From contig CAVTLZ010000002.1 of the NCBI GenBank assembly GCA_963735705.1, positions 14,455 through 78,454 on the forward strand: a stretch of 64,000 nucleotides of DNA, written 5' to 3'. Positions 1 to 64,000 of this stretch are shown here, piece by piece. A program made the translations under genes and the position numbers. The notes beneath the pieces are model-generated. The model was given only the letters and a program-made list of their open reading frames with translations, made no database searches and was not told the DNA's origin. The DNA is from an uncultured Solirubrobacteraceae bacterium (GTDB lineage: Bacteria; Actinomycetota; Thermoleophilia; Solirubrobacterales; Solirubrobacteraceae). How positions within the stretch are numbered: position 1 is the first letter of the stretch; every line of letters starts with the position of its first letter.

Positions 1-180
1 GCCGCGAAAGCCGCGCACTCCGCGAGCTCGGGACGCACGGCGCCCGCGCCGATCGTCACGACCAGCCCGCTCAGCGCCGGGCAATGGAACCAGCTGATGC
101 AGCGCGTCGCGGCGCTGCCGATACCGACGGTCGTCAGCAAGCCGAGCTCCGCCGCGATCCCCGACCCGAAGCGCAAGTAG
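1..180 (+). CDS. 3' end of a hypothetical protein (truncated by window start)
   Basis: Frame 1 is open from base 1 to TAG at 178-180 (AAKAAHS...PDPKRK) with GC-biased codons; hairpins follow. Confidence 0.5.
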   Translation, partial: AAKAAHSASSGRTAPAPIVTTSPLSAGQWNQLMQRVAALPIPTVVSKPSSAAIPDPKRK

Positions 181-193
181 GCCGACCTCTGGC

Positions 194-279
194 AGCCGCC
201 GGGGACAACCCCGCGGCGGCTACCTGGACCGCGCCGGCGGCGCGGTCCAGGACTTGACCGGTCTCGGACGAGAGCCGGT
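194..279. terminator. Three consecutive stem-loops between convergent genes (probable bidirectional terminator region)
   Basis: Hairpins at 194-221 (bulged), 223-251 (perfect 13-bp stem CCTGGACCGCGCC/GGCGCGGTCCAGG) and 257-279. Confidence 0.55.
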
Positions 280-285
280 TGGCCG

Positions 286-921
286 CTAGCCGTTCGCCGT
301 CCCGGGTCCGGCGCCGGCGGCGCCGGGATGCGCGCGGAATCCGCCAAACAGCGCCCTCATGCACTTCGCATCGGCTGCTTTGAACTTGGCGCTGGCCGTG
401 TCGATGCCCTTGGTATTGAAGATCGGGCCCCTGCCGGAGGTGTTCGGGGCCGGGATCTGCACGCCGTTTTCGTTCATGCACGCCGCGAATTTCGCGAGCG
501 CCTGTTTGGCCGCCGGGGTGCTGAAGCGGTTGGCGCCGCCTGGGAGGCGGCCGCGCGGGAAGCCACCACACTTCTTGATGGCCGCTTCGTACTGGGCTTT
601 GCTGACGCCCTTTGGCAGCGCGAAGCCGCCGCCGCCGAGGAAGCCGCCGGCTCCCGGACCCTGGCCGGCTTTGCGTGCGGGCAGCGTGATGCCGTCCTTC
701 TTCAGACATTCGCGGATCGCGGCGAAGCGCCCTTTGGCGGCGCCTGCTGGCCCGCCCGGCGCGGGCGTCGTCGCGCTCGCGCTCGCGTTCTTGCTCGCGG
801 TCGAGGCGGTGTTGGAGGAGGTGCTCGAGGAGCCTCCGCACGCCGCCAGCGCGAGGCTGGCGAGCACGAGGACCAGCGCCGCTGTTACGGGTCTACTGCT
901 CTTGCTGTCGATGTGAGGCAT
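286..921 (-). CDS. Lipoprotein with two Cys-containing repeats
   Basis: Signal peptide with lipobox LAAC; repeats RECLKKDGITLP and AACMNENGVQIP each followed by a later Cys; SD AAGGA; last gene of the ABC operon. Confidence 0.8.
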   Translation of the reverse strand: MPHIDSKSSRPVTAALVLVLASLALAACGGSSSTSSNTASTASKNASASATTPAPGGPAGAAKGRFAAIRECLKKDGITLPARKAGQGPGAGGFLGGGGFALPKGVSKAQYEAAIKKCGGFPRGRLPGGANRFSTPAAKQALAKFAACMNENGVQIPAPNTSGRGPIFNTKGIDTASAKFKAADAKCMRALFGGFRAHPGAAGAGPGTANG

Positions 922-1003
922 TGACTTCCTTTGTTGGTGATCGAGTTGTCGGATTCGTGCCCGCCTGGCAGCGCTCTCCCATCAGCCGGGACTGTAGTCG
1001 TCG

Positions 1004-1630
1004 CTAGCCCCCGCTGCCGAACAGCGAGGGTTCGCCGCTGCCTTTGCCTGTCGAGCTCGAGCTCGAGCTCGCGGCCGTGCCGCCGAACAGCGCCGCCAGC
1101 CCGCCCCCGCTCGATCCGACGCTGATCGTTTCGGCGCTGACGGTCCCGTTCGAGCCGGTGGTGCCGGTGACGGTGACCGTTTCGCCGGGGTGGATGCTCC
1201 TGACGCTGGCCTTGACGGTCTTGCTCACGCTGGTCGCGGCCGAGGTCGTGACCTTGACGGTGTTGCCTTCGGAATCGAGCACATACAGCGTATTGCCGGC
1301 GAGATAGGCGACGGTGCCGGCGGTCGGTCGGGCAAAGCCCGCGCCTGCGGATCCGCTCGCGCCCGCGAGGGCCGAGCCCGCGCCTGCGCCCTCGCGCAGG
1401 GCGCGCAAGCGCGACGCGAACCCCGTCGCTGCGCCGGCGCCGGCGCTCGATGCGGACGGCGATTCGCCCTTCTCGACGAGTACCCCGCCGATGAACCCGC
1501 AGGCGATCAGCAGCACGCCGAGCAGCGCCAGGAAGATCGGGTTGGCCCCCGTCCCGAACAGGCGCCGTCTCGGCCGGCGAGGCAGCTCCTCGGGTTCCTG
1601 CAGCCATTCGTCGGGCTCCTCGTGGGGCAT
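1004..1630 (-). CDS. Membrane-anchored protein with DUF5666-like OB-fold domain
   Basis: SD CAGGAGG 5 nt before ATG 1630; one TM helix; GTV...TLYV...G.TVKV...GETVTVTG pattern; Ser/Gly-rich tail. Confidence 0.7.
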   Translation of the reverse strand: MPHEEPDEWLQEPEELPRRPRRRLFGTGANPIFLALLGVLLIACGFIGGVLVEKGESPSASSAGAGAATGFASRLRALREGAGAGSALAGASGSAGAGFARPTAGTVAYLAGNTLYVLDSEGNTVKVTTSAATSVSKTVKASVRSIHPGETVTVTGTTGSNGTVSAETISVGSSGGGLAALFGGTAASSSSSSTGKGSGEPSLFGSGG

Positions 1631-1658
1631 GGCGGCCTCCTGATGGGGGGAAGTTGGA

Positions 1659-2879
1659 TCACTCAAAGCGCAGCGCTTCGATCGGTCGAAGGTGGGCGGC
1701 GCGCGCCGCCGGGTAGGTGCCGAAGAACAGGCCCGAGGCGAGCGCGGCGCCGAAGGCGAGGAAGATCGAGTAGGTGGCGATCTCCGGATGCACGCCGGCG
1801 ATTTCGAACTGGCTGCCGATCACGCCGACCGCCACGCCGGCGATCCCGCCGAAGAGGGAGACGAGCATCGCCTCGGTCAGGAACTGGTTGAGGATGTCGC
1901 TGCGCCTCGCGCCGACCGCCTTGCGGATGCCGATCTCGCGCGTGCGCTCGGTCACCGACACGAGCATGATGTTCATCACGCCGATCCCGCCGACGAGCAG
2001 CGAGATCGCGGCTACCTCTCCAAGCAGCGTCGTGAACACGCTGCTGGTCGAGCTCGAGGTTTCCAGCAGCGAGCCCTGGTTGAGCACGCTAAAACCGGGT
2101 TCGGCGGTGTCCTTGATCTTGTGGCGTTCCTCGAGGATCGTCGTGACCTCCGCTTCGGAGGCGTTGAGCGAGGATTCGGACTTCGCCTGGACGGTGATCG
2201 AATCGATCGGCCCGGCGCCCGTCAGCGAGTGCTGCACCGTCGTGATCGGGGCCATCACGACGTCGTCCTCGTTGGTGGTCCCGTTCGTCCCCTTTTTCGC
2301 GAGCACGCCGACCACTTCGTAGTTGCTGCCGTTGACCTTCATGTTCTGCCCGACGGCGCTCTGCCCGGCGAACAGTTCCTGCACGACGGTCTGGCCGATC
2401 ACCGCCACGCGCCTGTTCTTTCCCACGTCTTCGGCGGTGAACGCGGCGCCTTCCTGGACGCTGTACGTGTGCGCGGTCAGATACGAGGGGGTGGTGCCGA
2501 CGAACGACGACGGTTCGTAGCTGGTGGCGCCGTAGACGAGTTTCACGCCGGTGGCGTCGACGACGGGGGAGGCGCTCTTGACGTCCGGTGCGAGGCTCGG
2601 GCTCTGCAGCGCTTCGGCGTCCGCTCTGGTCAGCGAGATGCTCGTCGTGGAGCCGGCGCGCGGACCGAAGCGAAAGCCCCCGCTGCCCTGCACCACGAGC
2701 ACGTTCGTGCCGAGGCTCTGGATCGTCGACTGCACCGCCTTGGAGGAGCCGTTGCCGACGGCGATCAGCACGATCACCGAGGCGACCCCGATCGTCATGC
2801 CGAGGATCGTCAGGCCGGAGCGCAGCTTGTTCGCGGTGATCCCGCTCCAGGCGATGCGCAGCATCTCCGGGCCGATCAT
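1659..2879 (-). CDS. ABC transporter permease, MacB/FtsX family
   Basis: NKLRSGLTILGMTIGVASVI; GGIGVMNIMLVSVTERTREIGIRKAVGA; YPAARAAHLRPIEALRFE. Confidence 0.95.
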   Translation of the reverse strand: MIGPEMLRIAWSGITANKLRSGLTILGMTIGVASVIVLIAVGNGSSKAVQSTIQSLGTNVLVVQGSGGFRFGPRAGSTTSISLTRADAEALQSPSLAPDVKSASPVVDATGVKLVYGATSYEPSSFVGTTPSYLTAHTYSVQEGAAFTAEDVGKNRRVAVIGQTVVQELFAGQSAVGQNMKVNGSNYEVVGVLAKKGTNGTTNEDDVVMAPITTVQHSLTGAGPIDSITVQAKSESSLNASEAEVTTILEERHKIKDTAEPGFSVLNQGSLLETSSSTSSVFTTLLGEVAAISLLVGGIGVMNIMLVSVTERTREIGIRKAVGARRSDILNQFLTEAMLVSLFGGIAGVAVGVIGSQFEIAGVHPEIATYSIFLAFGAALASGLFFGTYPAARAAHLRPIEALRFE

Positions 2880-3763
2880 GACTTTGGCTCCATGGCGCCG
2901 GCGGCGGGCGGACGGTGCGCGGACTTCTGGCTGTGCGGCGCGGGCGGTGCATCGTGCACGCCGAGCGTGCGGCGGTCCTCGACGATCTGGCCGTCGCTCA
3001 GGCGGACCACGCGCTTGCTCTGTTCGGCCACGTCCGGCTCGTGGGTGATCAGGACCACCGTGCGGCCTTCTTCGTTCAGCCGCGCGAAGATCCGCAGGAC
3101 GTCCTCGGTCGAATGCGAGTCGAGGTTGCCGGTCGGCTCGTCCGCGAGGATCAGCGCGGGGTTGGTGACGATCGCCCGTGCGACGGCAACGCGCTGTTGC
3201 TGGCCGCCGGAGAGCTCGGAGGGCTGGTGGTGCATGCGGTTGGCCATGCCCACCGAGCGCAGCGCCCGTTCGGCGCGCTTCCTGCGCTTGGCGCCTCGCA
3301 GGCCGGCGTAGGCGAGCGGCAGCTCGACGTTGGCGAGCGCGCTCGTGCGCGCGACGAGGTTGAAGCTCTGGAAGACGAAGCCGATCTTGCGGTTGCGCAG
3401 GTCGGCGAGATCGTCCTCGTCCATCTCGCTGACGTCCACGCCGTCGATCTCATAGCGTCCGCGGGTGGGTACGTCCAGGCAGCCGAGGATGTTCATCAGC
3501 GTGCTCTTGCCGCTACCCGAGCTGCCCATGATCGCCACCAGGTCGCCGGTGTCGATGCGCAGCGAGACGTCGCGCAGGGCGCGCACGTGGATCTGCCCGA
3601 GGTCGAACACCTTGGAGATGTTGTGGACGGCGATCACCGGATGGGTGCGAGGATCGCGCTCGCTTCCCGACGGGCCCTGCCCTGATCGCGGGCGTGCCAC
3701 CAGCGGCCGCTCGCGGGGGACGCGAGGCGGCGCTTGTGTGCGCGAGCGCGCGGGCCAGCGCAT
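2876..3763 (-). CDS. ABC transporter ATP-binding protein, MacB/LolD type
   Basis: Walker A GSSGSGKS, signature LSGGQQQR, Walker B ILADEPTGNLD, H-loop LITHE; start overlaps the upstream stop (TGATG). Confidence 0.95.
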   Translation of the reverse strand: MRWPARSRTQAPPRVPRERPLVARPRSGQGPSGSERDPRTHPVIAVHNISKVFDLGQIHVRALRDVSLRIDTGDLVAIMGSSGSGKSTLMNILGCLDVPTRGRYEIDGVDVSEMDEDDLADLRNRKIGFVFQSFNLVARTSALANVELPLAYAGLRGAKRRKRAERALRSVGMANRMHHQPSELSGGQQQRVAVARAIVTNPALILADEPTGNLDSHSTEDVLRIFARLNEEGRTVVLITHEPDVAEQSKRVVRLSDGQIVEDRRTLGVHDAPPAPHSQKSAHRPPAAGAMEPKS

Positions 3764-5340
3764 CAGCCGCCGCCTCTGAAGAAGGCGGCGCCGCCGCCAC
3801 CGCCGCCGCCGCTGCCGAGACCGCCGCCGAGCGCGGCCCCGCCGCCTGCGAGGCGGCTGAGCCTGGAGGTGAGGCTCGTGGCGCTCGAGCTGCTCGTGCT
3901 CGCCGCCGGTAGGACGACCGTTTCTCCAGCCTTCAGGCCGCTGAGGACGACCGTCGAGCTGTTGCCGGCGAGACCTGTGACGACCCGCTGGCGCGCCTGC
4001 TTGCCGGCGCGCTCGACGGTGACCGTGTCCGCGGTGATCGCGCTGGTCGGGACGTTGAGGCCTTCGGCCTGCTTGACGACGACTTCCGCGGTCGCGCTCA
4101 TGCCCAGCTTCAGACCGGGGGTGAGCTGGTCGAGCTGGAAGGTGACGTCGTAGCTGACCGCGCCGCTGCTGCTCGTCGAGAGCAGCGCCACTTCGCTGAC
4201 GTGCGCCGCCAGCTTGCGTCCTTCGAGCGCTTCGACGGTCACGGTCGCGATCTGGCCGACCTTGACGCTGCCGATTTCCGATTCGCTCAACGGGACCACC
4301 AGCTGCATCGAGCTGAGATCGCTGAGAACGGCGAAGGCGGAGCTCGAGGAGCTGGCGGAGCTGGAGGAGCTGGACGCGCTCGAGGCGGCGGCCGCCGAGC
4401 GGCCCGTCGCGCCGGAGCCGCTGGCTCCCGACCCGCTCGATCCGGAGCCCCCGGAGGAGCCGGTGGCGCTCGAGGCCCTCGTCGTGCCGCTGCCGGAGAC
4501 GACTTCTCCGACCTGCCCGGAGAGCGAGACGATCGTGCCGCTCTCGGGTGCGTACAGGTTGGTGTCCTGCACGGCCTGTTCGTCGCTGTGGACGGTCAGC
4601 GTGTCGCTCCTGACAGCCGCCCGCGCCGAGGCGAGGTTCGCTTCGCGTGTCGCGGTGCTGATTTTTTCCTTTTCCTTGGCTTTTTCCTTCGTGCCTTCGG
4701 ATTCGCCTTCGGCGCGCTTCGATTTCGCGCCCGATCGTTCTTCGGAGCTCGCCGGCGCGGGGGTGCTCTGGCCGGGCGACTTGCTCGTGGGCGAGGTCGT
4801 GGTGGGTGTGGTCGTGGCCGGCGTGCTCGCCGGCGTCGTCGTGGTCGTCGCGCCCGCCGAGGCGGTGGCCGCCGGGTCGGTCTGCGCGACGGCTGTCTCG
4901 CGTACGGAGGCGGCCGACGCGGAGCCGCCGCTTGCCGCGCCCGCTGCGCTCGAGCCTTCGCCGTCGGTTTCTTCCTCCTTGGCGAGGTTGGCTTCTGCGG
5001 ACTGCAGGGTCGCCTTCGCCTGTTCGAGGGTCACTTCGGCGCTCTGCGGGTCGAGGCTCGCCAGCAACTGGCCCTGCGCGACGTGCTCGCCCTGGGTGAC
5101 GAAGATGTGCGTGACCGTTCCGCCCGTCTTGAAGCCGAGGTTGAGCTGATTGAGCGCCTGCAGGTTGCCGCTGCCGGAGACCGTCGACTGCACCACGCCC
5201 TGGGCGACGGTCGCGGTGCGCGTCACGGTCGCCTGGCTGCTCGACGCCGGTCCCACGACGAGCACGGCGGCCACGATCGCGCCGGCGCAGAGAGCTCCCA
5301 GCACGTAGACGACCCAGGATGCTCCGGTGCGCTCGGTCAT
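3763..5340 (-). CDS. Efflux periplasmic adaptor (MacA/HlyD-like membrane fusion protein) with low-complexity inserts
   Basis: N-terminal TM; lipoyl halves GGTVTHIFVTQGEHVAQGQLLASLD and LYAPESGTIV; beta-barrel SESEIGSVKVGQ; LKLGMSATA; GLKAGETVV. Confidence 0.9.
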   Translation of the reverse strand: MTERTGASWVVYVLGALCAGAIVAAVLVVGPASSSQATVTRTATVAQGVVQSTVSGSGNLQALNQLNLGFKTGGTVTHIFVTQGEHVAQGQLLASLDPQSAEVTLEQAKATLQSAEANLAKEEETDGEGSSAAGAASGGSASAASVRETAVAQTDPAATASAGATTTTTPASTPATTTPTTTSPTSKSPGQSTPAPASSEERSGAKSKRAEGESEGTKEKAKEKEKISTATREANLASARAAVRSDTLTVHSDEQAVQDTNLYAPESGTIVSLSGQVGEVVSGSGTTRASSATGSSGGSGSSGSGASGSGATGRSAAAASSASSSSSSASSSSSAFAVLSDLSSMQLVVPLSESEIGSVKVGQIATVTVEALEGRKLAAHVSEVALLSTSSSGAVSYDVTFQLDQLTPGLKLGMSATAEVVVKQAEGLNVPTSAITADTVTVERAGKQARQRVVTGLAGNSSTVVLSGLKAGETVVLPAASTSSSSATSLTSRLSRLAGGGAALGGGLGSGGGGGGGAAFFRGGG

Positions 5341-5413
5341 TGCGTTGCTCTCAATGCTGGTCGGGGCCTGTAAGAGAGTGCGAAGAAAGGCTGCAAGCAG
5401 GCGTAAATTCAGC

Positions 5414-5438
5414 TAAAGCACCGCGACGTCCTGCTTTA
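5414..5438. promoter_or_regulatory. Perfect inverted repeat TAAAGCA-N11-TGCTTTA, candidate operator
   Basis: AT-rich 7-11-7 dyad in the divergent gap between the export operon and the ROK gene. Confidence 0.45.
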
Positions 5439-5490
5439 TCCCTCGGGCGGGTTCCAACGTTGCGGCGGAGGTCTGCGATCATCCGCCCGG

Positions 5491-6462
5491 ATGTCCACCT
5501 ATGGCGGGATCGACCTCGGTGGGACCAAGATCCAGGCGGCGATCGTCGACGAGGAGAACAACGTCCTCGGCTCAGCGCGCCGCCCGACGCCAACCAGCGG
5601 TGGGCCGGCCGATGTCGCCGCGGAGATGGAGACGGCGCTGCGCGACGCCGCCAAGGCCGCCGAGGTTGAGCTGGTGGACGGCAAGCCGGTCCTGGCGGGG
5701 GTCGGCGTCGGCTCCCCCGGCACGATCGACGCCGGCGAGGTGACCAGCGCGCGCAACCTGCCAGGCTGGGAAGGCACGTTCCCGCTGGCGGCGACGCTGG
5801 AAGGCGCGCTTGGCTGTCGCGTGGCGGTTGGCAACGACGTGCAGGTGGCGACCGACGCCGAGTTCAAACTGGGTGCGGGCCGCCTGTACAGCTCGCTGCT
5901 GGGAGTCTTCTGGGGGACTGGCGTGGGCGGCGGGATCATCCTCGACGGCAGGCCGTGGACCGGGCGCGGCGGCGCCGGCGAGATCGGGCACGTGGTGGTG
6001 GAGATCGACGGGGCGCGCTGCACGTGCGGGCGGCTGGGCTGCATGGAGGCGTACGCGGGCCGCGCTGCGATGGAAGCGCACGTGCGCCAGCTCACGGAGG
6101 AGAAGGGCCGCAAGACCGACCTGTTCAAGCTGATGAAGGAGCAGAACCGGACGCGTTTGACCAGCGGCGTGTGGGCGCGAGCGCTCGCGGCCAAGGACAA
6201 GCTCGCGATCCAGACGCTCGACCGCGCCGTGCGCGCGCTCGGCGCGGGGATCGCCTCGGTGATCAACGTGCTCGACGTGGAGGGCGTGATCATCGGCGGC
6301 GGGCTGGGGATCAGGCTCGGACACCCGTTCGCCAAGCGGATCGCCGAGGAGATGCAGCCGCATCTGTTCGCCGACTCGCGCCCCCCGCACGTGCACGTCG
6401 CGGCCCTCGGTGACCTCGGCGGGGCGATCGGGGCGTCGCTTCTGGTCCGCGGCGAGGCGTAA
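5491..6462 (+). CDS. ROK family sugar kinase (glucokinase-like)
   Basis: GIDLGGTK; NDVQVA; GTGVGGGII; AGEIGH; Zn motif CTCGRLGCMEAYAG. Confidence 0.93.
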   Translation: MSTYGGIDLGGTKIQAAIVDEENNVLGSARRPTPTSGGPADVAAEMETALRDAAKAAEVELVDGKPVLAGVGVGSPGTIDAGEVTSARNLPGWEGTFPLAATLEGALGCRVAVGNDVQVATDAEFKLGAGRLYSSLLGVFWGTGVGGGIILDGRPWTGRGGAGEIGHVVVEIDGARCTCGRLGCMEAYAGRAAMEAHVRQLTEEKGRKTDLFKLMKEQNRTRLTSGVWARALAAKDKLAIQTLDRAVRALGAGIASVINVLDVEGVIIGGGLGIRLGHPFAKRIAEEMQPHLFADSRPPHVHVAALGDLGGAIGASLLVRGEA

Positions 6463-6486
6463 CCGCGCTGAGAAGGCCGGGCGACG

Positions 6487-7797
6487 CTAGAGGCTCGAGA
6501 CGGTGATGACGACGAGCGCGATCGAGAGGGTCGAGGTGACCGCGACGGTCACGGCGGCCGCGCCGTCGAGCAGTCCGCGGCTGCGTCGCTCGCCCATCAC
6601 GTGGCGCGAACGCGCCAGGCGCCAGATGAAGAACAGGTTGATGGGCAGGAGGAACCCGTTCACCACCTGCACCGCCACGAGCAGCGAGATCACGGGCACG
6701 CCCGGGATGATCGCCACGAACGCGCTGATCATGATCATCGCGGTGATGATGTTCACGAACACCGGCGCCTCCTTGCGCCGCCGCCCGATGCCCTTCTCAT
6801 AGCCGAGGGACTCGGAGACGACATACGAGGTCGCGATCGGGAGGATCGCGGCCGCGAGCAGGCTGGCGCCCAGCAGCCCGATCCCGAACAGCACCTCCGC
6901 GTAGCGGCCCGCGAACGGGTTCAGCGCGCGGGCGGCGTCGGCGGCGGAGCCGATGTTGTGTATGCCGTGGGTGAACAGCGTCGCGCCGACGGCGATGATG
7001 ATGAACGAGGCGATGATGTTGGCGAACACGGCGCCGGCGACCGCCTCGTGCTCCTCGTGGACCAGCTCGTCCTCGCGCACGCCGCGGTCCACCACGGCCG
7101 ACTGCAGGTACAGCTGCATGTATGGCGTGATCGTGGTGCCGGTGGTGGCGATCAGCAGCACCAGGAACGCCGAGTTGGTGTGGATCTGCGGCACCACCAG
7201 CGCTTTGCCGACGGCCGCCCAGTGCGGATGCGCGAGCACGGCGGCGATCGGGTAGCCGAAGAAGGGGATCGTGAACCAGATGAAGATGCGCTCGGCCGAG
7301 CGGTAGGAGCCGCGAACGATGATCAACCAGATCCCAGCCGCGGCGATCGGCACGGAGATCTGTGCGGGCACGCCTGCCAGGCCGAGCGCCGCGCCGATGC
7401 CGACGAAGTCGGAGATGCAGATGCCGAGATTGGCGATCAGCACGGCGCTCGTGGCGAGAACCGACCAGCGGATTCCGTACTCCTCGCGCACGAGCTCGGC
7501 CAGGCCCTTGCCGGTGACCACGCCCATGCGCGCGGCGAGCATCTGCACGAGCGCCAGCGAGATCGTGATCAGCACGATCGTCCACAGCAGCTCGTATCCG
7601 TACTTCGCGCCTACGGAGGAGTAGGTGGCGATCCCGCCGGCGTCGTTGCCGGCGTTGGCCGCGATCAGGCCCGGGCCGAGCAGGCCCAGGAAGGCGAACA
7701 GACGTGCGCGGCGAGGGCTAAGCCGCGCAGGCAGACGCGGTCGACCACGCGTGGCCGACCGGATGCGACGCATGACGGACGGTACTCGGACCGCCAT
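6487..7797 (-). CDS. NRAMP-family divalent metal transporter (Mg-type, NRMT-like)
   Basis: LGPGL..ANAGNDAGGIATY (DAGG rather than DPGN), VTGKGLAEL, GTTITPYM, about 11 TM segments. Start may be 7797 or 7773. Confidence 0.9.
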   Translation of the reverse strand: MAVRVPSVMRRIRSATRGRPRLPARLSPRRARLFAFLGLLGPGLIAANAGNDAGGIATYSSVGAKYGYELLWTIVLITISLALVQMLAARMGVVTGKGLAELVREEYGIRWSVLATSAVLIANLGICISDFVGIGAALGLAGVPAQISVPIAAAGIWLIIVRGSYRSAERIFIWFTIPFFGYPIAAVLAHPHWAAVGKALVVPQIHTNSAFLVLLIATTGTTITPYMQLYLQSAVVDRGVREDELVHEEHEAVAGAVFANIIASFIIIAVGATLFTHGIHNIGSAADAARALNPFAGRYAEVLFGIGLLGASLLAAAILPIATSYVVSESLGYEKGIGRRRKEAPVFVNIITAMIMISAFVAIIPGVPVISLLVAVQVVNGFLLPINLFFIWRLARSRHVMGERRSRGLLDGAAAVTVAVTSTLSIALVVITVSSL

Positions 7798-7870
7798 CGA
7801 ACTGTCCGCTTGGAGCCTTCATCGTGCAGCAGTCTATTCAGTCGCCGCTCGTGGGAACGGGCGCGAGCTG

Positions 7871-9157
7871 TCAGTCCTCGCCGAGTAGACCGAAGCGCCG
7901 CCGCCAACCACGGGGGAGCATCGCCTCGAGCACGTCATCGACGGTCACGACCCCGAGCATCCGCCGGCGCTCGTCGGTTACCGGGATCGCCGTGAGGTTG
8001 TAGTCGGCCATCTGCCGCGCGACCTCCTCGAACGACGCGTCAGGAGCGAGACAGGGGGTCTCGTGCTTGACGATCGTGCTCAGCTGGCGGCTGGGCTCGG
8101 CGCGCAGCAGCGCCGTGACGGGAATGCCACCTTCGAGCGAGCCGTCGGCGGAGCTCACGAAGACGGTGGCAAGCAGCTCGGGTGCGATCTCGCTGCGGCG
8201 GACGGCTTCGAGCGCGTCGCCCGCGGACGTCGAGCCGCGCAGCAGGACGAAGTCGGGGCTCATCAGACCGCCGGCCTCGGCGGGGTCGTAGCCCAGCAGC
8301 GCTCGCACCTTGATCCGGTGGCTCACGGGCAGCAGCGCGAGCACGAGCTCGCGCCGCTCCTCGTCGAGCTCGCCGACGATGTCCGCGGCGTCGTCGGGCG
8401 CCATCCTCGAGAGGATCTCGGCGACCTGCGCATCTGGCCGGTCCTCGAGGAACTCTCGCTGGTGCTGGTCGTCGAGCTCCTCGAAGACATCCGCCTCCAG
8501 CTCGCGGTCGTCGTCGCCGACCGCCTGGATGATCTCTTCGCCCTCGTGTCGCGACGCGGCCTCGACGAGGTCCGCGATCTGCGCGGGGTGGAGCTTCGCG
8601 AGCTTGGGATGCGGCACGCGCAGGCGCACCGTCGGCACGTGCCCTACGAACGGCTCGACTCCCGCCCAGTCGAGGAACTCGCCGGTCGCGATGTGCGACC
8701 CGAGCGCCTTCGGCAGCAGCCGCCGCAGGCCGCCGCGCGGGCCCGTGTCCACGCCGACCACGCGCCAGGAGCCGGCGACGAACGCGAGCTCGATCTCGTT
8801 GGCGCGCACCAGCCGCGCGCCCTGGACGTTGATCAGCTGCCGATCCAGCAGGTCGCGCTTGAGCAGCACCTCCTCCGCCCGGCGCTCGAACGGGCGCAGG
8901 TCGAGCTTGGCCTTGCGCATGACGACGCCCTCGACGCCGATCTCAGAGACCCTGTCGACGCCGAGGAACGAGGGCCGGCCGGCGACGTTGACGAGGAAGC
9001 CCGTGATCGGCGGATAGCCGACGCCGCCGAGTCGCACGATCAGGTCCTCGACCTTGCCGAGGCGCTGGCCATCGGCATCGCGCAGCGGACTGCCGACCAC
9101 GGTGGACAGATGCAGGATCGGCGGTGCCTGGGTTGCGGGCGCGCTCACGACGCTCAT
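7871..9157 (-). CDS. Soluble MgtE-like protein (PRC-barrel + MgtE_N + CBS pair), no transmembrane domain
   Basis: LGKVEDLIV PRC motif; LHPAQIADL; MAPDDAADI; AGGLMSPDF; YNLTAIPV and GVVTVDDVLE CBS motifs; ends without TM helices. Start 9157 or GTG 9148. Confidence 0.88.
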   Translation of the reverse strand: MSVVSAPATQAPPILHLSTVVGSPLRDADGQRLGKVEDLIVRLGGVGYPPITGFLVNVAGRPSFLGVDRVSEIGVEGVVMRKAKLDLRPFERRAEEVLLKRDLLDRQLINVQGARLVRANEIELAFVAGSWRVVGVDTGPRGGLRRLLPKALGSHIATGEFLDWAGVEPFVGHVPTVRLRVPHPKLAKLHPAQIADLVEAASRHEGEEIIQAVGDDDRELEADVFEELDDQHQREFLEDRPDAQVAEILSRMAPDDAADIVGELDEERRELVLALLPVSHRIKVRALLGYDPAEAGGLMSPDFVLLRGSTSAGDALEAVRRSEIAPELLATVFVSSADGSLEGGIPVTALLRAEPSRQLSTIVKHETPCLAPDASFEEVARQMADYNLTAIPVTDERRRMLGVVTVDDVLEAMLPRGWRRRFGLLGED

Positions 9158-9240
9158 CGTACGCGCGCGAGCGCGTACGAAGTCGGCGGTGGGCTCCAGA
9201 GCACACGCGCCCCGCGCTGGAGAATCTATGTTGAACGACG

Positions 9241-10110
9241 ATGCTGCCGTTCTGGATTTCGATCGCCGTGCTGTCGCTGGCCCAGGGCGCGCTGGTGGCG
9301 TTGCCCGGCGCGCTCGCCTGGAGGCTGCCCGCGCACCTGCGCGGCCGGCGCTGGGCGGCGATCCCGCCGCTGTCGGTGCTCGCCTTCGTGTTCGGCGCAC
9401 GAGCGGCCGAACACGCGAGCGCGCAGGCGCTGACGTATCTCGCGCTCGTCGCGGTGCCCGCGCTCGCTGCGCTCGCGCTCGGCCTGCTGCTGTGGAACAG
9501 CGGCCCGCCGGGACGCTCGCGTCTGCTGCGGGCGCTGCTCGTGCTGCCGCTGTTCGCGCTGGCGTGGGCGGACCGCGGCGGTCTGGCGGGCGAGGCGGCG
9601 GCGCTGGCGCTCTCGGCGCTCAGCTGCGCTGCGCTCGGCGTGCTGCTTGCGACGGTCACGCCGCCCCGCTGGCTTGCCGCGGGAATCGTGGCGATGGCGG
9701 TCGCGGACACCGCGCTGGTGGTGTCAGACCTGCTGCAGCGCCCCAATAACGCGCTCAACGCGGCACATCCGGCGGCGGGTCTGCCGCAGCTTCAGAGCGC
9801 GGTGTTCGGCTCCGCGGTGATGGGCTACGGCGACCTGTTCATCGCCGGCGTGCTTGGCGGGCTGCTAGCGGCGACCGTCGGTCGTCCGCTGCAGTTGCGC
9901 GCCGCCGCCCTGACCGCGGTCCTCGCGCTGGGCTTCGACCTGCTGTTCTTCGTGCTCGACGAGCTGCCGGCGACGGTGCCGGTGGCGCTCGCGCTGATCC
10001 TGATCGTGCTCAGGCGCCGCGGGCGATTGGCTCCCGGACGGGGAGCTGCGCAACGTCGCCGGAGCGCGGCGGCGCGGACTCCTCAACCCCGAGCTCCGGC
10101 CGCGCGGTGA
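9241..10110 (+). CDS. Integral membrane protein of unknown function
   Basis: About 8 hydrophobic segments; MGYGDLFIAG resembles the GxGD motif of presenilin/SPP-like proteases (tentative); TATGTT lies 8 nt before the ATG. Confidence 0.7.
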   Translation: MLPFWISIAVLSLAQGALVALPGALAWRLPAHLRGRRWAAIPPLSVLAFVFGARAAEHASAQALTYLALVAVPALAALALGLLLWNSGPPGRSRLLRALLVLPLFALAWADRGGLAGEAAALALSALSCAALGVLLATVTPPRWLAAGIVAMAVADTALVVSDLLQRPNNALNAAHPAAGLPQLQSAVFGSAVMGYGDLFIAGVLGGLLAATVGRPLQLRAAALTAVLALGFDLLFFVLDELPATVPVALALILIVLRRRGRLAPGRGAAQRRRSAAARTPQPRAPAAR

Positions 10111-11239
10111 TCGCTCGGGCCGTGATCTCGACGGCATCCGGCGCCCGCACCTTGCGTTCGGAGGCCGCGCCCGCCTGCTCGATCTTGCGGACCTGAGGGA
10201 TCACGCGGTGCTCGAAGGAGCCGATCGCCTCGTTGTAGGCGCCAACGGCTGAGTCGAGCTGGCGCCCGACCTTGGCGAACGGTTCGACGAAGCGGCCCAG
10301 GCGGCTGTGCAGCTCGCGCGCGGACTCCGCGATCTCGCGCGCTGACTCCGCGATCAGCTCTTGGCGCCAGCCGTAGTGGACCGCCCACAACAGGCCGATC
10401 AGCGTCGTCGGGGTGGCCATCAGGACCTGCTGCTGGACGCCGTATTCGATCAGCGCCGGGTCCTGGGCTAGGGCGGCCTGGTAGATGCCGTCGGAGGGCA
10501 CGAACATGACGACGAACTCCGGCGTGGAGTCGAACTGGCGCTGGTAGCCCTTGGAGGCGAGCTTGGCGATGTGCTCACGCGTCTGGCGCGCGTGGCGCGC
10601 GGTGTGCAGCTCGCGCTCGTCCTCGCCTGCGGCCTCGAGCGCGGACAGGTAGGCGTCGAGCGGGACCTTGGAGTCGACGACGACCACCTTGCCGCCGGGC
10701 AGGCGCACGAGCATGTCCGGGCGCAGCGTGCCCTCGCCGGTCTGGATCGTGCTCTGCTCGACGAAGTCGCAGTGCGAGACCATCCCCGCCATCTCGACCA
10801 CGTTGCGAAGCTGGATCTCGCCCCACGAGCCGCGCGTGGCGGGGCGCTTGAGCGCCGAGACGAGGTTGCCGGTCTCCTGGCGCAGCGTGCCGACCCCGTC
10901 GCCGAGGTGGCGGATCATCTGCGCCAGCTCGCCCTGGGCCTGCCTGCGCTCGCGCTCCAGGCGGCCGATCTCGCTCTCCATCCTGCCGAGCTTCTCCTGC
11001 ACCGGCGCGATCACGCCCTTGATCTCCTCCGCGCGTCTGGCCATCTCGCCGCTGGCGCGCTCCTCCTCTGCGCGGCGTGCCTCGGTCACGCGCTGCGCCA
11101 GCGACTCGCCGGTCTGGGCGAGCACGTCAACGGAGATGGCCTTCAGCTCGTCGCGCATGCGCGCGCGATTCGGGCGCACGAGCAGGGCGGCGCAGGCCGC
11201 CCCGAGAAGCACTCCGGCGATGAGTAGCACGATGTCCAT
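10010..11239 (-). CDS. rmuC: DNA recombination protein RmuC
   Basis: RGSWGEIQL, LRPDMLVRLPGGKVVVVDSKVPL, PEFVVMFVPSD, TPTTLIGLL; SD GGAAGG before ATG 11239. Confidence 0.93.
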   Translation of the reverse strand: MDIVLLIAGVLLGAACAALLVRPNRARMRDELKAISVDVLAQTGESLAQRVTEARRAEEERASGEMARRAEEIKGVIAPVQEKLGRMESEIGRLERERRQAQGELAQMIRHLGDGVGTLRQETGNLVSALKRPATRGSWGEIQLRNVVEMAGMVSHCDFVEQSTIQTGEGTLRPDMLVRLPGGKVVVVDSKVPLDAYLSALEAAGEDERELHTARHARQTREHIAKLASKGYQRQFDSTPEFVVMFVPSDGIYQAALAQDPALIEYGVQQQVLMATPTTLIGLLWAVHYGWRQELIAESAREIAESARELHSRLGRFVEPFAKVGRQLDSAVGAYNEAIGSFEHRVIPQVRKIEQAGAASERKVRAPDAVEITARAITARPELGVEESAPPRSGDVAQLPVREPIARGA

Positions 11240-11355
11240 GGGTTCGTCCTTCCGACGGCGATTCGAAATCGAACGAACAAGGATGACGCCGGCAGCGGAC
11301 GGCACAGGCACGGGTTCTGGGGGCTTGATCTTTACGTCACTCTTACACACCCGGC

Positions 11356-11384
11356 TTGACATAACTGACACCCCCGACTATGCT
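11356..11384 (+). promoter_or_regulatory. Housekeeping sigma-A type promoter
   Basis: TTGACA-N17-TATGCT upstream of the SGNH gene. Confidence 0.75.
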
Positions 11385-11498
11385 CATGGCAACCTCCCTG
11401 AGCTGTAGCTTGGGGAGGTCTGCATTGAGGGATCGGAATCTATATAGAGGGGCTGTGCCTGCGGGCCAGGCCCGCACGTACATATTGGAGGATGTGAG

Positions 11499-12653
11499 AT
11501 GTCAGCCACGAATGGCTCGACTGCTTCGTTCCGACGACTGGTCGGATGCTGCATGGCGCTCGCGCTGCTGGTTTCAGCGATGCTCGCGTCGACCGTCTCG
11601 AACGCGTCTGCCGCGCCAGTGCTCAAACCGACGGCCTACGTGGCGATCGGCGACTCGCTCGCGTTCGGTTACAAAGAGGCGACGTTCTATGCCAACCAGG
11701 CCGCGAACAAAACGGCTTGTGAAAAATTCGAACAGGCCGCGTGTGAGCCCGCTTCGTCCTTCGAACCGGGATACGTCGGCGACTTCGCCAAGAAACTGGC
11801 GAAAGTGGAAAAGAAAGCCGGCAACGGCCTCGCGACGTTCAACCTGGGCTGCCCCGGTGAGACGAGCGGCGGCGTGATCGGCAACGGCCCGCTGGGCACA
11901 GGGCTTGAAGAACTGCGTGCCGCCAAATCGGAAGGCGCGCTGCACGTGTCGGCGGCCTGTGGTTACACGTACACCGATGGCTTCCCGCTGAAGACGAACC
12001 TGGAGGGTGCGTCGGAGCTCGAATACGCCGTCGGCCTGCTGCTGCACGGTGTGAACATCACGGCTGTGACGATCAACATCGGCTCCAACGACGAGCTCGC
12101 GAGCGTCGCTCAGTGCGAGAACCCGGCGTATGACGCGGAACAGGGCTACTCGAGCTTCGTGCAGTGCCTCGAGACCGAAGCCAGCGAAGCCGGTCACGAG
12201 TACCCGGGTGGTCTGTTCACCCACATCCTGACCAACATCGGCGTCGACATCGGCGTGCTGCGCGAATACGGGTACAAAGGCCAGGTCGTCGTGCTCGGCT
12301 TCTACAACCCGCAGGCGCTGGTGCTTGCCGGCAGCGACGAACTTCAGGAGGCGCTCAACGCGCACCTCGAAGGCGCGGTCGCCGGGAAAGCGTATGGCCC
12401 AGGTGTGGTCGTCGCCAACCCGTTCGACAAGTTCAACTTCACGCCTGGCAAGTCGGCCAAAAAACAGCAGGAAAACCTCGAAAAGTACACCGAATACTTC
12501 AACGCATCGGACAAAAAAATCAACCTCGAAAAAACGGTCGGCCACGCAGTGACCGCGGAAGAAGCGGCGCTTGACCCCGAAGGTGACATCCACCCGACGG
12601 CGGCCGGTTACCAGGAGATGGGCAACCTGGTCTGGAAGGCCTTCGGCAAGTAG
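11499..12653 (+). CDS. Secreted SGNH/GDSL hydrolase
   Basis: Signal peptide ending ASA; blocks GDSL, NLGCPG, IGSND, DIHP; several Cys pairs. Confidence 0.88.
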   Translation: MSATNGSTASFRRLVGCCMALALLVSAMLASTVSNASAAPVLKPTAYVAIGDSLAFGYKEATFYANQAANKTACEKFEQAACEPASSFEPGYVGDFAKKLAKVEKKAGNGLATFNLGCPGETSGGVIGNGPLGTGLEELRAAKSEGALHVSAACGYTYTDGFPLKTNLEGASELEYAVGLLLHGVNITAVTINIGSNDELASVAQCENPAYDAEQGYSSFVQCLETEASEAGHEYPGGLFTHILTNIGVDIGVLREYGYKGQVVVLGFYNPQALVLAGSDELQEALNAHLEGAVAGKAYGPGVVVANPFDKFNFTPGKSAKKQQENLEKYTEYFNASDKKINLEKTVGHAVTAEEAALDPEGDIHPTAAGYQEMGNLVWKAFGK

Positions 12654-12662
12654 TCCGAAAGG

Positions 12663-13619
12663 CTAAGAGGTAGTTGCTCGGGGGCGCTCGGCCAAGTCGG
12701 CCGGGCGCCCCCTTTGCTTCTCATACTGGCGGGCGGCCGCTTCGAGGATTCCCAGCATCGCGGGCGCCGCAGCCACCATGCGGGCTCCCTCCGGCGTGGC
12801 GGCGATCACCTGGCGCAGCGGCGGCGCGGGGGAGAGGGCACGGATGGCGACGTCCTCGCGCACCACCGACAGCGCCAGCTCGGGGATCAGCGCGACGCCG
12901 ACGCCGGCGGCCACGAGGCCCTGGACGGTCTGGTAGTCGTCGCTCTCGAACGCCACGTTGGGCTCGAAGCCGGCCGCGTGGCAGCTGCGCACGACGTGGC
13001 GCGCGCAGGGGCTCGAGCTCGAGGTCTGCACCCAGGCTTCGCTTGCGAGGTCCTGCAGGCGCAGACGCTCCTTGGCCGCGAGCGGGTGCGCGCGTGGCAG
13101 CGCCAGGTACATCGGGTCCTCGAGCAGGTCGGTGCGCACGATGTCCTGCGCCGGCAGGGCCTCTCCGGCGAACTCGAACAGCAGCGCGAGGTCGAGCTCG
13201 CCGGCGCGCAGGCGCGCCACGATCGCCTCGGGCTCGCCCTCGGCGAGCGTCAGCTCGACCTGCGGGTAGGAGGAGCGGAACTCGGCGATCGCGAGGGGCA
13301 TCAGCGTCGCCCCCGCCGTCGGGAAGGAGGCCACGCGCAGGCGTCCGCCACGCAGCCCGGCGATCGCCGACAGCGACGCCTCGGCGGCGTCCAGGCGCGC
13401 GAGGATGCCCTCGGCGTGGCCCACGAGCGTCTGACCGGCCGCCGTCAGGCTGACGCCGCGGGGATGGCGCTCCAGCAGCGCCGTGCCGGCTTCGGCCTCG
13501 AGCGCGGCGATCTGCTGGGAGACCGCGGACTGCGTGTATGAGAGCGCGGTCGCGGCGGCGGAGAACGAGCCGCGGTAGGCGACCTCCTTGAGCACCTTCA
13601 GACGGACCACGTTCAACAT
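12663..13619 (-). CDS. LysR family transcriptional regulator
   Basis: GSFSAAATALSYTQSAVSQQIAALE HTH; LTAAG; substrate-binding domain with VAAGVGVALIP. Confidence 0.95.
   Translation of the reverse strand: MLNVVRLKVLKEVAYRGSFSAAATALSYTQSAVSQQIAALEAEAGTALLERHPRGVSLTAAGQTLVGHAEGILARLDAAEASLSAIAGLRGGRLRVASFPTAGATLMPLAIAEFRSSYPQVELTLAEGEPEAIVARLRAGELDLALLFEFAGEALPAQDIVRTDLLEDPMYLALPRAHPLAAKERLRLQDLASEAWVQTSSSSPCARHVVRSCHAAGFEPNVAFESDDYQTVQGLVAAGVGVALIPELALSVVREDVAIRALSPAPPLRQVIAATPEGARMVAAAPAMLGILEAAARQYEKQRGRPADLAERPRATTS
12680..12716 (+). terminator. Intrinsic terminator of the SGNH transcript (inside the lysR 3' end)
   Basis: 14-bp stem GGGGGCGCTCGGCC/GGCCGGGCGCCCCC followed by TTTG. Confidence 0.6.
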
Positions 13620-13632
13620 AAGATCAGCTTAT
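13618..13632. promoter_or_regulatory. LysR-type T-N11-A box
   Basis: ATAAG-N5-CTTAT dyad overlapping the lysR start and its TAAGCT -10, divergent from the USP gene. Confidence 0.65.
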
Positions 13633-13751
13633 AGCGTTGATCAACAGAATCACTGGTGCTGATGGCAGGAGGGTGCCAACATGAAACGAAATCGAACATC
13701 GGGAATCCACCTGCCGGCCGTAGCGCCGACCCACACCAAGGAGAGAGTCGA

Positions 13752-14450
13752 ATGTCCAAGATCATCGTTTCCTATGACGGCACCGCCAACGAGGAGGACG
13801 CCATCACCCTCGGCCGCCTGCTCGGCCGCGCCGGCGCGGAGGTGTCGCTCGCATACGTGCGCCACAACCCCGAGACCGACAGCGTGCGCGAGGAGATCGC
13901 GCAGGCTGAGGCCCAGAGCGTGCTCGACCACGGCGTCGAGCTGCTCGGCACGCCCGGCGCCCAGCGCCACGTCGTCACCGACCGCTCGACGCCGCAGGGG
14001 CTTGCCTCGCTCGCCGAGCGCGAGGGGGCCGACGTGATCGTGTTCTGCTCGGACTCGCACACCGCCAAGGGGCACGTCGCGGTAGGCAACTCCGCCGAGC
14101 GTCTGCTCGAGGGCGGGCGCACCGCGATCGCGATCGCGCCCGTGGACCTCTCTGAGCGGGTCGAGAGCTCGGGCATCCAGCGGATCGTCGCGGTCGGCGA
14201 CGGCGACGGCGGTGCGCGTCAGACCGCCGAGGCGCTCGCGCGGGCGCTCGGGGCGAGCGTCGAGCCTGTCGCCAACGACCAGGCCGACCTGCTCGTGATC
14301 GACTCTCGCGCAAACGCCCCGCAGGGCCAGGTCTCGCTGAGCTCCTCCGCGTCGCACCTGATCGAGACGGCCACCTGCCCGGTGCTCGTCGTGCCTCGTG
14401 GCGTGACGCTGGCGTTCAGCGGCGCGGCCCAGGCCCCGGCGGCCGCCTAG
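13752..14450 (+). CDS. Universal stress protein
   Basis: KIIVSYDG, GNSAERLLEGG, SHLIETATCPVLVVP; SD GGAGAG. Confidence 0.85.
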   Translation: MSKIIVSYDGTANEEDAITLGRLLGRAGAEVSLAYVRHNPETDSVREEIAQAEAQSVLDHGVELLGTPGAQRHVVTDRSTPQGLASLAEREGADVIVFCSDSHTAKGHVAVGNSAERLLEGGRTAIAIAPVDLSERVESSGIQRIVAVGDGDGGARQTAEALARALGASVEPVANDQADLLVIDSRANAPQGQVSLSSSASHLIETATCPVLVVPRGVTLAFSGAAQAPAAA

Positions 14451-14660
14451 CGGCATCTGCGGCGCTTCGCGCGCGTACGCGGCTCTTGGACCTAGCGAAC
14501 GGTCCTACCGCGTGCGCGTGCGAGCGCGTAGCGCGCGAGCGCTGTCATGAAATCCAGCGAGCCGCCCACGAGGTGGCCTGCGGGACCGGTCCACAGCCAT
14601 GCCTCGTAGCGGCGCCGACGTGGAAGGCTTGGTTGGGGCCGCATCGGGCGGCACGGTATC

Positions 14661-16115
14661 GTGGCGGAGGTGCCAGTCGCCCTCAAGACCACCGTCACCG
14701 AGCTCGGGGACTCGCGCGTACGCCTGCAGGTGCAGGTCCCTCCCGGCGAGGTCGAGGGTCGCCTCGAGCGCAAGGCTCAGCAGCTCGGGCGCGACCTGAA
14801 GCTCCCGGGCTTTCGGCGCGGCAAGGTGCCGGCGCCACTGGTGATCCAGCGGATCGGGCGCGAGGTGGTGCTCGAGGAGGCCGTACGCGACACGCTCTCC
14901 AGCTGGTACTCGGATGCGATCGAGAGCGCCGGCATCGTGCCGGTCGGCGACCCGAAGCTCGATCTGGGTGAGCTGCCCTCGCACGGTCAGGCGCTGGAGT
15001 TCTCGATCGAGATCGGCGTGCTCCCGAAGGCCGAGCTCGGCGACTACAAGGGCCTGGAGGTCGGCCGCCGCGAGCCGGAGGTCGCAGACGAGCAGATTCA
15101 GCAGGAGATCGACGCCATGCGCGAGCGCCTGGCGCGGTTGGAGACCGCTGAGCGTCCCGCGGCCGCGGGCGACTTCGTGGTCGTCGACTACGTCGGCTCG
15201 CTCGCGACCGACGCTCCCGACGGCGAGCGCACATGGGAGCCGTTTGCCGGCGGTGAGGGTCGCGACCAGCTCGTCGAGCTCGGCGCCGGCAACCTCATTC
15301 CTGGCTTCGAGGAGGGGCTGCTGGGCGCGGTCGCGGGCGAGACCCGGACCGTCCCGCTCACGTTCCCGGCCGACTACGGCAGCGAGGAGCTGGCGGGGCG
15401 TGAGACGTCATTTGAGATAACCGTCAAGGAGGTCAAGCTCAAGGAGCTCCCGGAGGTGAACGAGGACTTCGCGCTCGACGCCGGCTTCGACGATCTGGAC
15501 GAGCTGCGCGAGGACATTCGCACACGCCTGCTGGAGGTCGACGAGCAGCAGATCAGGGCGGAGTTCCGCCAGGCGGCGCTCGACGCGGCGGTGGCAGCCG
15601 CGAGCGTGGCGGTCACACCCGAGCTCGTCACCGCGCGGGCGCGCGAGATGTGGGAGCGGATGCTGCACTCGCTCTCCCACCGCGGGATCCCGCGCGAGGC
15701 GTACCTGCAGATCTCCGGGCGCGAGGAGGCGGACATCGTCAAGGAGATGGAGCCGGAAGCCGAGCTCGCGCTGCGCCGCGAGGCCGTGATCACGGCGGTC
15801 GTCGTCGCCGAGGGCATCGACCCGTCCGAGGAGGACCTGCTGGCGGCGCTCGCACCGATCGCCGAGCGGGAAGGGATCGAGCCCCAGAAGCTGCTCGAGG
15901 AACTGAGCCGCGGCGGACGTCTGGACGAGGTGCGCGAGGATCTCGCCGCGCGCGAGGCGATCGATCTGATCGCCGCCGCCGCGAAGCCGATCCCGCTCGC
16001 GCAGGCCCAGGCGCGAGAGCAGCTGTGGACGCCCGCGAAGGCCGCCGAGGAAGCGAGCGCAGCGGCCGGCGAGTCTGCGTCCGCGCCGGCGCGACTGTGG
16101 ACCCCCACCGATTGA
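14661..16115 (+). CDS. tig: Trigger factor
   Basis: LPGFRRGKVP signature; FKBP domain with LIPGFEEGLLG and TFPADY; upstream of clpP-clpX. Start may be GTG 14670 (TATCGT 7 nt upstream). Confidence 0.97.
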   Translation: MAEVPVALKTTVTELGDSRVRLQVQVPPGEVEGRLERKAQQLGRDLKLPGFRRGKVPAPLVIQRIGREVVLEEAVRDTLSSWYSDAIESAGIVPVGDPKLDLGELPSHGQALEFSIEIGVLPKAELGDYKGLEVGRREPEVADEQIQQEIDAMRERLARLETAERPAAAGDFVVVDYVGSLATDAPDGERTWEPFAGGEGRDQLVELGAGNLIPGFEEGLLGAVAGETRTVPLTFPADYGSEELAGRETSFEITVKEVKLKELPEVNEDFALDAGFDDLDELREDIRTRLLEVDEQQIRAEFRQAALDAAVAAASVAVTPELVTARAREMWERMLHSLSHRGIPREAYLQISGREEADIVKEMEPEAELALRREAVITAVVVAEGIDPSEEDLLAALAPIAEREGIEPQKLLEELSRGGRLDEVREDLAAREAIDLIAAAAKPIPLAQAQAREQLWTPAKAAEEASAAAGESASAPARLWTPTD

Positions 16116-16196
16116 GGACCGGCCGGCTAGCCTAGTAGAGGAATCTGGCCGGCGAGGCGAAACAAAGGCGAGGACTATGCGCCGGAAGCGAGGACA

Positions 16197-16781
16197 ATGA
16201 GCCCACTAGTACCAATGGTCGTCGAGCAGACCTCACGCGGCGAGCGTGCGTTCGACATCTACAGCCGCCTGCTCAACGAGCGGATCATCTTCCTCGGCAC
16301 GCCCATCGACGATCAGATCGCGAACCTGATCGTCGCCCAGCTGCTGCACCTCGAGTCCGAGGATCCCGAAAAGGATGTCTCGCTCTACATCAACTCACCC
16401 GGCGGCTCGGTGTATGCGGGCCTGGCGATCTACGACACGATGCAGTTCATCAAGCCCGACGTGCAGACGATCTGCGTCGGCATCGCGATGTCGATGGGCG
16501 CGTTGCTGCTGGCCGGCGGGGCGGCGGGCAAGCGCATGGCGCTGCCCAACGCCAAGATCCTGATCCACCAGGTTTCCTCGAGCTTCCAGGGCCAGGCGAC
16601 GGACATCGAGATCCACGCCAAGGAGATCATCGACGTGCGCCGGCGCCTGGATGAGATCATCGCCAAGCACACCGGCAAAGACCTCGAGCAGGTGCGCAAC
16701 GACACCGAGCGCGACTACTTCATGAGCTCGGAGGAGGCCAAGGAGTATGGCATCATCGATCGAGTGATTTCCGAGCATTAG
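16197..16781 (+). CDS. clpP: ATP-dependent Clp protease proteolytic subunit
   Basis: [25 protein letters not shown] (Ser), LIHQ (His), ERDYFM (Asp). Confidence 0.98.
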
Positions 16782-16826
16782 CTCGGGGACTCACACGGTC
16801 GCCGGCAGCAGGGAGCGTCAAGGGAT

Positions 16827-18107
<1,281 letters not shown>

Positions 18108-18119
18108 CTCGACCCTCGC

Positions 18120-18148
18120 GCGGATGCGCCGCGGCTCGGCGCGTCCGC
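18120..18148 (+). terminator. Hairpin after clpX
   Basis: 11-bp stem GCGGATGCGCC/GGCGCGTCCGC with one G-U pair. Confidence 0.5.
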
Positions 18149-18205
18149 TGCCTGCCTGAGCTTGGCTCGTAGGCCTTCGGAGCGGCGCCACGCTACCATC
18201 GCGAT

Positions 18206-18511
18206 GTGTCCAGGCGCGCCGCCGCCCCCAAGTCAAAGCTCGACCGCATGCGAGACCTGCCATGGGTCGCGATCGTGCAGGTCGGTGTTGTGATCAACCG
18301 ACGCTGGCGCTCCCTGTCGGAGAAGGATCGCGCCCGCCTGGTCCGTCTCCTCCGCGACTCCCAGGGGCGCGCGAGCAATCTCAGCAAGAAGGATCGCGCA
18401 GAGCTGCGCGGACTGGTGGACAAGCTCGACCTCAAGGGCATCGGCAGCGAACTGCTGCCGCTCGCGCGTCGCGGACGGGGCCGGCGCAAGCGCCGTCGCG
18501 CGCACGCGTGA
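18206..18511 (+). CDS. Small basic hypothetical protein
   Basis: TACCAT 6 nt upstream; stop overlaps the folC start (GTGA); internal repeat LS.KDRA.L..L. Confidence 0.75.
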   Translation: MSRRAAAPKSKLDRMRDLPWVAIVQVGVVINRRWRSLSEKDRARLVRLLRDSQGRASNLSKKDRAELRGLVDKLDLKGIGSELLPLARRGRGRRKRRRAHA

Positions 18512-19812
18512 ACTGGACAGAGGCGCAGGCCGAGCGCAAGCTGCGCTCGCTCGAGCTGTTCGGGATGCGCTTCGGCCTGGACAGGATGCGGAGGATGATG
18601 ACCGCGCTCGGCTCGCCCGAGCGGCGCTTCGACGCGATCCACGTCCTCGGCACCAACGGCAAGTCCTCGACCACGCGGATGACGGCGGCGATCCTCGAAG
18701 GCCATGGGCTGCATGTCGCCGCCTACCTCTCCCCACACCTGGTCTCCTACCGCGAGCGCGTCCTGATCGACGGGCGCGAACTGGACACGGAGTCCTTCGC
18801 CGCCGCGATCGCGCGCGCCTCGTGGGCGGCCGAACGCGTGAATCGCACGCTCGCCGAGGACGATCACGTCACCCAGTTCGAACTGCTGACTGCCGCCGCG
18901 CTGTGGGAGATGGCCCGCCAACAGGTGGACGTGGCCGTCGTCGAGGCCGGTCTGGGCGGACACTACGACGCGACCAGCGTGATCGAGTCGCGCGTCACCG
19001 TGCTCACCAACGTCGGGCTCGAGCACACCCGCTGGCTGGGGCCGACGGTCAGGGACATCGCCGAGGAGAAGCTCGCGGTCGTGCAGCCGAGCACGGCGCT
19101 CGTGCTCGGGGAGGACCTCGATCCGGCGGCGCTGGCCGTCGCCGAGCGGGTGGCCGGCGAACGCGACGCGCGGATCGTGCGCCCCGAGAGCGCCGCGTCC
19201 TCGACGGCCGAGCTGCTCGCACGCGGCGGCTTCCAGCGGCGCAACTTCGAGCTCGCGCGCGCCGCCGCCGAGGCCTACCTGCAGGCGGTCGGCATCCCCT
19301 TGCGCGCGGAGGCGGTGGCGCGAGCCGCCGCGTCGACCGAGGTCCGCGGACGCCTGCAGCTGCTCGAGGGCCACCCGCCGACGGTGCTCGATGGCGCGCA
19401 CAACCCAGCCGCCGTCGCGGCGCTGGTCGAGTCGCTGCCCGAAGTATTTGATGCCCGCCCACCCACGCCGCTGGCGCTGGTGCTCGGTGTGCTCGAGGAC
19501 AAGGACGCCGCCGGCATGCTCGCCGCGCTGCTGCCGCTCGTCGAGCGGGCGTGGTTCACCGCGCCGCCCAGCAGCCGCGCGCTGTCGCCCGCCGCGCTGC
19601 AGTCGCTCGCACGCCAGCTCGGCTTCGAGGCGACCGCGTGCGAGCCCAAGCCGGCGCGCGCGCTCGAAGCGGCACGGCGCTGGGCCGCCGAGCGCGTGGG
19701 CGGCGTGCTGGCGACCGGATCGGTGTATCTCGTCGGCGATCTGCTCGGCCAGCTCGAGGGCTCCGACGGCGTGGCGCTGGGGGCGGCCGGTCGCGGGAGC
19801 TCGGCCAGATGA
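18508..19812 (+). CDS. folC: Folylpolyglutamate synthase/dihydrofolate synthase
   Basis: HVLGTNGKSST, SPHLVSYRER, VEAGLGG..DAT, VLDGAHNP. Confidence 0.95.
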   Translation: MNWTEAQAERKLRSLELFGMRFGLDRMRRMMTALGSPERRFDAIHVLGTNGKSSTTRMTAAILEGHGLHVAAYLSPHLVSYRERVLIDGRELDTESFAAAIARASWAAERVNRTLAEDDHVTQFELLTAAALWEMARQQVDVAVVEAGLGGHYDATSVIESRVTVLTNVGLEHTRWLGPTVRDIAEEKLAVVQPSTALVLGEDLDPAALAVAERVAGERDARIVRPESAASSTAELLARGGFQRRNFELARAAAEAYLQAVGIPLRAEAVARAAASTEVRGRLQLLEGHPPTVLDGAHNPAAVAALVESLPEVFDARPPTPLALVLGVLEDKDAAGMLAALLPLVERAWFTAPPSSRALSPAALQSLARQLGFEATACEPKPARALEAARRWAAERVGGVLATGSVYLVGDLLGQLEGSDGVALGAAGRGSSAR

Positions 19813-19925
19813 ACGACGACGGCCCGTCGGTGCTCACGATGATCGGCGCGGTCGCGCTGATCGTCGCGCTCGTGATACTCGTATTTTTCGCTGCAGGCTA
19901 TGGCTTCGGCCGTCTGTTTCTCTAA
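19809..19925 (+). CDS. 38-aa single-pass membrane protein
   Basis: ATGA overlap with the folC stop; MNDDGPSVLTMIGAVALIVALVILVFFAAGYGFGRLFL. Confidence 0.7.
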   Translation: MNDDGPSVLTMIGAVALIVALVILVFFAAGYGFGRLFL

Positions 19926-19938
19926 ACTCAGCCGGCCG

Positions 19939-20592
19939 ATGCTCCCCCTGGCATATTTCGGAATCGAAAGCAGTGGCTTGAATCTGGCCGTGGATCTGCT
20001 GATTCTGTTCGTCGTCGTCCTGTACCTGTCTCTGATCTACTGGACATACGCCGACGCGCGGCGGAGGATCCTCGATCCGATGCTCGTCGCGTGCGCCACG
20101 GCGGCCTCGCTGTTCCCGTTCGTAGGCACGATCATCTACATGATCCTGCGCCCGCCGGAGTACCTGGAGGACGTGCGCGAGCGGGAGTTGGAGACCCAGG
20201 CGGCCGAGGCGCGCCTGCAGCAGCTGGACCAAGCGCTGTGCCCGCACTGCAGCTACCGGGTGGAGCGTGACTTCATCCGCTGTCCCAGCTGCCTGCGCAA
20301 GCTCAAGGAGCGCTGCACGAGCTGCTCGCGTCCGCTCGACCAGGCGTGGACGATCTGCCCGTACTGCGAGGCGGACGTCCCGGGCCTGTCGGCGCCGCGA
20401 TCGCGTCGCCGTCGCAGCGCCCCCGCGCTCGAGAGCGATGTGACCGAGCTCAGCCCGCCGCCGCCGGCTTCCTCCGAGGAGGCCGAGGCGGAGCCCGCGG
20501 AGACCGTGGTGGCCTCCGAGCCGGCGGCCGCCAGGCCACGCAGCTCCTCCCGTGCGAACCGTCCCGGCGGTCGCGCACGCCCCAGCACCTGA
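19939..20592 (+). CDS. Membrane protein with double zinc ribbon
   Basis: Two TM helices, then CPHC/CPSC/CTSC/CPYC; low-complexity tail. Confidence 0.85.
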
Positions 20593-20644
20593 TCTGCACG
20601 CCCGCAAAGCGAGCGGCACCCTTCCAGACCGACCAAAGGAACCC

Positions 20645-21049
20645 ATGGACCGAACGCTGATCCTTGTAAAGCCCGACGCCTTCGCACGCGGCCTGAGCGG
20701 CGAGATCATCGCCCGCTTCGAGCGCAAGGGCCTGCGCATCGTCGCGCTGCGGCACATGACCGTCACGCGCGATCTGGCCGAGCGCCATTACGCCGAGCAC
20801 GCCGAGCGGCCGTTCTTCGGCGAGCTCGTCGACTTCATCACCTCTGGCCCGATCCTCGCGATGGTGCTGGAGGGGAGCGAAGCGGTCAAGGCCGCGCGAC
20901 AGCTGATCGGCGCGACCAACCCGCTCGAGGCGGCGCCCGGCAGCATTCGCGGGGACTTCGCGATCGAGATGGGAACCAACATGGTGCACGGCTCCGATTC
21001 GCCGGAGTCCGCCGCGCGCGAGGCCGCCCTGTTCTTCGAGGACCTGTAG
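20645..21049 (+). CDS. ndk: Nucleoside-diphosphate kinase
   Basis: [26 protein letters not shown]. Confidence 0.98.
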
Positions 21050-21064
21050 TCCTCGACCCTGACA

Positions 21065-21640
21065 GTGGCAGCCGCTCCCGTGCCGCTCTCGCTCGTCCTC
21101 GCCTCGGGCTCGCCGCAGCGGCGGGTACTGCTCGAACGGCTGGGCGTGCCGTTCACGGTCAGGGTTTCCGACGCGGACGAGCTCGAGCAGGGGCCCGACC
21201 CCGCGCGGGTGGCGGTCGAGAACGCCCTGCGCAAGGCGCGCGCGGTGCGCCGCGCGGGCGCACCGGAGGCGGTGCTCGGCTGCGACACGATCGTGGTGCT
21301 CGACGGCGTGATCTACGGCAAGCCGCCCGACGCGGCCGCCGCGCGCGAGACGCTCATGGCGCTCGGCGGTCGCACGCACGAGGTGCTCAGCGGGCTGGCG
21401 CTGCTGCTCCCCGATGAAGAGCGAACCGCCGTCGCGCGCACGCGGGTGACCTTCCGCGAGCTCGAGCGCGAGCTGCTCGACTGGTACGTGGGCACGGAGG
21501 AGTGGCGGGGGCGCTCGGGCGGCTACGCGATCCAGGGCGCGGGCTCGAAGCTCGCGCTGGCGCTCGACGGCGAAGCGGAGAACGTCGTCGGTCTGCCGCT
21601 CGCGACGCTGCTCGAGATCTACCCCGAGCTGCAGCCGTAG
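21065..21640 (+). CDS. maf: Maf family nucleotide pyrophosphatase
   Basis: LASGSPQRR, GCDTIV, YGKP, GGYAIQG, NVVGLP; directly upstream of mreBCD. Confidence 0.93.
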   Translation: MAAAPVPLSLVLASGSPQRRVLLERLGVPFTVRVSDADELEQGPDPARVAVENALRKARAVRRAGAPEAVLGCDTIVVLDGVIYGKPPDAAAARETLMALGGRTHEVLSGLALLLPDEERTAVARTRVTFRELERELLDWYVGTEEWRGRSGGYAIQGAGSKLALALDGEAENVVGLPLATLLEIYPELQP

Positions 21641-22834
<1,194 letters not shown>

Positions 22835-22901
22835 CTGGGTGCGACGACCCGCCTGTTGCCTGGGTACTCTGTCGAGCTAACGCTTCGGAAGGTAGTCATC
22901 G

Positions 22902-23843
22902 GTGCCCGATAAGACGGTCCGGCGTCGACGAGCGCTCCTCGGGCTGCTCGTCGTGCTCTCCCTGCTGCTGCTGACGGCCTACTTCGGTGAGGCCCCCAAC
23001 GGTCGCCTGCACGCGGTGCAGCGCGACTTCCTGACGGTCGTCTCGCCGCTGCAGGACGGCGCGAACAAGGCCCTGAAGCCCGTGCGCGACCTGTTCGACT
23101 GGTTCGGCAACGCGCTGCACGCCAAAAGCCAGCTGGCGCAGTCGCTCAAGCAGACCGAGCAGCTGCGCCGCCAGCTGGTCGCCGACCAGGCCGAAAAACG
23201 GACCGAGCATCAGCTGATCGCGCTGTACCACCTCGATCAGCTCGGCGTGAACGACTACCGTCCGGTGACCGCCGAAGTCGTGTACAACGCCCCGAACATC
23301 TGGTACTCGACGGTCACGATCGACAAGGGCGAATCGGCGGGGGTGCGAGTCAACGACCCCGTGATCGACGGCGAAGGCCTCGTCGGCAAGGTGGCTCAGG
23401 TGGCATCCGATGGCGCCCTCGTCGACCTCATCACGGACAGCTCGATGGGCGTAACGGCGAGGATCGGCACGAGCAATGCCACAGGGCTCCTGCAGCCCAA
23501 AGTGGGCGAACCCGGCGATCTGCAGCTGCTGTACCTGCCCGCCAACCAGGCCAACGTCGGCGAATACGTCGTCACCGCCGGCACGGTGGCGCCTCCACCG
23601 TACGGATCGCTGTACCCGCCGGGGCTGCTGATCGGAAAGGTCAGCTCGGTCAACGAAGAAAGCGCGTACGAGTCGGTCACCGTGCGCCCGTTCGCCAACC
23701 TGCACGACCTCGGCATCGTCCAGGTGCTCACCTCCGGGGCGGGGACGCGTCCGTCGAACCTCAGCCAGCTCGCCGCCAGCCTGCCGGCGGGACAGAGCGC
23801 CCCCAGCGGCGAACAGCTCGCCTCCACGCAGGTGGGCGGATGA
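22902..23843 (+). CDS. mreC: Rod shape-determining protein MreC
   Basis: N-terminal TM, coiled coil, TIDKG...GV...PVI..GLVGKV, LITD, P.GL.IG.V; operon position. Confidence 0.93.
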   Translation: MPDKTVRRRRALLGLLVVLSLLLLTAYFGEAPNGRLHAVQRDFLTVVSPLQDGANKALKPVRDLFDWFGNALHAKSQLAQSLKQTEQLRRQLVADQAEKRTEHQLIALYHLDQLGVNDYRPVTAEVVYNAPNIWYSTVTIDKGESAGVRVNDPVIDGEGLVGKVAQVASDGALVDLITDSSMGVTARIGTSNATGLLQPKVGEPGDLQLLYLPANQANVGEYVVTAGTVAPPPYGSLYPPGLLIGKVSSVNEESAYESVTVRPFANLHDLGIVQVLTSGAGTRPSNLSQLAASLPAGQSAPSGEQLASTQVGG

Positions 23844-24415
23844 ACGGCGCCGCGTCCAGCTCGCTGGCACTGCGCCTGGCCGTCTTCGCGCTGATCGTCG
23901 TGTTCTTCCAGGTAGCGGTCGTCTCAGAGCTGCCCGTGTTCGGCGTAAACGCCGACCTGGCCTCGTTGCTGGTCGCGTTTGTCGGGCTGATGTGCGGCTC
24001 CAGCGTCGGCGCCGCCTGTGGCTTCGCAGTCGGCCTGTTCGTCGACCTGGCGCTCTTGCAGACGCTCGGGTTGACCTCGCTGATCCTCACGCTGATCGGC
24101 TACTGGTGCGGACGGTTGCGCGAGCTGCGCGACCCGCAGGCGGCGCTCACGCCGCTGATCGTCGGCGCCGTCGCCTCCGCCGTCTCGCTCGTCGGCTACT
24201 CGCTGATGGAGTTCATGCTCGGCGTCGACGCCCCCGTCAGCTTCGAGCTGCTGCGCCAGATCGTGCTCGGGGTCCTCGTCAACACGATCGTCGCGCTGCC
24301 GATGTGGGCGCTGACGCGCCGCGCGCTCGAGGGCGCGCTGCCCGAGGATGCCCGGCGCCGACGCCGGCGGCGCTCCTACACGACTGGCGGCTTGAGCCCC
24401 TTGATCAAACCGTGA
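23840..24415 (+). CDS. mreD: Rod shape-determining protein MreD
   Basis: Five TM helices, GFAVGLFVDL, G..SL; between mreC and mrdA. Confidence 0.9.
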   Translation: MNGAASSSLALRLAVFALIVVFFQVAVVSELPVFGVNADLASLLVAFVGLMCGSSVGAACGFAVGLFVDLALLQTLGLTSLILTLIGYWCGRLRELRDPQAALTPLIVGAVASAVSLVGYSLMEFMLGVDAPVSFELLRQIVLGVLVNTIVALPMWALTRRALEGALPEDARRRRRRRSYTTGGLSPLIKP

Positions 24416-24440
24416 CCCTCCAGATACGCATGGCGGGAAC

Positions 24441-26630
24441 ATGAGCTCGATCGAGCCGGTTCGGCCGCGCGATCCGCGCGTACCGGTTTCGCCGCAGCTG
24501 GCGTTGCGCGTGGCGATCATCGGCGGCGTGGTGATGGTGATGTTCGGCGTGATCTTCTTCCGCCTCTGGTTCCTGCAGGTTCTCTCGAGCGAACAGTACG
24601 TCCAGCAGGCCGACAACAACGGCGCACGCCATCTGCCGATCGCGGCGCCGCGCGGGCAGATCCTCGACCGCGAAGGCCAGGCGATCGTGGGCAGTGCCGT
24701 CACCAACGCCGTGCAGATCGTGCCGGACGAGCTGCCCCCCGGGATCTCCTCGCAGGTGGCCGAATACCAGACGAGCCTCGCCACCGCAGAATCCGCGCGC
24801 CAGGTTGCGGTCAAGCAGCTCTCCGGCTACGAGGCCGCGCTGGGGGGCGTGCGACGCAAGACGCACGCGCAGCGGCAGGAGCTCGAACGACTGCAGCGGG
24901 AGACCGGCCCGCCACAGGTGGCGGTGCCGGCGCTGGCGCGCTCGGCCGTCGGCCTGCGGGCGCTGTTCAGGCGCCTCAGCCGCGTGATCAAGCTCAGCCC
25001 CCGCACGATCGACGAAGACGTCGTCGAGGGCATCACCGCGACGCCCTACGCCCCTGTGACCATCAAGACCGATGCCGGGCGCGGCCCGCTGACGGTGCTC
25101 GGCGAGCGCGCCAGCGAATTCCCCGGGGTCGTGCAGGAACCCGTCTCGATCCGCGAATACCCCGACGGCGAGATGGCGGCGCAGATCCTCGGCTACGTCG
25201 GGTCGATCAACACGACCGAGTTGAAGTCGCCCGCGTTTCGCGGCGTGGAACAGGGGACGATCATCGGCCAGGCGGGCCTGGAGTACTACTACGACCATTA
25301 CCTCAGCGGCGTGCCCGGCGTGCGCCGCATCGCGGTCAACGCCGAAGGTCAGCCGATCCCCAGCAAACTCACGCCGACCCCGCCGCGCGCAGGGCACGTC
25401 CTGCAGACGACGCTCGACCTCGGACTGCAGAAGGCGAGCGAAAAGGCGCTGCTGGAAGGCATGGAACACGCGCGTGCCGGCGGCAAACCGGCGATCGCCG
25501 GCGGTTTCGTGGCGCTCGACCCGCGCAACGGCGAAGTGCTCGCGATGGGCTCCTATCCGAGCTTCGACCCGAACAAGTTCGCCAAACCGCTCACCAAAGC
25601 CGAATACGAAAGGCTGACCGGCCGCACCGGCAACGAACCCGGACGCCTGACAGACCTTGCCGACGAAGGCGAATACCCGACGGGCTCGACGTTCAAGCCG
25701 ATCACCGCGATGGCGGCGCTCGAAGCCGGCGTCATCAACCCCACGGAGGGTCTCGGCGCGGGGGAATGCATCTACGTCTCGACCGAGAAGTTCTGCAACG
25801 CCGGGCTCGCCAACTACGGGGCGGTGGGGCTCGTCGAAGCGCTGAAGGTCTCCTCCGACACGTACTTCTTCACCGTCGGCAAGCTGGCCAACGAACACGG
25901 CGGGGAAATCATCCAGAAGAAGGCCAAAGAACTCGGGGTGGGGGAGCCGACCGGGATCGACCTGCCGAGCGAGTTCCCAGGCGTGGTGCCGAGCCGCAGG
26001 TGGCTGGCAGAACAGAACGCGCTCGAAGCCAAGTGCCAGCACGAACATCACGGCCAGCCCTGCTACATCGTCGCCGAACCCGGGGCGCCGTGGACCGTCG
26101 GCTACAACATGGACCTGGCGGTCGGGCAGGGGGATCTGCTGACCGACCCGCTGCAGATGGCCGTCGCCTACTCGACACTCGCCAACGCCTACCGCAACGG
26201 CGGCAACGGCACCGTCGTGACCCCGCACCTCGGCAAGCAGATCGACGAAGCCAACCACAACCTCGTGCAGACGCTGAGCTTCCCCAGCCGCCACGTGCAT
26301 CTCAACTACGAAGACCTGAGCCTGGTGATGCAGGGGATCCACGAGGCCGCCAGCGCGCAGGGCGGCACCTCGACGCCGGTGTGGGCAGGCTGGAACCAGG
26401 AAGAAGACCCGGTGTATGGGAAGACCGGGACCGCCGAACGCACGGGACACGTGGAACAGTCCTGGTACATGTGCTACGTCGGCAACCAGCAGCGCCCGAT
26501 CGTGATCGCCGTGACCGTCGAGGAAGGCGGCTTCGGCGCTGAAACGGCCGCGCCGATCGCGCGCCTGATCGCCTCGCAGTGGTACGGCAAGCCGAAGAAG
26601 TTCGTCGCCGGGAGCTCGCAAACGCGTTGA
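24441..26630 (+). CDS. mrdA: Penicillin-binding protein 2 (class B transpeptidase)
   Basis: RLWFLQV, APRGQILDR, STFK (SxxK), SSD (SxN variant), KTGT. Confidence 0.96.
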   Translation: MSSIEPVRPRDPRVPVSPQLALRVAIIGGVVMVMFGVIFFRLWFLQVLSSEQYVQQADNNGARHLPIAAPRGQILDREGQAIVGSAVTNAVQIVPDELPPGISSQVAEYQTSLATAESARQVAVKQLSGYEAALGGVRRKTHAQRQELERLQRETGPPQVAVPALARSAVGLRALFRRLSRVIKLSPRTIDEDVVEGITATPYAPVTIKTDAGRGPLTVLGERASEFPGVVQEPVSIREYPDGEMAAQILGYVGSINTTELKSPAFRGVEQGTIIGQAGLEYYYDHYLSGVPGVRRIAVNAEGQPIPSKLTPTPPRAGHVLQTTLDLGLQKASEKALLEGMEHARAGGKPAIAGGFVALDPRNGEVLAMGSYPSFDPNKFAKPLTKAEYERLTGRTGNEPGRLTDLADEGEYPTGSTFKPITAMAALEAGVINPTEGLGAGECIYVSTEKFCNAGLANYGAVGLVEALKVSSDTYFFTVGKLANEHGGEIIQKKAKELGVGEPTGIDLPSEFPGVVPSRRWLAEQNALEAKCQHEHHGQPCYIVAEPGAPWTVGYNMDLAVGQGDLLTDPLQMAVAYSTLANAYRNGGNGTVVTPHLGKQIDEANHNLVQTLSFPSRHVHLNYEDLSLVMQGIHEAASAQGGTSTPVWAGWNQEEDPVYGKTGTAERTGHVEQSWYMCYVGNQQRPIVIAVTVEEGGFGAETAAPIARLIASQWYGKPKKFVAGSSQTR

Positions 26631-27862
26631 GCCCGCTCAGCCCGATCAAGCCCAGCGAAGAGGTCCCCGCGGCGCCGCCGCGCGCGCTGCGCCTGCCGCT
26701 CGACCCGCTGCTCACGCTCGCGATCATCGGGCTCGGCATCTGCTCGATCGTCACGCTCAACGCGGCCACGCGCAACCTGGTCAAAGGCGACCCGCACTAC
26801 TACGTCGACCGCCAGGCGATCTACCTGACCATTGGCTTCGTGGCGATGCTCGGCATCTCGCGGCTGGACTACGCGCGCCTGCGCCGCTACAAGAACGTGC
26901 TCTACGGGGCGCTGCTCTTCAGCATTCTCGCGGTGCTCGGCCTCGGCCACTCGGCCAACGGCTCGCAGCGCGCGATCAACTTTCCGCTGTTCTCCTTCCA
27001 GGCCTCCGAGGTGGGCAAGATCCTGCTGATCCTCGCGCTCTCCGCGTTCATCGTCGACCGCTCGCGACGGCTGCGCGAGCGCGACACGACCGTGCGCGTG
27101 CTGATCGCGGCGCTCGTGCCGACGATGTTCGTGATCGCCCAGCCCGACCTCGGCTCGGGCCTGGTGTACATGACGATCGCCTGCATGCTGCTGTTCGTCG
27201 CCGGCACCTCCTGGCGCCACCTCGCCGGGCTCGCTGCGCTCGTGTGCGTGTCGATCGCGTTCGTGCTCGCCGCCGGGCCCGCGATCGGCGTGCACGTGCT
27301 CAAGTCCTACCAGGTCGAACGACTGACGGCCTTCCTGCATCCGACGAGCTCGCAGAAGGAAGCCGAAGCCAAGGAACGCGAAACGAAAGCAGGGGTGCCC
27401 GACCCCACGTATCAGCAACAGGAGTCGAAGATCGCGATCGGCTCCGGCGGCAAGACCGGCCGCGGCGCGAACGCCAGCCAGGTTCCCTACGGCTTCGTCC
27501 CCGAGAGCGACACCGACTTCGTGTTCGCGGCGCTCGGCGAAAGGTACGGCTTCGTCGGCGCGGGGCTGGTGCTGCTGCTGTATGCGTTGCTCATCTCGCG
27601 CACGCTGCGCGTGCTGGTGATGGCCAAGGACCTGTTCGGCTCACTGATCGCCGCCGGCATAGCAGCTATGCTCATATTCCAGGTCTTTGTCAACGTAGGG
27701 ATGACTATTGGGATCATGCCAATCACCGGCGTCACGCTTCCGCTCATGAGCTATGGCGGCTCGTCGGTCATCGCCACCCTGCTGGGCATCGGCCTGTTGC
27801 AATCGATCTACGTCCAGGCGCGCACCTCAGCAGCGCTGAAGGGTCGCGTACCGCGCTACTAG
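26627..27862 (+). CDS. rodA: Rod shape-determining protein RodA (SEDS)
   Basis: FQASEVGK, QPDLG, IAIGSGG, PESDTDFVFA, NVGMTIGIMPITGVTLPLMSYGGS; TTG start overlaps the mrdA stop. Confidence 0.95.
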   Translation: MSPLSPIKPSEEVPAAPPRALRLPLDPLLTLAIIGLGICSIVTLNAATRNLVKGDPHYYVDRQAIYLTIGFVAMLGISRLDYARLRRYKNVLYGALLFSILAVLGLGHSANGSQRAINFPLFSFQASEVGKILLILALSAFIVDRSRRLRERDTTVRVLIAALVPTMFVIAQPDLGSGLVYMTIACMLLFVAGTSWRHLAGLAALVCVSIAFVLAAGPAIGVHVLKSYQVERLTAFLHPTSSQKEAEAKERETKAGVPDPTYQQQESKIAIGSGGKTGRGANASQVPYGFVPESDTDFVFAALGERYGFVGAGLVLLLYALLISRTLRVLVMAKDLFGSLIAAGIAAMLIFQVFVNVGMTIGIMPITGVTLPLMSYGGSSVIATLLGIGLLQSIYVQARTSAALKGRVPRY

Positions 27863-28015
27863 ACGTCATGTTCGCCGAGCATCCCTCATCAGACCCCCAG
27901 CGCCACTTCGCGCGGGGTGCATCCAAGCTGGCGCACCGGGTACGTGCAGGCTCGCCGACCCGGCGCCCCTCCGCCCGATGCTCGGCCCTCTTCCATACCG
28001 AAAGACTGGATCAAA

Positions 28016-30193
28016 TTGAAAAAGCAAGTGCTTGTCAGCGTCGACCGCGCGGAGACGCGCGTGGCGCTTCTGGAGGCGAGTGGAACCCCCGCCGCCTCGC
28101 GTTCCTCCTCCGCCGCCCGCAAAGCGGCCAGCAGCCGCAAGCGCGGCGGGGGGCCGGAGGCCGGCTACCGCGTCGCTGAGCTCTACATAGAGCGCCGCGG
28201 CGGTCGCTCGATCGTCGGCAACATCTACAAGGGCAAGGTCGACAACGTCCTGCCCGGCCTGGAGGCCGCGTTCGTTGACATCGGCCTCGAGAAGAACGGC
28301 TTCCTGCACGTCGACGAGATCGTCCTGCCGGGCGTCGAGACGCCCAAGCGCGGGCGCGGTGGAGGCGGAGGGCGCAAGATCGCCGACCTGCTCAAACCCG
28401 GCCAGGAGATCGTCGTGCAGGTCGTCAAGGACCCACTGAAGACGAAGGGCGCGCGCCTTTCGATGGAGCTGACGATCGCCGGGCGCTACATGGTCTACGC
28501 GCCCACCGGCGAGGGCGTCGGCGTCTCCCGCCGCCTGGAGGACAAAGAGCGCGAACGCCTGCGCCGCCAGACCTCCAACCTGCAGACCGACGGCGGTGGC
28601 GTGATCATCCGCACAGCCGCCCACGGCGCCAAGCGCGAGGACTTCGAACGCGAGCTCAAGTACCTGCACAAGCTGCACGAGGTGCTCGTCAAACGCGTCG
28701 AGGACACGGTCGCCCCCGATCTCGTCTTCCAGGAGGCCGACCTGTCCGTGCGCGTCGTGCGCGACATCTTCTCCGCGCACTTCGAGCGTGCGATCGTCGA
28801 TGACGAGCAGCAGTACCACCGGCTGGTGTCGTTCTTCACGCGCACCGCGCCCGAGCTGGTCGAGCGCGTCGAGCTGTGGCAGGAGCAGGAGCCGCTGTTC
28901 GAGGCATACCGCGTGGACAAAGCGATCGAAGGCGTGCTCTCGCGGCGCGTCGACCTGCCCAGCGGCGGCTACCTGATCATCGACTACGCCGAGGCGCTGA
29001 CGGTGATCGACGTCAACTCCGGCAGCTTCATCGGCCGCGGCAAGGGCGCCGGCCTGGAGGACACGATCACCAAGACCAACCTCGAGGCCGCCGAGGAGGT
29101 CGTCAACCAGCTGCGGTTGCGGGACATCGGCGGCATCATCGTGATCGACTTCATCGACATGGCGCGCGCGCGCAACCGCGACGCGGTCATGAAGACGCTG
29201 CGCAAGACGCTCGACGAGGACCGCACGAAGACGTTCACCGCCGAGATCTCAAAGCTCGGCCTCGTCGAGATGACTCGCCAGAACGTCACCGAGGGCGTGC
29301 GCGAGATCATGAGCCGTCCGTGCCCGACCTGCGAGGGCGAGGGCGTGATCCGCTCCGAGGAGACGTTCGCGATCGACTTCGAGCGCAGGCTGCGCGACGT
29401 CGCAGCCGAACACCCGGAGGCGGAGGCGTTCCTGGTCCAGATCAACCCGCGCGTTAGCACCCAGTTCACCGGCCACGGCTCGCGGGTCCTGCATGCGCTG
29501 GAGGCGCAGACCGGCAAGTCGTTCCTGTTCGAGGGCTCCGAAGGCCTCACGCTGGATCACTTCGCGATCACCTTCATGGGCACGCGCGAGGAGGTCGAGG
29601 AGCGCGCGCTGCCCTTCCGCCAGGGCGATGAGGTGCTCGTGGAGATCGTCGAGCCGCACATGTACGACGTCGACGACGCCGTCGCGAAAATCGACGGCTA
29701 CATCATCTCCATCGCAGGCGCCTCGCCGTATGTGGGCGAGAAGCGCATGGTGCGCATCGACCAGGTCGGCCGCACCGCCGCGAGCGCCCTGCTGCTGGAC
29801 GAGTCGGGCGAGGTCGTCACGCCGCCCGTACGCGCCGTCGACACCCGCTCGGGTGGGCGCGGCAAACGTCGCTCCACGGCGGCCGGCGGCGCCGGCCGCG
29901 GCGCCTCCGAGCCGGCCGAGCCGCGTGGGCGCAGGCGCCGGGCTCCCGTCGAAGGCGAGGACGCCGAGGCGCGCCGCGAAGCCGGCCTCAGCGAGTCGCC
30001 GACGACGATCGACACCGAGCCCGAGGAGGAGGCGGTGCTCGATCCGCTAGCGGTCACAGATGGCGCACAGGACGGCGCCGATGCGCCCGAGGGCGAGGCC
30101 GGCGAGGATGGCCTACAATCCAAACCTCGGCGTCGTGGCCGCAGGGGCGGACGGCGCCGTTCGGCTGCCAAGGCCAAGGCCACACCCGAGTAG
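28016..30193 (+). CDS. rne: Rne/Rng family ribonuclease with TRAM-like and disordered C-terminal regions
   Basis: GNIYKGKVDNVLPGLEAAFVDIG (S1), IDVNSG, GGIIVIDFIDM, GLVEMTR, CPTC; Arg/acidic tail; TTG start at 28016. Confidence 0.93.
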   Translation: MKKQVLVSVDRAETRVALLEASGTPAASRSSSAARKAASSRKRGGGPEAGYRVAELYIERRGGRSIVGNIYKGKVDNVLPGLEAAFVDIGLEKNGFLHVDEIVLPGVETPKRGRGGGGGRKIADLLKPGQEIVVQVVKDPLKTKGARLSMELTIAGRYMVYAPTGEGVGVSRRLEDKERERLRRQTSNLQTDGGGVIIRTAAHGAKREDFERELKYLHKLHEVLVKRVEDTVAPDLVFQEADLSVRVVRDIFSAHFERAIVDDEQQYHRLVSFFTRTAPELVERVELWQEQEPLFEAYRVDKAIEGVLSRRVDLPSGGYLIIDYAEALTVIDVNSGSFIGRGKGAGLEDTITKTNLEAAEEVVNQLRLRDIGGIIVIDFIDMARARNRDAVMKTLRKTLDEDRTKTFTAEISKLGLVEMTRQNVTEGVREIMSRPCPTCEGEGVIRSEETFAIDFERRLRDVAAEHPEAEAFLVQINPRVSTQFTGHGSRVLHALEAQTGKSFLFEGSEGLTLDHFAITFMGTREEVEERALPFRQGDEVLVEIVEPHMYDVDDAVAKIDGYIISIAGASPYVGEKRMVRIDQVGRTAASALLLDESGEVVTPPVRAVDTRSGGRGKRRSTAAGGAGRGASEPAEPRGRRRRAPVEGEDAEARREAGLSESPTTIDTEPEEEAVLDPLAVTDGAQDGADAPEGEAGEDGLQSKPRRRGRRGGRRRSAAKAKATPE

Positions 30194-30265
30194 GCGAGGA
30201 CCCGCCGGCACGAGCCACGCGGGGGCGCGCTCTCACAAGCCACAGAAATCGAGACCCACACAGAC

Positions 30266-30667
30266 ATGTACGCGATCGTGAAGACAGGCGGCAAGCAGTA
30301 CCGCGTCGAGCGGGGCCAGACCCTGCTCGTCGAGCGCCTGCCCGCCGCCGAGGGCGCCGACGTGGCGCTCGAGCCGATGCTCTACCGCTCCGACGAGGCG
30401 GTCTTCGACGCGGCCGGTCTGGCCAACGTGAAGGTCACCGCCAAGGTGATCGAGCACGTGCGCGGCGAGAAGCTGCGCGTGTTCAAGTTCAAGCCCAAGC
30501 GCGGCTACAAACGGCGCACCGGGCACCGCCAGGAGCTGACGAAGATCGAGGTCACCGAGATCAGCGCCGGCGCCGCGAAAGCGGCCAAAGCGAGCAAAGC
30601 CAAACCGGCCGACGCTCCCAGCGAGGCGCCCAAGGCGAGCGAGGAGAAGACTTCAGATGGCTCATAA
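30266..30667 (+). CDS. rplU: 50S ribosomal protein L21 (Ala/Lys-rich tail)
   Basis: [28 protein letters not shown]. Confidence 0.98.
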
Positions 30668-30920
30668 GAAGGGGCTCGGCTCGAGCCGCAACGGTCGCGA
30701 CTCGAACGCCCAGCGCCTGGGTGTCAAGACGTTTGCCGGCGAGACCGTCACCGGCGGCGAGATCATCGTGCGACAGCGCGGCACCCGCTTCAAGCCAGGC
30801 GCGGGGGTCGGCATCGGCAAAGACGACACGCTGTACGCGCGCGCCGCCGGGACAGTGCAGTTCAGCAACGGCTGGCGCGGTCGCGTTGTCAGCGTGCTGC
30901 CCGCCGCCGATCAGGGCTGA
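30657..30920 (+). CDS. rpmA: 50S ribosomal protein L27
   Basis: [30 protein letters not shown]. Confidence 0.98.
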
Positions 30921-30922
30921 GG

Positions 30923-31330
30923 ATGCGCCGCATAACGCCGCGGCAAGGTGCGCGGCTGCTGGCCGCGGGACGCGCCGCGCTGGGCGTGGCCGTGCTCGCG
31001 GCGCCCGAGCAGGTGACCGCTCGGTGGCTGGGGGAGAGCAACGCGGCGCTTCCCGTCGTCGGCGACCTCGCCCGCTCGCTCGGCGCCCGCGACCTGGCGC
31101 TCGGGATCGCCACCCTGCAGACACTCGAGGACCCGGTGATCGGGCCGCGGGTCCAGCTGGTGTGCGCGCTCGTGGACTCGGTGGACGTGCTTGCGACCGT
31201 CATCGCACGGGCGAGCCTGCCGCGCAAAGGGCTGTTCGGCACCGTGGCGATCGCGGGCGCCGCGGCCGGCGCCGGCTTCTACCTCGCGATCAGACAGGCT
31301 GGGCGGTCGGCCGGATCAGAATCTCGTTGA
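30923..31330 (+). CDS. Small membrane protein (DUF4267-like)
   Basis: GRAALG..LAAP, GARDLALG, D..D pattern and hydrophobic helices. Confidence 0.7.
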   Translation: MRRITPRQGARLLAAGRAALGVAVLAAPEQVTARWLGESNAALPVVGDLARSLGARDLALGIATLQTLEDPVIGPRVQLVCALVDSVDVLATVIARASLPRKGLFGTVAIAGAAAGAGFYLAIRQAGRSAGSESR

Positions 31331-31994
31331 CGTCCACGTGCGGCGGTTGTGAGATCGCGTAGATCACGCCGCGGGCGATGTCGTCGTCCTGCAGCGGCGC
31401 GTCCGCCGGGCGGTTGTCGAAGAAGGGGGTGTCGGTGATCCCAGGCTCGATCAACGTCACGCGGATCCCCGTCCCGTTCAGGTCCTGGCGCGCTGCCTCC
31501 CCCATGGCGGTCACCGCGTGCTTGGTGCACGAGTACAGCGAGCCCGGCAGCGCGCGGCGCCCGGCGACGCTCGAGGTCAGCAGCAGATGCCCGCGCGTCT
31601 CCTTCAAGACGGGGATCGTCGCGCGCAGCGTCAACGCGGCGCCGTAGACGTTCGTCAGCACCATCTCGCGCCAGTGCTCGGGCGTGTCGTTGAGGAAGCC
31701 GCGCGGGCCGCCGAAGCCGGCGTTGGCGAACACGGCGTCGATCCGCCCGAACGACGCCAGCGCCGCCTCGACCATGCCCTGCTGGTCCTGCCACTCGGTC
31801 ACGTCGCAGCGGACCGCCAGCGCGTGCTCGGCTCCGCCGAGCTCCTCGGCCAGGAACTCCAGGCGATCGAGCGAGCGCGCCGCCAGCGCCACGCGCCAAC
31901 CCTCCGCACGCGCGCGGCGGGCGGTCGCCGCGCCGATCCCCGAGGAGGCGCCGGTGATCAGGAACACGCGGTCTGCTGTCACGATGGCGTACAT
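31290..31994 (-). CDS. SDR family oxidoreductase
   Basis: ITGASSGIG, NAG, SSVAG, YSCTK (YxxxK), IEPG, VNEILIRP. Start 31994 or GTG 31982. Confidence 0.93.
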   Translation of the reverse strand: MYAIVTADRVFLITGASSGIGAATARRARAEGWRVALAARSLDRLEFLAEELGGAEHALAVRCDVTEWQDQQGMVEAALASFGRIDAVFANAGFGGPRGFLNDTPEHWREMVLTNVYGAALTLRATIPVLKETRGHLLLTSSVAGRRALPGSLYSCTKHAVTAMGEAARQDLNGTGIRVTLIEPGITDTPFFDNRPADAPLQDDDIARGVIYAISQPPHVDVNEILIRPTAQPV

Positions 31995-33396
31995 GTTGCA
32001 CGATCGCGCGAGGATCTACGTCCAGGCGGGCGCCGGCGGCGACGGCTGCGCGAGCTTCCGTCGCGAAGCGCACGTGCCGCGCGGCGGCCCCGACGGCGGC
32101 GACGGCGGGCGCGGCGGCGACGTGGTGGTCGTGTGCGACGACTCGCTGCGCGACCTGCAGGGCTTCAAGCGCCGCAGCCACTACCGCGCCGGACGCGGCG
32201 GGCACGGCGGCGGCTCGCAGCGTCACGGCGCCGAAGGGGAGACGCTCACGCTCAGGGTCCCCCCCGGCACGCAGATCGTGGGCGCGCAGGGCGCCGCTCA
32301 CGACGAGGACGCCGACCTCGACGATGAGGCCGGCGCCAACGGCCACGAGCGCGAGGCGGCCGACCTGCTCGGGCGCCGCTGGGAACTGCTTGCGGACGGG
32401 CAGACGGCCACGATCGCGCGCGGCGGCAGCGGCGGCAAGGGCAACAAGCGCTTCGCCACGCCCACGCGCCAGGCGCCGCGCTTCGCCGAGCGCGGTCTCG
32501 CCGGCGAGGAGGGCTGGCTCGAGCTGAGGCTCAGGCTGCTCGCGGACGTGGGCCTCGTCGGCCTGCCGAACGCCGGCAAGTCCTCGTTGCTGGCGCGGCT
32601 CACGCGGGCGGCCCCCAAGGTCGCCGACTACCCGTTCACGACCCTCTCGCCGGTGCTCGGCGTGCTCGAAAGCGATGAGCGCCAACTGGTAGTCGCGGAC
32701 ATCCCCGGCCTGATCGAGGGCGCCAGCGAGGGCGCCGGGCTCGGGCACGACTTCCTCGCGCACGTCGAGCGCACGCGGCTGCTTGTGCACGTGCTCGACA
32801 TCGCGCCCGAGCTCTCGCAGGGCGAGCAGGCGGACGCCGTCGTCAACCACGCCACGATCGAGCACGAGCTGGCGGCCCACGACGAGCGCCTGGCGCGGCT
32901 GCCGCGGGTGCTCGTGCTGTCGAAGGCCGACCTCGTGCCCGAGGAGCGCGTGCGGGAGGCCATCGCGGAATGGGAAGAACGGCTTGGAGACGACGTGCCC
33001 GTGCTCGCCACCTCCAGCGCGACGCGCGCCGGTGTGCACGAGCTCGGCGAGCTGCTGCTGCGGCTCGTCCCCGACCTCGCCACCGTCACGGACGGTCTCG
33101 CGGAGGGCGGCGCACACACAGGCGAGCAGGAGCTGGCCGAGCACATGGTGTTCCGTCCCACCGCCGGCGCCGGCTTTCACGTCGAGGCGTTGGGGGAGGG
33201 GACGTTCGCGGTCCGCGGCCGCGGCATCGAGCGCCTGCTCGAACGCTTCGACATCGACAACGAGGACGCGATGGCCTACCTGGAGGGGAGACTGCGGCGG
33301 ATCGGCGTGATCGGCGCGCTCGAGGCGGAGGGGTTCCAGCCCGGGGATGAGATCGAGATCGCGGGGGTCACGTTCGAGCTCGACCCGCACGAGTAG
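31993..33396 (+). CDS. obgE: GTPase ObgE/CgtA
   Basis: GGPDGGDGGRGG, GLPNAGKS, YPFTT, DIPG, SKAD; C-terminal DUF1967-like RLRRIGV..ALEAEG. Confidence 0.97.
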   Translation: MLHDRARIYVQAGAGGDGCASFRREAHVPRGGPDGGDGGRGGDVVVVCDDSLRDLQGFKRRSHYRAGRGGHGGGSQRHGAEGETLTLRVPPGTQIVGAQGAAHDEDADLDDEAGANGHEREAADLLGRRWELLADGQTATIARGGSGGKGNKRFATPTRQAPRFAERGLAGEEGWLELRLRLLADVGLVGLPNAGKSSLLARLTRAAPKVADYPFTTLSPVLGVLESDERQLVVADIPGLIEGASEGAGLGHDFLAHVERTRLLVHVLDIAPELSQGEQADAVVNHATIEHELAAHDERLARLPRVLVLSKADLVPEERVREAIAEWEERLGDDVPVLATSSATRAGVHELGELLLRLVPDLATVTDGLAEGGAHTGEQELAEHMVFRPTAGAGFHVEALGEGTFAVRGRGIERLLERFDIDNEDAMAYLEGRLRRIGVIGALEAEGFQPGDEIEIAGVTFELDPHE

Positions 33397-33445
33397 CGCG
33401 CCCGCCCACCCTGGCGTGTGCGCCCCGTGCAAATAAGCTCAAGGC

Positions 33446-34558
33446 ATGAGACGGCTGGTCATCAAGCTCGGATCGAGCGTCGTCGCGGACAGCGAGGGCA
33501 CGCCGCGGATGGACGTGCTCGCGAATGTCTGCGACCAGCTGGCCGGCCTGCACCGCGAGGGCGCCGAGGTGATCGTCGTCACCAGCGGCGCGATCGCGCG
33601 CGGGATGCGCGTCATGAACCTGCCGCAGCGCCCGACCACGATCGGCTCGCTGCAGGCCGCCAGCGCCGTCGGCCAGGGCAAGCTCTACAGGATCTACGAC
33701 GAGCTGCTGCGCGAGCGCGAGGTCACCAGCGCGCAGGTGCTGCTGACGTTCTTCGACATGAGCGCGCGCACGCACTACCTCAACGCGCGACAGACGCTCA
33801 GCACGCTGCTTGAGTGGCGGGTGCTGCCCGTGATCAACGAGAACGACACCACCGCCACCGACGAGATCTCCTTCGGCGACAACGACTTCCTCGCCGCGCA
33901 GGTGGCGGTGCTGGTCGCCGCCGACGAGCTGATCCTGATGACCGACATCGACGGGCTGTTCACCGCCGACCCGCGGCTGCACCCGGACGCGCGGATCGTC
34001 GCCGAGGTGAGCGACTTCGCCGCGCTCGACGACCTCGAGATCGGTCACACGACCTCGCCGCTCGGCTCGGGTGGGATGCGCTCGAAGGTCGTCGCCGCGG
34101 AGATGGCGACCGCCGCCGGGATCCCCACGGTGATCTGCAACGGCGTGCGCGCGCAGGCGCTCGCCGCCGTGCTCGCGGGCGAGCGCGAGGGGACGCGCTT
34201 TGCCGCGCGCGAGGCGCGCTACTCGAGCTTCAAGCTGTGGCTCAAGTACGCCAAGCCGTCACGCGGCACGCTCGTGATCGACGCCGGCGCCGTGCGCGCC
34301 GTGCGCGATGGCAGCGCCAGCCTGCTGCCCGTCGGCGTGGTCGACGTGATCGGCGACTTCGACGCCGGCGACGCCGTCGACATCGCCGAGCGGCCCGCGG
34401 ATGATGGCGCTCGCGGCCGCACGCTCGCCAAGGGCATCTGCAGCTACTCCGCCGTCGAGCTGCGGCGCGTGCTCGGGCTGAAGTCCGACGCCGTGCGCGA
34501 GATCCTCCCGCGCGCCAGCGACGAGGCCGTGCACCGAGACTACCTCGTGCTCGACTGA
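33446..34558 (+). CDS. proB: Glutamate 5-kinase
   Basis: VIKLGSS, NENDT, FGDND, GGMRSK; C-terminal PUA domain. Confidence 0.97.
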   Translation: MRRLVIKLGSSVVADSEGTPRMDVLANVCDQLAGLHREGAEVIVVTSGAIARGMRVMNLPQRPTTIGSLQAASAVGQGKLYRIYDELLREREVTSAQVLLTFFDMSARTHYLNARQTLSTLLEWRVLPVINENDTTATDEISFGDNDFLAAQVAVLVAADELILMTDIDGLFTADPRLHPDARIVAEVSDFAALDDLEIGHTTSPLGSGGMRSKVVAAEMATAAGIPTVICNGVRAQALAAVLAGEREGTRFAAREARYSSFKLWLKYAKPSRGTLVIDAGAVRAVRDGSASLLPVGVVDVIGDFDAGDAVDIAERPADDGARGRTLAKGICSYSAVELRRVLGLKSDAVREILPRASDEAVHRDYLVLD

Positions 34559-34578
34559 GCGCTCTACCCTGTACGGCA

Positions 34579-35862
34579 ATGGCGATCGCCGTCTCATCCG
34601 TAGCCGACACATGCGCCGCCGCCAAGCGCGCGGCGCGCACGCTCGCGCGGACCGGCACCGCCGTCAAGGACGCAGCGCTCGAGGAGATCGCGCTCGCGCT
34701 CGAGAGCCGGCTCGAAGAGATCCTCATCGCCAACGAGCGCGACATGCAGCTCGCGCGCGAAGCCGACATCGGCGCCGCGCTGCTCGACCGCCTGCGCCTG
34801 GACGAGGAGCGCGTCGTGCAGATCGCGCACGCCGTGCGCCAGATCGTCGCGCTCGCCGACCCTGTCGGCGAGGTCATCTCCGGCCAGCGCCTGCCCAACG
34901 GCCTGGACGTGCGCAAGGTGCGCGTCCCGCTCGGCGTCGTCGCCGTCGTCTACGAGGCGCGGCCGAACGTGACCATCGACGCCGCCGCGCTGTGCCTGAA
35001 GTCCGGTAACGCGATCGTCCTGCGCGGATCCTCCTCCGCCACGCACTCCAACGCCGCGCTCGCTCAGATCGCCGCCGACGCCGCCGTCGCCGCCGGGCTG
35101 CCCGAGGGCTGCGTCAGCCTCGTCGCAGGCGGCGGGCGTCAGGAGCTCGCCGAGCTGGCCACCCAGAAGGACAGCGTCGACCTGATCATTCCCCGCGGCG
35201 GCGAGGGCCTCAAGGACGCGCTGCAGGCCGTAGCCACCGTGCCCGTCATCTACGCCGCCTCCGGCAACTGCCACGTCTACGTCGACGCCGCCGCCGACCT
35301 CGACCACGCGCTGGCGATCGTCATCAACGCCAAGACCCAGCGCCCCGGCGTCTGCAACGCCGCCGAGACGCTGCTCGTGCACGAGCGCGTCGCCACCGAC
35401 TTCCTGCCGCGCGTGCTCAGCGCGCTCGCCGCCGCCGGTGTCCACGTGCGCGCCGACGAACGCGCCCAGCACGCGATCGCTCGCAGCGGCGCGATCCCCG
35501 ATCTGATCATCGAGGACGCCACCGACGAGGACTGGGCCACCGAGTACCTCGCGCCGATCATCGCCGTCGGCGTCGTCGACTCCGTCGAGCACGCGATCGA
35601 GCACGTCGCCCGTCACGGCAGCGGCCACTCCGAGGCGATCGTCACCTGCGACACCGCCGCCGCGCGCGCCTTCCAGCTCGGCGTCGACGCCGCCTGCGTG
35701 TACGTCAACGCCTCCACCCGCTTCACCGACGGGGGAGAGTTCGGGATGGGCGCCGAGATCGGCAACTCCACGCAGAAGCTGCACGCGCGCGGGCCGATCG
35801 GGCTGCGCGAGCTGTGCACGTTCAAGTACCTCGTCGAAGGCGACGGACACGTCCGCGCGTGA
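34579..35862 (+). CDS. proA: Gamma-glutamyl phosphate reductase
   Basis: VPLGVV, YEARPNV, IPRGG, CNAAETLL, NASTRFTDG, KLHARGP. Confidence 0.97.
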   Translation: MAIAVSSVADTCAAAKRAARTLARTGTAVKDAALEEIALALESRLEEILIANERDMQLAREADIGAALLDRLRLDEERVVQIAHAVRQIVALADPVGEVISGQRLPNGLDVRKVRVPLGVVAVVYEARPNVTIDAAALCLKSGNAIVLRGSSSATHSNAALAQIAADAAVAAGLPEGCVSLVAGGGRQELAELATQKDSVDLIIPRGGEGLKDALQAVATVPVIYAASGNCHVYVDAAADLDHALAIVINAKTQRPGVCNAAETLLVHERVATDFLPRVLSALAAAGVHVRADERAQHAIARSGAIPDLIIEDATDEDWATEYLAPIIAVGVVDSVEHAIEHVARHGSGHSEAIVTCDTAAARAFQLGVDAACVYVNASTRFTDGGEFGMGAEIGNSTQKLHARGPIGLRELCTFKYLVEGDGHVRA

Positions 35863-36604
35863 GCGCCCGGCTGCGGTCGACGGCGGATCGCACGCCGGCG
35901 AGCGCTCGCTCGGCATCCTCGGCGGGACCTTCAACCCGCCCCACCTCGGGCACCTCGCCCTCGCGCGCCACGCGCGCCAGGAGCTCGGGCTCGAGCGCGT
36001 GCTGCTCGTGCCCACCCACACCACGCCGTACAAGGCCAGCGCCGAGGACGTCGGGGATCACCGCGACCCGGGTCCCGAGCACCGCCTGCGCATGTGCCGC
36101 CTGGCGGCGCATGGCCTCGCCGGTGTGTCCGTCTGCGCCATCGAGATCGAGCGCGGCGGGCTGTCCTATACCGTGGATACCTTGAGAGCCCTGCACGCCA
36201 GCCACCCCCACGCCGAGCTGACGTTCATCGTCGGAGCCGACACCGCCGGCACGCTCGGCTCGTGGCGTGAACCCGAGCAGCTGCTCGAGCTCGCGCAGCT
36301 CGCGGTGGCCACGCGTGTGCCGTCCGGGGCAGACCCTGGAGAGCGCACGCAGGCCGGCGCCGCGCGCCGGCGCGTGCTCGAGGCGCTCGGCGCGATCGAG
36401 CTCGCCGGCGGCGCCGGACGCGAAGCTCGCACCGGCGCCGATCGCGTGCGCTTCCTGGAGATGCCGCCGATCGAGGTCTCCTCCTCGCTCGTGCGCAGCC
36501 GTGTCGCCGACGGAGAGGCGGTCGACGATCTCGTCGGGCCCGCCGTCGCCGGCTACATCGCCGAGCACCGCCTGTACCGCGCGCCCGCCGAGGTGCTGCG
36601 ATGA
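35849..36604 (+). CDS. nadD: Nicotinate-nucleotide adenylyltransferase; start codon uncertain (no in-frame ATG/GTG/TTG before the HIGH motif)
   Basis: GILGGTFNPPHLGH (35912-35953), SYTVDTL, FIVGAD, VSSS; upstream of rsfS. 35849 is a proposed ACG start. Confidence 0.85.
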   Translation, partial: TSARERPAAVDGGSHAGERSLGILGGTFNPPHLGHLALARHARQELGLERVLLVPTHTTPYKASAEDVGDHRDPGPEHRLRMCRLAAHGLAGVSVCAIEIERGGLSYTVDTLRALHASHPHAELTFIVGADTAGTLGSWREPEQLLELAQLAVATRVPSGADPGERTQAGAARRRVLEALGAIELAGGAGREARTGADRVRFLEMPPIEVSSSLVRSRVADGEAVDDLVGPAVAGYIAEHRLYRAPAEVLR

Positions 36605-36999
36605 CGCGCGACGCGCCGCTTCAGGGCGCCGAGCTGCTCGGCGCGATCGCCGGCTACGCCGCCGACAAGAAGGCGATCGACGTCGTCGAGCTCGACCTGC
36701 GCGGCGTGCTCGGCTACACCGACTACTTCCTCGTCTGCTCCGGCAACACCGGCCGCCAGGCCAAGGCGATCCACGACGGCATCCTCGAAGGGCTCAAGCG
36801 CGAGCACGACACGCTGCCGCGCAGGGTCGAGGGCTCCGGGCAGACGGGCTGGATCCTGATGGACTACCTCGACGTCGTCGTCCACATCTTCACGCCCGAG
36901 ACGCGCGACTTCTATCGCCTCGAGCAGCTGTGGGGCGAGGCGCCCGCCCGCGTCGCCGAAGGGAACGCGCGCGCAGCGGGCGGCAGCGCGGACGGCTGA
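36601..36999 (+). CDS. rsfS: Ribosome silencing factor
   Basis: DKKA.DV, TDYFLVCSG, WILMDYLDVVVHIF, FYRLEQLW. Confidence 0.96.
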   Translation: MTRDAPLQGAELLGAIAGYAADKKAIDVVELDLRGVLGYTDYFLVCSGNTGRQAKAIHDGILEGLKREHDTLPRRVEGSGQTGWILMDYLDVVVHIFTPETRDFYRLEQLWGEAPARVAEGNARAAGGSADG

Positions 37000-37032
37000 G
37001 CGCCTGTCCTGAGAGACATTGTTGAAATCCCG

Positions 37033-37062
37033 TTGACTATTCGCAGGCGCAGCGGTTAGGGT
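37033..37062 (+). promoter_or_regulatory. Sigma-A type promoter
   Basis: TTGACT-N18-TAGGGT upstream of the second SGNH gene. Confidence 0.55.
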
Positions 37063-37112
37063 CGGGTTGATAGCGCCGCCGAGGGAGTGGCGCGCCAATA
37101 CAGAGGGGAAAC

Positions 37113-38348
37113 ATGCACTACTCGATCGTAGATCGCGGGAGGCATCGTCTCGCGCTCATTTGCACGGCGCTGATCGCAGCGTCGCTCGCTTACGGCCTCA
37201 CCGCGCTCGTCGCCACGGCTCGCGCCGAAGGTCCCGGGTCGGGCACGCCGACCGTCGTCAGCCTCGGCGACTCGTTCATCTCCGGGGAGGCGGGACGCTG
37301 GGCCGGCAACACCGACGAAAGCTCATCCAAGACCGACGCGCTCGGCTCGACCGCGTACTACGACAACTCCACCGACACCGGCGAACTGATCAAAGGCTGC
37401 CACCGCTCCAAATCGGCCGAGGTCTACATCGGCGGCGGCGTCAACGGCGAGAACCTCGCCTGCTCCGGCGCCAAGACCTCCAGCTTCAGCACCGAAGGCC
37501 TGTTCAAGCCCGGCATCGACTTCTACAACTCAGGTGGCAACGAAGGCCAGGCGCTGATGCTCCAGCACTTCGCAGCCACCCACAACGTCAAGCTCGTCGC
37601 GCTGTCGATCGGCGGCAACAACTTCAACTTCGCCCCCATCGTCACGACGTGCGTCGAGGACTTCCTCGAGTCGACGATCTTCTGGGACTTCTACTGCAGC
37701 GAAGAAAGCTCGGTCACGAACAACTTCACCTCCGGCAACGTCTCCAAAATCAAGGGTGAAATCGAAACGGCGATCAGGAACGTGGCCACGGCCATGACCA
37801 ACGCGGGCTACACCAGCTCGCAGTACACGATCCTCGTGCAGAACTACCCCTCGCCGATCCCCAACGGATCGGAATTCCGCTACACGCAGAGCGGCTACAG
37901 CAGGCAGTTCACGGGCGGCTGCGGCTTCTGGAACAAGGACGCCAACTACGCCAACGCGACGATGCTGCCGACGATCGACAACACCGTCCTCGGCGCCGCC
38001 GCCGGCGTCGGCCTGTCCAACGTGAAGACGATGGAATTGTCCTCCGCGTTCAACAGCCACCGCCTGTGCGACAAAGGCGTCGGGATGCTGGAGGAAGAGG
38101 GCCTGTCCAACTGGAAAGCGGCCGAAGCGGTAAACAAGAGCGAGTGGTTCAACCAGATCCGCACGATCGAAACGCTGATCGGGCCCTACGAACTCCAGGA
38201 AGACATCCACCCCAACTACTGGGCACAGCTGGGGCTGCGCAACTGCCTGACCCAGGCATACGACGCGGGCACGCCCAAGGGCGGCGCCTGCACCACATCC
38301 GGCACCGGCCTCAACTCCGCCGGCGAGCCGAACATGTCGCTGCACTGA
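37113..38348 (+). CDS. Secreted SGNH/GDSL hydrolase
   Basis: Signal peptide ending ARA; GDSF, NLACSG, IGGNN, DIHP; multiple Cys. Confidence 0.88.
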   Translation: MHYSIVDRGRHRLALICTALIAASLAYGLTALVATARAEGPGSGTPTVVSLGDSFISGEAGRWAGNTDESSSKTDALGSTAYYDNSTDTGELIKGCHRSKSAEVYIGGGVNGENLACSGAKTSSFSTEGLFKPGIDFYNSGGNEGQALMLQHFAATHNVKLVALSIGGNNFNFAPIVTTCVEDFLESTIFWDFYCSEESSVTNNFTSGNVSKIKGEIETAIRNVATAMTNAGYTSSQYTILVQNYPSPIPNGSEFRYTQSGYSRQFTGGCGFWNKDANYANATMLPTIDNTVLGAAAGVGLSNVKTMELSSAFNSHRLCDKGVGMLEEEGLSNWKAAEAVNKSEWFNQIRTIETLIGPYELQEDIHPNYWAQLGLRNCLTQAYDAGTPKGGACTTSGTGLNSAGEPNMSLH

Positions 38349-38372
38349 CGCACGCATGACGGGCTGACTCAC

Positions 38373-38406
38373 GGCGCCGGGACGGGGACCCACCCGTCCC
38401 GGCGCC
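38373..38406 (+). terminator. Hairpin terminator
   Basis: Perfect 14-bp stem GGCGCCGGGACGGG/CCCGTCCCGGCGCC just after the SGNH gene. Confidence 0.6.
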
Positions 38407-38466
38407 AAGCCCGCCCGCGTCGGCCCGTGGCCCAATGCCCGGGCGCGCGGCTGCGAAGATGGCTCC

Positions 38467-39681
38467 GTGAGCTCGCCACGCCCGCACCGTGTGCCGCGCG
38501 TCAGCGCGGTGATGCGAGAAGGCGAGCGCGTGACGCCGCTGGAACTGTTCTTCGACCTCGTGTTCGTGCTGGCGCTGACGCAGTGCACGACGTTGATCGT
38601 GCGCACGCCGACGTGGGAGGGCATCCTCAAGGGGCTGCTCGTGCTCGGCATGCTGTGGTGGTCGTGGACCGGCTACGCCTGGCTGACGAGCGTCGTCGAC
38701 CCGGAGGAGGGATCGGTGCGCCTGGCGATGTTCGCCGCGATGGCCGCGTTCCTCGTCGCCGCCCTGTGCGTGCCCGGCGCGTTCGGCTCGGAGGCGCTGC
38801 TGTTCGCGTGCGCATACGCCGTCGTGCGCGCGGCGCACATCGCGCTGTTCATGATCGCCAGCCGCCAGGACGCCGATCTGCGCCACTCGGTGCTCGGCCT
38901 CGCCGCCAGCACCGCGATCGGCGTCGGCCTGCTGGTGGCCGCCGCGTTCGTACCCCATGTCGGGGCACAGGCCGGCGGCGCGCTGCAGCTGGGGCTGTGG
39001 GGTCTCGCGCTCGTGCTCGATTTCGGCGGGCCGTACCTGTTCGGCATCGAGGGCTGGAAGCTCGTGCCCGGGCACTTCGCCGAGCGCCACGGCGGGATCG
39101 TGATCATCGCGCTCGGCGAGTCGATCGTCGCGATCGGCATCGACGCGCGAGCGACGATCGGCGCCGGCGTCGTGATCGCCGCCGTGCTCGGCATGGTCGT
39201 CGCCGCCGCCCTCTGGTGGGCCTACTTCGACGTCGTCGCGATCGTCGCCGGCAGACGCCTCGCACGCGCGCACGAGGGGCGCGAACGCAACGAGATCGCG
39301 CGCGACTCCTACTCCTACCTGCACCTGCCGATGGTCGCCGGCATCGCGCTGATCGCCGTCGGCCTCAAGCGCACGCTGCTCGCCGTCGACGATCCGCTGA
39401 AGCTCGTTCCCGCCGCCGCGCTGCTCGGCGGCGCCGCCGTCTACCTGCTCGCGCACGTCGCCTTCCGGCTGCGCAACATGCACTCGCTCAGCACGCGGCG
39501 CCTGGTCGCCGCGATCGTGCTGCTCGCGCTGGTGCCCGCCGGCGCCACGCTGCCCGCGCTCGCCACGCTCGGCATCCTCGCCGCCGTGCTCATCGCGCTG
39601 ATCGCATACGAGGCGCTGCGCTACGCCGACGTGCGCGAGCGCGTGCGCCATCAGCCCGTCGGCGGCGGCGTGCCCACGTAG
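38467..39681 (+). CDS. ltrA: Low temperature requirement protein A
   Basis: VTPLELFFDLVFV, WWSWTG, HFAERHG..IIALGES, LWWAYF, YSYLHLP. Confidence 0.9.
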   Translation: MSSPRPHRVPRVSAVMREGERVTPLELFFDLVFVLALTQCTTLIVRTPTWEGILKGLLVLGMLWWSWTGYAWLTSVVDPEEGSVRLAMFAAMAAFLVAALCVPGAFGSEALLFACAYAVVRAAHIALFMIASRQDADLRHSVLGLAASTAIGVGLLVAAAFVPHVGAQAGGALQLGLWGLALVLDFGGPYLFGIEGWKLVPGHFAERHGGIVIIALGESIVAIGIDARATIGAGVVIAAVLGMVVAAALWWAYFDVVAIVAGRRLARAHEGRERNEIARDSYSYLHLPMVAGIALIAVGLKRTLLAVDDPLKLVPAAALLGGAAVYLLAHVAFRLRNMHSLSTRRLVAAIVLLALVPAGATLPALATLGILAAVLIALIAYEALRYADVRERVRHQPVGGGVPT

Positions 39682-40523
39682 TACTCCTGCAGCGGAGTCG
39701 ACGTGGGGAGCCCGCTGGGCGCCGGGAGCGGGCTCGCCGCGGGCAGTGGGCTCGACGCGGGCTCTCCGCGCACGAGCACCAGCACGAGCGCCTGCGTCAG
39801 CAGCGCAACCGCGCACGCGAGCGCGAACGACTCCGCCGTGTCCAGCCGGTGCAGCGACACCGCCAGCGTGAAGCAGAACAGCGCGAACGCGCCGAAGCCG
39901 CTCACCAGCCCGCGCAGCAGCCGCAGCAGCTCGTCGGTGCCGCGCTGCGCGTGCGTGAACGTCGCCAGCACCGTCGCGATGATCGGAAACGGCGCGAGCA
40001 GTCCGCTGAGCTGCGGGCCGAGCCAGCCCGCCACCGCGGTCAGGCTCAGCACGAGCGCGAGCGCGCACGCCGCGCGCACCGGCAGGTCCCACGCCGGCGG
40101 CGTCGCGTGCTCGGGCCGCTCGGCGCCGGCGCGCGGGAGCCACGCGAGGCCCAGCGCCAGCGCGAGCGCCGCCACGGCCAGCGAGACGCCCACGGGCAGC
40201 GACAGCGCGCTGAAGACGGCCGTCGCCGTGGCGAACGCGAGCCAGCCGACGAGCAGGCTCGCGCCCCAGAACAGCCGCGGCGCCAGCCGCGCGTACACGA
40301 CCACGAACGCGATCAGCGAGGCCAATCCCAGCAGCGTGCCGGCCGCGGCGCCCGCCGCGAACGCGCGCCCGTGCTCGAGCGCGTACACGAGCAGGATCGG
40401 ACCGGCGACCACCGGCAGACCCGCGATCAGGCCGCCCACCCGCGGCCCGTAGCGCCGGGCGACGAGCGACGCGCCCACGACGAACGCGGGGGCGAGCAGC
40501 AGCTTCACGGCGAGCAGGGGCAC
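39651..40523 (-). CDS. Integral membrane protein with internal duplication
   Basis: SLVARRYGPRVGGLIAGLPVVAGP and AGWLGPQLSGLLAPFPII repeats; about 8-9 TM helices. Confidence 0.75.
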   Translation of the reverse strand: MPLLAVKLLLAPAFVVGASLVARRYGPRVGGLIAGLPVVAGPILLVYALEHGRAFAAGAAAGTLLGLASLIAFVVVYARLAPRLFWGASLLVGWLAFATATAVFSALSLPVGVSLAVAALALALGLAWLPRAGAERPEHATPPAWDLPVRAACALALVLSLTAVAGWLGPQLSGLLAPFPIIATVLATFTHAQRGTDELLRLLRGLVSGFGAFALFCFTLAVSLHRLDTAESFALACAVALLTQALVLVLVRGEPASSPLPAASPLPAPSGLPTSTPLQEYYVGTPPPTG

Positions 40524-40628
40524 CCGCAGATGATTGCGCAGCCGACGGCCGACGGCATGTAACTACTGATACGAGACCGGGAAGCACACCGATGCCGGCG
40601 CCGGTCCGCGGCGCTTAGCTTCGGGAGC

Positions 40629-43600
40629 ATGCTTCATCTCGCCCGACTCTCGATCCTCCGGCCGAAGGGCGCGCTGCTCGCATGGGGCCTCGTCGCCGTC
40701 GTCCTCGCCGTGATCGGGCTCGGCGTCGCGCACTCGCTGTCGCCGTCGATCGTCGTTGTGCCCGGCACCGAGTCATCGCGCGCGCAGCAGCTCGCAAACG
40801 CGCACTTCGGGCCCACGCAGCTCGTGCCGATCCTGTTGCAGGCCCCCGCCGCCGACGTCGCGCGGCTCGAACGCCAGGGCCCGGGGCTCGTACGCGCCCT
40901 GGCCAAGCGCCCGCACACGCGCGTGCTCTCCGCCTGGGACGGTGGCGTCGCCGCCGAAGGGCTGCGTCCGTCGAGGACCGCCGCGATGATCGTCGTCTCC
41001 GTCGACCGCTCCGAAAAGGACGTCGTCGACTACGACCAGCCGCAGATCGAACGGCTCGTAGCGCATGACATCACCGGGCCGGTGCGCGCGAGCGTCACCG
41101 GTCAGCCGTCGATCGACCGCGCGCTCAAGAACGAAGCGCTGAGCACCGCGCTGCGCTCCGAGCTGATCGCCGTCGCGATCCTGTTCGTGCTGCTGCTGCT
41201 CGCGCTGCGCGCGCCGCTCGCCGCCGCCGCCGTCACGCTCGTCGGCGCCGCGACCGTGCTCGCCGCCTACGGGCTGATGGCGCTGCTCGCGCTCGTCATC
41301 GAAACAGACCCGATCGCCGTCGCGCTCGCCTCGATGACCGGGCTCGCGCTCGGCGTCGGCTACTCGCTGCTGATCCTCGACCGCTTCCACCAGCAGGAGC
41401 AGCTCCCCGACGCGGATCCGCGCGACGTCGCGCTCGCGGCCTCCACCGCAGTCGCGACGACCGGCCGCGCCGTGCTGTTCGCCGGCTCCGGCCTGATCCT
41501 CGCGCTGCTGCTCGCCACCGCGATCGCGCCGACCAAGATCCTCGTCTCGCTGGGGATCGGCGTGCTGCTCTGCTCGACGCTCGCGCTTGGCGGCGCCGTC
41601 GTCGTCATGCCCGCCGCGCTCGTCCTGTTCGGACGCCGCCTGATAGCTGCCCATGGCGCCGCGCCGGCGACGATCACGCGCGACTGGGATCGCCTCGTCG
41701 GCGCCGGTGTCTGGATCAGGCACCGCGCCGTCATCGCCGGCGCCCTGGCCACCGCGGCGCTGCTCGCGCTCGCGATCCCCGCGCTGTCGCTGCGGACCGG
41801 GCCGCCGGGCGTCAGTCAGCTGCCCGCCGGCAACCCCGCACGCAGGTCCTTCGAAACGGTCGCGCGCGTGATGGGGCCGGGCTGGCCGACCCCGTACAAC
41901 CTGATCGTCGTCAACCCGCGCGGACCGATCACCACCGCCGCCGCGCTTGAAGCGCTCGACCGTCTGCAGGAACAGATCGCCGCCGACCGCCGCGTCGCCG
42001 CCGTCACCGGCCCGGGCGAGCTCAGCGCGCAGACCAAGCCGCTCGGCAAGCTGCCGACCTCGCTCGCCGAATCGGGCAAGCTGCTCACCGGCGGCAAGAG
42101 CGACCTGCAGCGCCTGGTCAACGGACTCGGCCAGGCCGGCAGCGGCGCCAAGCAGCTGCAGAGCGGCCTGCGCTCGGCGAGCACCGGCGCCGGCAAGCTG
42201 CACAGCGGCTCAGGCAGCGCGCAGTCCGGCGCCGGCGAACTGCATGCCGGGCTCGCCGCCGCACGCAGCGGCTCGGCCAAGCTCTCCGCCGGCCTCAGCC
42301 AGGCGCTCGCCGGGGCGGGCGCGCTCAAGAACGGCGCCACGCAGGCGCTCGCCGGCTCGATCGAACTCGCCAACGGGCTCGGCTCCGCGCACACGCCCGT
42401 ATCCGCAAGCCTGCCGTCGCTGAAACAGCTCGCCGGGCTGACCGCGAGCACCAACAGCACGCTCGACGGCCTGCAGGGCCAGGCGCAGGGCGCCGCCTCC
42501 GACCTCGCCGGCGCGACGGAAGCGCTGCGCGGCATGAGCGCCGGCAAGAGCGACCCCCGCTATGGCGAAGCGCTCGCCGCGCTCGAACACGCCGCGGGCG
42601 CGCTCGGCGGCGTCACCAGCGGGCTCGGCGGCGTCGCACCGGAAACCAAGAGCGCCGCCGAAATCGCCGCCAGCGCGGCCACGCAGGGCTCGTTCCTGGC
42701 GAGCGCGCTCGCCCAGCTGCACACCGGCGCCGCGCAGCTGCAGGCGGGCCTCGCGAAGCTGCGCACCGGCGACGTGCAGCTAGCCTCGGGCATCGGCAAG
42801 CTTTCCGGTGGCAGCGGCGAATTGACGAGCGGGCTGACACAGCTGCGCGACGGCGCCGGCGCGCTCGAAACAGGGCTCGGCGAACTGACGAACGGCACCG
42901 GCCAGCTCGAAAGCGGGCTCGCCGGCGGCGTCTCGCCGACCGGCCAGCTCGTCAACGGCCTCGGCGTGATGCAGAAGAGCGTCGCCAAGTTCAGCGGCCA
43001 GCTGCCCTCGCCGAAGGAGCTCGAAGAACTGCACACGAAGTCGCCCGGGCTGTTCAACTCCGGCTACTTCCTGCTCGCCGCGATCGCCGGCGCGCCAGCC
43101 GCGAGCGCCAACGCCGCCGGCTTCACGGTGAACGTCACGCGCGGCGGCGACTCCGGGCAGATCGTCGTCATCTCCCGCTATGGCGCGAGCGCCTCGCAGA
43201 CCGCCGCGCTCGGTCAGCGCCTGGACCGGATCGCGCGCAGCTTCGCCGCGCGCAACCACCTCGAGGTCGCCGTCGGCGGCCCCGCCGGCGACCTCGCCGA
43301 CTTCACCAGCGCGACCAACGCGCGCCTGCCGTGGGTGATCGTCGCGCTCGCGCTCGCCGTCGCGCTGACGCTCGGGCTCGCGCTGCGCGCGGTCGCGCTG
43401 CCGATCGTCGCCGTGCTCTTCAACCTGCTCACCGCCGCCGCCACGTTCGGCGCCATGCGCCTGCTGTTCGGCGGCGCGCACCCGCCGTTGGGAGGCCCCG
43501 GATACCTCGATCCGATGTCGATCGTCGGCATCTTCACGACGATCTTCGGGATCTCGCTGATCTTCCTCGTCGTGCTGCTCGCGCGCACGCGCGAAGAGAT

Positions 43601-44000
43601 CGTGGCGGGCGCCGGCGTCGATCGCGCGCTGGACATCGCCCTGCGGCGCACCGCCGCGGCGAGCACCGGCGCGGGCCTCCTGATGATCGCCGCCGTGATC
43701 CCGTTCGCGACCACCGGCCTGTTGACCGTGCGCGAGTTCGGCGTCGGCGTCGCGATCGCCGTGGCGCTCGACGCGTTCCTCGTGCGCCCGGTGCTGCTGC
43801 CGGCGGCCGTCGAGGCGCTCGGCCGCCGCGCCTGGTGGCCGACGCGCGCGGGTCGGGTGGAACTACGGATGCCAGAGCCGCAGAGCGCCCCGATGAATGT
43901 GGCTGGCAATGGCCATAACGTCGGCGACATGGCATCCGCCGATGCGAGTTCGCAGGCGGATGCGAATCTGCAGGAACCGATGGAGGAGGAGATCCGATGA
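40629..44000 (+). CDS. MMPL family transporter with x-x-x-Leu-x-x-Gly heptad-repeat loop
   Basis: VTGQP, GVGYSLLI..RF, GRAVLFAG, TPYNLIV, VGGPAG, GIS..FLV..RTREE; many L..G..QL..G repeats. Confidence 0.92.
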   Translation: MLHLARLSILRPKGALLAWGLVAVVLAVIGLGVAHSLSPSIVVVPGTESSRAQQLANAHFGPTQLVPILLQAPAADVARLERQGPGLVRALAKRPHTRVLSAWDGGVAAEGLRPSRTAAMIVVSVDRSEKDVVDYDQPQIERLVAHDITGPVRASVTGQPSIDRALKNEALSTALRSELIAVAILFVLLLLALRAPLAAAAVTLVGAATVLAAYGLMALLALVIETDPIAVALASMTGLALGVGYSLLILDRFHQQEQLPDADPRDVALAASTAVATTGRAVLFAGSGLILALLLATAIAPTKILVSLGIGVLLCSTLALGGAVVVMPAALVLFGRRLIAAHGAAPATITRDWDRLVGAGVWIRHRAVIAGALATAALLALAIPALSLRTGPPGVSQLPAGNPARRSFETVARVMGPGWPTPYNLIVVNPRGPITTAAALEALDRLQEQIAADRRVAAVTGPGELSAQTKPLGKLPTSLAESGKLLTGGKSDLQRLVNGLGQAGSGAKQLQSGLRSASTGAGKLHSGSGSAQSGAGELHAGLAAARSGSAKLSAGLSQALAGAGALKNGATQALAGSIELANGLGSAHTPVSASLPSLKQLAGLTASTNSTLDGLQGQAQGAASDLAGATEALRGMSAGKSDPRYGEALAALEHAAGALGGVTSGLGGVAPETKSAAEIAASAATQGSFLASALAQLHTGAAQLQAGLAKLRTGDVQLASGIGKLSGGSGELTSGLTQLRDGAGALETGLGELTNGTGQLESGLAGGVSPTGQLVNGLGVMQKSVAKFSGQLPSPKELEELHTKSPGLFNSGYFLLAAIAGAPAASANAAGFTVNVTRGGDSGQIVVISRYGASASQTAALGQRLDRIARSFAARNHLEVAVGGPAGDLADFTSATNARLPWVIVALALAVALTLGLALRAVALPIVAVLFNLLTAAATFGAMRLLFGGAHPPLGGPGYLDPMSIVGIFTTIFGISLIFLVVLLARTREEIVAGAGVDRALDIALRRTAAASTGAGLLMIAAVIPFATTGLLTVREFGVGVAIAVALDAFLVRPVLLPAAVEALGRRAWWPTRAGRVELRMPEPQSAPMNVAGNGHNVGDMASADASSQADANLQEPMEEEIR

Positions 44001-44692
44001 GAAGGCTCAAGCTGATGACCGCGGTGATCGTCACCGGAGTGCTGTGCGCCGGCGGTCTCGCATACGCAAGCTCGCAGTTCACGCAGACATCCGTGATCAC
44101 GTTGACCGCGAAGAAGGCCGGCAAGCCGACGGGCCTGCAGGCGAGCCTGCTCTCGGCCGACCCCGGCGCCGTCCAGCCGCAGGGGCTGAAGACGCTCACG
44201 ATCACGCTGCCGACGAAGACTAAGTTCGACTTCAAGAGCACCGCGCTGAAGCAGTGCAAGGCCAGCGAAGTCGAAATCAAGGCCACGCTCGGCAGCGCCT
44301 GCTCGGCCAAGAGCAAGATCGGCTCGGGCACGGCGGTCGCCAACGGCGCTCCCGTGCTGCCCACGATCCCCGAGAACGCGACGGCCTACGCAGGCCACAA
44401 CCAGATCGTCTTCCTGCTCACGCCCGCGACCGCCGGCGCCGGACAGGTGCTCGTGCTGTACGGCAAGGTGTCCGCGAACAAGGTCACAACCGACGTGCCA
44501 GTGATCAACGCAGGCGGGCTGAACATCGTGATCACGGCGCTCAACCTGACGATCAAGACCGTCGGCAAAGGCAAGCAGGCGTTCATCACCGCCGGCAGCT
44601 GCACGGGCGGCAAGTTCGTCGTGAAGTCGGGCTTCGTCTACCAGAACAGCGCGACGTTCAGCGCCTCGAGCTCATCCAAGTGCAGCAAGTGA
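43997..44692 (+). CDS. Secreted protein, Cys-containing, beta-rich
   Basis: ATGA-coupled to MMPL; signal peptide ending AYA; four Cys; Lys/Thr-rich. Confidence 0.8.
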   Translation: MRRLKLMTAVIVTGVLCAGGLAYASSQFTQTSVITLTAKKAGKPTGLQASLLSADPGAVQPQGLKTLTITLPTKTKFDFKSTALKQCKASEVEIKATLGSACSAKSKIGSGTAVANGAPVLPTIPENATAYAGHNQIVFLLTPATAGAGQVLVLYGKVSANKVTTDVPVINAGGLNIVITALNLTIKTVGKGKQAFITAGSCTGGKFVVKSGFVYQNSATFSASSSSKCSK

Positions 44693-44706
44693 GGTAGGGG
44701 AGAGCG

Positions 44707-46524
44707 ATGGCCACAACCGCCACACTGCCGCCGGTCGCCGAGCGCATCACCGGCGCCACCACGCTCGGACGCATGATCCTGTCGGCGTCCGAGCGCGGTG
44801 AGGACGTCGCGCTGCGCTACCCCGGCGGGGCGGGCCTGCGCTCGATCTCCTACCGCGAGCTCGGCGAGCACAGCGACGCGATCGCCCGCGGCCTGATCGC
44901 GCTTGGGATCGAGGCGGGGGACACCGTCGCGATCCTGTGCTCGACGCGGGCGGAGTGGACGCTGTGCGAAGCGGGCGCCGTGTGCGCGGGAGCCGTGGTC
45001 GCCCCGATCTACCACACCAACTCACCCGAGGAGTGCCTGCACGTGCTCTCGCATTCGCAGGCCCGCCTGGTGTTCTGCGAGGACGCCGCGCAGGTCGCGA
45101 AGATCGAGCAGGTCCGCGCGCGCTGCCCGGAGCTCGCGCACGTGATCGTGATCGACGGCCGCGCGCCGGGTGCCAGCACGCTCGAAGAGCTGCGCGCCGG
45201 TGGCGAGCACGTCGAGGTGCAGGAGGTCGAGCGGCGGGTGCGCGCGGTCGAGCCCGACGACGTCGCCACGCTCGTCTACACCTCCGGCACGACCGGGCCG
45301 CCGAAGGGGTGCATGCTCACCCACGCCAACTTCCTGTCGGCGACCGCGATGTACCGCGGCCAGCTCGAGCTCGACGACGTCCAGCCGGTCATCTACATGT
45401 TCCTGCCGCTCGCGCACGTGCTCGCGCGCCTCGCCCAGATGGTCGTGATCGACGTCGGCGGCACGCTTGTTTATTGGGGTGGCGACCCGGCCGGGATTTC
45501 GGCAGAGATCCAGCAGGCCGAGCTCACGCACTTCGTCGCGGTGCCGCGCATCTACGAGAAGATGCACACGGCGATCCTCAGCACCGTCGACAGCCGCGGT
45601 CCGATCGCGCGCCTGCTGTTCGCGTGGGCGCTGGAGGTCGGACGCCGCGCGCGCGTCGCCGAGCGCGCCGGCAAGCGCCGCGGACCGCTCGCGGCCGCGA
45701 GGCTCAGAGTCGCCGACCGCGTCGGCCTGGCGAAGGTCCGCGCGCTGTTCGGCGCGCGCCTGAAGCTCGCGCTCGTCGGCGCCGCGCCGATCGGCCGCGA
45801 GCTGCTCGAGTTCTTCGACGCGTGCGGCGTGCTCGTGCTGGAGGGCTACGGCATGACCGAGAGCTGCGCCACCGCGACGCTCAACCCGCCGAGCGCGCCG
45901 CGACTGGGAACCGTCGGGCGGGCGCTGCCCGACAGCGAGGTGATGGTCACCGAGGAGGGCGAGGTGCTGCTGCGCGGCCCGCACGTGTTCGCCGGCTACC
46001 ACCGCGACCACGAGGCGACCTCGGCGACGTTCACCGACGGCTGGCTGAACACCGGCGACCTCGGCTCGCTCTCCGAGGACGGCTACCTGACGCTGACCGG
46101 CCGTAAGAAGGACCTGATCATCACCTCCAGCGGCAAGAACATCAGCGCGTCGAACATCGAGAGCGCGCTGCGCGAGACGCGCTGGATCTCCGAGGCCGTC
46201 GTCTTCGGCGACCGGCGTCCGTATCTCGTGTGCATGGTCGTGCTCGACCCCGACGAGGCGCCGAAGCTGGCCGAGCAGCTGGAAGTCCCGGCGGACATGG
46301 CCGGCATGGCCGGCGACGAGCGGGTGCATGCGGCGCTGCAGGCCGACATCGACGCCGTCAACGAGCGCTTCGCGCGCGTCGAGCAGATCAAGCGCTTCGC
46401 CGTGCTCGACCACGACCTCACACAGGCGACGGGCGAGCTCACGCCGACGCTGAAGGTCAAGCACGCGACCGTGTACGAGCGCTACGCCGACTTCTTCGAC
46501 GCGCTGTACGCCGAGCCTCGGTGA
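44707..46524 (+). CDS. Long-chain fatty acid-CoA ligase
   Basis: YTSGTTGPPKG, EGYGMTE, TGDLG, GRKKDLII, LTPTLKVK. Confidence 0.95.
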   Translation: MATTATLPPVAERITGATTLGRMILSASERGEDVALRYPGGAGLRSISYRELGEHSDAIARGLIALGIEAGDTVAILCSTRAEWTLCEAGAVCAGAVVAPIYHTNSPEECLHVLSHSQARLVFCEDAAQVAKIEQVRARCPELAHVIVIDGRAPGASTLEELRAGGEHVEVQEVERRVRAVEPDDVATLVYTSGTTGPPKGCMLTHANFLSATAMYRGQLELDDVQPVIYMFLPLAHVLARLAQMVVIDVGGTLVYWGGDPAGISAEIQQAELTHFVAVPRIYEKMHTAILSTVDSRGPIARLLFAWALEVGRRARVAERAGKRRGPLAAARLRVADRVGLAKVRALFGARLKLALVGAAPIGRELLEFFDACGVLVLEGYGMTESCATATLNPPSAPRLGTVGRALPDSEVMVTEEGEVLLRGPHVFAGYHRDHEATSATFTDGWLNTGDLGSLSEDGYLTLTGRKKDLIITSSGKNISASNIESALRETRWISEAVVFGDRRPYLVCMVVLDPDEAPKLAEQLEVPADMAGMAGDERVHAALQADIDAVNERFARVEQIKRFAVLDHDLTQATGELTPTLKVKHATVYERYADFFDALYAEPR

Positions 46525-46534
46525 GGAGCCGACG

Positions 46535-47902
46535 ATGAGCGCCACGCACCGCCTGTCCAATGCCGACGCGGCGTGGCTGCACATGGACCGCCCGACGAAC
46601 CTGATGGTGATCAACTCCGTGCTGCTGTTCGACGAGCGGCCGGACTGGGAGCGGCTGGCGGACGTCGTGCGCAGGCGCCTGGTCGAGCGCTACCCGCGCT
46701 TTCACCAGCGCGTCGGCGAGAGCCGCGTGGCGCTCGACGGGCCGCACTGGCAGGAGGACCCCGACTTCGACCTCGACCGCCACCTGCACCGCCGCGGCCT
46801 GCCCTCCCCGGGCGACGAGCAGGCGCTCAGGGACCTCGCGGGCGACCTTGCCGCGATGCCGCTCGACCGCGGCAAGCCGCTGTGGGACATGTACCTGATC
46901 GACGGCCCCGGCAACGGCTGCGCGGTGATCGTGCGCATGCACCACTGCATCGCCGACGGGATCGCGCTCGCGCAGGTGATGCTGTCGCTGACCGACACCG
47001 CGCCCGAGGGCGAGGACGAAGCTGCCACGCCCGCCGGTCGCGATCACACCGGACGCTCGTGGCCGTGGCCGTGGGCGCTCGTGCGGGAGGGCGTGCGGAC
47101 GCTCACCCACCCCCGGCGCGCGCTCGAGCTGCTCGACGCGCTCGCCGCCGACGCGCAGGCGCTCGCCAAGTTGATCTTCACCCCGCGCGACACACCGAGC
47201 GTGCTCAAGCGCGACGCTGGCGCCGCGCGCAGCGTCGCGTGGAGCAGGCCGCTGTCGCTGGCGCGCGTCAAGCGGATCGCGCACGCGCAGGGGGCGACGG
47301 TCAACGACGTGCTGCTGGCGGCCGTGAGCGGCGCGCTGCGCGGCTACCTGGCCGACCGCGGCGAAGCGCCGCACGAGCTGCGCACGCTCGTGCCGGTCAA
47401 CCTGCGCGCGCCCGAGGAGCCGATCCCGCGCGAGCTGGGCAACCGCTTCGGCCTCGTGTTCCTGACGCTGCCGGTCGACCTCTCCAGCCGCCGCGAGCGG
47501 CTGCGCGAGCTCAAGCGGCGCATGGACGAGATCAAGTCCTCGCCGCAGGGCCCGGTCTCCTACGCGGTGCTCGAGGCGATCGGGCTGACGCCGCCGGAGG
47601 TCGAGACCCGCGTCATCGACATCTTCACCGCGAAGGCCACCGCGGTGATGACGAACGTCCCCGGCCCGCGTGAGACCGTTTACCTGGCCGGCAGCCCGCT
47701 GCGCGCGGTACTCGTGTGGGCGCCGACCGCGGGCAGTGTCGGCATGAGCGTCAGCATCCTCAGCTACGACGGCACGATCACCGTCGGCCTGCTCGTGCAC
47801 GCGCAACTCGTGCCCGACCCGCAGGCGATCGTCGAGCGCCTGCAGCGCGAGCTGACGGCGATGGCGAGGCTCGCGCCCTCGGCGAACGGGAAGGCCGCAT
47901 GA
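46535..47902 (+). CDS. Wax ester synthase/diacylglycerol acyltransferase (WS/DGAT)
   Basis: DAAWLHMD, LDRGKPLW, intact HHCIADG, TVNDV, LGNRFG, TNVPGP, SYDG. Confidence 0.93.
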   Translation: MSATHRLSNADAAWLHMDRPTNLMVINSVLLFDERPDWERLADVVRRRLVERYPRFHQRVGESRVALDGPHWQEDPDFDLDRHLHRRGLPSPGDEQALRDLAGDLAAMPLDRGKPLWDMYLIDGPGNGCAVIVRMHHCIADGIALAQVMLSLTDTAPEGEDEAATPAGRDHTGRSWPWPWALVREGVRTLTHPRRALELLDALAADAQALAKLIFTPRDTPSVLKRDAGAARSVAWSRPLSLARVKRIAHAQGATVNDVLLAAVSGALRGYLADRGEAPHELRTLVPVNLRAPEEPIPRELGNRFGLVFLTLPVDLSSRRERLRELKRRMDEIKSSPQGPVSYAVLEAIGLTPPEVETRVIDIFTAKATAVMTNVPGPRETVYLAGSPLRAVLVWAPTAGSVGMSVSILSYDGTITVGLLVHAQLVPDPQAIVERLQRELTAMARLAPSANGKAA

Positions 47903-48861
47903 GCGGCGAGCCCTCGGTCGCGGTGTTCGCTCCCAACCCGCTGCTGACGGTGACGCTCGAGCTGGAGGGCGCCGAGCGCCAGCGCATCCACTTCCACGCC
48001 GGCGGGCAGGGCGTGTGGGTGGCCGGCATGGCGCGGTCGATGGGCGCCGCGCCGGTGCTGTGCGGACTGCTCGGCGGCGAGACCGGGCAGCTGCTGCGCC
48101 CGCTGCTCGAGCAGGTGGCGGGCACGCAGCCGCACCTCGTGCAGACCGCCAGCGCGAGCGGCTGCTACGTCACCGACCGCCGCTCCGGGGAGCGCGAGCT
48201 GCTGGCGATGGCGCTCAGCGACCCGCCGTCGCGCCACGAGCTCGACGAGCTGTTCTCGCTGACGTGCGCCCAGGCGCTCGCGTGCCGCTGGCTGCTCGTC
48301 ACCAACCCGCTGCCCGGCGAGTCGCTGCCGCTGGAGGTGTACGGCGACCTCGTCGCAGACGCGCGCGCGGGTGGCTGTCGCACGCTCGTGGACCTGTCCT
48401 CGCCGCGCCTGGACAGCGCGCTCGCGGGCACGCCCGATCTGGTGAAGATCAACGACTGGGAGCTCGCGGAGTTCGTGTGCGGGCCGGTGTCCACGCCGGA
48501 GCTGCTGCTCGCAGGCGCGCAGCGCCTGCGCGATGCCGGCGCCGGCAGCGTGATCGTCACACGCGGAGAGCAGCCGGCGCTCGTCCTGCACGAGGACGAG
48601 GCGTGGGAGCTCGTCTCGCCCCGCTTCGAGCACGGCTTCCGCGAGGGCTGTGGCGACGCGATGATGGGCGCGCTCGCCGCCGCGTGGGCGCGCGGGGACT
48701 GCTTCGAGCGGGCGGTCGTGCTCGGCGCCGCTGCGGGCGCGGCGAACTTCCTGCGGCGCGGGCTCGGCCACGCCTCCCGCGAGGTCGTCGAGCAGCTCGC
48801 CGACGCCGTCAGGCTGGCGCCGTGGTCGGCAGCTCAGCCAGCAGCCGGCTCGGTCAGCTGA
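47899..48861 (+). CDS. PfkB family sugar kinase (1-phosphofructokinase-like)
   Basis: GGQGVWVA, VKINDWE, VTRGE, GCGD; ATGA-coupled to WS/DGAT. Confidence 0.85.
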   Translation: MSGEPSVAVFAPNPLLTVTLELEGAERQRIHFHAGGQGVWVAGMARSMGAAPVLCGLLGGETGQLLRPLLEQVAGTQPHLVQTASASGCYVTDRRSGERELLAMALSDPPSRHELDELFSLTCAQALACRWLLVTNPLPGESLPLEVYGDLVADARAGGCRTLVDLSSPRLDSALAGTPDLVKINDWELAEFVCGPVSTPELLLAGAQRLRDAGAGSVIVTRGEQPALVLHEDEAWELVSPRFEHGFREGCGDAMMGALAAAWARGDCFERAVVLGAAAGAANFLRRGLGHASREVVEQLADAVRLAPWSAAQPAAGSVS

Positions 48862-49666
48862 ACTCCGCGAACATCGCCAGCTCGCCGGAGAGCTGCTCGT
48901 AGAGGTGCTGGCGCAGCTGCGTGTGGATCTGTGAGATGCGGCTCTCGGTGACCCCCAGCCGCTCGCCGATCTCGCGCAGCGTGCGCTCCTCGACATACAG
49001 CAGGACCGCCACCTCGCGCTCCTGCTTGCTCAGCCGCGCGAACGCCTTGCGAAAGCGCGCCTTGGCCTCGCTGCGCTCGGCGCTCGAGATCGGGTCGCAG
49101 TCCCTGTCGGCGCTCTCGAGCGTTTCGATCTGCTCGATCGTGGCGCTCTCGTCGGAGCGCACCGGCCGGTTCAGCGAGCCGACCTCAGCGAGCGCCACCT
49201 GGTCGAGCCGGTCGCCCAGCTCACGCGAGGTCATCCCGACCTGCGCCGCCAGCTCGTCACGGCTGGGCTGGCGTTCGTGCAGCGAGAGGAAGCTCTCGCG
49301 GGCGCTGTTGATCGCGCGCTCGTCACGGCGCAGCGAGCGCGGCGCCCAGTCCTGGCGGCGCAGCTCGTCCAGCACCGCGCCGTGGATGCGCGTCCATGCG
49401 TACTGCTCGAGCGAGGCGCCCTTGTCCGGGTCGTAGCGCTCGATCGAGTGGATCAGCGCCTCCAGCCCGCACGAGAGGAAGTCCTCCACGTCGCAGTGCG
49501 AGGGGACCTCGCGCACCTTGCGGTAGACGATGTGGCGGACCATCGGCATGAACATGAAGATCAGCCGGTCACGCAGTTGGAGCTCAGAGGTCCGTCGATA
49601 CTCCTGCCAAACCGACAGCACCTCGGCTGCCGCTGGCCTGACTGCCTGCTTCGTGCCTATTTCCAT
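48854..49666 (-). CDS. RNA polymerase sigma factor, FliA/WhiG (sigma-28) family
   Basis: LRDRLI, SIERYDP, RIHGAVLDELRRQDW.PRSLR, TLREIGERLGVTESRISQIH; SD GGAG. Confidence 0.93.
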   Translation of the reverse strand: MEIGTKQAVRPAAAEVLSVWQEYRRTSELQLRDRLIFMFMPMVRHIVYRKVREVPSHCDVEDFLSCGLEALIHSIERYDPDKGASLEQYAWTRIHGAVLDELRRQDWAPRSLRRDERAINSARESFLSLHERQPSRDELAAQVGMTSRELGDRLDQVALAEVGSLNRPVRSDESATIEQIETLESADRDCDPISSAERSEAKARFRKAFARLSKQEREVAVLLYVEERTLREIGERLGVTESRISQIHTQLRQHLYEQLSGELAMFAEFS

Positions 49667-49790
49667 GGTCATGCTCCGGTTTCGAGGGAACTGATGTGTG
49701 TATGACCGTCCGCGACAGCGCTTCGCTCGCGTCCGAGCGTGGCTCGATGAAGCTGAGCCTCGCGAGGCTGTTCGGTGCGGCCATGGGCCA

Positions 49791-49819
49791 GCATCGGCCG
49801 CACGTGTGGGGCGACTTGA
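49791..49819 (-). promoter_or_regulatory. Candidate sigma-28 promoter of the sigma-28 gene
   Basis: TCAAG-N16-GCCGATGC on the minus strand, about 125 nt upstream of the start. Confidence 0.4.
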
Positions 49820-49932
49820 GAGCTGCACGAAGGCGTTGCGAGCGGGGCGTCCGGGTGATGGGAGTGCGGGCGCGCGCCGGCGATCGCGCGGGCGTCGAGC
49901 GAGCCCTCGCGGCGGCGCCTACCGAGGGTGCG

Positions 49933-50409
49933 TCAGTCGCTCCACCACACGTCTTCGTCGGCGTCGGCATCGCGCTCGATCTGCTCGAGCGCGATGTCGG
50001 TGCGGCGGTCGTCGACCATGCTCTGCAGCGCCGCGTCGATCGTAGGCGCCCACACCCGGCGCACCACCGCGACCCTTCCTGGCTCCTCGTCGAACTGCTT
50101 CCATTCGAGCTCAACCAGCGGCACGCGCGATGGCGGCGCGTCGTCGGGCACCGGCGCGCCCCACCCGTAGAGGGTGATCTGCGCCTGCCAGCCGTGGGGG
50201 CACAGCTCGCCCATCACCGTCAGCGCCTGCCACTGGTCGGCCACCGGCTTCGGCCGCCGGTGACGGCGGCGCAGGTAGATGCCGATCAGCACGCACGCCG
50301 CCGTCATCGCCGCGATCAGAGGCACGATCACGAACGTTTCGTACAGGGGCGCATACGTGCTTCCGCCCCGGTAGCTCGCGACCACGAACCCGACCGCGGC
50401 AACGCTCAT
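49933..50409 (-). CDS. Hypothetical membrane-anchored Trp-rich protein
   Basis: TM helix followed by an Arg-rich stop-transfer segment and a soluble domain; GC-biased codons. Confidence 0.7.
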   Translation of the reverse strand: MSVAAVGFVVASYRGGSTYAPLYETFVIVPLIAAMTAACVLIGIYLRRRHRRPKPVADQWQALTVMGELCPHGWQAQITLYGWGAPVPDDAPPSRVPLVELEWKQFDEEPGRVAVVRRVWAPTIDAALQSMVDDRRTDIALEQIERDADADEDVWWSD

Positions 50410-50538
50410 GGCACGCCCGTCAAACCGCTCGATCCGGCTCGAGAAAGCAGATGCGATCCGCTCACTCTCATCGCACCTTCACAGTAGCCGCTCGGGCATG
50501 CGTGTTGTGGCACTTGCCGTTGTGGCACCATCCGGCTG

Positions 50539-50835
50539 GTGGCACGGCAGTTGAGCTCTGACGCACGGTTGGCGATCCTGCGGCGGGTACGCGCCATTCC
50601 CCCCGGCTACGTGCGGACCTACGGCGACGTGTCACCGGGCGCGCCGCGCCTGGCCGGCTACGTCCTCAGTCGTAGCGCCGCGGACGAGGCGCCCTGGCAT
50701 CGGGTCGTACGCGCTGACGGCTCGCTCGCCAAGGGAGCGCGCCAGCGCAAGCTGCTCGAAGCCGAGGCGGTTCCCTTCCGCGGCGAGCGGGTGCTGCTGT
50801 CGCGGGCGCGCCTGGACGATCTCGACGCCGCGTGA
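50539..50835 (+). CDS. Alkyltransferase-like protein (ATL, MGMT family)
   Basis: IPPGYVRTYGDV, PWHRVV (Trp in place of the catalytic Cys), QRKLLEAE. Confidence 0.9.
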   Translation: MARQLSSDARLAILRRVRAIPPGYVRTYGDVSPGAPRLAGYVLSRSAADEAPWHRVVRADGSLAKGARQRKLLEAEAVPFRGERVLLSRARLDDLDAA

Positions 50836-50899
50836 CGGGCGCCCGCGCGTGGCCGTCCCTGGACGCCGCCGACGAGCACCAGCGCGACGCGGGCGGCGC

Positions 50900-51871
50900 T
50901 CATAGGGTCTCCAGTTCCGCGAGGCCGTCGTCGATGCTCTTCGGCGGCTGGTAGCCGAGCTGCTGGCGGGCCTTGTCGATGCGGATCGTGCACTCCTGTG
51001 CGGAGACCCAGTAGGCGAAGCGTGTCAGGGGAGGGCGGTCGGGGAGCGGCAGCAGGCGCCAGGCCGTCTCGCCGGCGGTCGCAAGGACGGCGGCGACGGG
51101 GGAGGGGATGCTCCGCGTGGGGGCGTCCACGCCCTGGGTGGCCAGCAGCCGCCCGACGAACTCGCGGAACACCACCGGCTCGCCGTCGGTGACGAAGTAC
51201 GCGTTGCCGGGTCGGCCGCGGTCGGCGCCAAGCACGAGACCCTCGACGGTGTTGTCCACGTGGGTCGTGGAGGTGCGGTGGCGCCCGCCGCCGATCCACG
51301 CGAAGCGGCCCGTGCGGACCATCTCGAGGATCGCCGGCAGCAGCGTCGTGTCGCCGCGCCCCCACACGAAGCGCGGGCGCACGACGACCGTCTCGAAGCG
51401 CTCGCTGTTGGCGGCGAGCACCGCCTGCTCGGCGCGGGCCTTCGTCGCGCTGTACAGGGCCGGAGAGTCCGGGCGCAGCGGCGCCGTCTCGTCGACTTCC
51501 ACCAGCGGCTTGCCGGCGAGCAGCGCGGCCTCGGTGCCGACGTGGACGAATCTCCGCACGCCCGCGTCCTCGCACGCGCGCAGGACGTTGTGCGTGCCCA
51601 TCACGTTGCCCTGCTCGAAGTCCTCGCGCCTGCCCCAGTCGCCGAGCGTGGCGGCGGCGTGGAACGCGAGTTGGCAGCCGTCGGCGCCGGCGCGCATGGC
51701 GGCCACGTCGGCGAGCTCCCCCGGCACCGGCTCGGCGCCGCGCTCGCGAACCCTCTCTTCGGCGGCGCTCGAGCGGGCCAGCGCGCGAACGAGATGGCCT
51801 TCCCTGCACAGCCGCTCGATCAGCCTGCCGCCGATGAAGCCAGAGCCGCCGGTGACGAACACGCCGGTCAT
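50900..51871 (-). CDS. NAD-dependent epimerase/dehydratase (3-beta-HSD-like)
   Basis: VTGGSGFIG, FHAAA, YSATK, VRPRFVWG.GD. Confidence 0.9.
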   Translation of the reverse strand: MTGVFVTGGSGFIGGRLIERLCREGHLVRALARSSAAEERVRERGAEPVPGELADVAAMRAGADGCQLAFHAAATLGDWGRREDFEQGNVMGTHNVLRACEDAGVRRFVHVGTEAALLAGKPLVEVDETAPLRPDSPALYSATKARAEQAVLAANSERFETVVVRPRFVWGRGDTTLLPAILEMVRTGRFAWIGGGRHRTSTTHVDNTVEGLVLGADRGRPGNAYFVTDGEPVVFREFVGRLLATQGVDAPTRSIPSPVAAVLATAGETAWRLLPLPDRPPLTRFAYWVSAQECTIRIDKARQQLGYQPPKSIDDGLAELETL

Positions 51872-51962
51872 CGTGTGCTCAGGCTAGACGGTTGCGCCGG
51901 GTGTAGGTGTGGTCCCACGAAAACCCGGCGCGTGGCACTTGTCAGAAACCTGTGAGCGGCGG

Positions 51963-51992
51963 TTGACAGGTGTGTCCGGGTCGCACTACTCT
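51963..51992 (+). promoter_or_regulatory. Sigma-A type promoter
   Basis: TTGACA-N18-TACTCT upstream of the FN3/IPT gene. Confidence 0.65.
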
Positions 51993-52086
51993 AGTCACCG
52001 CCACGGGTTCCGATCAGGCGACTTTGCTTCACGCGCTTGCTCGGGAGGTTGGCAAACGGAGGGGACAAAACGATCGGAGGGGCACG

Positions 52087-53997
52087 ATGCTTGGGCGAGG
52101 GATACGTCGCGGTCGGGGACAGGAAGGACCGGGGGATGGGACGAGCGCGCCGCGTAGGGGGATGGCGGCGCTCAGACGCCCCCTGCTCGCGGTGCTGGTG
52201 CTCGCGCTTGCGCTCGTCGGGGTGGGCGCGGTCAGCGCTCTCGCCGGGGGCGGCGCGCCGACGGTCGAACTTGAAAAACCGAGCGGTGTGGGGCGCACCG
52301 GATTCGTGCTGAACGGGTTCGTGAACCCGAACGGCGCGCCCGTCAGCGAATGCTATTTCGAATACGGCACCTCGGAAGCGTCGCTCAGCAGCCAGGCGCA
52401 GTGCTCGTACTCGCCCGGCACGGGCGAAACGCTGGTCCCGGTCGAAGCCGCGGTCGAAGGCCTCGCCGAAACGACCACCTACTTCTACCGCATCCACGCC
52501 AAGAGCACGGCCGGCGAAAGCTCGAGTGTGGTGCACGAAGTCACGACGCTGCCCACCGGGCCCAGGTCCAACACCGAACCTCCGAAGACGGTAGGGCGAA
52601 CGACGGCGACGCTCGACGCGTTCATCACGCCGAACGACTCGGAAGTCACCGAATGCTTCTTCTACTGGGGCACGACGCCGGGCGAACTCGACAACAAGGC
52701 CCAGTGCTCGCCCGAACCGGGGAGCGGCAGCGAACCGGTCGCCGTCAGCGCGACGCTCACCGGTCTGTCCGAAAGCACCGTCTACTACTACAAGGTCGCG
52801 GCGCGCAACGCCTACGCCTTCGAAGACGGCGGCAGGGTGAAATTCGAAACGCTGCCGAGCGTGCCCAACGCCAATACCGAACCGGCGCGCGCGATCGGGC
52901 ACACGACGGCGACGCTGAAAGGGTTCGTGACCCCCAACGACGCGCTCGTCGAAGCCTGCTACTTCGAGTGGGGCTCGCACTCGATCGAAGAAAACGTCGC
53001 GCCGTGCGAACCGGCGAGCCTCGGCTCCGGCGAAGAACCGGAGGCCGTCTCGGCGCAGCTGACGGGCCTGAAAGAAAGCGAAACCTACAGCTACCGCCTG
53101 GTCGCGACCAACGGTCGCGGCACGAACATCGGCGGCGGCATGCGCTTCACGACGCTGCCCGCGCTGCCGAAAGCACTCGTCAAAAAACCGACCGAACTGA
53201 CCTCCGAATCGGCGCTGCTGCGGGGGTCGTTGAACCCCGAAGACGCGCCGATCACCGAATGCACGTTCGAATACGGCACGACGCCGGCCTTCGGCAAAAG
53301 CGCGAGCTGCAACATCCTGCCGGGCGCCGGTGAAAGCTACGTCAAAGTGACGGCGTCGGTGAGCGGGCTCAGCCCGACCACTTCCTACCTCGTGCGGCTG
53401 CGGGCGAGGAATGTGTACGGGGTCGTGTACAGCGAGAAAGAACCGTTCACCACGTTCGCCGCCGGGCAGCTGCCCGTCGTGAAGAAGATCAAACCGGCCA
53501 AGGGCAGCTCCGCCGGCGGCACCACGGTCACGATCAAAGGCGAATTCCTGTCGGGGGCGACCGCCGTCACGTTCGGCGAAACCGAAACGACGAACATCAC
53601 CCACAACTCGCCCGAAATGATCACGGTGGTCTCGCCCCCGGGCGTGGGCACGGTGGACGTCACCGTCACCACCGCAAGCGGCGAGAGCGCGACGACCAGC
53701 GCCGATCGCTTCACCTACGGCGGCCCGACGGTCAAAGGCGTCAGCCCGAGCAGCGGCTCGGTCGGTGGCGGCACCGAAGTCACGGTGACCGGCAGCGGCT
53801 TCGAACCGGGCGCCTCGGGGACGACGTTCGTGTTCGGCAAAGGCGCCGCCACGTCGGTGGAATGCAGCTCGAGCACGACCTGCACGATGGTCTCGCCCCC
53901 CGCTTATAAGGGCAAAACGGGGACGGTGCAGGCGCGGGCGACGGTGGGCGGCAAGAAGAGCCCGGCCGCGACCGATTACTTCAGCTACACGGGGTAG
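52087..53997 (+). CDS. Secreted protein with four FN3-like repeats and two IPT/TIG domains
   Basis: SD GGAGG; signal peptide ending ALA; four repeats of NP..(V/I).EC.F.(Y/W)G...C...GL....Y.(Y/V)(R/K); two P..G...GGT.VT..G modules. Confidence 0.85.
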   Translation: MLGRGIRRGRGQEGPGDGTSAPRRGMAALRRPLLAVLVLALALVGVGAVSALAGGGAPTVELEKPSGVGRTGFVLNGFVNPNGAPVSECYFEYGTSEASLSSQAQCSYSPGTGETLVPVEAAVEGLAETTTYFYRIHAKSTAGESSSVVHEVTTLPTGPRSNTEPPKTVGRTTATLDAFITPNDSEVTECFFYWGTTPGELDNKAQCSPEPGSGSEPVAVSATLTGLSESTVYYYKVAARNAYAFEDGGRVKFETLPSVPNANTEPARAIGHTTATLKGFVTPNDALVEACYFEWGSHSIEENVAPCEPASLGSGEEPEAVSAQLTGLKESETYSYRLVATNGRGTNIGGGMRFTTLPALPKALVKKPTELTSESALLRGSLNPEDAPITECTFEYGTTPAFGKSASCNILPGAGESYVKVTASVSGLSPTTSYLVRLRARNVYGVVYSEKEPFTTFAAGQLPVVKKIKPAKGSSAGGTTVTIKGEFLSGATAVTFGETETTNITHNSPEMITVVSPPGVGTVDVTVTTASGESATTSADRFTYGGPTVKGVSPSSGSVGGGTEVTVTGSGFEPGASGTTFVFGKGAATSVECSSSTTCTMVSPPAYKGKTGTVQARATVGGKKSPAATDYFSYTG

Positions 53998-54018
53998 GTC
54001 TGGAGGGAGGGGGGTGTT

Positions 54019-54055
54019 CGCCGGCCGCTGGAGTGGGGAGCTCCAGCGGCCGGCG
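54019..54055. terminator. Bidirectional hairpin terminator
   Basis: Perfect 15-bp stem CGCCGGCCGCTGGAG/CTCCAGCGGCCGGCG between convergent genes. Confidence 0.65.
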
Positions 54056-54067
54056 GCATCGTCCGTC

Positions 54068-55279
54068 CTAACGCTTGACGACGGCTTCTCCGACGATCAG
54101 ATCGTCCTCGCCCAGCGGGAACTGCTCGCGGTCGTGCTCGTAGACGACGCGAGCCGTGACGGTGTGGCCGCAGGCGTTGACGAATGCGCTGGGGATCTCG
54201 ACGTGGACCGCCTCGCCGGCGCGGACGTCCCGTTCCACCGGGATGCCGTCCGTGCCCTTGTGGCAGGGCGAGGTGATCTCGACGGCGTAGCCGCTGAGCG
54301 CGCTTCTCACCCCGCGCGGAGCCGTGAACGTCAGCACCGCCGTGCCGTCGGCGGCAAGCCGGACGGCGATCGGGCGGTGCAGCCGGCGGGGCGCTCCCGG
54401 CAGCGGCGCGACGAGCGGGCGGGGACACTGCGGATGAGCGCTCGCGTCTTCGCTCGCCGGGCGCGATTCGCTGCACATGCCCCCGTGCACGCGGTAGGTG
54501 ATCGAGGAGATGGCGCCCTGGGGGGTGACGAACTCGGTGGTGCTGAGGGCTCCGCCGTTCGTCTCGAAGCCGCCCTTCGGGGGACTGGGGAGCACCACGA
54601 GGTACGCGCCCGAGCCGCGGGCCACGGGGAGGGTGTGCTCCTGGCCTTCGGTCCTGTAGCTGACGCTGACCGCGCGCGGACCCAGCAGGCCGTAGGAGAT
54701 CCACCGCCGCGCGCTCTTCGGGATCGCTTGCGGATGGCGCGCGCCGAACACGCCGTTCCGGGGGATGTTCGCTTCCTGCGAGATCGTCTGGCCGGGCGCC
54801 AGGCAACTGGAGATCTCGGTCGTGCTGCGGTGGTACTCGACCACGTCCGGCGCCACCGGGTGGAAACGCCCGTCGTCGTCGAAGGCCCCGTCCTGGCCGA
54901 GCACGCCGAGCTGCGAGCCGTCGATCCTGCCCACCTGCACGCACATGAGACCTCTCGTCGTGTGCACCAGGCGCATCCCCCAGGGCAGGCCGCCGGCGGG
55001 ATCTGCCACCCGCATCGAAAGGAGACGGGTTCCCCGCGCGGCGATGCCAGCGCCGGCGGTCGCGACGGGGCGCACCGGCGGGCGCACCGCGGAGCCCGTG
55101 CTGAAGGTGCCGGTCACCGCCAGCGCGACGGCCGAGGCAACCAGCAGCGCCGCCACCGCGGCGGCGGCGGCGCCCAGCGGGATCGTCCGGTGTCGCGCCG
55201 CGCGTCGCTTGCGTTCGGGGCCGTCCGCGCGGGCCGCGTCGATCAGCTGCTGCTCGAGGCGATCGAGATAGCCGCTCAT
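54068..55279 (-). CDS. Putative anti-sigma factor / membrane-anchored protein with extracellular Cys-containing domain
   Basis: ATGA overlap with the ECF stop; MSGYLDRLEQQL helix, one TM, extracellular domain with several Cys. Confidence 0.7.
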   Translation of the reverse strand: MSGYLDRLEQQLIDAARADGPERKRRAARHRTIPLGAAAAAVAALLVASAVALAVTGTFSTGSAVRPPVRPVATAGAGIAARGTRLLSMRVADPAGGLPWGMRLVHTTRGLMCVQVGRIDGSQLGVLGQDGAFDDDGRFHPVAPDVVEYHRSTTEISSCLAPGQTISQEANIPRNGVFGARHPQAIPKSARRWISYGLLGPRAVSVSYRTEGQEHTLPVARGSGAYLVVLPSPPKGGFETNGGALSTTEFVTPQGAISSITYRVHGGMCSESRPASEDASAHPQCPRPLVAPLPGAPRRLHRPIAVRLAADGTAVLTFTAPRGVRSALSGYAVEITSPCHKGTDGIPVERDVRAGEAVHVEIPSAFVNACGHTVTARVVYEHDREQFPLGEDDLIVGEAVVKR

Positions 55280-55836
55280 TCGGGCGCCTCCATGCCAGCC
55301 CGCAGCGTCCTCAGCGCCCGGCTCACCCGCTTCCTGACGACCGCCTCCGAGCAGCGCAGGCTGCTGGCTATGTCGGCGTACTCCAGTTCGTCGAGGATCC
55401 GCGCCTTCAGCGCGGCGTGCTGGTCCGCCGGCAGGAGCTCCGCGAGGCTCCCCGCCACGTCGGTGCTCGCCGCCAGCTCGTCGATCCTCGCGATGTCCTC
55501 GTCGTCGATCTCCAGCGGCGCCAGCGCCAGCCGCTCGCGCGCGGCCTGCTCGACGCGCCCTCGCCGGACGCTGTCGATCAGCTTGTTGCGGGCGATCGTC
55601 ATCAGCCACGCGACCGGCTGCTCGGGGAGCGCCCGCGCGCTGTCGCGGGTGGCGAGCAGCGCCGCGGCGAACGTCTCCGCGAGCAGGTCCGCGGCGGTCT
55701 CCGCGTCGGCCACGCGCGGCCTCAGATATGCCAGCAGGAGAGCCCTCCTTCGCCTGTAGAACTCGCCGAACGCCTCGCCGTCGCCATCCCGCGCGGCGCG
55801 CAGCAGCACGTCATCGGGACACGACGAACCGTTCAT
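55276..55836 (-). CDS. ECF RNA polymerase sigma factor
   Basis: AFGEFYRR, AADLLAETF, WLMTIARNKLID, LEYADIA..L.CSEAVVRKRVSRAL. Confidence 0.93.
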   Translation of the reverse strand: MNGSSCPDDVLLRAARDGDGEAFGEFYRRRRALLLAYLRPRVADAETAADLLAETFAAALLATRDSARALPEQPVAWLMTIARNKLIDSVRRGRVEQAARERLALAPLEIDDEDIARIDELAASTDVAGSLAELLPADQHAALKARILDELEYADIASSLRCSEAVVRKRVSRALRTLRAGMEAPE

Positions 55837-55847
55837 CTACGAGGATT

Positions 55848-55873
55848 GACGCACAGCGCGGGAGGTTGTGACC
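55848..55873 (-). promoter_or_regulatory. Candidate ECF autoregulatory promoter
   Basis: GGTCACA-N15-CGTC ending 11 nt upstream of the ATG. Confidence 0.4.
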
Positions 55874-55949
55874 GGCGGCGGAGTTATGACCGGCGCCGAT
55901 CCGCCACGTGACGGTGTGGGCGCATCCAAACCGACTGACGCACCCGGAC

Positions 55950-58220
55950 TCAGCTCGCAAAGCCGAGCTGCTGGCGGCGCAAGCCAAGCATCTTCGCTTT
56001 GGCCTCGGCCGCGAGCTGCTCGATCCAGGCTTCTGGAGAGAGCTGCTCACCCAGCATGTCCGCCTGGCGCTTGACCGTCGCGAAATCTCCAGGTGCGAGG
56101 TCGTCGATGGCTTCCAGCGCTCCTCTGAGCTCCAGTGCGCGCTCGGGGTCGGCGTCGGGGTCGAACCCGGCCTCCGCGCAGAACATCGACCACGTCTGCT
56201 CCGGTCGCAGTGCCCTGAACTCGAGCTTCCATGTGAAGCGGCGCATCGCCGCGGCATCGACCGAGTCCATCAGGTTGGTCGCAGCGATGAAGATCCCATC
56301 GAAACGCTCCATCCGTTGCAGCAGCTCGTTGACCTGCGTCACCGACCAGTGCGCGCGTGCAAGCGTGCGATCGCGCAGGAACGAATCCGCCTCGTCGAGG
56401 AACAACAACGCACCCTCGTTGTGAGCATCGGCGAACATCTTCGCGATCTGCTGCTCCGTCTCCCCGAGCCACATCGAGAGCAGCTCGGAGGCCGAGCGCA
56501 TGAGGATCGGCAGATCTAGCTCGATGGCAATGTGCTCTGCGAGCTGCGTCTTGCCGGCCCCGGGTACGCCCCAAAGGCACAGCGAGCCCGTCGGGCGCTT
56601 GCGCAGGGCAGCGATGATCTGCTCGGGCGTGAAGCGCCCGGCGATGTTCAACAGGTCGAGGCTGTAGCTGGTCACGGAGTCCCGAATGCCCTCTGTGCGG
56701 TCACGCCCGAGGACCTTCTGGCTGTGGGACACCGCGCGCTTGATCACGTGCTCGCGCTCCACGTCCACTTGCCCCCGGTGGCCGGTCTCGTCGTGCGGTT
56801 GTCGGTCCGTAACGACGATCAGACGGGCAAGCTCGGCCGCCCGGCGGACCTGCTGCTCGCCGAGCAGGCTGTACTTCGCAAGGTCACGCTCCAGGTGCGA
56901 AGAAAGGCCGAAGTCCGAGATGACCTGTGCGACGCGCGCTCGCCGCTCCGCGCGGGAGCCGGGAAGCGCTTCGCAATGGAAGAGGAAGGCGCCCAGGTTG
57001 CGCTCCGAGAGCTGTCGTGCGCGGTCGGTGATCCACACGCAGCGCACGCGGCTCCCTGTGAGGCCGTCATCGGAGGCGCGCTCGTCGTCCTCATCCTGGA
57101 GCACATCTTCATCATCGAACTCGAAGAGGTGAAACATGGCGCGGGGCCGGCAGGCGAGCGCCTCGTGGGCGCGGTCGACCACGAGCACCGCATCCGGGCT
57201 CGATCGCTCAACCTGGCGCTGGGCGATGTACGTCCAGGTCGGCATGTCGCCGGCCGCCACGTTCCTTGTGACGACCGCGTGTCCCTCGATCCCCTCGTCC
57301 TGGAACAGGCGCGCCACCATGTCGCGCTTATCCAGCGACTTCGGGCCGTAAACCAACGTGTGCACGCCGCGGTCCGCCGGCAACGGCTTGCGCAGCATGC
57401 CCAGGAGTATTCGTCTGTCGTCCTCGGGCAGGCGCCCCAGCGATCCCGTCGAGGGCGACGGGGAGAGCGGGCTGACGAACCGCCCCATGAGCTCATCGTC
57501 CTCCTCGGCGCGCTCTGCGAGTGTCGCGCTCAAACGGCTCGATGGGCCACTCACCTTCAACGGGCGCTCCTTCACGTTCAAGAGCGCGGATCGCACCAGT
57601 GCTCCCTGCTCCGACAGCGCGGAGACGATCTCCGACTCCGAGTGGCCAAGCGCAGCTGCAAGCACCGCCTTCGGCGCGCGATCGGCATCCATCAACAGCT
57701 CGAACAGCTGCGAGAATCCAGGCCGGGAGCGACCTATCTGGAAGGCAAGCACGTCGCGCTCCGTCGTGCTCAGGTCCAGCAGCGCCGCTATGCGGCCGAT
57801 GTTCTCATCCAGGGCGGTGATGAATCGCGACGCCTGCGCCTCCGCCGCTCGTCGCCACTCCTGCAGCGCATCGCGAAACGCGCCCTCGTCCTGGTCGATC
57901 AGTCCGAAAACGCTCGTCCCGCGCAGATACAGGCGGACGAAGCGCCCGCTGGTGCGCTCGCCGAACTGACGTTGGAGATCCTTGAGCGTCGGCAACAGCT
58001 TGTCGTCGGCGGCGCTCGCCTCGCGGTCGTCGCCGGCAAGCGGCTCAGGCGGCGAAACGGCCGCTGCACAGCTCGCGTAGAGCAACGCGTACAGGTGCGG
58101 GTCGGCGGCGAGCAGCCAACCAAAACCCGGGCTCTGCGCCAAGCGCAACGTCCACGCCGCCATCTGCTGGGCGCCGGGCGTTTCGAGGGGGTTGTCGGGC
58201 GAGTCGTGTCGAGGATTCAT
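55950..58220 (-). CDS. Tandem AAA+ ATPase with degenerate first module
   Basis: D2: GVPGAGKT, FLDEADS, TQVNELL, AATN, MRRF. D1: GPKSLDKR and VLVVDRA. C-terminal QLGF. Confidence 0.9.
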   Translation of the reverse strand: MNPRHDSPDNPLETPGAQQMAAWTLRLAQSPGFGWLLAADPHLYALLYASCAAAVSPPEPLAGDDREASAADDKLLPTLKDLQRQFGERTSGRFVRLYLRGTSVFGLIDQDEGAFRDALQEWRRAAEAQASRFITALDENIGRIAALLDLSTTERDVLAFQIGRSRPGFSQLFELLMDADRAPKAVLAAALGHSESEIVSALSEQGALVRSALLNVKERPLKVSGPSSRLSATLAERAEEDDELMGRFVSPLSPSPSTGSLGRLPEDDRRILLGMLRKPLPADRGVHTLVYGPKSLDKRDMVARLFQDEGIEGHAVVTRNVAAGDMPTWTYIAQRQVERSSPDAVLVVDRAHEALACRPRAMFHLFEFDDEDVLQDEDDERASDDGLTGSRVRCVWITDRARQLSERNLGAFLFHCEALPGSRAERRARVAQVISDFGLSSHLERDLAKYSLLGEQQVRRAAELARLIVVTDRQPHDETGHRGQVDVEREHVIKRAVSHSQKVLGRDRTEGIRDSVTSYSLDLLNIAGRFTPEQIIAALRKRPTGSLCLWGVPGAGKTQLAEHIAIELDLPILMRSASELLSMWLGETEQQIAKMFADAHNEGALLFLDEADSFLRDRTLARAHWSVTQVNELLQRMERFDGIFIAATNLMDSVDAAAMRRFTWKLEFRALRPEQTWSMFCAEAGFDPDADPERALELRGALEAIDDLAPGDFATVKRQADMLGEQLSPEAWIEQLAAEAKAKMLGLRRQQLGFAS

Positions 58221-58302
58221 GCCAATGCACCGCGATCCATAAGATGACTATGAGTATCGCATATTTCTGTCACGGCGCGCATGCCCGTCTCCGGTCCCGG
58301 AT

Positions 58303-58962
58303 CTACTGCGAGATGCCCAGCACCCCTGCAACCGCGCGCGCGGCCAGGAGCTCGTCGTCGGGCGCGTGTCCCGCGAGTGCGATCACGGCTCCCTCGAGCG
58401 CGCCCAGCAACGCCAGCGCTACCGCCCGGGCCGGCGGCCCCGGTGGAATCGAGCCGGCTTTGCGTCCGGCGTCGACGAGCTTGGCGCAGCGCTTGACACC
58501 GGTCTGCCAGATGCGCTCGGTCTCGCGCCCCACTGGATGGTCCTGACCGGCGAACTCCATGCGCAGCGCCATCGCCACGCGTGCGATGTCGCGCCGGCAG
58601 AAGACGGCGTGCCCGCGTGCCAGAGCCAGCAGCTCGGCGACCGGGTCAGCCTGCTGCGCGGCGGGCTCGCCGACCTCGCGGAGCCAGCTCTCGTAGACCC
58701 ACTGGATCGCCGCCAGCGCCAGGTCCTCCTTGTCCCTGAACTGGTGGTAGAGAGCGCCCCGCGTGTAGCCGGCCTCGCGCGCCACGTCCTCGAGCACGAG
58801 GTTGCCGTAGCCGTAGCGCGAGAGACCGCGCGCGGCGGATTCGAGCAGCGCGTTGCGCGAGCGGGCGCGGCGCTCAGCCTGAGTGGGGCGACCCCGCGGC
58901 GGCAGCGTCAGCGTGCTCGCGGGCTCATCGACCCTGCGGCGTTCGTCTTGGTGTTCATACAT
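58303..58962 (-). CDS. TetR/AcrR family regulator
   Basis: LLESAARGLSRYGY...LEDVAREAGYTRGALYHQFRDKEDL. Confidence 0.92.
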   Translation of the reverse strand: MYEHQDERRRVDEPASTLTLPPRGRPTQAERRARSRNALLESAARGLSRYGYGNLVLEDVAREAGYTRGALYHQFRDKEDLALAAIQWVYESWLREVGEPAAQQADPVAELLALARGHAVFCRRDIARVAMALRMEFAGQDHPVGRETERIWQTGVKRCAKLVDAGRKAGSIPPGPPARAVALALLGALEGAVIALAGHAPDDELLAARAVAGVLGISQ

Positions 58963-58979
58963 ACATGCACGTATGTATG
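58956..58979. promoter_or_regulatory. TetR operator
   Basis: Perfect 9-6-9 dyad CATACATAC-ATGCAC-GTATGTATG covering the tetR start and abutting the TAGCAT -10 of the divergent gene. Confidence 0.8.
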
Positions 58980-58996
58980 GTAGCATCCGGCGATGT

Positions 58997-59620
58997 ATGA
59001 AGGCAGAGGCGAGGCTCCCCAACAGCGCGCACACCTCCCGGCCTTGGCGCATACACGAGATCGCCCACGACTTCCGGCTCGAGGACGTGTGGCAGCTGCC
59101 CGGCGTCGGTGGCCCCGACGACTTTCCCCTGCTGGTGGCGCTCGCCGCGTCGCTGGACCCGGCGCAGGGCTCCTCCCGCGCCGCCCGCGCCCTGTGGGCG
59201 TTGCGCTGGAAGCTCGGCGACCTGCTCGGCTGGGATCGGCCGGACTCAGGGCTCGGCGCGCGCGTACCGACGCTCCGCGATCGCCTGCCGCCCGATCTGC
59301 GCGACGCGCCCGCCGGACCGGCCTTCGACACCCTGCCCTTCACGTCGCTGTACCTGCTGGAGGACGAGTGGGCCGCCGAGATCGCCAACGGCACGATGCA
59401 CGGGGTCATGCACATCGGGCGCGTGCCACACGAGTCCGGCGGCTTCAGCGCGCGCATGGCGGTCCTGGTCAAGCCCAACGGCCTGGTCGGACACGCCTAC
59501 ATGGCAGCCATCAGGCCGTTCCGGCACCTGATCGTCTACCCGCCGATGATGCGCGACGTCGAACGCGCGTGGGCACGATCAGATGGAACAAGCCCTCCGT
59601 CCGCGGGCGATTCGCGTTGA
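58997..59620 (+). CDS. DUF2867-type protein
   Basis: RLPNSAHTSRPWRIHEIAHDFRLEDVW, ALRWKLG.LLGWD, EIANGTMHGVMH, YMAAIRPFRHLIVYP. Confidence 0.8.
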   Translation: MKAEARLPNSAHTSRPWRIHEIAHDFRLEDVWQLPGVGGPDDFPLLVALAASLDPAQGSSRAARALWALRWKLGDLLGWDRPDSGLGARVPTLRDRLPPDLRDAPAGPAFDTLPFTSLYLLEDEWAAEIANGTMHGVMHIGRVPHESGGFSARMAVLVKPNGLVGHAYMAAIRPFRHLIVYPPMMRDVERAWARSDGTSPPSAGDSR

Positions 59621-59640
59621 GCTGCTCGCAAATGGAGCGA

Positions 59641-61881
59641 TTACGAGGCGGCCTGCAGCTGGGGCCGAGGCGCGAGCTCGTTCTCGCTCGCGGCATCACG
59701 GGAGGGCTTGGATGAAGCGTCCGGCGGAATTTCGGCGTCCGGAGCAGATGTGCCGTTTCGACCCTCGAGATAGCCGGCGAAGAGCATGTCGCCCATGGTG
59801 ACCTGGGCCGCGAGCAGTCCCGCATCGTTGACGAGCAGCACGGGATCGTGGCGACGGTCGAGCGGCCGAGCCAGCGAGCAGCGCGCGATCTCGTCGATCG
59901 GCGTGTGGGCCGGCAGGCAGAGGCAATCCCTGTCGGCGAGCTGCATGATCGACTTGTCTCCCCACAGGGCGTATCCAAAACGGTGGCCGAGCATCGTGAG
60001 CAGACGGTGGCGGGTGATCAGGCCGAGCGGCCGGCGCTCGTGGTCGACGATCGCAAGGCTCTCGAGCTCGGGCAGCGCGGCGAACCGGCGGCGCGCCTCG
60101 TCGCTCGTGACGTCGACGTCGATCGTGACCGGCCTCGATCCCTGCACGGGACCGCGACCGCCGATCGGCTCGGCCGGCTCGAGGTGCACCTCCGGCCACG
60201 GTGCGGCGGGGGCGGCAAGCAGGTAGCCCTGCCCGTAGGTGACGCCGAGCGCCCGCAGCACGTCCAGCTCAGCCTGAGTCTCGATCCCCTCGGCGACGAT
60301 CTGCGCTCCGGTCCGCTGGGCATAGCCGATCAGCGCGTCGATCAGCGCGGACTGCGCCGGCGCGACGTCGATCTCGCTGACGAGCGCGCGATCCAGCTTC
60401 ACAAGGGAAGGCGCCAGGGCGGTTACCTGGCGGAGGTTCGAGTAGCCGGCGCCCATGTCGTCGACCGCGAGTTTGATCCCGCGGGCGAGCAGGGGCTCCA
60501 GATCGGCCCGCAGCGCGCCTATGTCGCGAACCAGGCTCTCCTCGGTCAGCTCCACGATCAGCGACTGCGTGCTGGACCCCAGAAGCACCTGGCGGATGCG
60601 CGGATCGTGCAGGGCCTGAGCCGAGGCGTTGACCGCCAGCAGGACACCCTCGTCCAGCTCGTCTTGCAGCGCGACCGCGCGCTTCAGGCACGCGAGCTCG
60701 AGATCGACGCGCATTCCCAGCGACTCGGCGAGCGAGAACCAGTGCGCGGGACCTCGCCCAAAGGCGTCTTCGAACCGCGCGAGCGCCTCATAGGCGAGTA
60801 TGGCGCCGCTGTGCAGGTCGACGATCGGCTGGACGACCATCCTGATCCCGTCGCCTTCGATCATGTCCGACATGAGCCGGCGACCCTCGGTGGCCTCCTG
60901 CTCGATGCTCTCCGCGAAGATCATCACCTGACCCTTGCCATCGCGCTTGGCTGCGCGCAGGGATACGTCCGCCTCCCGGAGCAGCGCGATCCAATCGTTG
61001 CCCTGGCCGGTCTCGCACGCCACGCCAACCGAGGCGCTGATCGGCTCGGCATTCGCGAGCAGCGCCCTTCTCAGCCCATGCGCGATCGACTGCGCCCGAG
61101 CGGCCGGGACGAGCGCCGCGAACTCGTCGCCGCCGAGGCGACCGACGAAGCCCTCGTTCGGGACGACATCCCGCAGGCACTTGGCGGCGTCCACCAGGGT
61201 CGCATCCCCGGCGAGGTGCCCACGGCTCTTGTTGAGCGCGCCGAAGTCATCGAGGTCGAGCATGATCATGCCCCAGGCGGATTGGCCTCGCGTCTCCAGA
61301 CGGCTGTCAGCGAGCCGGCCAAAGGCCGCCCGGTTGAGCGTGCGCGTCAGCGGATCGAGATCGGACTCCCTGCGGGCACGGGCGAGCAGCCGCTCGAGTA
61401 CGCGCACGATCGTCGCTCCGGCGAGCGCCGCGAATGCGAACTCGAGGGCCGGGGCCAGCGCGACGGACCGCTCGTAGACGAGCGGCGCAAGCGCGCCGAG
61501 AGCGGCGCCGACGCCGAGGTCGACCTCACGCGAGCTGCGATCGAGCGCACCGCCCAGCACCACCAGCAGGCACGGCACGCCGAGCACGCCGGCGATGCCG
61601 CCGTTGGCGCCGACGGCGAGCGCACACGCCGCAGCACAGCAGGAGCCGGTGGCAATACGGGCGCCTAAGGCCGTCGCGCGCTCGCCGACCATCTGCTGCA
61701 TTGCCGCCAGCACGAACAGGAGCGCCACTCCCACGAGCGCCTGCACAGGATGCGGCACCGCCGGCCACCGCCCGATCAGCCAGATCGTCATCGCTGCGGG
61801 CACCGCGAGTTGAACCGAGCGGAGCCGGCGTGGACCGACTACGGCTGTCGAAGGTGTCGGGTCGGTGATCAGGTCGAGCAT
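59641..61881 (-). CDS. Membrane-bound GGDEF-EAL-CBS c-di-GMP enzyme
   Basis: About 5 TM; DPLT..LNR, RLGGDEF; QPIV, YEALAR, DDMGAGYS, VAEGIE, QGY; C-terminal CBS GLITR..L...G..FG..L. Confidence 0.92.
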   Translation of the reverse strand: MLDLITDPTPSTAVVGPRRLRSVQLAVPAAMTIWLIGRWPAVPHPVQALVGVALLFVLAAMQQMVGERATALGARIATGSCCAAACALAVGANGGIAGVLGVPCLLVVLGGALDRSSREVDLGVGAALGALAPLVYERSVALAPALEFAFAALAGATIVRVLERLLARARRESDLDPLTRTLNRAAFGRLADSRLETRGQSAWGMIMLDLDDFGALNKSRGHLAGDATLVDAAKCLRDVVPNEGFVGRLGGDEFAALVPAARAQSIAHGLRRALLANAEPISASVGVACETGQGNDWIALLREADVSLRAAKRDGKGQVMIFAESIEQEATEGRRLMSDMIEGDGIRMVVQPIVDLHSGAILAYEALARFEDAFGRGPAHWFSLAESLGMRVDLELACLKRAVALQDELDEGVLLAVNASAQALHDPRIRQVLLGSSTQSLIVELTEESLVRDIGALRADLEPLLARGIKLAVDDMGAGYSNLRQVTALAPSLVKLDRALVSEIDVAPAQSALIDALIGYAQRTGAQIVAEGIETQAELDVLRALGVTYGQGYLLAAPAAPWPEVHLEPAEPIGGRGPVQGSRPVTIDVDVTSDEARRRFAALPELESLAIVDHERRPLGLITRHRLLTMLGHRFGYALWGDKSIMQLADRDCLCLPAHTPIDEIARCSLARPLDRRHDPVLLVNDAGLLAAQVTMGDMLFAGYLEGRNGTSAPDAEIPPDASSKPSRDAASENELAPRPQLQAAS

Positions 61882-62279
61882 CGGTGGTCGCGAGCCGGCA
61901 TGGGCTCGAAATCACTGATCGGCCGGTTGCCATTGATGATGAAGGGGGCATCACCAAATGGACACATGTGGCTTCCCGTGCAGCGATTTCGGATCGATTC
62001 GAGTCATTGCCTCTCCGCGCCGTGTGGCTGCGGCCTCCTCAGCGCTACTTGCCAGCCGCAAGTGGGTGGGTGTTGATGATCCTCGGCCGCCGGCTGTAAG
62101 ACGATCTCACCAGGCTGTGCAGGGTAGGCGGAGTCTTCGTCTGCGGCGCCGCGGCGCCATCTTCGTAGAGGATGACTGAGGCCGAGTGGCTGGCATAGCC
62201 AGGGCCGCCGCTGGCGCTGGCAGGATCGTCGCCGCTGCCACCCCAGTCTCGCTGGCTACGCAAGCGATGGAGTCCGAGC

Positions 62280-63074
62280 CTACGTCTCCAGCTCGAGCGA
62301 TTCGCCTCGGACCGTATCGATGAGGCCCATAGCCGATCCGAATGTCCCCACGCCTACGACTTCGGTGAGCAGGACGTGCTTCAATCCCGGTTCTTGTTCG
62401 ACTTCCTGGAGTATCTCTTCCCCGCTGGCGTTCAAAGAGAAAGACTCCGTCCACGTCCTGGAGATGGCATTTATGTCCCCGGTGACCTCGCCGATTAGCG
62501 ATCCTGTTGTCCTAACTGACTCTGCTCCGCAACTAATTGTGAAGAAGGGGTCGCCTTCGTGTGGTTCGATTACATCGACAAGAGCGTATTCTTCGCCGAC
62601 GCGCGTCAACAAGAAGGTCTCCGTCAGAGGGGCGGTCACGATCGTTCCCGCTTTCTGTCCCTCGCTAGCGCAGGATTCACCGCTACTCCTGCATTTCGAG
62701 AATGTAAGGGTGGTAGTGGCTTCTTTAGGCCCAGTGATTTGGCCTGAGCCTCTTGAGGATTTGCACGTTAGGGTTCCAGTGACGCCGAATCCTTCGATGT
62801 AGCTGTCGAATGTTGCCGATTCGCCGCTGCTCCTAAACGTCTTCTTCTTCGCTGCTTCCCATGCCTGGAGTTCGAACTTGCCTTCGCTTTTGGTGTCAAT
62901 TACCGAACATGTCCCATTATCGTACCTCCCAGTGTAGGCTTTGCCGACCTTGGTGGCTTTGCCACACACCTTGAATTCAGGTAGTTCTGCCGCCGCGCTC
63001 GTCACGACGCATGCGGTCAGCGTTAGCACGGCAGCGAGCCAAAGGCCGAAGGTCCTCGTGCGCTTGATGTTCAT
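62280..63074 (-). CDS. Secreted Cys-containing protein of unknown function
   Basis: SD AAGGAG; signal peptide ending AAA; PEFKVC...GRY.N.TC; visibly lower GC than the flanks. Confidence 0.8.
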   Translation of the reverse strand: MNIKRTRTFGLWLAAVLTLTACVVTSAAAELPEFKVCGKATKVGKAYTGRYDNGTCSVIDTKSEGKFELQAWEAAKKKTFRSSGESATFDSYIEGFGVTGTLTCKSSRGSGQITGPKEATTTLTFSKCRSSGESCASEGQKAGTIVTAPLTETFLLTRVGEEYALVDVIEPHEGDPFFTISCGAESVRTTGSLIGEVTGDINAISRTWTESFSLNASGEEILQEVEQEPGLKHVLLTEVVGVGTFGSAMGLIDTVRGESLELET

Positions 63075-63444
63075 CTTCGCCTTCTCCTTGGGTTAGTTGG
63101 CGGCCTCACATCTGGACGATGCGCCCTGAACCAGGCCAATCGACACGAATGCGCCGCAGGCCAAGGCAACGAGGTGGCGTGGCCTGATAGTTCCACATCG
63201 CTGGATGCCTCGGGTTACCGAGTTGTCACGATAGCCTCGGCGAACGGAAACAGCGCCGGCGTCGGCGCTCGCTGATCACGACTCCGCCTATCGGCGGCAC
63301 CGGCGCGTAGCCGGCGTCGCCGCGTCTACCAGGTGAGGCGCCAGGCGTTGCGCCGCTTAGGGCTCAGCGGGCGATCGCAGTGGTTGTGAGGCGCGACACG
63401 TAAGACATTGCCGGGCCGCCAAACGCGACGGGAGGACACGAAGT

Positions 63445-63469
63445 CCCGGCCCCCGTGTCGGGAGCCGGG
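63445..63469 (-). terminator. Hairpin downstream of tRNA-Ala
   Basis: 10-bp stem CCCGGCTCCC/GGGGGCCGGG with a 5-nt loop on the minus strand. Confidence 0.5.
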
Positions 63470-63497
63470 GTCTTTGCAGGGAGCCGGGGTCTTTGCA
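63460..63497. repeat. Perfect 19-bp tandem duplication
   Basis: GGGAGCCGGGGTCTTTGCA at 63460-63478 and 63479-63497. Confidence 0.9.
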
Positions 63498-63511
63498 ATC
63501 TGCAAAGCGAG

Positions 63512-63584
63512 TGGAGCTAGTCGGGCTCGAACCGACGGCCTCGACGCTGCCAGCGTCGCGCTCTCCCAGCTGAGCTATAGCCCC
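63512..63584 (-). tRNA. tRNA-Ala (anticodon GGC)
   Basis: Cloverleaf GGGGCTA/TAGCTCC acceptor stem with G3-U70, D arm GCTC/GAGC, anticodon loop CT-GGC-AG, T loop TTCGAGC; CCA not encoded. Confidence 0.97.
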
Positions 63585-63594
63585 GGGAGTCCTT

Positions 63595-63624
63595 ATGGTA
63601 CCGACTGAGCCGGCCGCTTTTCAA
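63595..63624 (-). promoter_or_regulatory. Sigma-A type promoter of tRNA-Ala
   Basis: TTGAAA-N18-TACCAT ending 10 nt before the tRNA. Confidence 0.7.
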
Positions 63625-63637
63625 GTTCGGACGCCTG

Positions 63638-64000
63638 CTACAGCTCCACGCCCCAGTTGCGCCTGAGGGACGCGCGGAGCTCGTAGTCCCGCGCCCAGTG
63701 GACGCCTTCGGCCTGGTTGTTGCCCGTCGGCGTCAGGCGGAGGCTCATGGCTTTGCAGCCAGCGACCTCTCGAACCGGGATCAGATAGCACTCGTCGGTG
63801 TCCGGCGCGTAGGCGGCGATGGCGTCGATCTCGTCGGCCGTGTAGGTGGTCAGCCGATAGCCGTGCGGCGTGTGCCGGCTCGTCGAGCAGCGGGTGGTCA
63901 GCACACCCCCGTGACGTGGCGCCCACTTGCATTGGAGGCGCAGCAGCCGTCCGCCGACGTCGACGACGAGGTCGTACCTGCTGCCCTCGCACATGGGCCG
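63638..64000 (-). CDS. PD-(D/E)XK endonuclease, group-I-intron-associated type (PDDEXK_5-like); 5' end beyond the window
   Basis: RYDLVVD...RLQCK, YTADEIDAIAAY, CYLIP, LRL..TGNNQ...WARDY; frame stays open to the window edge. Confidence 0.8.
   Translation of the reverse strand, partial: RPMCEGSRYDLVVDVGGRLLRLQCKWAPRHGGVLTTRCSTSRHTPHGYRLTTYTADEIDAIAAYAPDTDECYLIPVREVAGCKAMSLRLTPTGNNQAEGVHWARDYELRASLRRNWGVEL

Follow-up and report, generated by a model that had tools for sequence, protein, structure and literature searches.

This study provides evidence that, in an uncultured soil actinobacterium and its clade of uncultured Solirubrobacterales, the choice between the A-ending and G-ending codons of glutamate and lysine is split by membrane side, and that this split is real, genome-wide and highly specific. 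In the 4.06-Mb, 70% GC assembly, for which 3,639 genes were called with our own dicodon caller, the pooled ratio GAA/(GAA+GAG) was 0.128 in predicted cytoplasmic genes (no signal peptide or transmembrane (TM) segment; 47,045 Glu codons) and 0.456 in genes with a signal peptide or N-terminal anchor (11,059 Glu codons), with a Mann-Whitney p of 2e-63 and an AUC of 0.77 under a crude export predictor. The AAA fraction of Lys differed about twofold between the same groups (0.125 vs 0.254), and the mature parts of 71 predicted lipoproteins reached 0.65 for GAA and 0.24 for AAA. The association of GAA with export, which the initial annotation had claimed for the window (the whole 64-kb stretch of DNA analysed), is therefore borne out at the scale of the genome.

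No shift between cytoplasmic and exported genes was found in any of the 11 other A/G and 8 T/C codon pairs; CAA was 0.091 and 0.080 and GCA 0.098 and 0.101, respectively, and TTA, CTA, GTA, AGA, GCA and other rare codons were not enriched in exported genes. GC3 computed without Glu and Lys codons was 0.902 vs 0.901, and the GAA contrast persisted within each GC3 stratum. These data agree with the earlier statement that the bias is not general AT drift; neither a loss of the association after modelling nor a joint rise of all A-ending codons, the two outcomes named at the outset as speaking against it, was observed. Genome-wide, GAA makes up 18.9% of all Glu codons and outnumbers GAG in hundreds of genes. 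The contrast was equal for each 5' and 3' neighbouring base, and the GAA share mostly tracked the identity of the neighbouring residue, being about the same across the synonymous codons of a given next residue (Ser, Thr, Val, Pro). Exceptions to this next-residue rule, both at small n, were Arg AGG and Leu TTG.

A recount of the window with our own gene calls matched the earlier GAA/Glu tallies almost exactly (Table 1), and the gene names agreed with Pfam except for the gene read as SGNH-2. The rise of AAA in the FN3 and SGNH-1 genes and the partial exception formed by the anti-sigma-like ectodomain were likewise recovered. The cytoplasmic ROK protein had 3 GAA among 21 Glu codons. In the four-TM permease, the segments other than loop 42-288 contained 2 GAA and 6 GAG, and in the MMPL transporter GAA lies mainly in two large outside loops (81-169 and 409-800), the C-terminal tail using GAG. 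For the membrane protein with four N-terminal TM segments, we infer that the large soluble C-terminal domain is cytoplasmic.

Table 1. Genes of the 64-kb window with their Glu and Lys codon counts (GAA/total Glu and AAA/total Lys unless given otherwise).
Feature	Position	Strand	Codon counts
Lipoprotein	286..921	-	GAA 3/3, AAA 6/16
Four-TM permease, large outside loop residues 42-288	1659..2879	-	loop 11 GAA, 4 GAG
HlyD-type efflux adaptor, N-anchored	3763..5340	-	GAA 25/31
Secreted SGNH/GDSL hydrolase (SGNH-1)	11553..12653	+	GAA 21/32, AAA 15/23
Tig, ClpP, ClpX, cytoplasmic controls	14661..18107	+	GAA 4/67, 1/15, 6/45
MreB, cytoplasmic control, operon shared with MreC and PBP2	21788..22834	+	GAA 3/34
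MreC, N-anchored, exported	22902..23843	+	GAA 9/13
PBP2, class B penicillin-binding protein, N-anchored ectodomain	24441..26630	+	GAA 38/54
RodA	26627..27862	+	6 of the 7 GAA codons of the gene in large loop, residues 231-305, between predicted TM6 and TM7
RNase E/G (Rne), cytoplasmic control	28028..30193	+	GAA 7/76
Second exported protein (SGNH-2 of the initial annotation), no Pfam match	37113..38348	+	GAA 16/25
MMPL transporter	40629..44000	+	GAA 26/39
Exported FN3/IPT(TIG) protein	52162..53997	+	GAA 43/47, AAA 15/25
Anti-sigma-like single-pass protein	54068..55279	-	ectodomain GAA 6/17
Membrane protein, four N-terminal TM segments	59641..61791	-	GAA 3/43

The codon rule acts per residue and flips, in either direction, where a segment spans the membrane. 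The GAA share was 0.2 in the n-region of signal peptides and 0.73 over the 10 codons directly behind the h-region, and it stayed flat at 0.60-0.80 from codon +1 to +160. Within FtsH, GAA accounts for 9/10 Glu codons in the loop and 5/56 in the later cytoplasmic domain; gene C6:8382 has 17/17 in its loop and 0/20 in its cytoplasmic domain, and gene C13:66098 has 3/22 on the N side and 30/32 on the C side. Among 238 single-TM proteins, four, against 0.24 expected, showed a difference between sides at p<0.001, each with the C side richer in GAA. Since the choice follows the final side of the residue, even within one protein, GAA/GAG and AAA/AAG are not interchangeable in this clade.

The partition of GAA is independent of the export route. 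Pfam-confirmed flagellar axial proteins, which are type-III substrates, had 138/197 GAA vs 25/255 in cytoplasmic flagellar proteins (p = 5e-42), with AAA at 37/78 vs 2/26. The Tat-type Rieske ectodomain had 4/7 GAA and four twin-arginine candidates 37/75; the share was highest in Sec and flagellar type-III substrates, exported unfolded (0.65-0.70), and about 0.5 in the Tat-type proteins, exported folded. In one HK97-type phage capsid gene, the delta/scaffold part had no GAA among 21 Glu and the shell domain 10/17, and the phage terminase had 3/27 (capsid and terminase GAG counts were read by us off the printed translations). Pausing for Sec/SRP targeting, as suggested by the initial annotation, is not supported, as judged by the immediate rise behind the signal peptide and the plateau beyond 160 codons, by the return of GAG in cytoplasmic domains past a membrane segment, as in FtsH, and by the GAA-rich type-III substrates, Rieske ectodomain and capsid shell. 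A bias towards rare codons or AAA in the signal peptides and at the start of the coding regions of bacteria is reported to have been described by Power 2004, Zalucki 2007 and Fluman 2014. That bias also ties non-optimal codons to export, but it occupies the signal peptide or, as a 5' ramp, the first ~30-50 codons, whereas in the present genome Glu of the n-region is mostly GAG and the bias extends over all of the mature ectodomain.

Within the clade, the codon is conserved site by site. Between-column fixation F within the clade was 0.92 for Glu, 0.72 for Lys and 0-0.41 for all other residues. Across 81 PBP2 orthologues, E51, E334, E428 and E701 are GAA in 80-81, E222 and E281 are GAG in 81/81, E511 is GAG in 78 of 79 Glu codons, and AAG encodes both catalytic lysines, K419 and K661, in 81/81. 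In MreC, 75-76 of 76 orthologues have GAA at E252 and E253, and MreB has one clade-fixed GAA, at E49, where outgroups use GAG. Universally conserved Glu and Lys of ectodomains are GAG and AAG, and both CtaC copies use GAG for the Glu that ligates CuA. These data show that each codon is held site by site under purifying selection.

At clade-fixed GAA columns of exported proteins, the outgroup residues were D (0.21, the commonest), E (0.17) and Q (0.16); at clade GAG columns outgroup Glu reached 80%, and the own-residue match was 40-70% for most other residues. In cytoplasmic proteins, the outgroup residue at clade-fixed GAA columns was E at 0.76, including the invariant Obg E38 and FolC E125, where outgroups have 100% Glu, mostly as GAG. 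As GAA is clade-fixed at these two sites and at MreB E49, it must give a residue that functions as Glu. Moreover, the acidic fraction of the PBP2 and MreC ectodomains equals that of the outgroups only when GAA is counted as acidic; PBP2 has lost about 10 Asp and gained about 26 GAA in the clade. AAA was absent from true P-loop lysines (0/134; p = 6e-6) and from 22 invariant Lys columns (0/657), and AT-richer relatives carry it there at 25/144 (17%), their background rate. Catalytic motifs show a deficit of more than 10-fold for GAA and AAA but of only about 1.5-fold for the rare Asp codon GAT. The alignments show that GAA behaves like an acidic residue able to replace Glu, and that AAA is kept out of invariant Lys positions.

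The pattern is limited to one deep clade, being present in all 80 relatives sampled (uncultured Solirubrobacterales with a PBP2 identity of at least 59%) and absent in 38/38 other Thermoleophilia with usable ectodomain loci. A canonical tRNA-Glu(UUC) was found in 7/10 outgroups and in 0/5 complete clade chromosomes. A five-armed tRNA of 96 nt, with anticodon UUC and an Arg-like body, occurs in 14/14 clade genomes, including this one, and in 0/10 outgroups; a 1.4-Mb partial record does not contain it. Its cloverleaf (66.2 bits to Rfam RF00005), its conservation (97-100% identity across 13 relatives), its covariation (T stem GAGGG/CCCTC to GCGGG/CCCGC) and its transcription (full length with the hairpin in four metatranscriptome assemblies) are those of a class I elongator tRNA. 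It shares with canonical bacterial tRNA-Glu(UUC), also of this class, the anticodon, A37, A73 (as in the clade's tRNA-Glu(CUC)), the 7-bp acceptor stem and the T arm. It differs by a 7-bp UUCG-capped hairpin in the D-loop, by acceptor and D stems that are those of tRNA-Arg(ACG) (76% identity) and by the lack of a Glu-type D arm; it has U35, not C35, and the A20 region is broken by the hairpin. GluRS is single-copy in the clade, where searches for an enzyme altering Glu on the tRNA and for a partner aminoacyl-tRNA synthetase (aaRS) of the five-armed tRNA found none; glutamate mutase is absent. These genomes show that the clade has lost canonical tRNA-Glu(UUC), with the five-armed tRNA in its place. 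The link to tRNAs proposed in the initial annotation holds up in that there is one U34 tRNA for GAA and another for AAA, and the GAA reader is replaced in exactly the clade with the trait.

For lysine, the clade encodes a second LysRS (LysRS2) with an altered lysine pocket in one operon with lysine 5,6-aminomutase (KamDE). LysRS2 and KamD were found in 13/14 clade genomes vs 0/10 outgroups, and the gene order was kept in 5/5 clade loci examined; in one clade genome the AAA pattern is present and the assembly lacks LysRS2 and KamD. The LysRS2 stop codon overlaps the KamD start, KamD matches PF09043 at 732 bits and KamE is B12-binding. LysRS2 is full length with its anticodon-binding domain, and its pocket reads E-F-M / S-G-D-T-E where the usual LysRS has E-x-Y / N-x-F-x-E, residues whose role we presume from the LysU/LysS structures; close orthologue clusters keep E-F-M in 119/120 and VSGDT in 120/120. 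Gene content shows that the clade has gained this operon. The tRNA-Lys(UUU) is canonical and common to outgroups without the pattern. LysRS paralogues with altered pockets elsewhere lie in unrelated amino-acid metabolism clusters; by this analogy, LysRS2 may serve small-molecule chemistry or resistance instead of translation.

No published mechanism accounts for a Glu/Lys codon split by membrane side, although several systems share parts of it. In Magnaporthe oryzae, AAA, CAA and GAA are enriched in mRNAs of secreted cytoplasmic effectors in dependence on tRNA U34 thiolation (bioRxiv 10.1101/2025.11.10.687658; PMC11705076), so that there, too, A-ending Glu/Lys codons of U34 tRNAs mark proteins leaving the cell. 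That case is eukaryotic, acts at gene level on translation efficiency and includes CAA, whereas here the partition is per residue or domain, site-fixed and without CAA, and the cognate tRNA is replaced. A programme common to xm5s2U tRNAs, raised in the initial annotation, would involve AAA, CAA and GAA together and is not supported, as only GAA and AAA respond. An actinobacterial comparison is the Osawa-Jukes codon capture of ACA from Thr to Asp in uncultivated Acidimicrobiales (bioRxiv 10.64898/2026.05.03.722492). Both cases concern a high-GC uncultured clade, a codon rare in sister lineages and a replaced cognate tRNA, here tRNA-Glu(UUC) by the five-armed tRNA; they may also share foreign identity features of the new tRNA and a return of the codon where relatives carry other amino acids. 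Unlike in codon capture, the GAA columns match no canonical amino acid and GAA is retained at invariant Glu; unlike in any known reassignment, codon usage is divided by cell compartment.

The pyrrolysine system comprises pylT, pylS and pylBCD, with PylB making methylornithine. LysRS2-KamDE resembles it in its restriction to one clade and in joining an aaRS paralogue with a remodelled pocket to a putative biosynthetic, lysine-rearranging enzyme in the same operon, KamDE leading to a diaminohexanoate isomer. It differs in that no dedicated orthogonal tRNA for lysine was found, tRNA-Lys(UUU) being canonical and the five-armed tRNA having a Glu anticodon; the codon is a sense codon, not a stop, and incorporation is hypothetical. 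The bldA/TTA system of Streptomyces, also invoked by the initial annotation, likewise concerns a rare A-ending codon tied to one tRNA in a high-GC actinobacterium. TTA is very rare and acts on whole genes, few and regulatory, irrespective of position, whereas GAA tracks domains and membrane side within genes at 19% of Glu codons, so that such a gene switch is not supported.

We tentatively favour, as possible rather than probable, a product-level difference between A-ending and G-ending Glu/Lys codons in the finished protein. The reason is that the codon tracks final location alike for Sec, Tat and flagellar type-III substrates and for a protein set free by phage lysis, which only a property that outlasts synthesis could do. 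Weighing against this reading are the Glu competence of GAA at the Obg, FolC and MreB sites, the acidic fraction of the ectodomains, the single GluRS, the canonical tRNA-Lys(UUU) shared with outgroups, the clade genome with the AAA pattern but no LysRS2 and KamD in its assembly, the LysRS paralogues in metabolic clusters elsewhere and the origin of the capsid evidence in one gene. If the product were the same, selection could act on decoding speed, slow GAA/AAA keeping segments export-competent or coupling translation to export. This is unlikely: the aberrant structure of the GAA reader and the higher share in unfolded than in folded substrates suit it, but GAA rises without lag past the signal peptide, Tat-type proteins still have 4-6 times the cytoplasmic level, GAG is again used in cytoplasmic domains translated after membrane insertion, the capsid shell is GAA-rich though it never crosses a membrane, other rare codons are not raised and certain ectodomain sites are fixed as GAG (GAA 0/81). 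A nominally identical product of different fidelity, with error-prone A-ending codons purged at critical sites and the extracellular excess owed to some other advantage, for instance a heterogeneous surface or a lower demand on the major isoacceptors, would explain the depletion at catalytic motifs and the lack of such avoidance in AT-richer relatives. We consider it distinctly unlikely, as it leaves GAG at exposed, non-critical Glu of cytoplasmic domains unaccounted for, and GAA is actively held at 70-90% despite GC pressure and is fixed at the invariant Obg and FolC glutamates.

The remaining explanations appear much weaker. A gene-level regulon, in which abundance, charging or U34 modification of tRNA(UUC)/tRNA(UUU) tunes secretome synthesis, would fit the U34 tRNAs of the affected codons and has the eukaryotic effector precedent cited above, but it is very improbable given the domain-wise partition inside single genes in both directions, the site-fixed codons and the uninvolved CAA. 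Equally hard to credit is an mRNA signal, RAA-rich segments being bound or spared by a membrane-associated RNA-binding protein or RNase: the R-A-A form common to both codons is its sole support, whereas the contrast is identical for all neighbouring bases, A-ending codons of other amino acids are flat, critical ectodomain sites keep GAG and one mRNA carries both the capsid delta and shell domains. The least credible is a mutational or historical footprint, in which rapidly evolving exported proteins were remodelled from Asp to Glu (GAC to GAA) and from Asn to Lys. The Asp-to-Glu part, proposed in the initial annotation, stands insofar as Asp is the commonest outgroup residue at GAA columns and PBP2 lost Asp and gained GAA, but it accounts neither for a third-position A against GC pressure nor for GAG elsewhere in the same domain. 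Most single-step routes to Glu should yield GAG, the equally fast cytoplasmic NadD, FolC and Maf stay GAG, and site-specific conservation across saturated divergence contradicts it, GAA being kept in 81/81 at columns where other residues show thorough mixing at their synonymous sites (F 0-0.3).

Under a product-level difference, the two Glu codons, and less so the two Lys codons, would be different letters, each with its own tRNA under strict decoding of one codon by one tRNA. GAG and AAG, read by C34 tRNAs, would serve cytoplasmic and functionally critical Glu/Lys, and GAA and AAA, read by U34 tRNAs, exposed positions in segments ending up outside the cytoplasm. The ribosome would then insert, at A-ending codons, something that is not equivalent in the finished protein to the residue of the G-ending ones; it could be a different residue, an isomeric one or a product of lower uniformity. 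The GAA residue would be Glu or a close acidic analogue brought by the five-armed tRNA; for AAA, a candidate route is that lysine 5,6-aminomutase makes a lysine isomer with which LysRS2 charges tRNA-Lys(UUU). To our knowledge, natural expansion of a sense codon is without precedent. We speculate that the benefit to these bacteria may lie outside the cell, for example in resistance to the extracellular milieu.

The contrast between GAA and GAG that the initial annotation had tallied in the window (C2:14455-78454), following protein export, was reproduced on our own gene calls and extends over the assembly (4.06 Mb, 70% GC, 13 contigs, completeness 92%). A purpose-built caller, using a dicodon model, greedy overlap resolution and starts chosen with the help of ribosome-binding sites, gave 3,639 genes at a coding density of 87%. 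Export status was assigned by simple hydrophobicity rules (N-terminal h-region, 19-residue TM windows, lipobox), which are crude; wrong class assignment can only weaken the contrasts reported here. In the window, the identities of the FN3/IPT, GDSL, HlyD and MMPL proteins were backed by Pfam. Genome-wide, GAA/(GAA+GAG) was 0.128 in genes without a signal peptide or TM segment and 0.456 in the signal-peptide/N-anchor class, while the AAA share rose from 0.125 to 0.254 between the same classes; the mature parts of 71 predicted lipoproteins had 0.65 GAA and 0.24 AAA. All other A/G-ending and T/C-ending pairs showed no shift between export classes, GC3 of the remaining codons was 0.902 versus 0.901, and the GAA contrast was seen in all GC3 strata (p = 2e-63, AUC 0.77). 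Neither a loss of the association under GC3 or expression nor an equal rise of A-ending codons, both named beforehand as speaking against the pattern, was seen.

AT drift, low expression and horizontal transfer are ruled out by the identical GC3 of the other codons and by the absence of movement in any other pair. The avoidance of Shine-Dalgarno-like sequences is likewise ruled out as the cause, since the inside/outside GAA ratio was 3.4-4 fold for any next base and 2.7-3.9 fold for any preceding base, and GGA was not avoided. One exported protein in the window, which looks like a recent acquisition and was without a match in a Pfam search, yet obeys the codon rule (62280-63074 in the table).

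Coordinates and properties of the features discussed (C1 to C13, contigs of the assembly; x/y, GAA/total Glu unless stated otherwise)
Feature	Location	Strand	Properties
Exported protein	window 62280-63074	-	264 residues; GC3 0.64 (genome ~0.90); GAA 19/27, AAA 7/15
Membrane protein	C13:66098		N side of membrane segment 3/22, C side 30/32
Membrane protein	C4:207171		N side of membrane segment 2/13, C side 17/19
Membrane protein	C6:8382		17/17, then 0/20 after the chain re-enters the cytoplasm
Protein without signal peptide	C4:366777-368180	-	467 residues; 19/36
LysRS2	C12:522476-523966		full length; anticodon-binding domain present
Five-armed tRNA, conserved GAA reader	C8:107159-107254		96 nt; 7-bp UUCG-capped hairpin within D-loop; anticodon loop CUUUCAA; discriminator A73; 66 bits to RF00005
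Weak tRNA-Glu(ttc) call	C1:70849-70925		U1-A72; two mismatches in anticodon stem; T-loop TCCGATC
Class-II tRNA-like gene (locus L145)	C9:78441-78551	-	111 nt; tRNA-Leu-type D arm; UUC (Glu) anticodon loop; very long variable arm; A73; 51.7 bits to RF00005
Island in five-armed tRNA gene (loci L124, L139)	C8:79926-107254		~27 kb; integrase-like gene, transposases, 3,050-residue exported protein with 207/261
Copy of five-armed tRNA 3' half	C8:79926-79976		51 nt; adjoins the gene that flanks this tRNA in relatives

The codon rule acts on residues, not on genes. Among exported proteins, chosen here by their distal portion, the GAA share was about 0.2 in the n-region, 0.73 in the first ten codons past the h-region and 0.60-0.80 over 160 codons thereafter; the lag of 30-40 codons that ribosome docking would require was absent. 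Codon choice switches at the membrane segment in the proteins at C13:66098 and C4:207171 and in a PknB-like protein (3/21 versus 15/21), and it reverts once the chain is back in the cytoplasm, both in the protein at C6:8382 and in FtsH, whose loop had 9/10 and whose cytoplasmic domain had 5/56. In the FtsX-type permease, RodA and MMPL protein of the window, GAA was located in the large outside loops.

Nor is the rule tied to one export route. The flagellar locus, with assignments backed by Pfam, is a natural experiment on the export route, as its axial proteins are exported by the type III system and have no signal peptide. GAA was frequent in FliC (34/41), FliD (28/36), FlgK (25/32), FlgL (17/24) and FlgE (13/23); the axial proteins pooled, including rod proteins, had 138/197 GAA and 37/78 AAA, versus 25/255 and 2/26 in the cytoplasmic parts (FliG, FliM, FliN, FliI, FliH, FliJ, FliS, FliW and others; Fisher p 5e-42 for Glu and 2e-4 for Lys). 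The outside domain of the Tat-type Rieske protein had 4/7 GAA and the part ahead of its membrane segment 0/2, and four twin-arginine candidates together had 37/75. The protein at C4:366777-368180 may be a tyrosinase, a guess from its N-terminal sequence. Streptomyces tyrosinase is exported by riding piggy-back on a helper protein through the Tat system, and GAA content may mark such Tat hitch-hikers.

In an HK97-family capsid protein of a prophage-like region (PF05065 spanning residues 201-438), residues 1-243, mostly the N-terminal delta/scaffold part, had 0/21 GAA and the shell domain 10/17 (hypergeometric p ~4e-5, in one gene), and the large terminase of a second prophage-like region had 3/27; the GAG counts of both were read by hand off the translations. 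As the capsid never goes through the translocon, this single gene points to the final place of the residue and not to membrane crossing. Replicate phage capsids and exact matches to the tRNA hairpin were sought in viral contigs, and none were found.

The trait was present in 80/80 loci fetched by PBP2 from uncultured Solirubrobacteraceae/Solirubrobacterales genomes (PBP2 identity 59%-91%), in which GAA in the MreC and PBP2 ectodomains was 0.43-0.78, mostly 0.55-0.78, and that of cytoplasmic orthologues about 0.07. It was present in 0/38 judgeable other genomes of the class (40 examined, 38 with enough ectodomain sequence), among them five further genera of the same GTDB family at a PBP2 identity of about 40%; in non-trait genomes both compartments had 0-0.1 GAA if GC-rich and 0.25-0.3 if AT-richer.

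Site-by-site fixation was analyzed for columns with a conserved amino acid in 36 taxa at <85% PBP2 identity. The between-column fixation index in PBP2 and MreC was 0.92 for Glu and 0.72 for Lys, and 0-0.41 for every other residue, indicating that synonymous sites are generally well mixed. In PBP2, E51, E334, E428 and E701 were GAA in 80-81 of 81 sequences, E222 and E281 were GAG in 81/81, and E511 was GAG in 78/79 Glu codons; the catalytic lysines K419 (SxxK) and K661 (KTG) were AAG in 81/81, and K349 was AAA in 79/81. E281, which supplies the Glu of the class-B motif G-x-x-G-x-E, aligned with Glu in solved structures. The CuA ligand Glu was GAG in both CtaC copies, one of which had 10/14 GAA overall. 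The outgroups, other Thermoleophilia, had Glu at 80% in clade-fixed GAG columns and at only 17% in clade-fixed GAA columns, where D (0.21), Q (0.16) and A (0.09) also occurred, and Lys at 20% in AAA columns, the comparable figure being 40%-70% for most other residues. Therefore, most GAA/AAA positions are clade-specific gains at once-variable surface sites that were afterwards retained.

Concerning what the two codons encode, the evidence points to GAA yielding a residue that functions as Glu. GAA was clade-fixed at the invariant Obg E38 and FolC E125, where the outgroups had 100% Glu; the outgroup codon was GAG in 27/29 at Obg E38 and in 30/33 Glu codons at MreB E49. The acidic fraction of PBP2 was 10.9% versus 10.6% in the outgroups, and the ectodomains agree only with GAA counted as acidic. 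Column profiles and charge balance fit none of Asp, Arg and Lys, and Gln via GatCAB is rejected, as GAA occupies invariant Glu positions and the five-armed tRNA has G1-C72 and not U1-A72. GAA was depleted at catalytic motifs, with 0/44 at true ABC Walker-B glutamates (background 10%), and made up 4.4% at 50 invariant Glu columns versus 7.8% overall. AAA is entirely excluded from critical sites, with 0/134 in P-loops of the form G-x-x-G-x-GK[ST] (p = 6e-6 against a background of 9%), 0/31 at true SDR catalytic lysines and 0/657 at 22 invariant Lys columns. The loose Walker A pattern GxxxxGK[ST] picked up eight AAA lysines, all by chance and none of them in a real P-loop. In AT-richer relatives used as a control, the same invariant Lys columns had 25/144 AAA (17.4%, background 17.4%), and invariant Glu columns had 23.7% GAA (background 25.1%). 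GAT, a rare Asp codon sharing its tRNA with GAC, showed a depletion of only about 1.5-fold at catalytic Asp. The GAA share also depended on the next residue, at 0.24-0.34 for Leu, Ile and Arg and 0.5-0.7 for Gly, Ala, Cys and Tyr; the synonymous codon of that residue mattered little (Ser, Thr, Val, Pro), with AGG and TTG as small-n exceptions.

The five-armed tRNA resembles no tRNA-Glu; without its hairpin it is 76% identical to the tRNA-Arg(ACG) of its own genome and shares the acceptor and D stems of that tRNA. It was found at 97-100% identity in 13 further clade genomes, its variants including a compensatory pair in the T stem, but not in one 1.4-Mb partial clade record or in 10 outgroup genomes. 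Canonical tRNA-Glu(UUC), which in outgroups combines a D arm of the GUCUAGCGG type with a GCCCCC acceptor, was found in 0/5 complete clade chromosomes. Contigs of four metatranscriptome assemblies contained the five-armed tRNA at full length with its hairpin, and one contig consisted of its positions 5-96 alone. The gene itself carries the island listed in the table.

The only UUC-anticodon tRNA called outright by aragorn, at C1:70849-70925, is ruled out as the GAA reader, since it is weak and no relative has it; it probably represents a recently acquired gene or a pseudo-tRNA. The class-II gene at C9:78441-78551 is also rejected, as it is confined to this assembly, with a full-length match in 0/24 other genomes; were LeuRS to charge it, GAA would be misread as Leu. 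A single GluRS, and no second one, was found in the clade, and glutamate mutase, which might have supplied a Glu isomer, is absent. By a motif scan, itself a weak test, no extra EF-Tu or SelB-like factor was found; the genes flanking the five-armed tRNA included no conserved translation-related neighbor. In our assembly, the GluRS catalytic domain (PF00749), present in every relative, and tRNA-Ala(UGC/CGC) were not found, which at 92% completeness are probably assembly gaps. tRNA-Lys(UUU) is canonical and common to clade and outgroups.

For lysine, the genome has two class-II LysRS with a mutual identity of 45%, one in the usual greA-lysS-clpC setting. The gene of the other, LysRS2, overlaps at its stop codon with the beginning of that for the alpha subunit of D-lysine 5,6-aminomutase (KamD; PF09043, 732 bits); further on are the B12-binding beta subunit (KamE) and a P-loop protein of 380 residues, and the order of all four genes is kept in five clade genomes. 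LysRS2 orthologues (at least 76% identity) and KamD were each present in 12/14 clade genomes, a thirteenth having a 60% LysRS2 copy alongside a decayed one; both were absent from 1/14 clade genomes and from 10/10 outgroups. Two clade genomes, G154 and G163, have a second, divergent LysRS2-KamD pair (59-60% identity), and in G154 the copy nearest to our LysRS2 (76-92% identity) is fragmented and its KamD has a stop codon.

Canonical LysRS has E-x-Y past motif 2 and x-N-x-[FY]-x-E ahead of motif 3, residues that we take to surround the lysine side chain, as in the LysU/LysS structures. LysRS2 has E-F-M and V-S-G-D-T-E at these positions, and close orthologue clusters had E-F-M in 119/120 and VSGDT in 120/120. 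Among 150 diverse LysRS representatives, only a handful had altered pockets, leaving aside two truncated entries that, at 72-95% identity, seem to be LysRS2 themselves. By these residues, LysRS2 resembles a synthetase for a lysine isomer. As caveats, two distant altered-pocket LysRS paralogues are located in unrelated amino-acid metabolism clusters, one clade genome without LysRS2-KamDE in its assembly yet shows the AAA pattern, and D-lysine and beta-lysine are known substrates of 5,6-aminomutases. Such distant paralogues, on JGI metagenome contigs (loci L236-L239), include one with ThiF/ThiS on one side and a fatty-acid desaturase, a PALP enzyme and a JAB protease on the other, and another between ArgG and AstA/AstB/ArgH; they may form an uncharacterized family activating lysine analogues.

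Among the explanations considered, those at the gene level, namely expression, horizontal transfer or a regulon, fail because the partition lies within genes. Causes at the nucleic-acid level fail on codon specificity, on context independence and on the fixation of GAG at critical ectodomain sites. Sec-coupled kinetics, including ribosome docking and the Sec/SRP targeting pause proposed in the initial annotation, fail as well, being contradicted by the onset without a lag, the reversion in cytoplasmic domains, and the flagellar, Tat-type and capsid data. A mechanism based on speed or on fidelity, with an identical product, is on the whole rather unlikely, the two taken jointly, and some explanation outside those considered is improbable.

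We tentatively favor, at somewhat below an even chance, a difference in decoding outcome between GAA/AAA and GAG/AAG that persists into the finished protein. For AAA, a concrete and testable route to such a product difference exists; as the GAA residue is acidic and works as Glu, any difference for GAA must be subtle or partial. The stronger claim of a compartment-directed natural expansion of the code, with extracellular proteins having their own versions of lysine and glutamate, is quite improbable by our estimate. Under it, AAA would wholly or partly specify a lysine isomer from lysine 5,6-aminomutase, for example 2,5-diaminohexanoate, which LysRS2 would charge onto tRNA-Lys(UUU), and the five-armed tRNA would read GAA as a Glu-like acidic residue distinct from that of GAG.

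Synonymous codons are usually assumed to be interchangeable save for effects on speed, accuracy and mRNA. In published full texts we found no description of codon choice tracking the membrane side, of a five-armed tRNA architecture or of a pairing of LysRS with an aminomutase; the nearest cases are the bias to AA-ending codons in Magnaporthe effectors, which differs in being gene-level, and the reassignment of ACA from Thr to Asp in Acidimicrobiales. Here, two codon pairs are held apart site by site according to the final place of the residue, throughout a large clade of bacteria that are abundant in soil, accompanied by a tRNA whose shape had not been described before and by an additional operon with an aminoacyl-tRNA synthetase. 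Either Glu and Lys each exist in an inside and an outside version in this lineage, by natural code expansion or dual decoding, or an unknown co-translational process senses the final location of each residue; one of these outcomes, each new, follows under any explanation. The GAA fraction by itself predicts extracytoplasmic segments in clade genomes, also in proteins that lack a signal peptide, among them flagellar parts and the capsid shell. The system is a candidate source of orthogonal tRNA/synthetase parts, and for metagenome-assembled genomes of the clade the standard translation may be subtly wrong.
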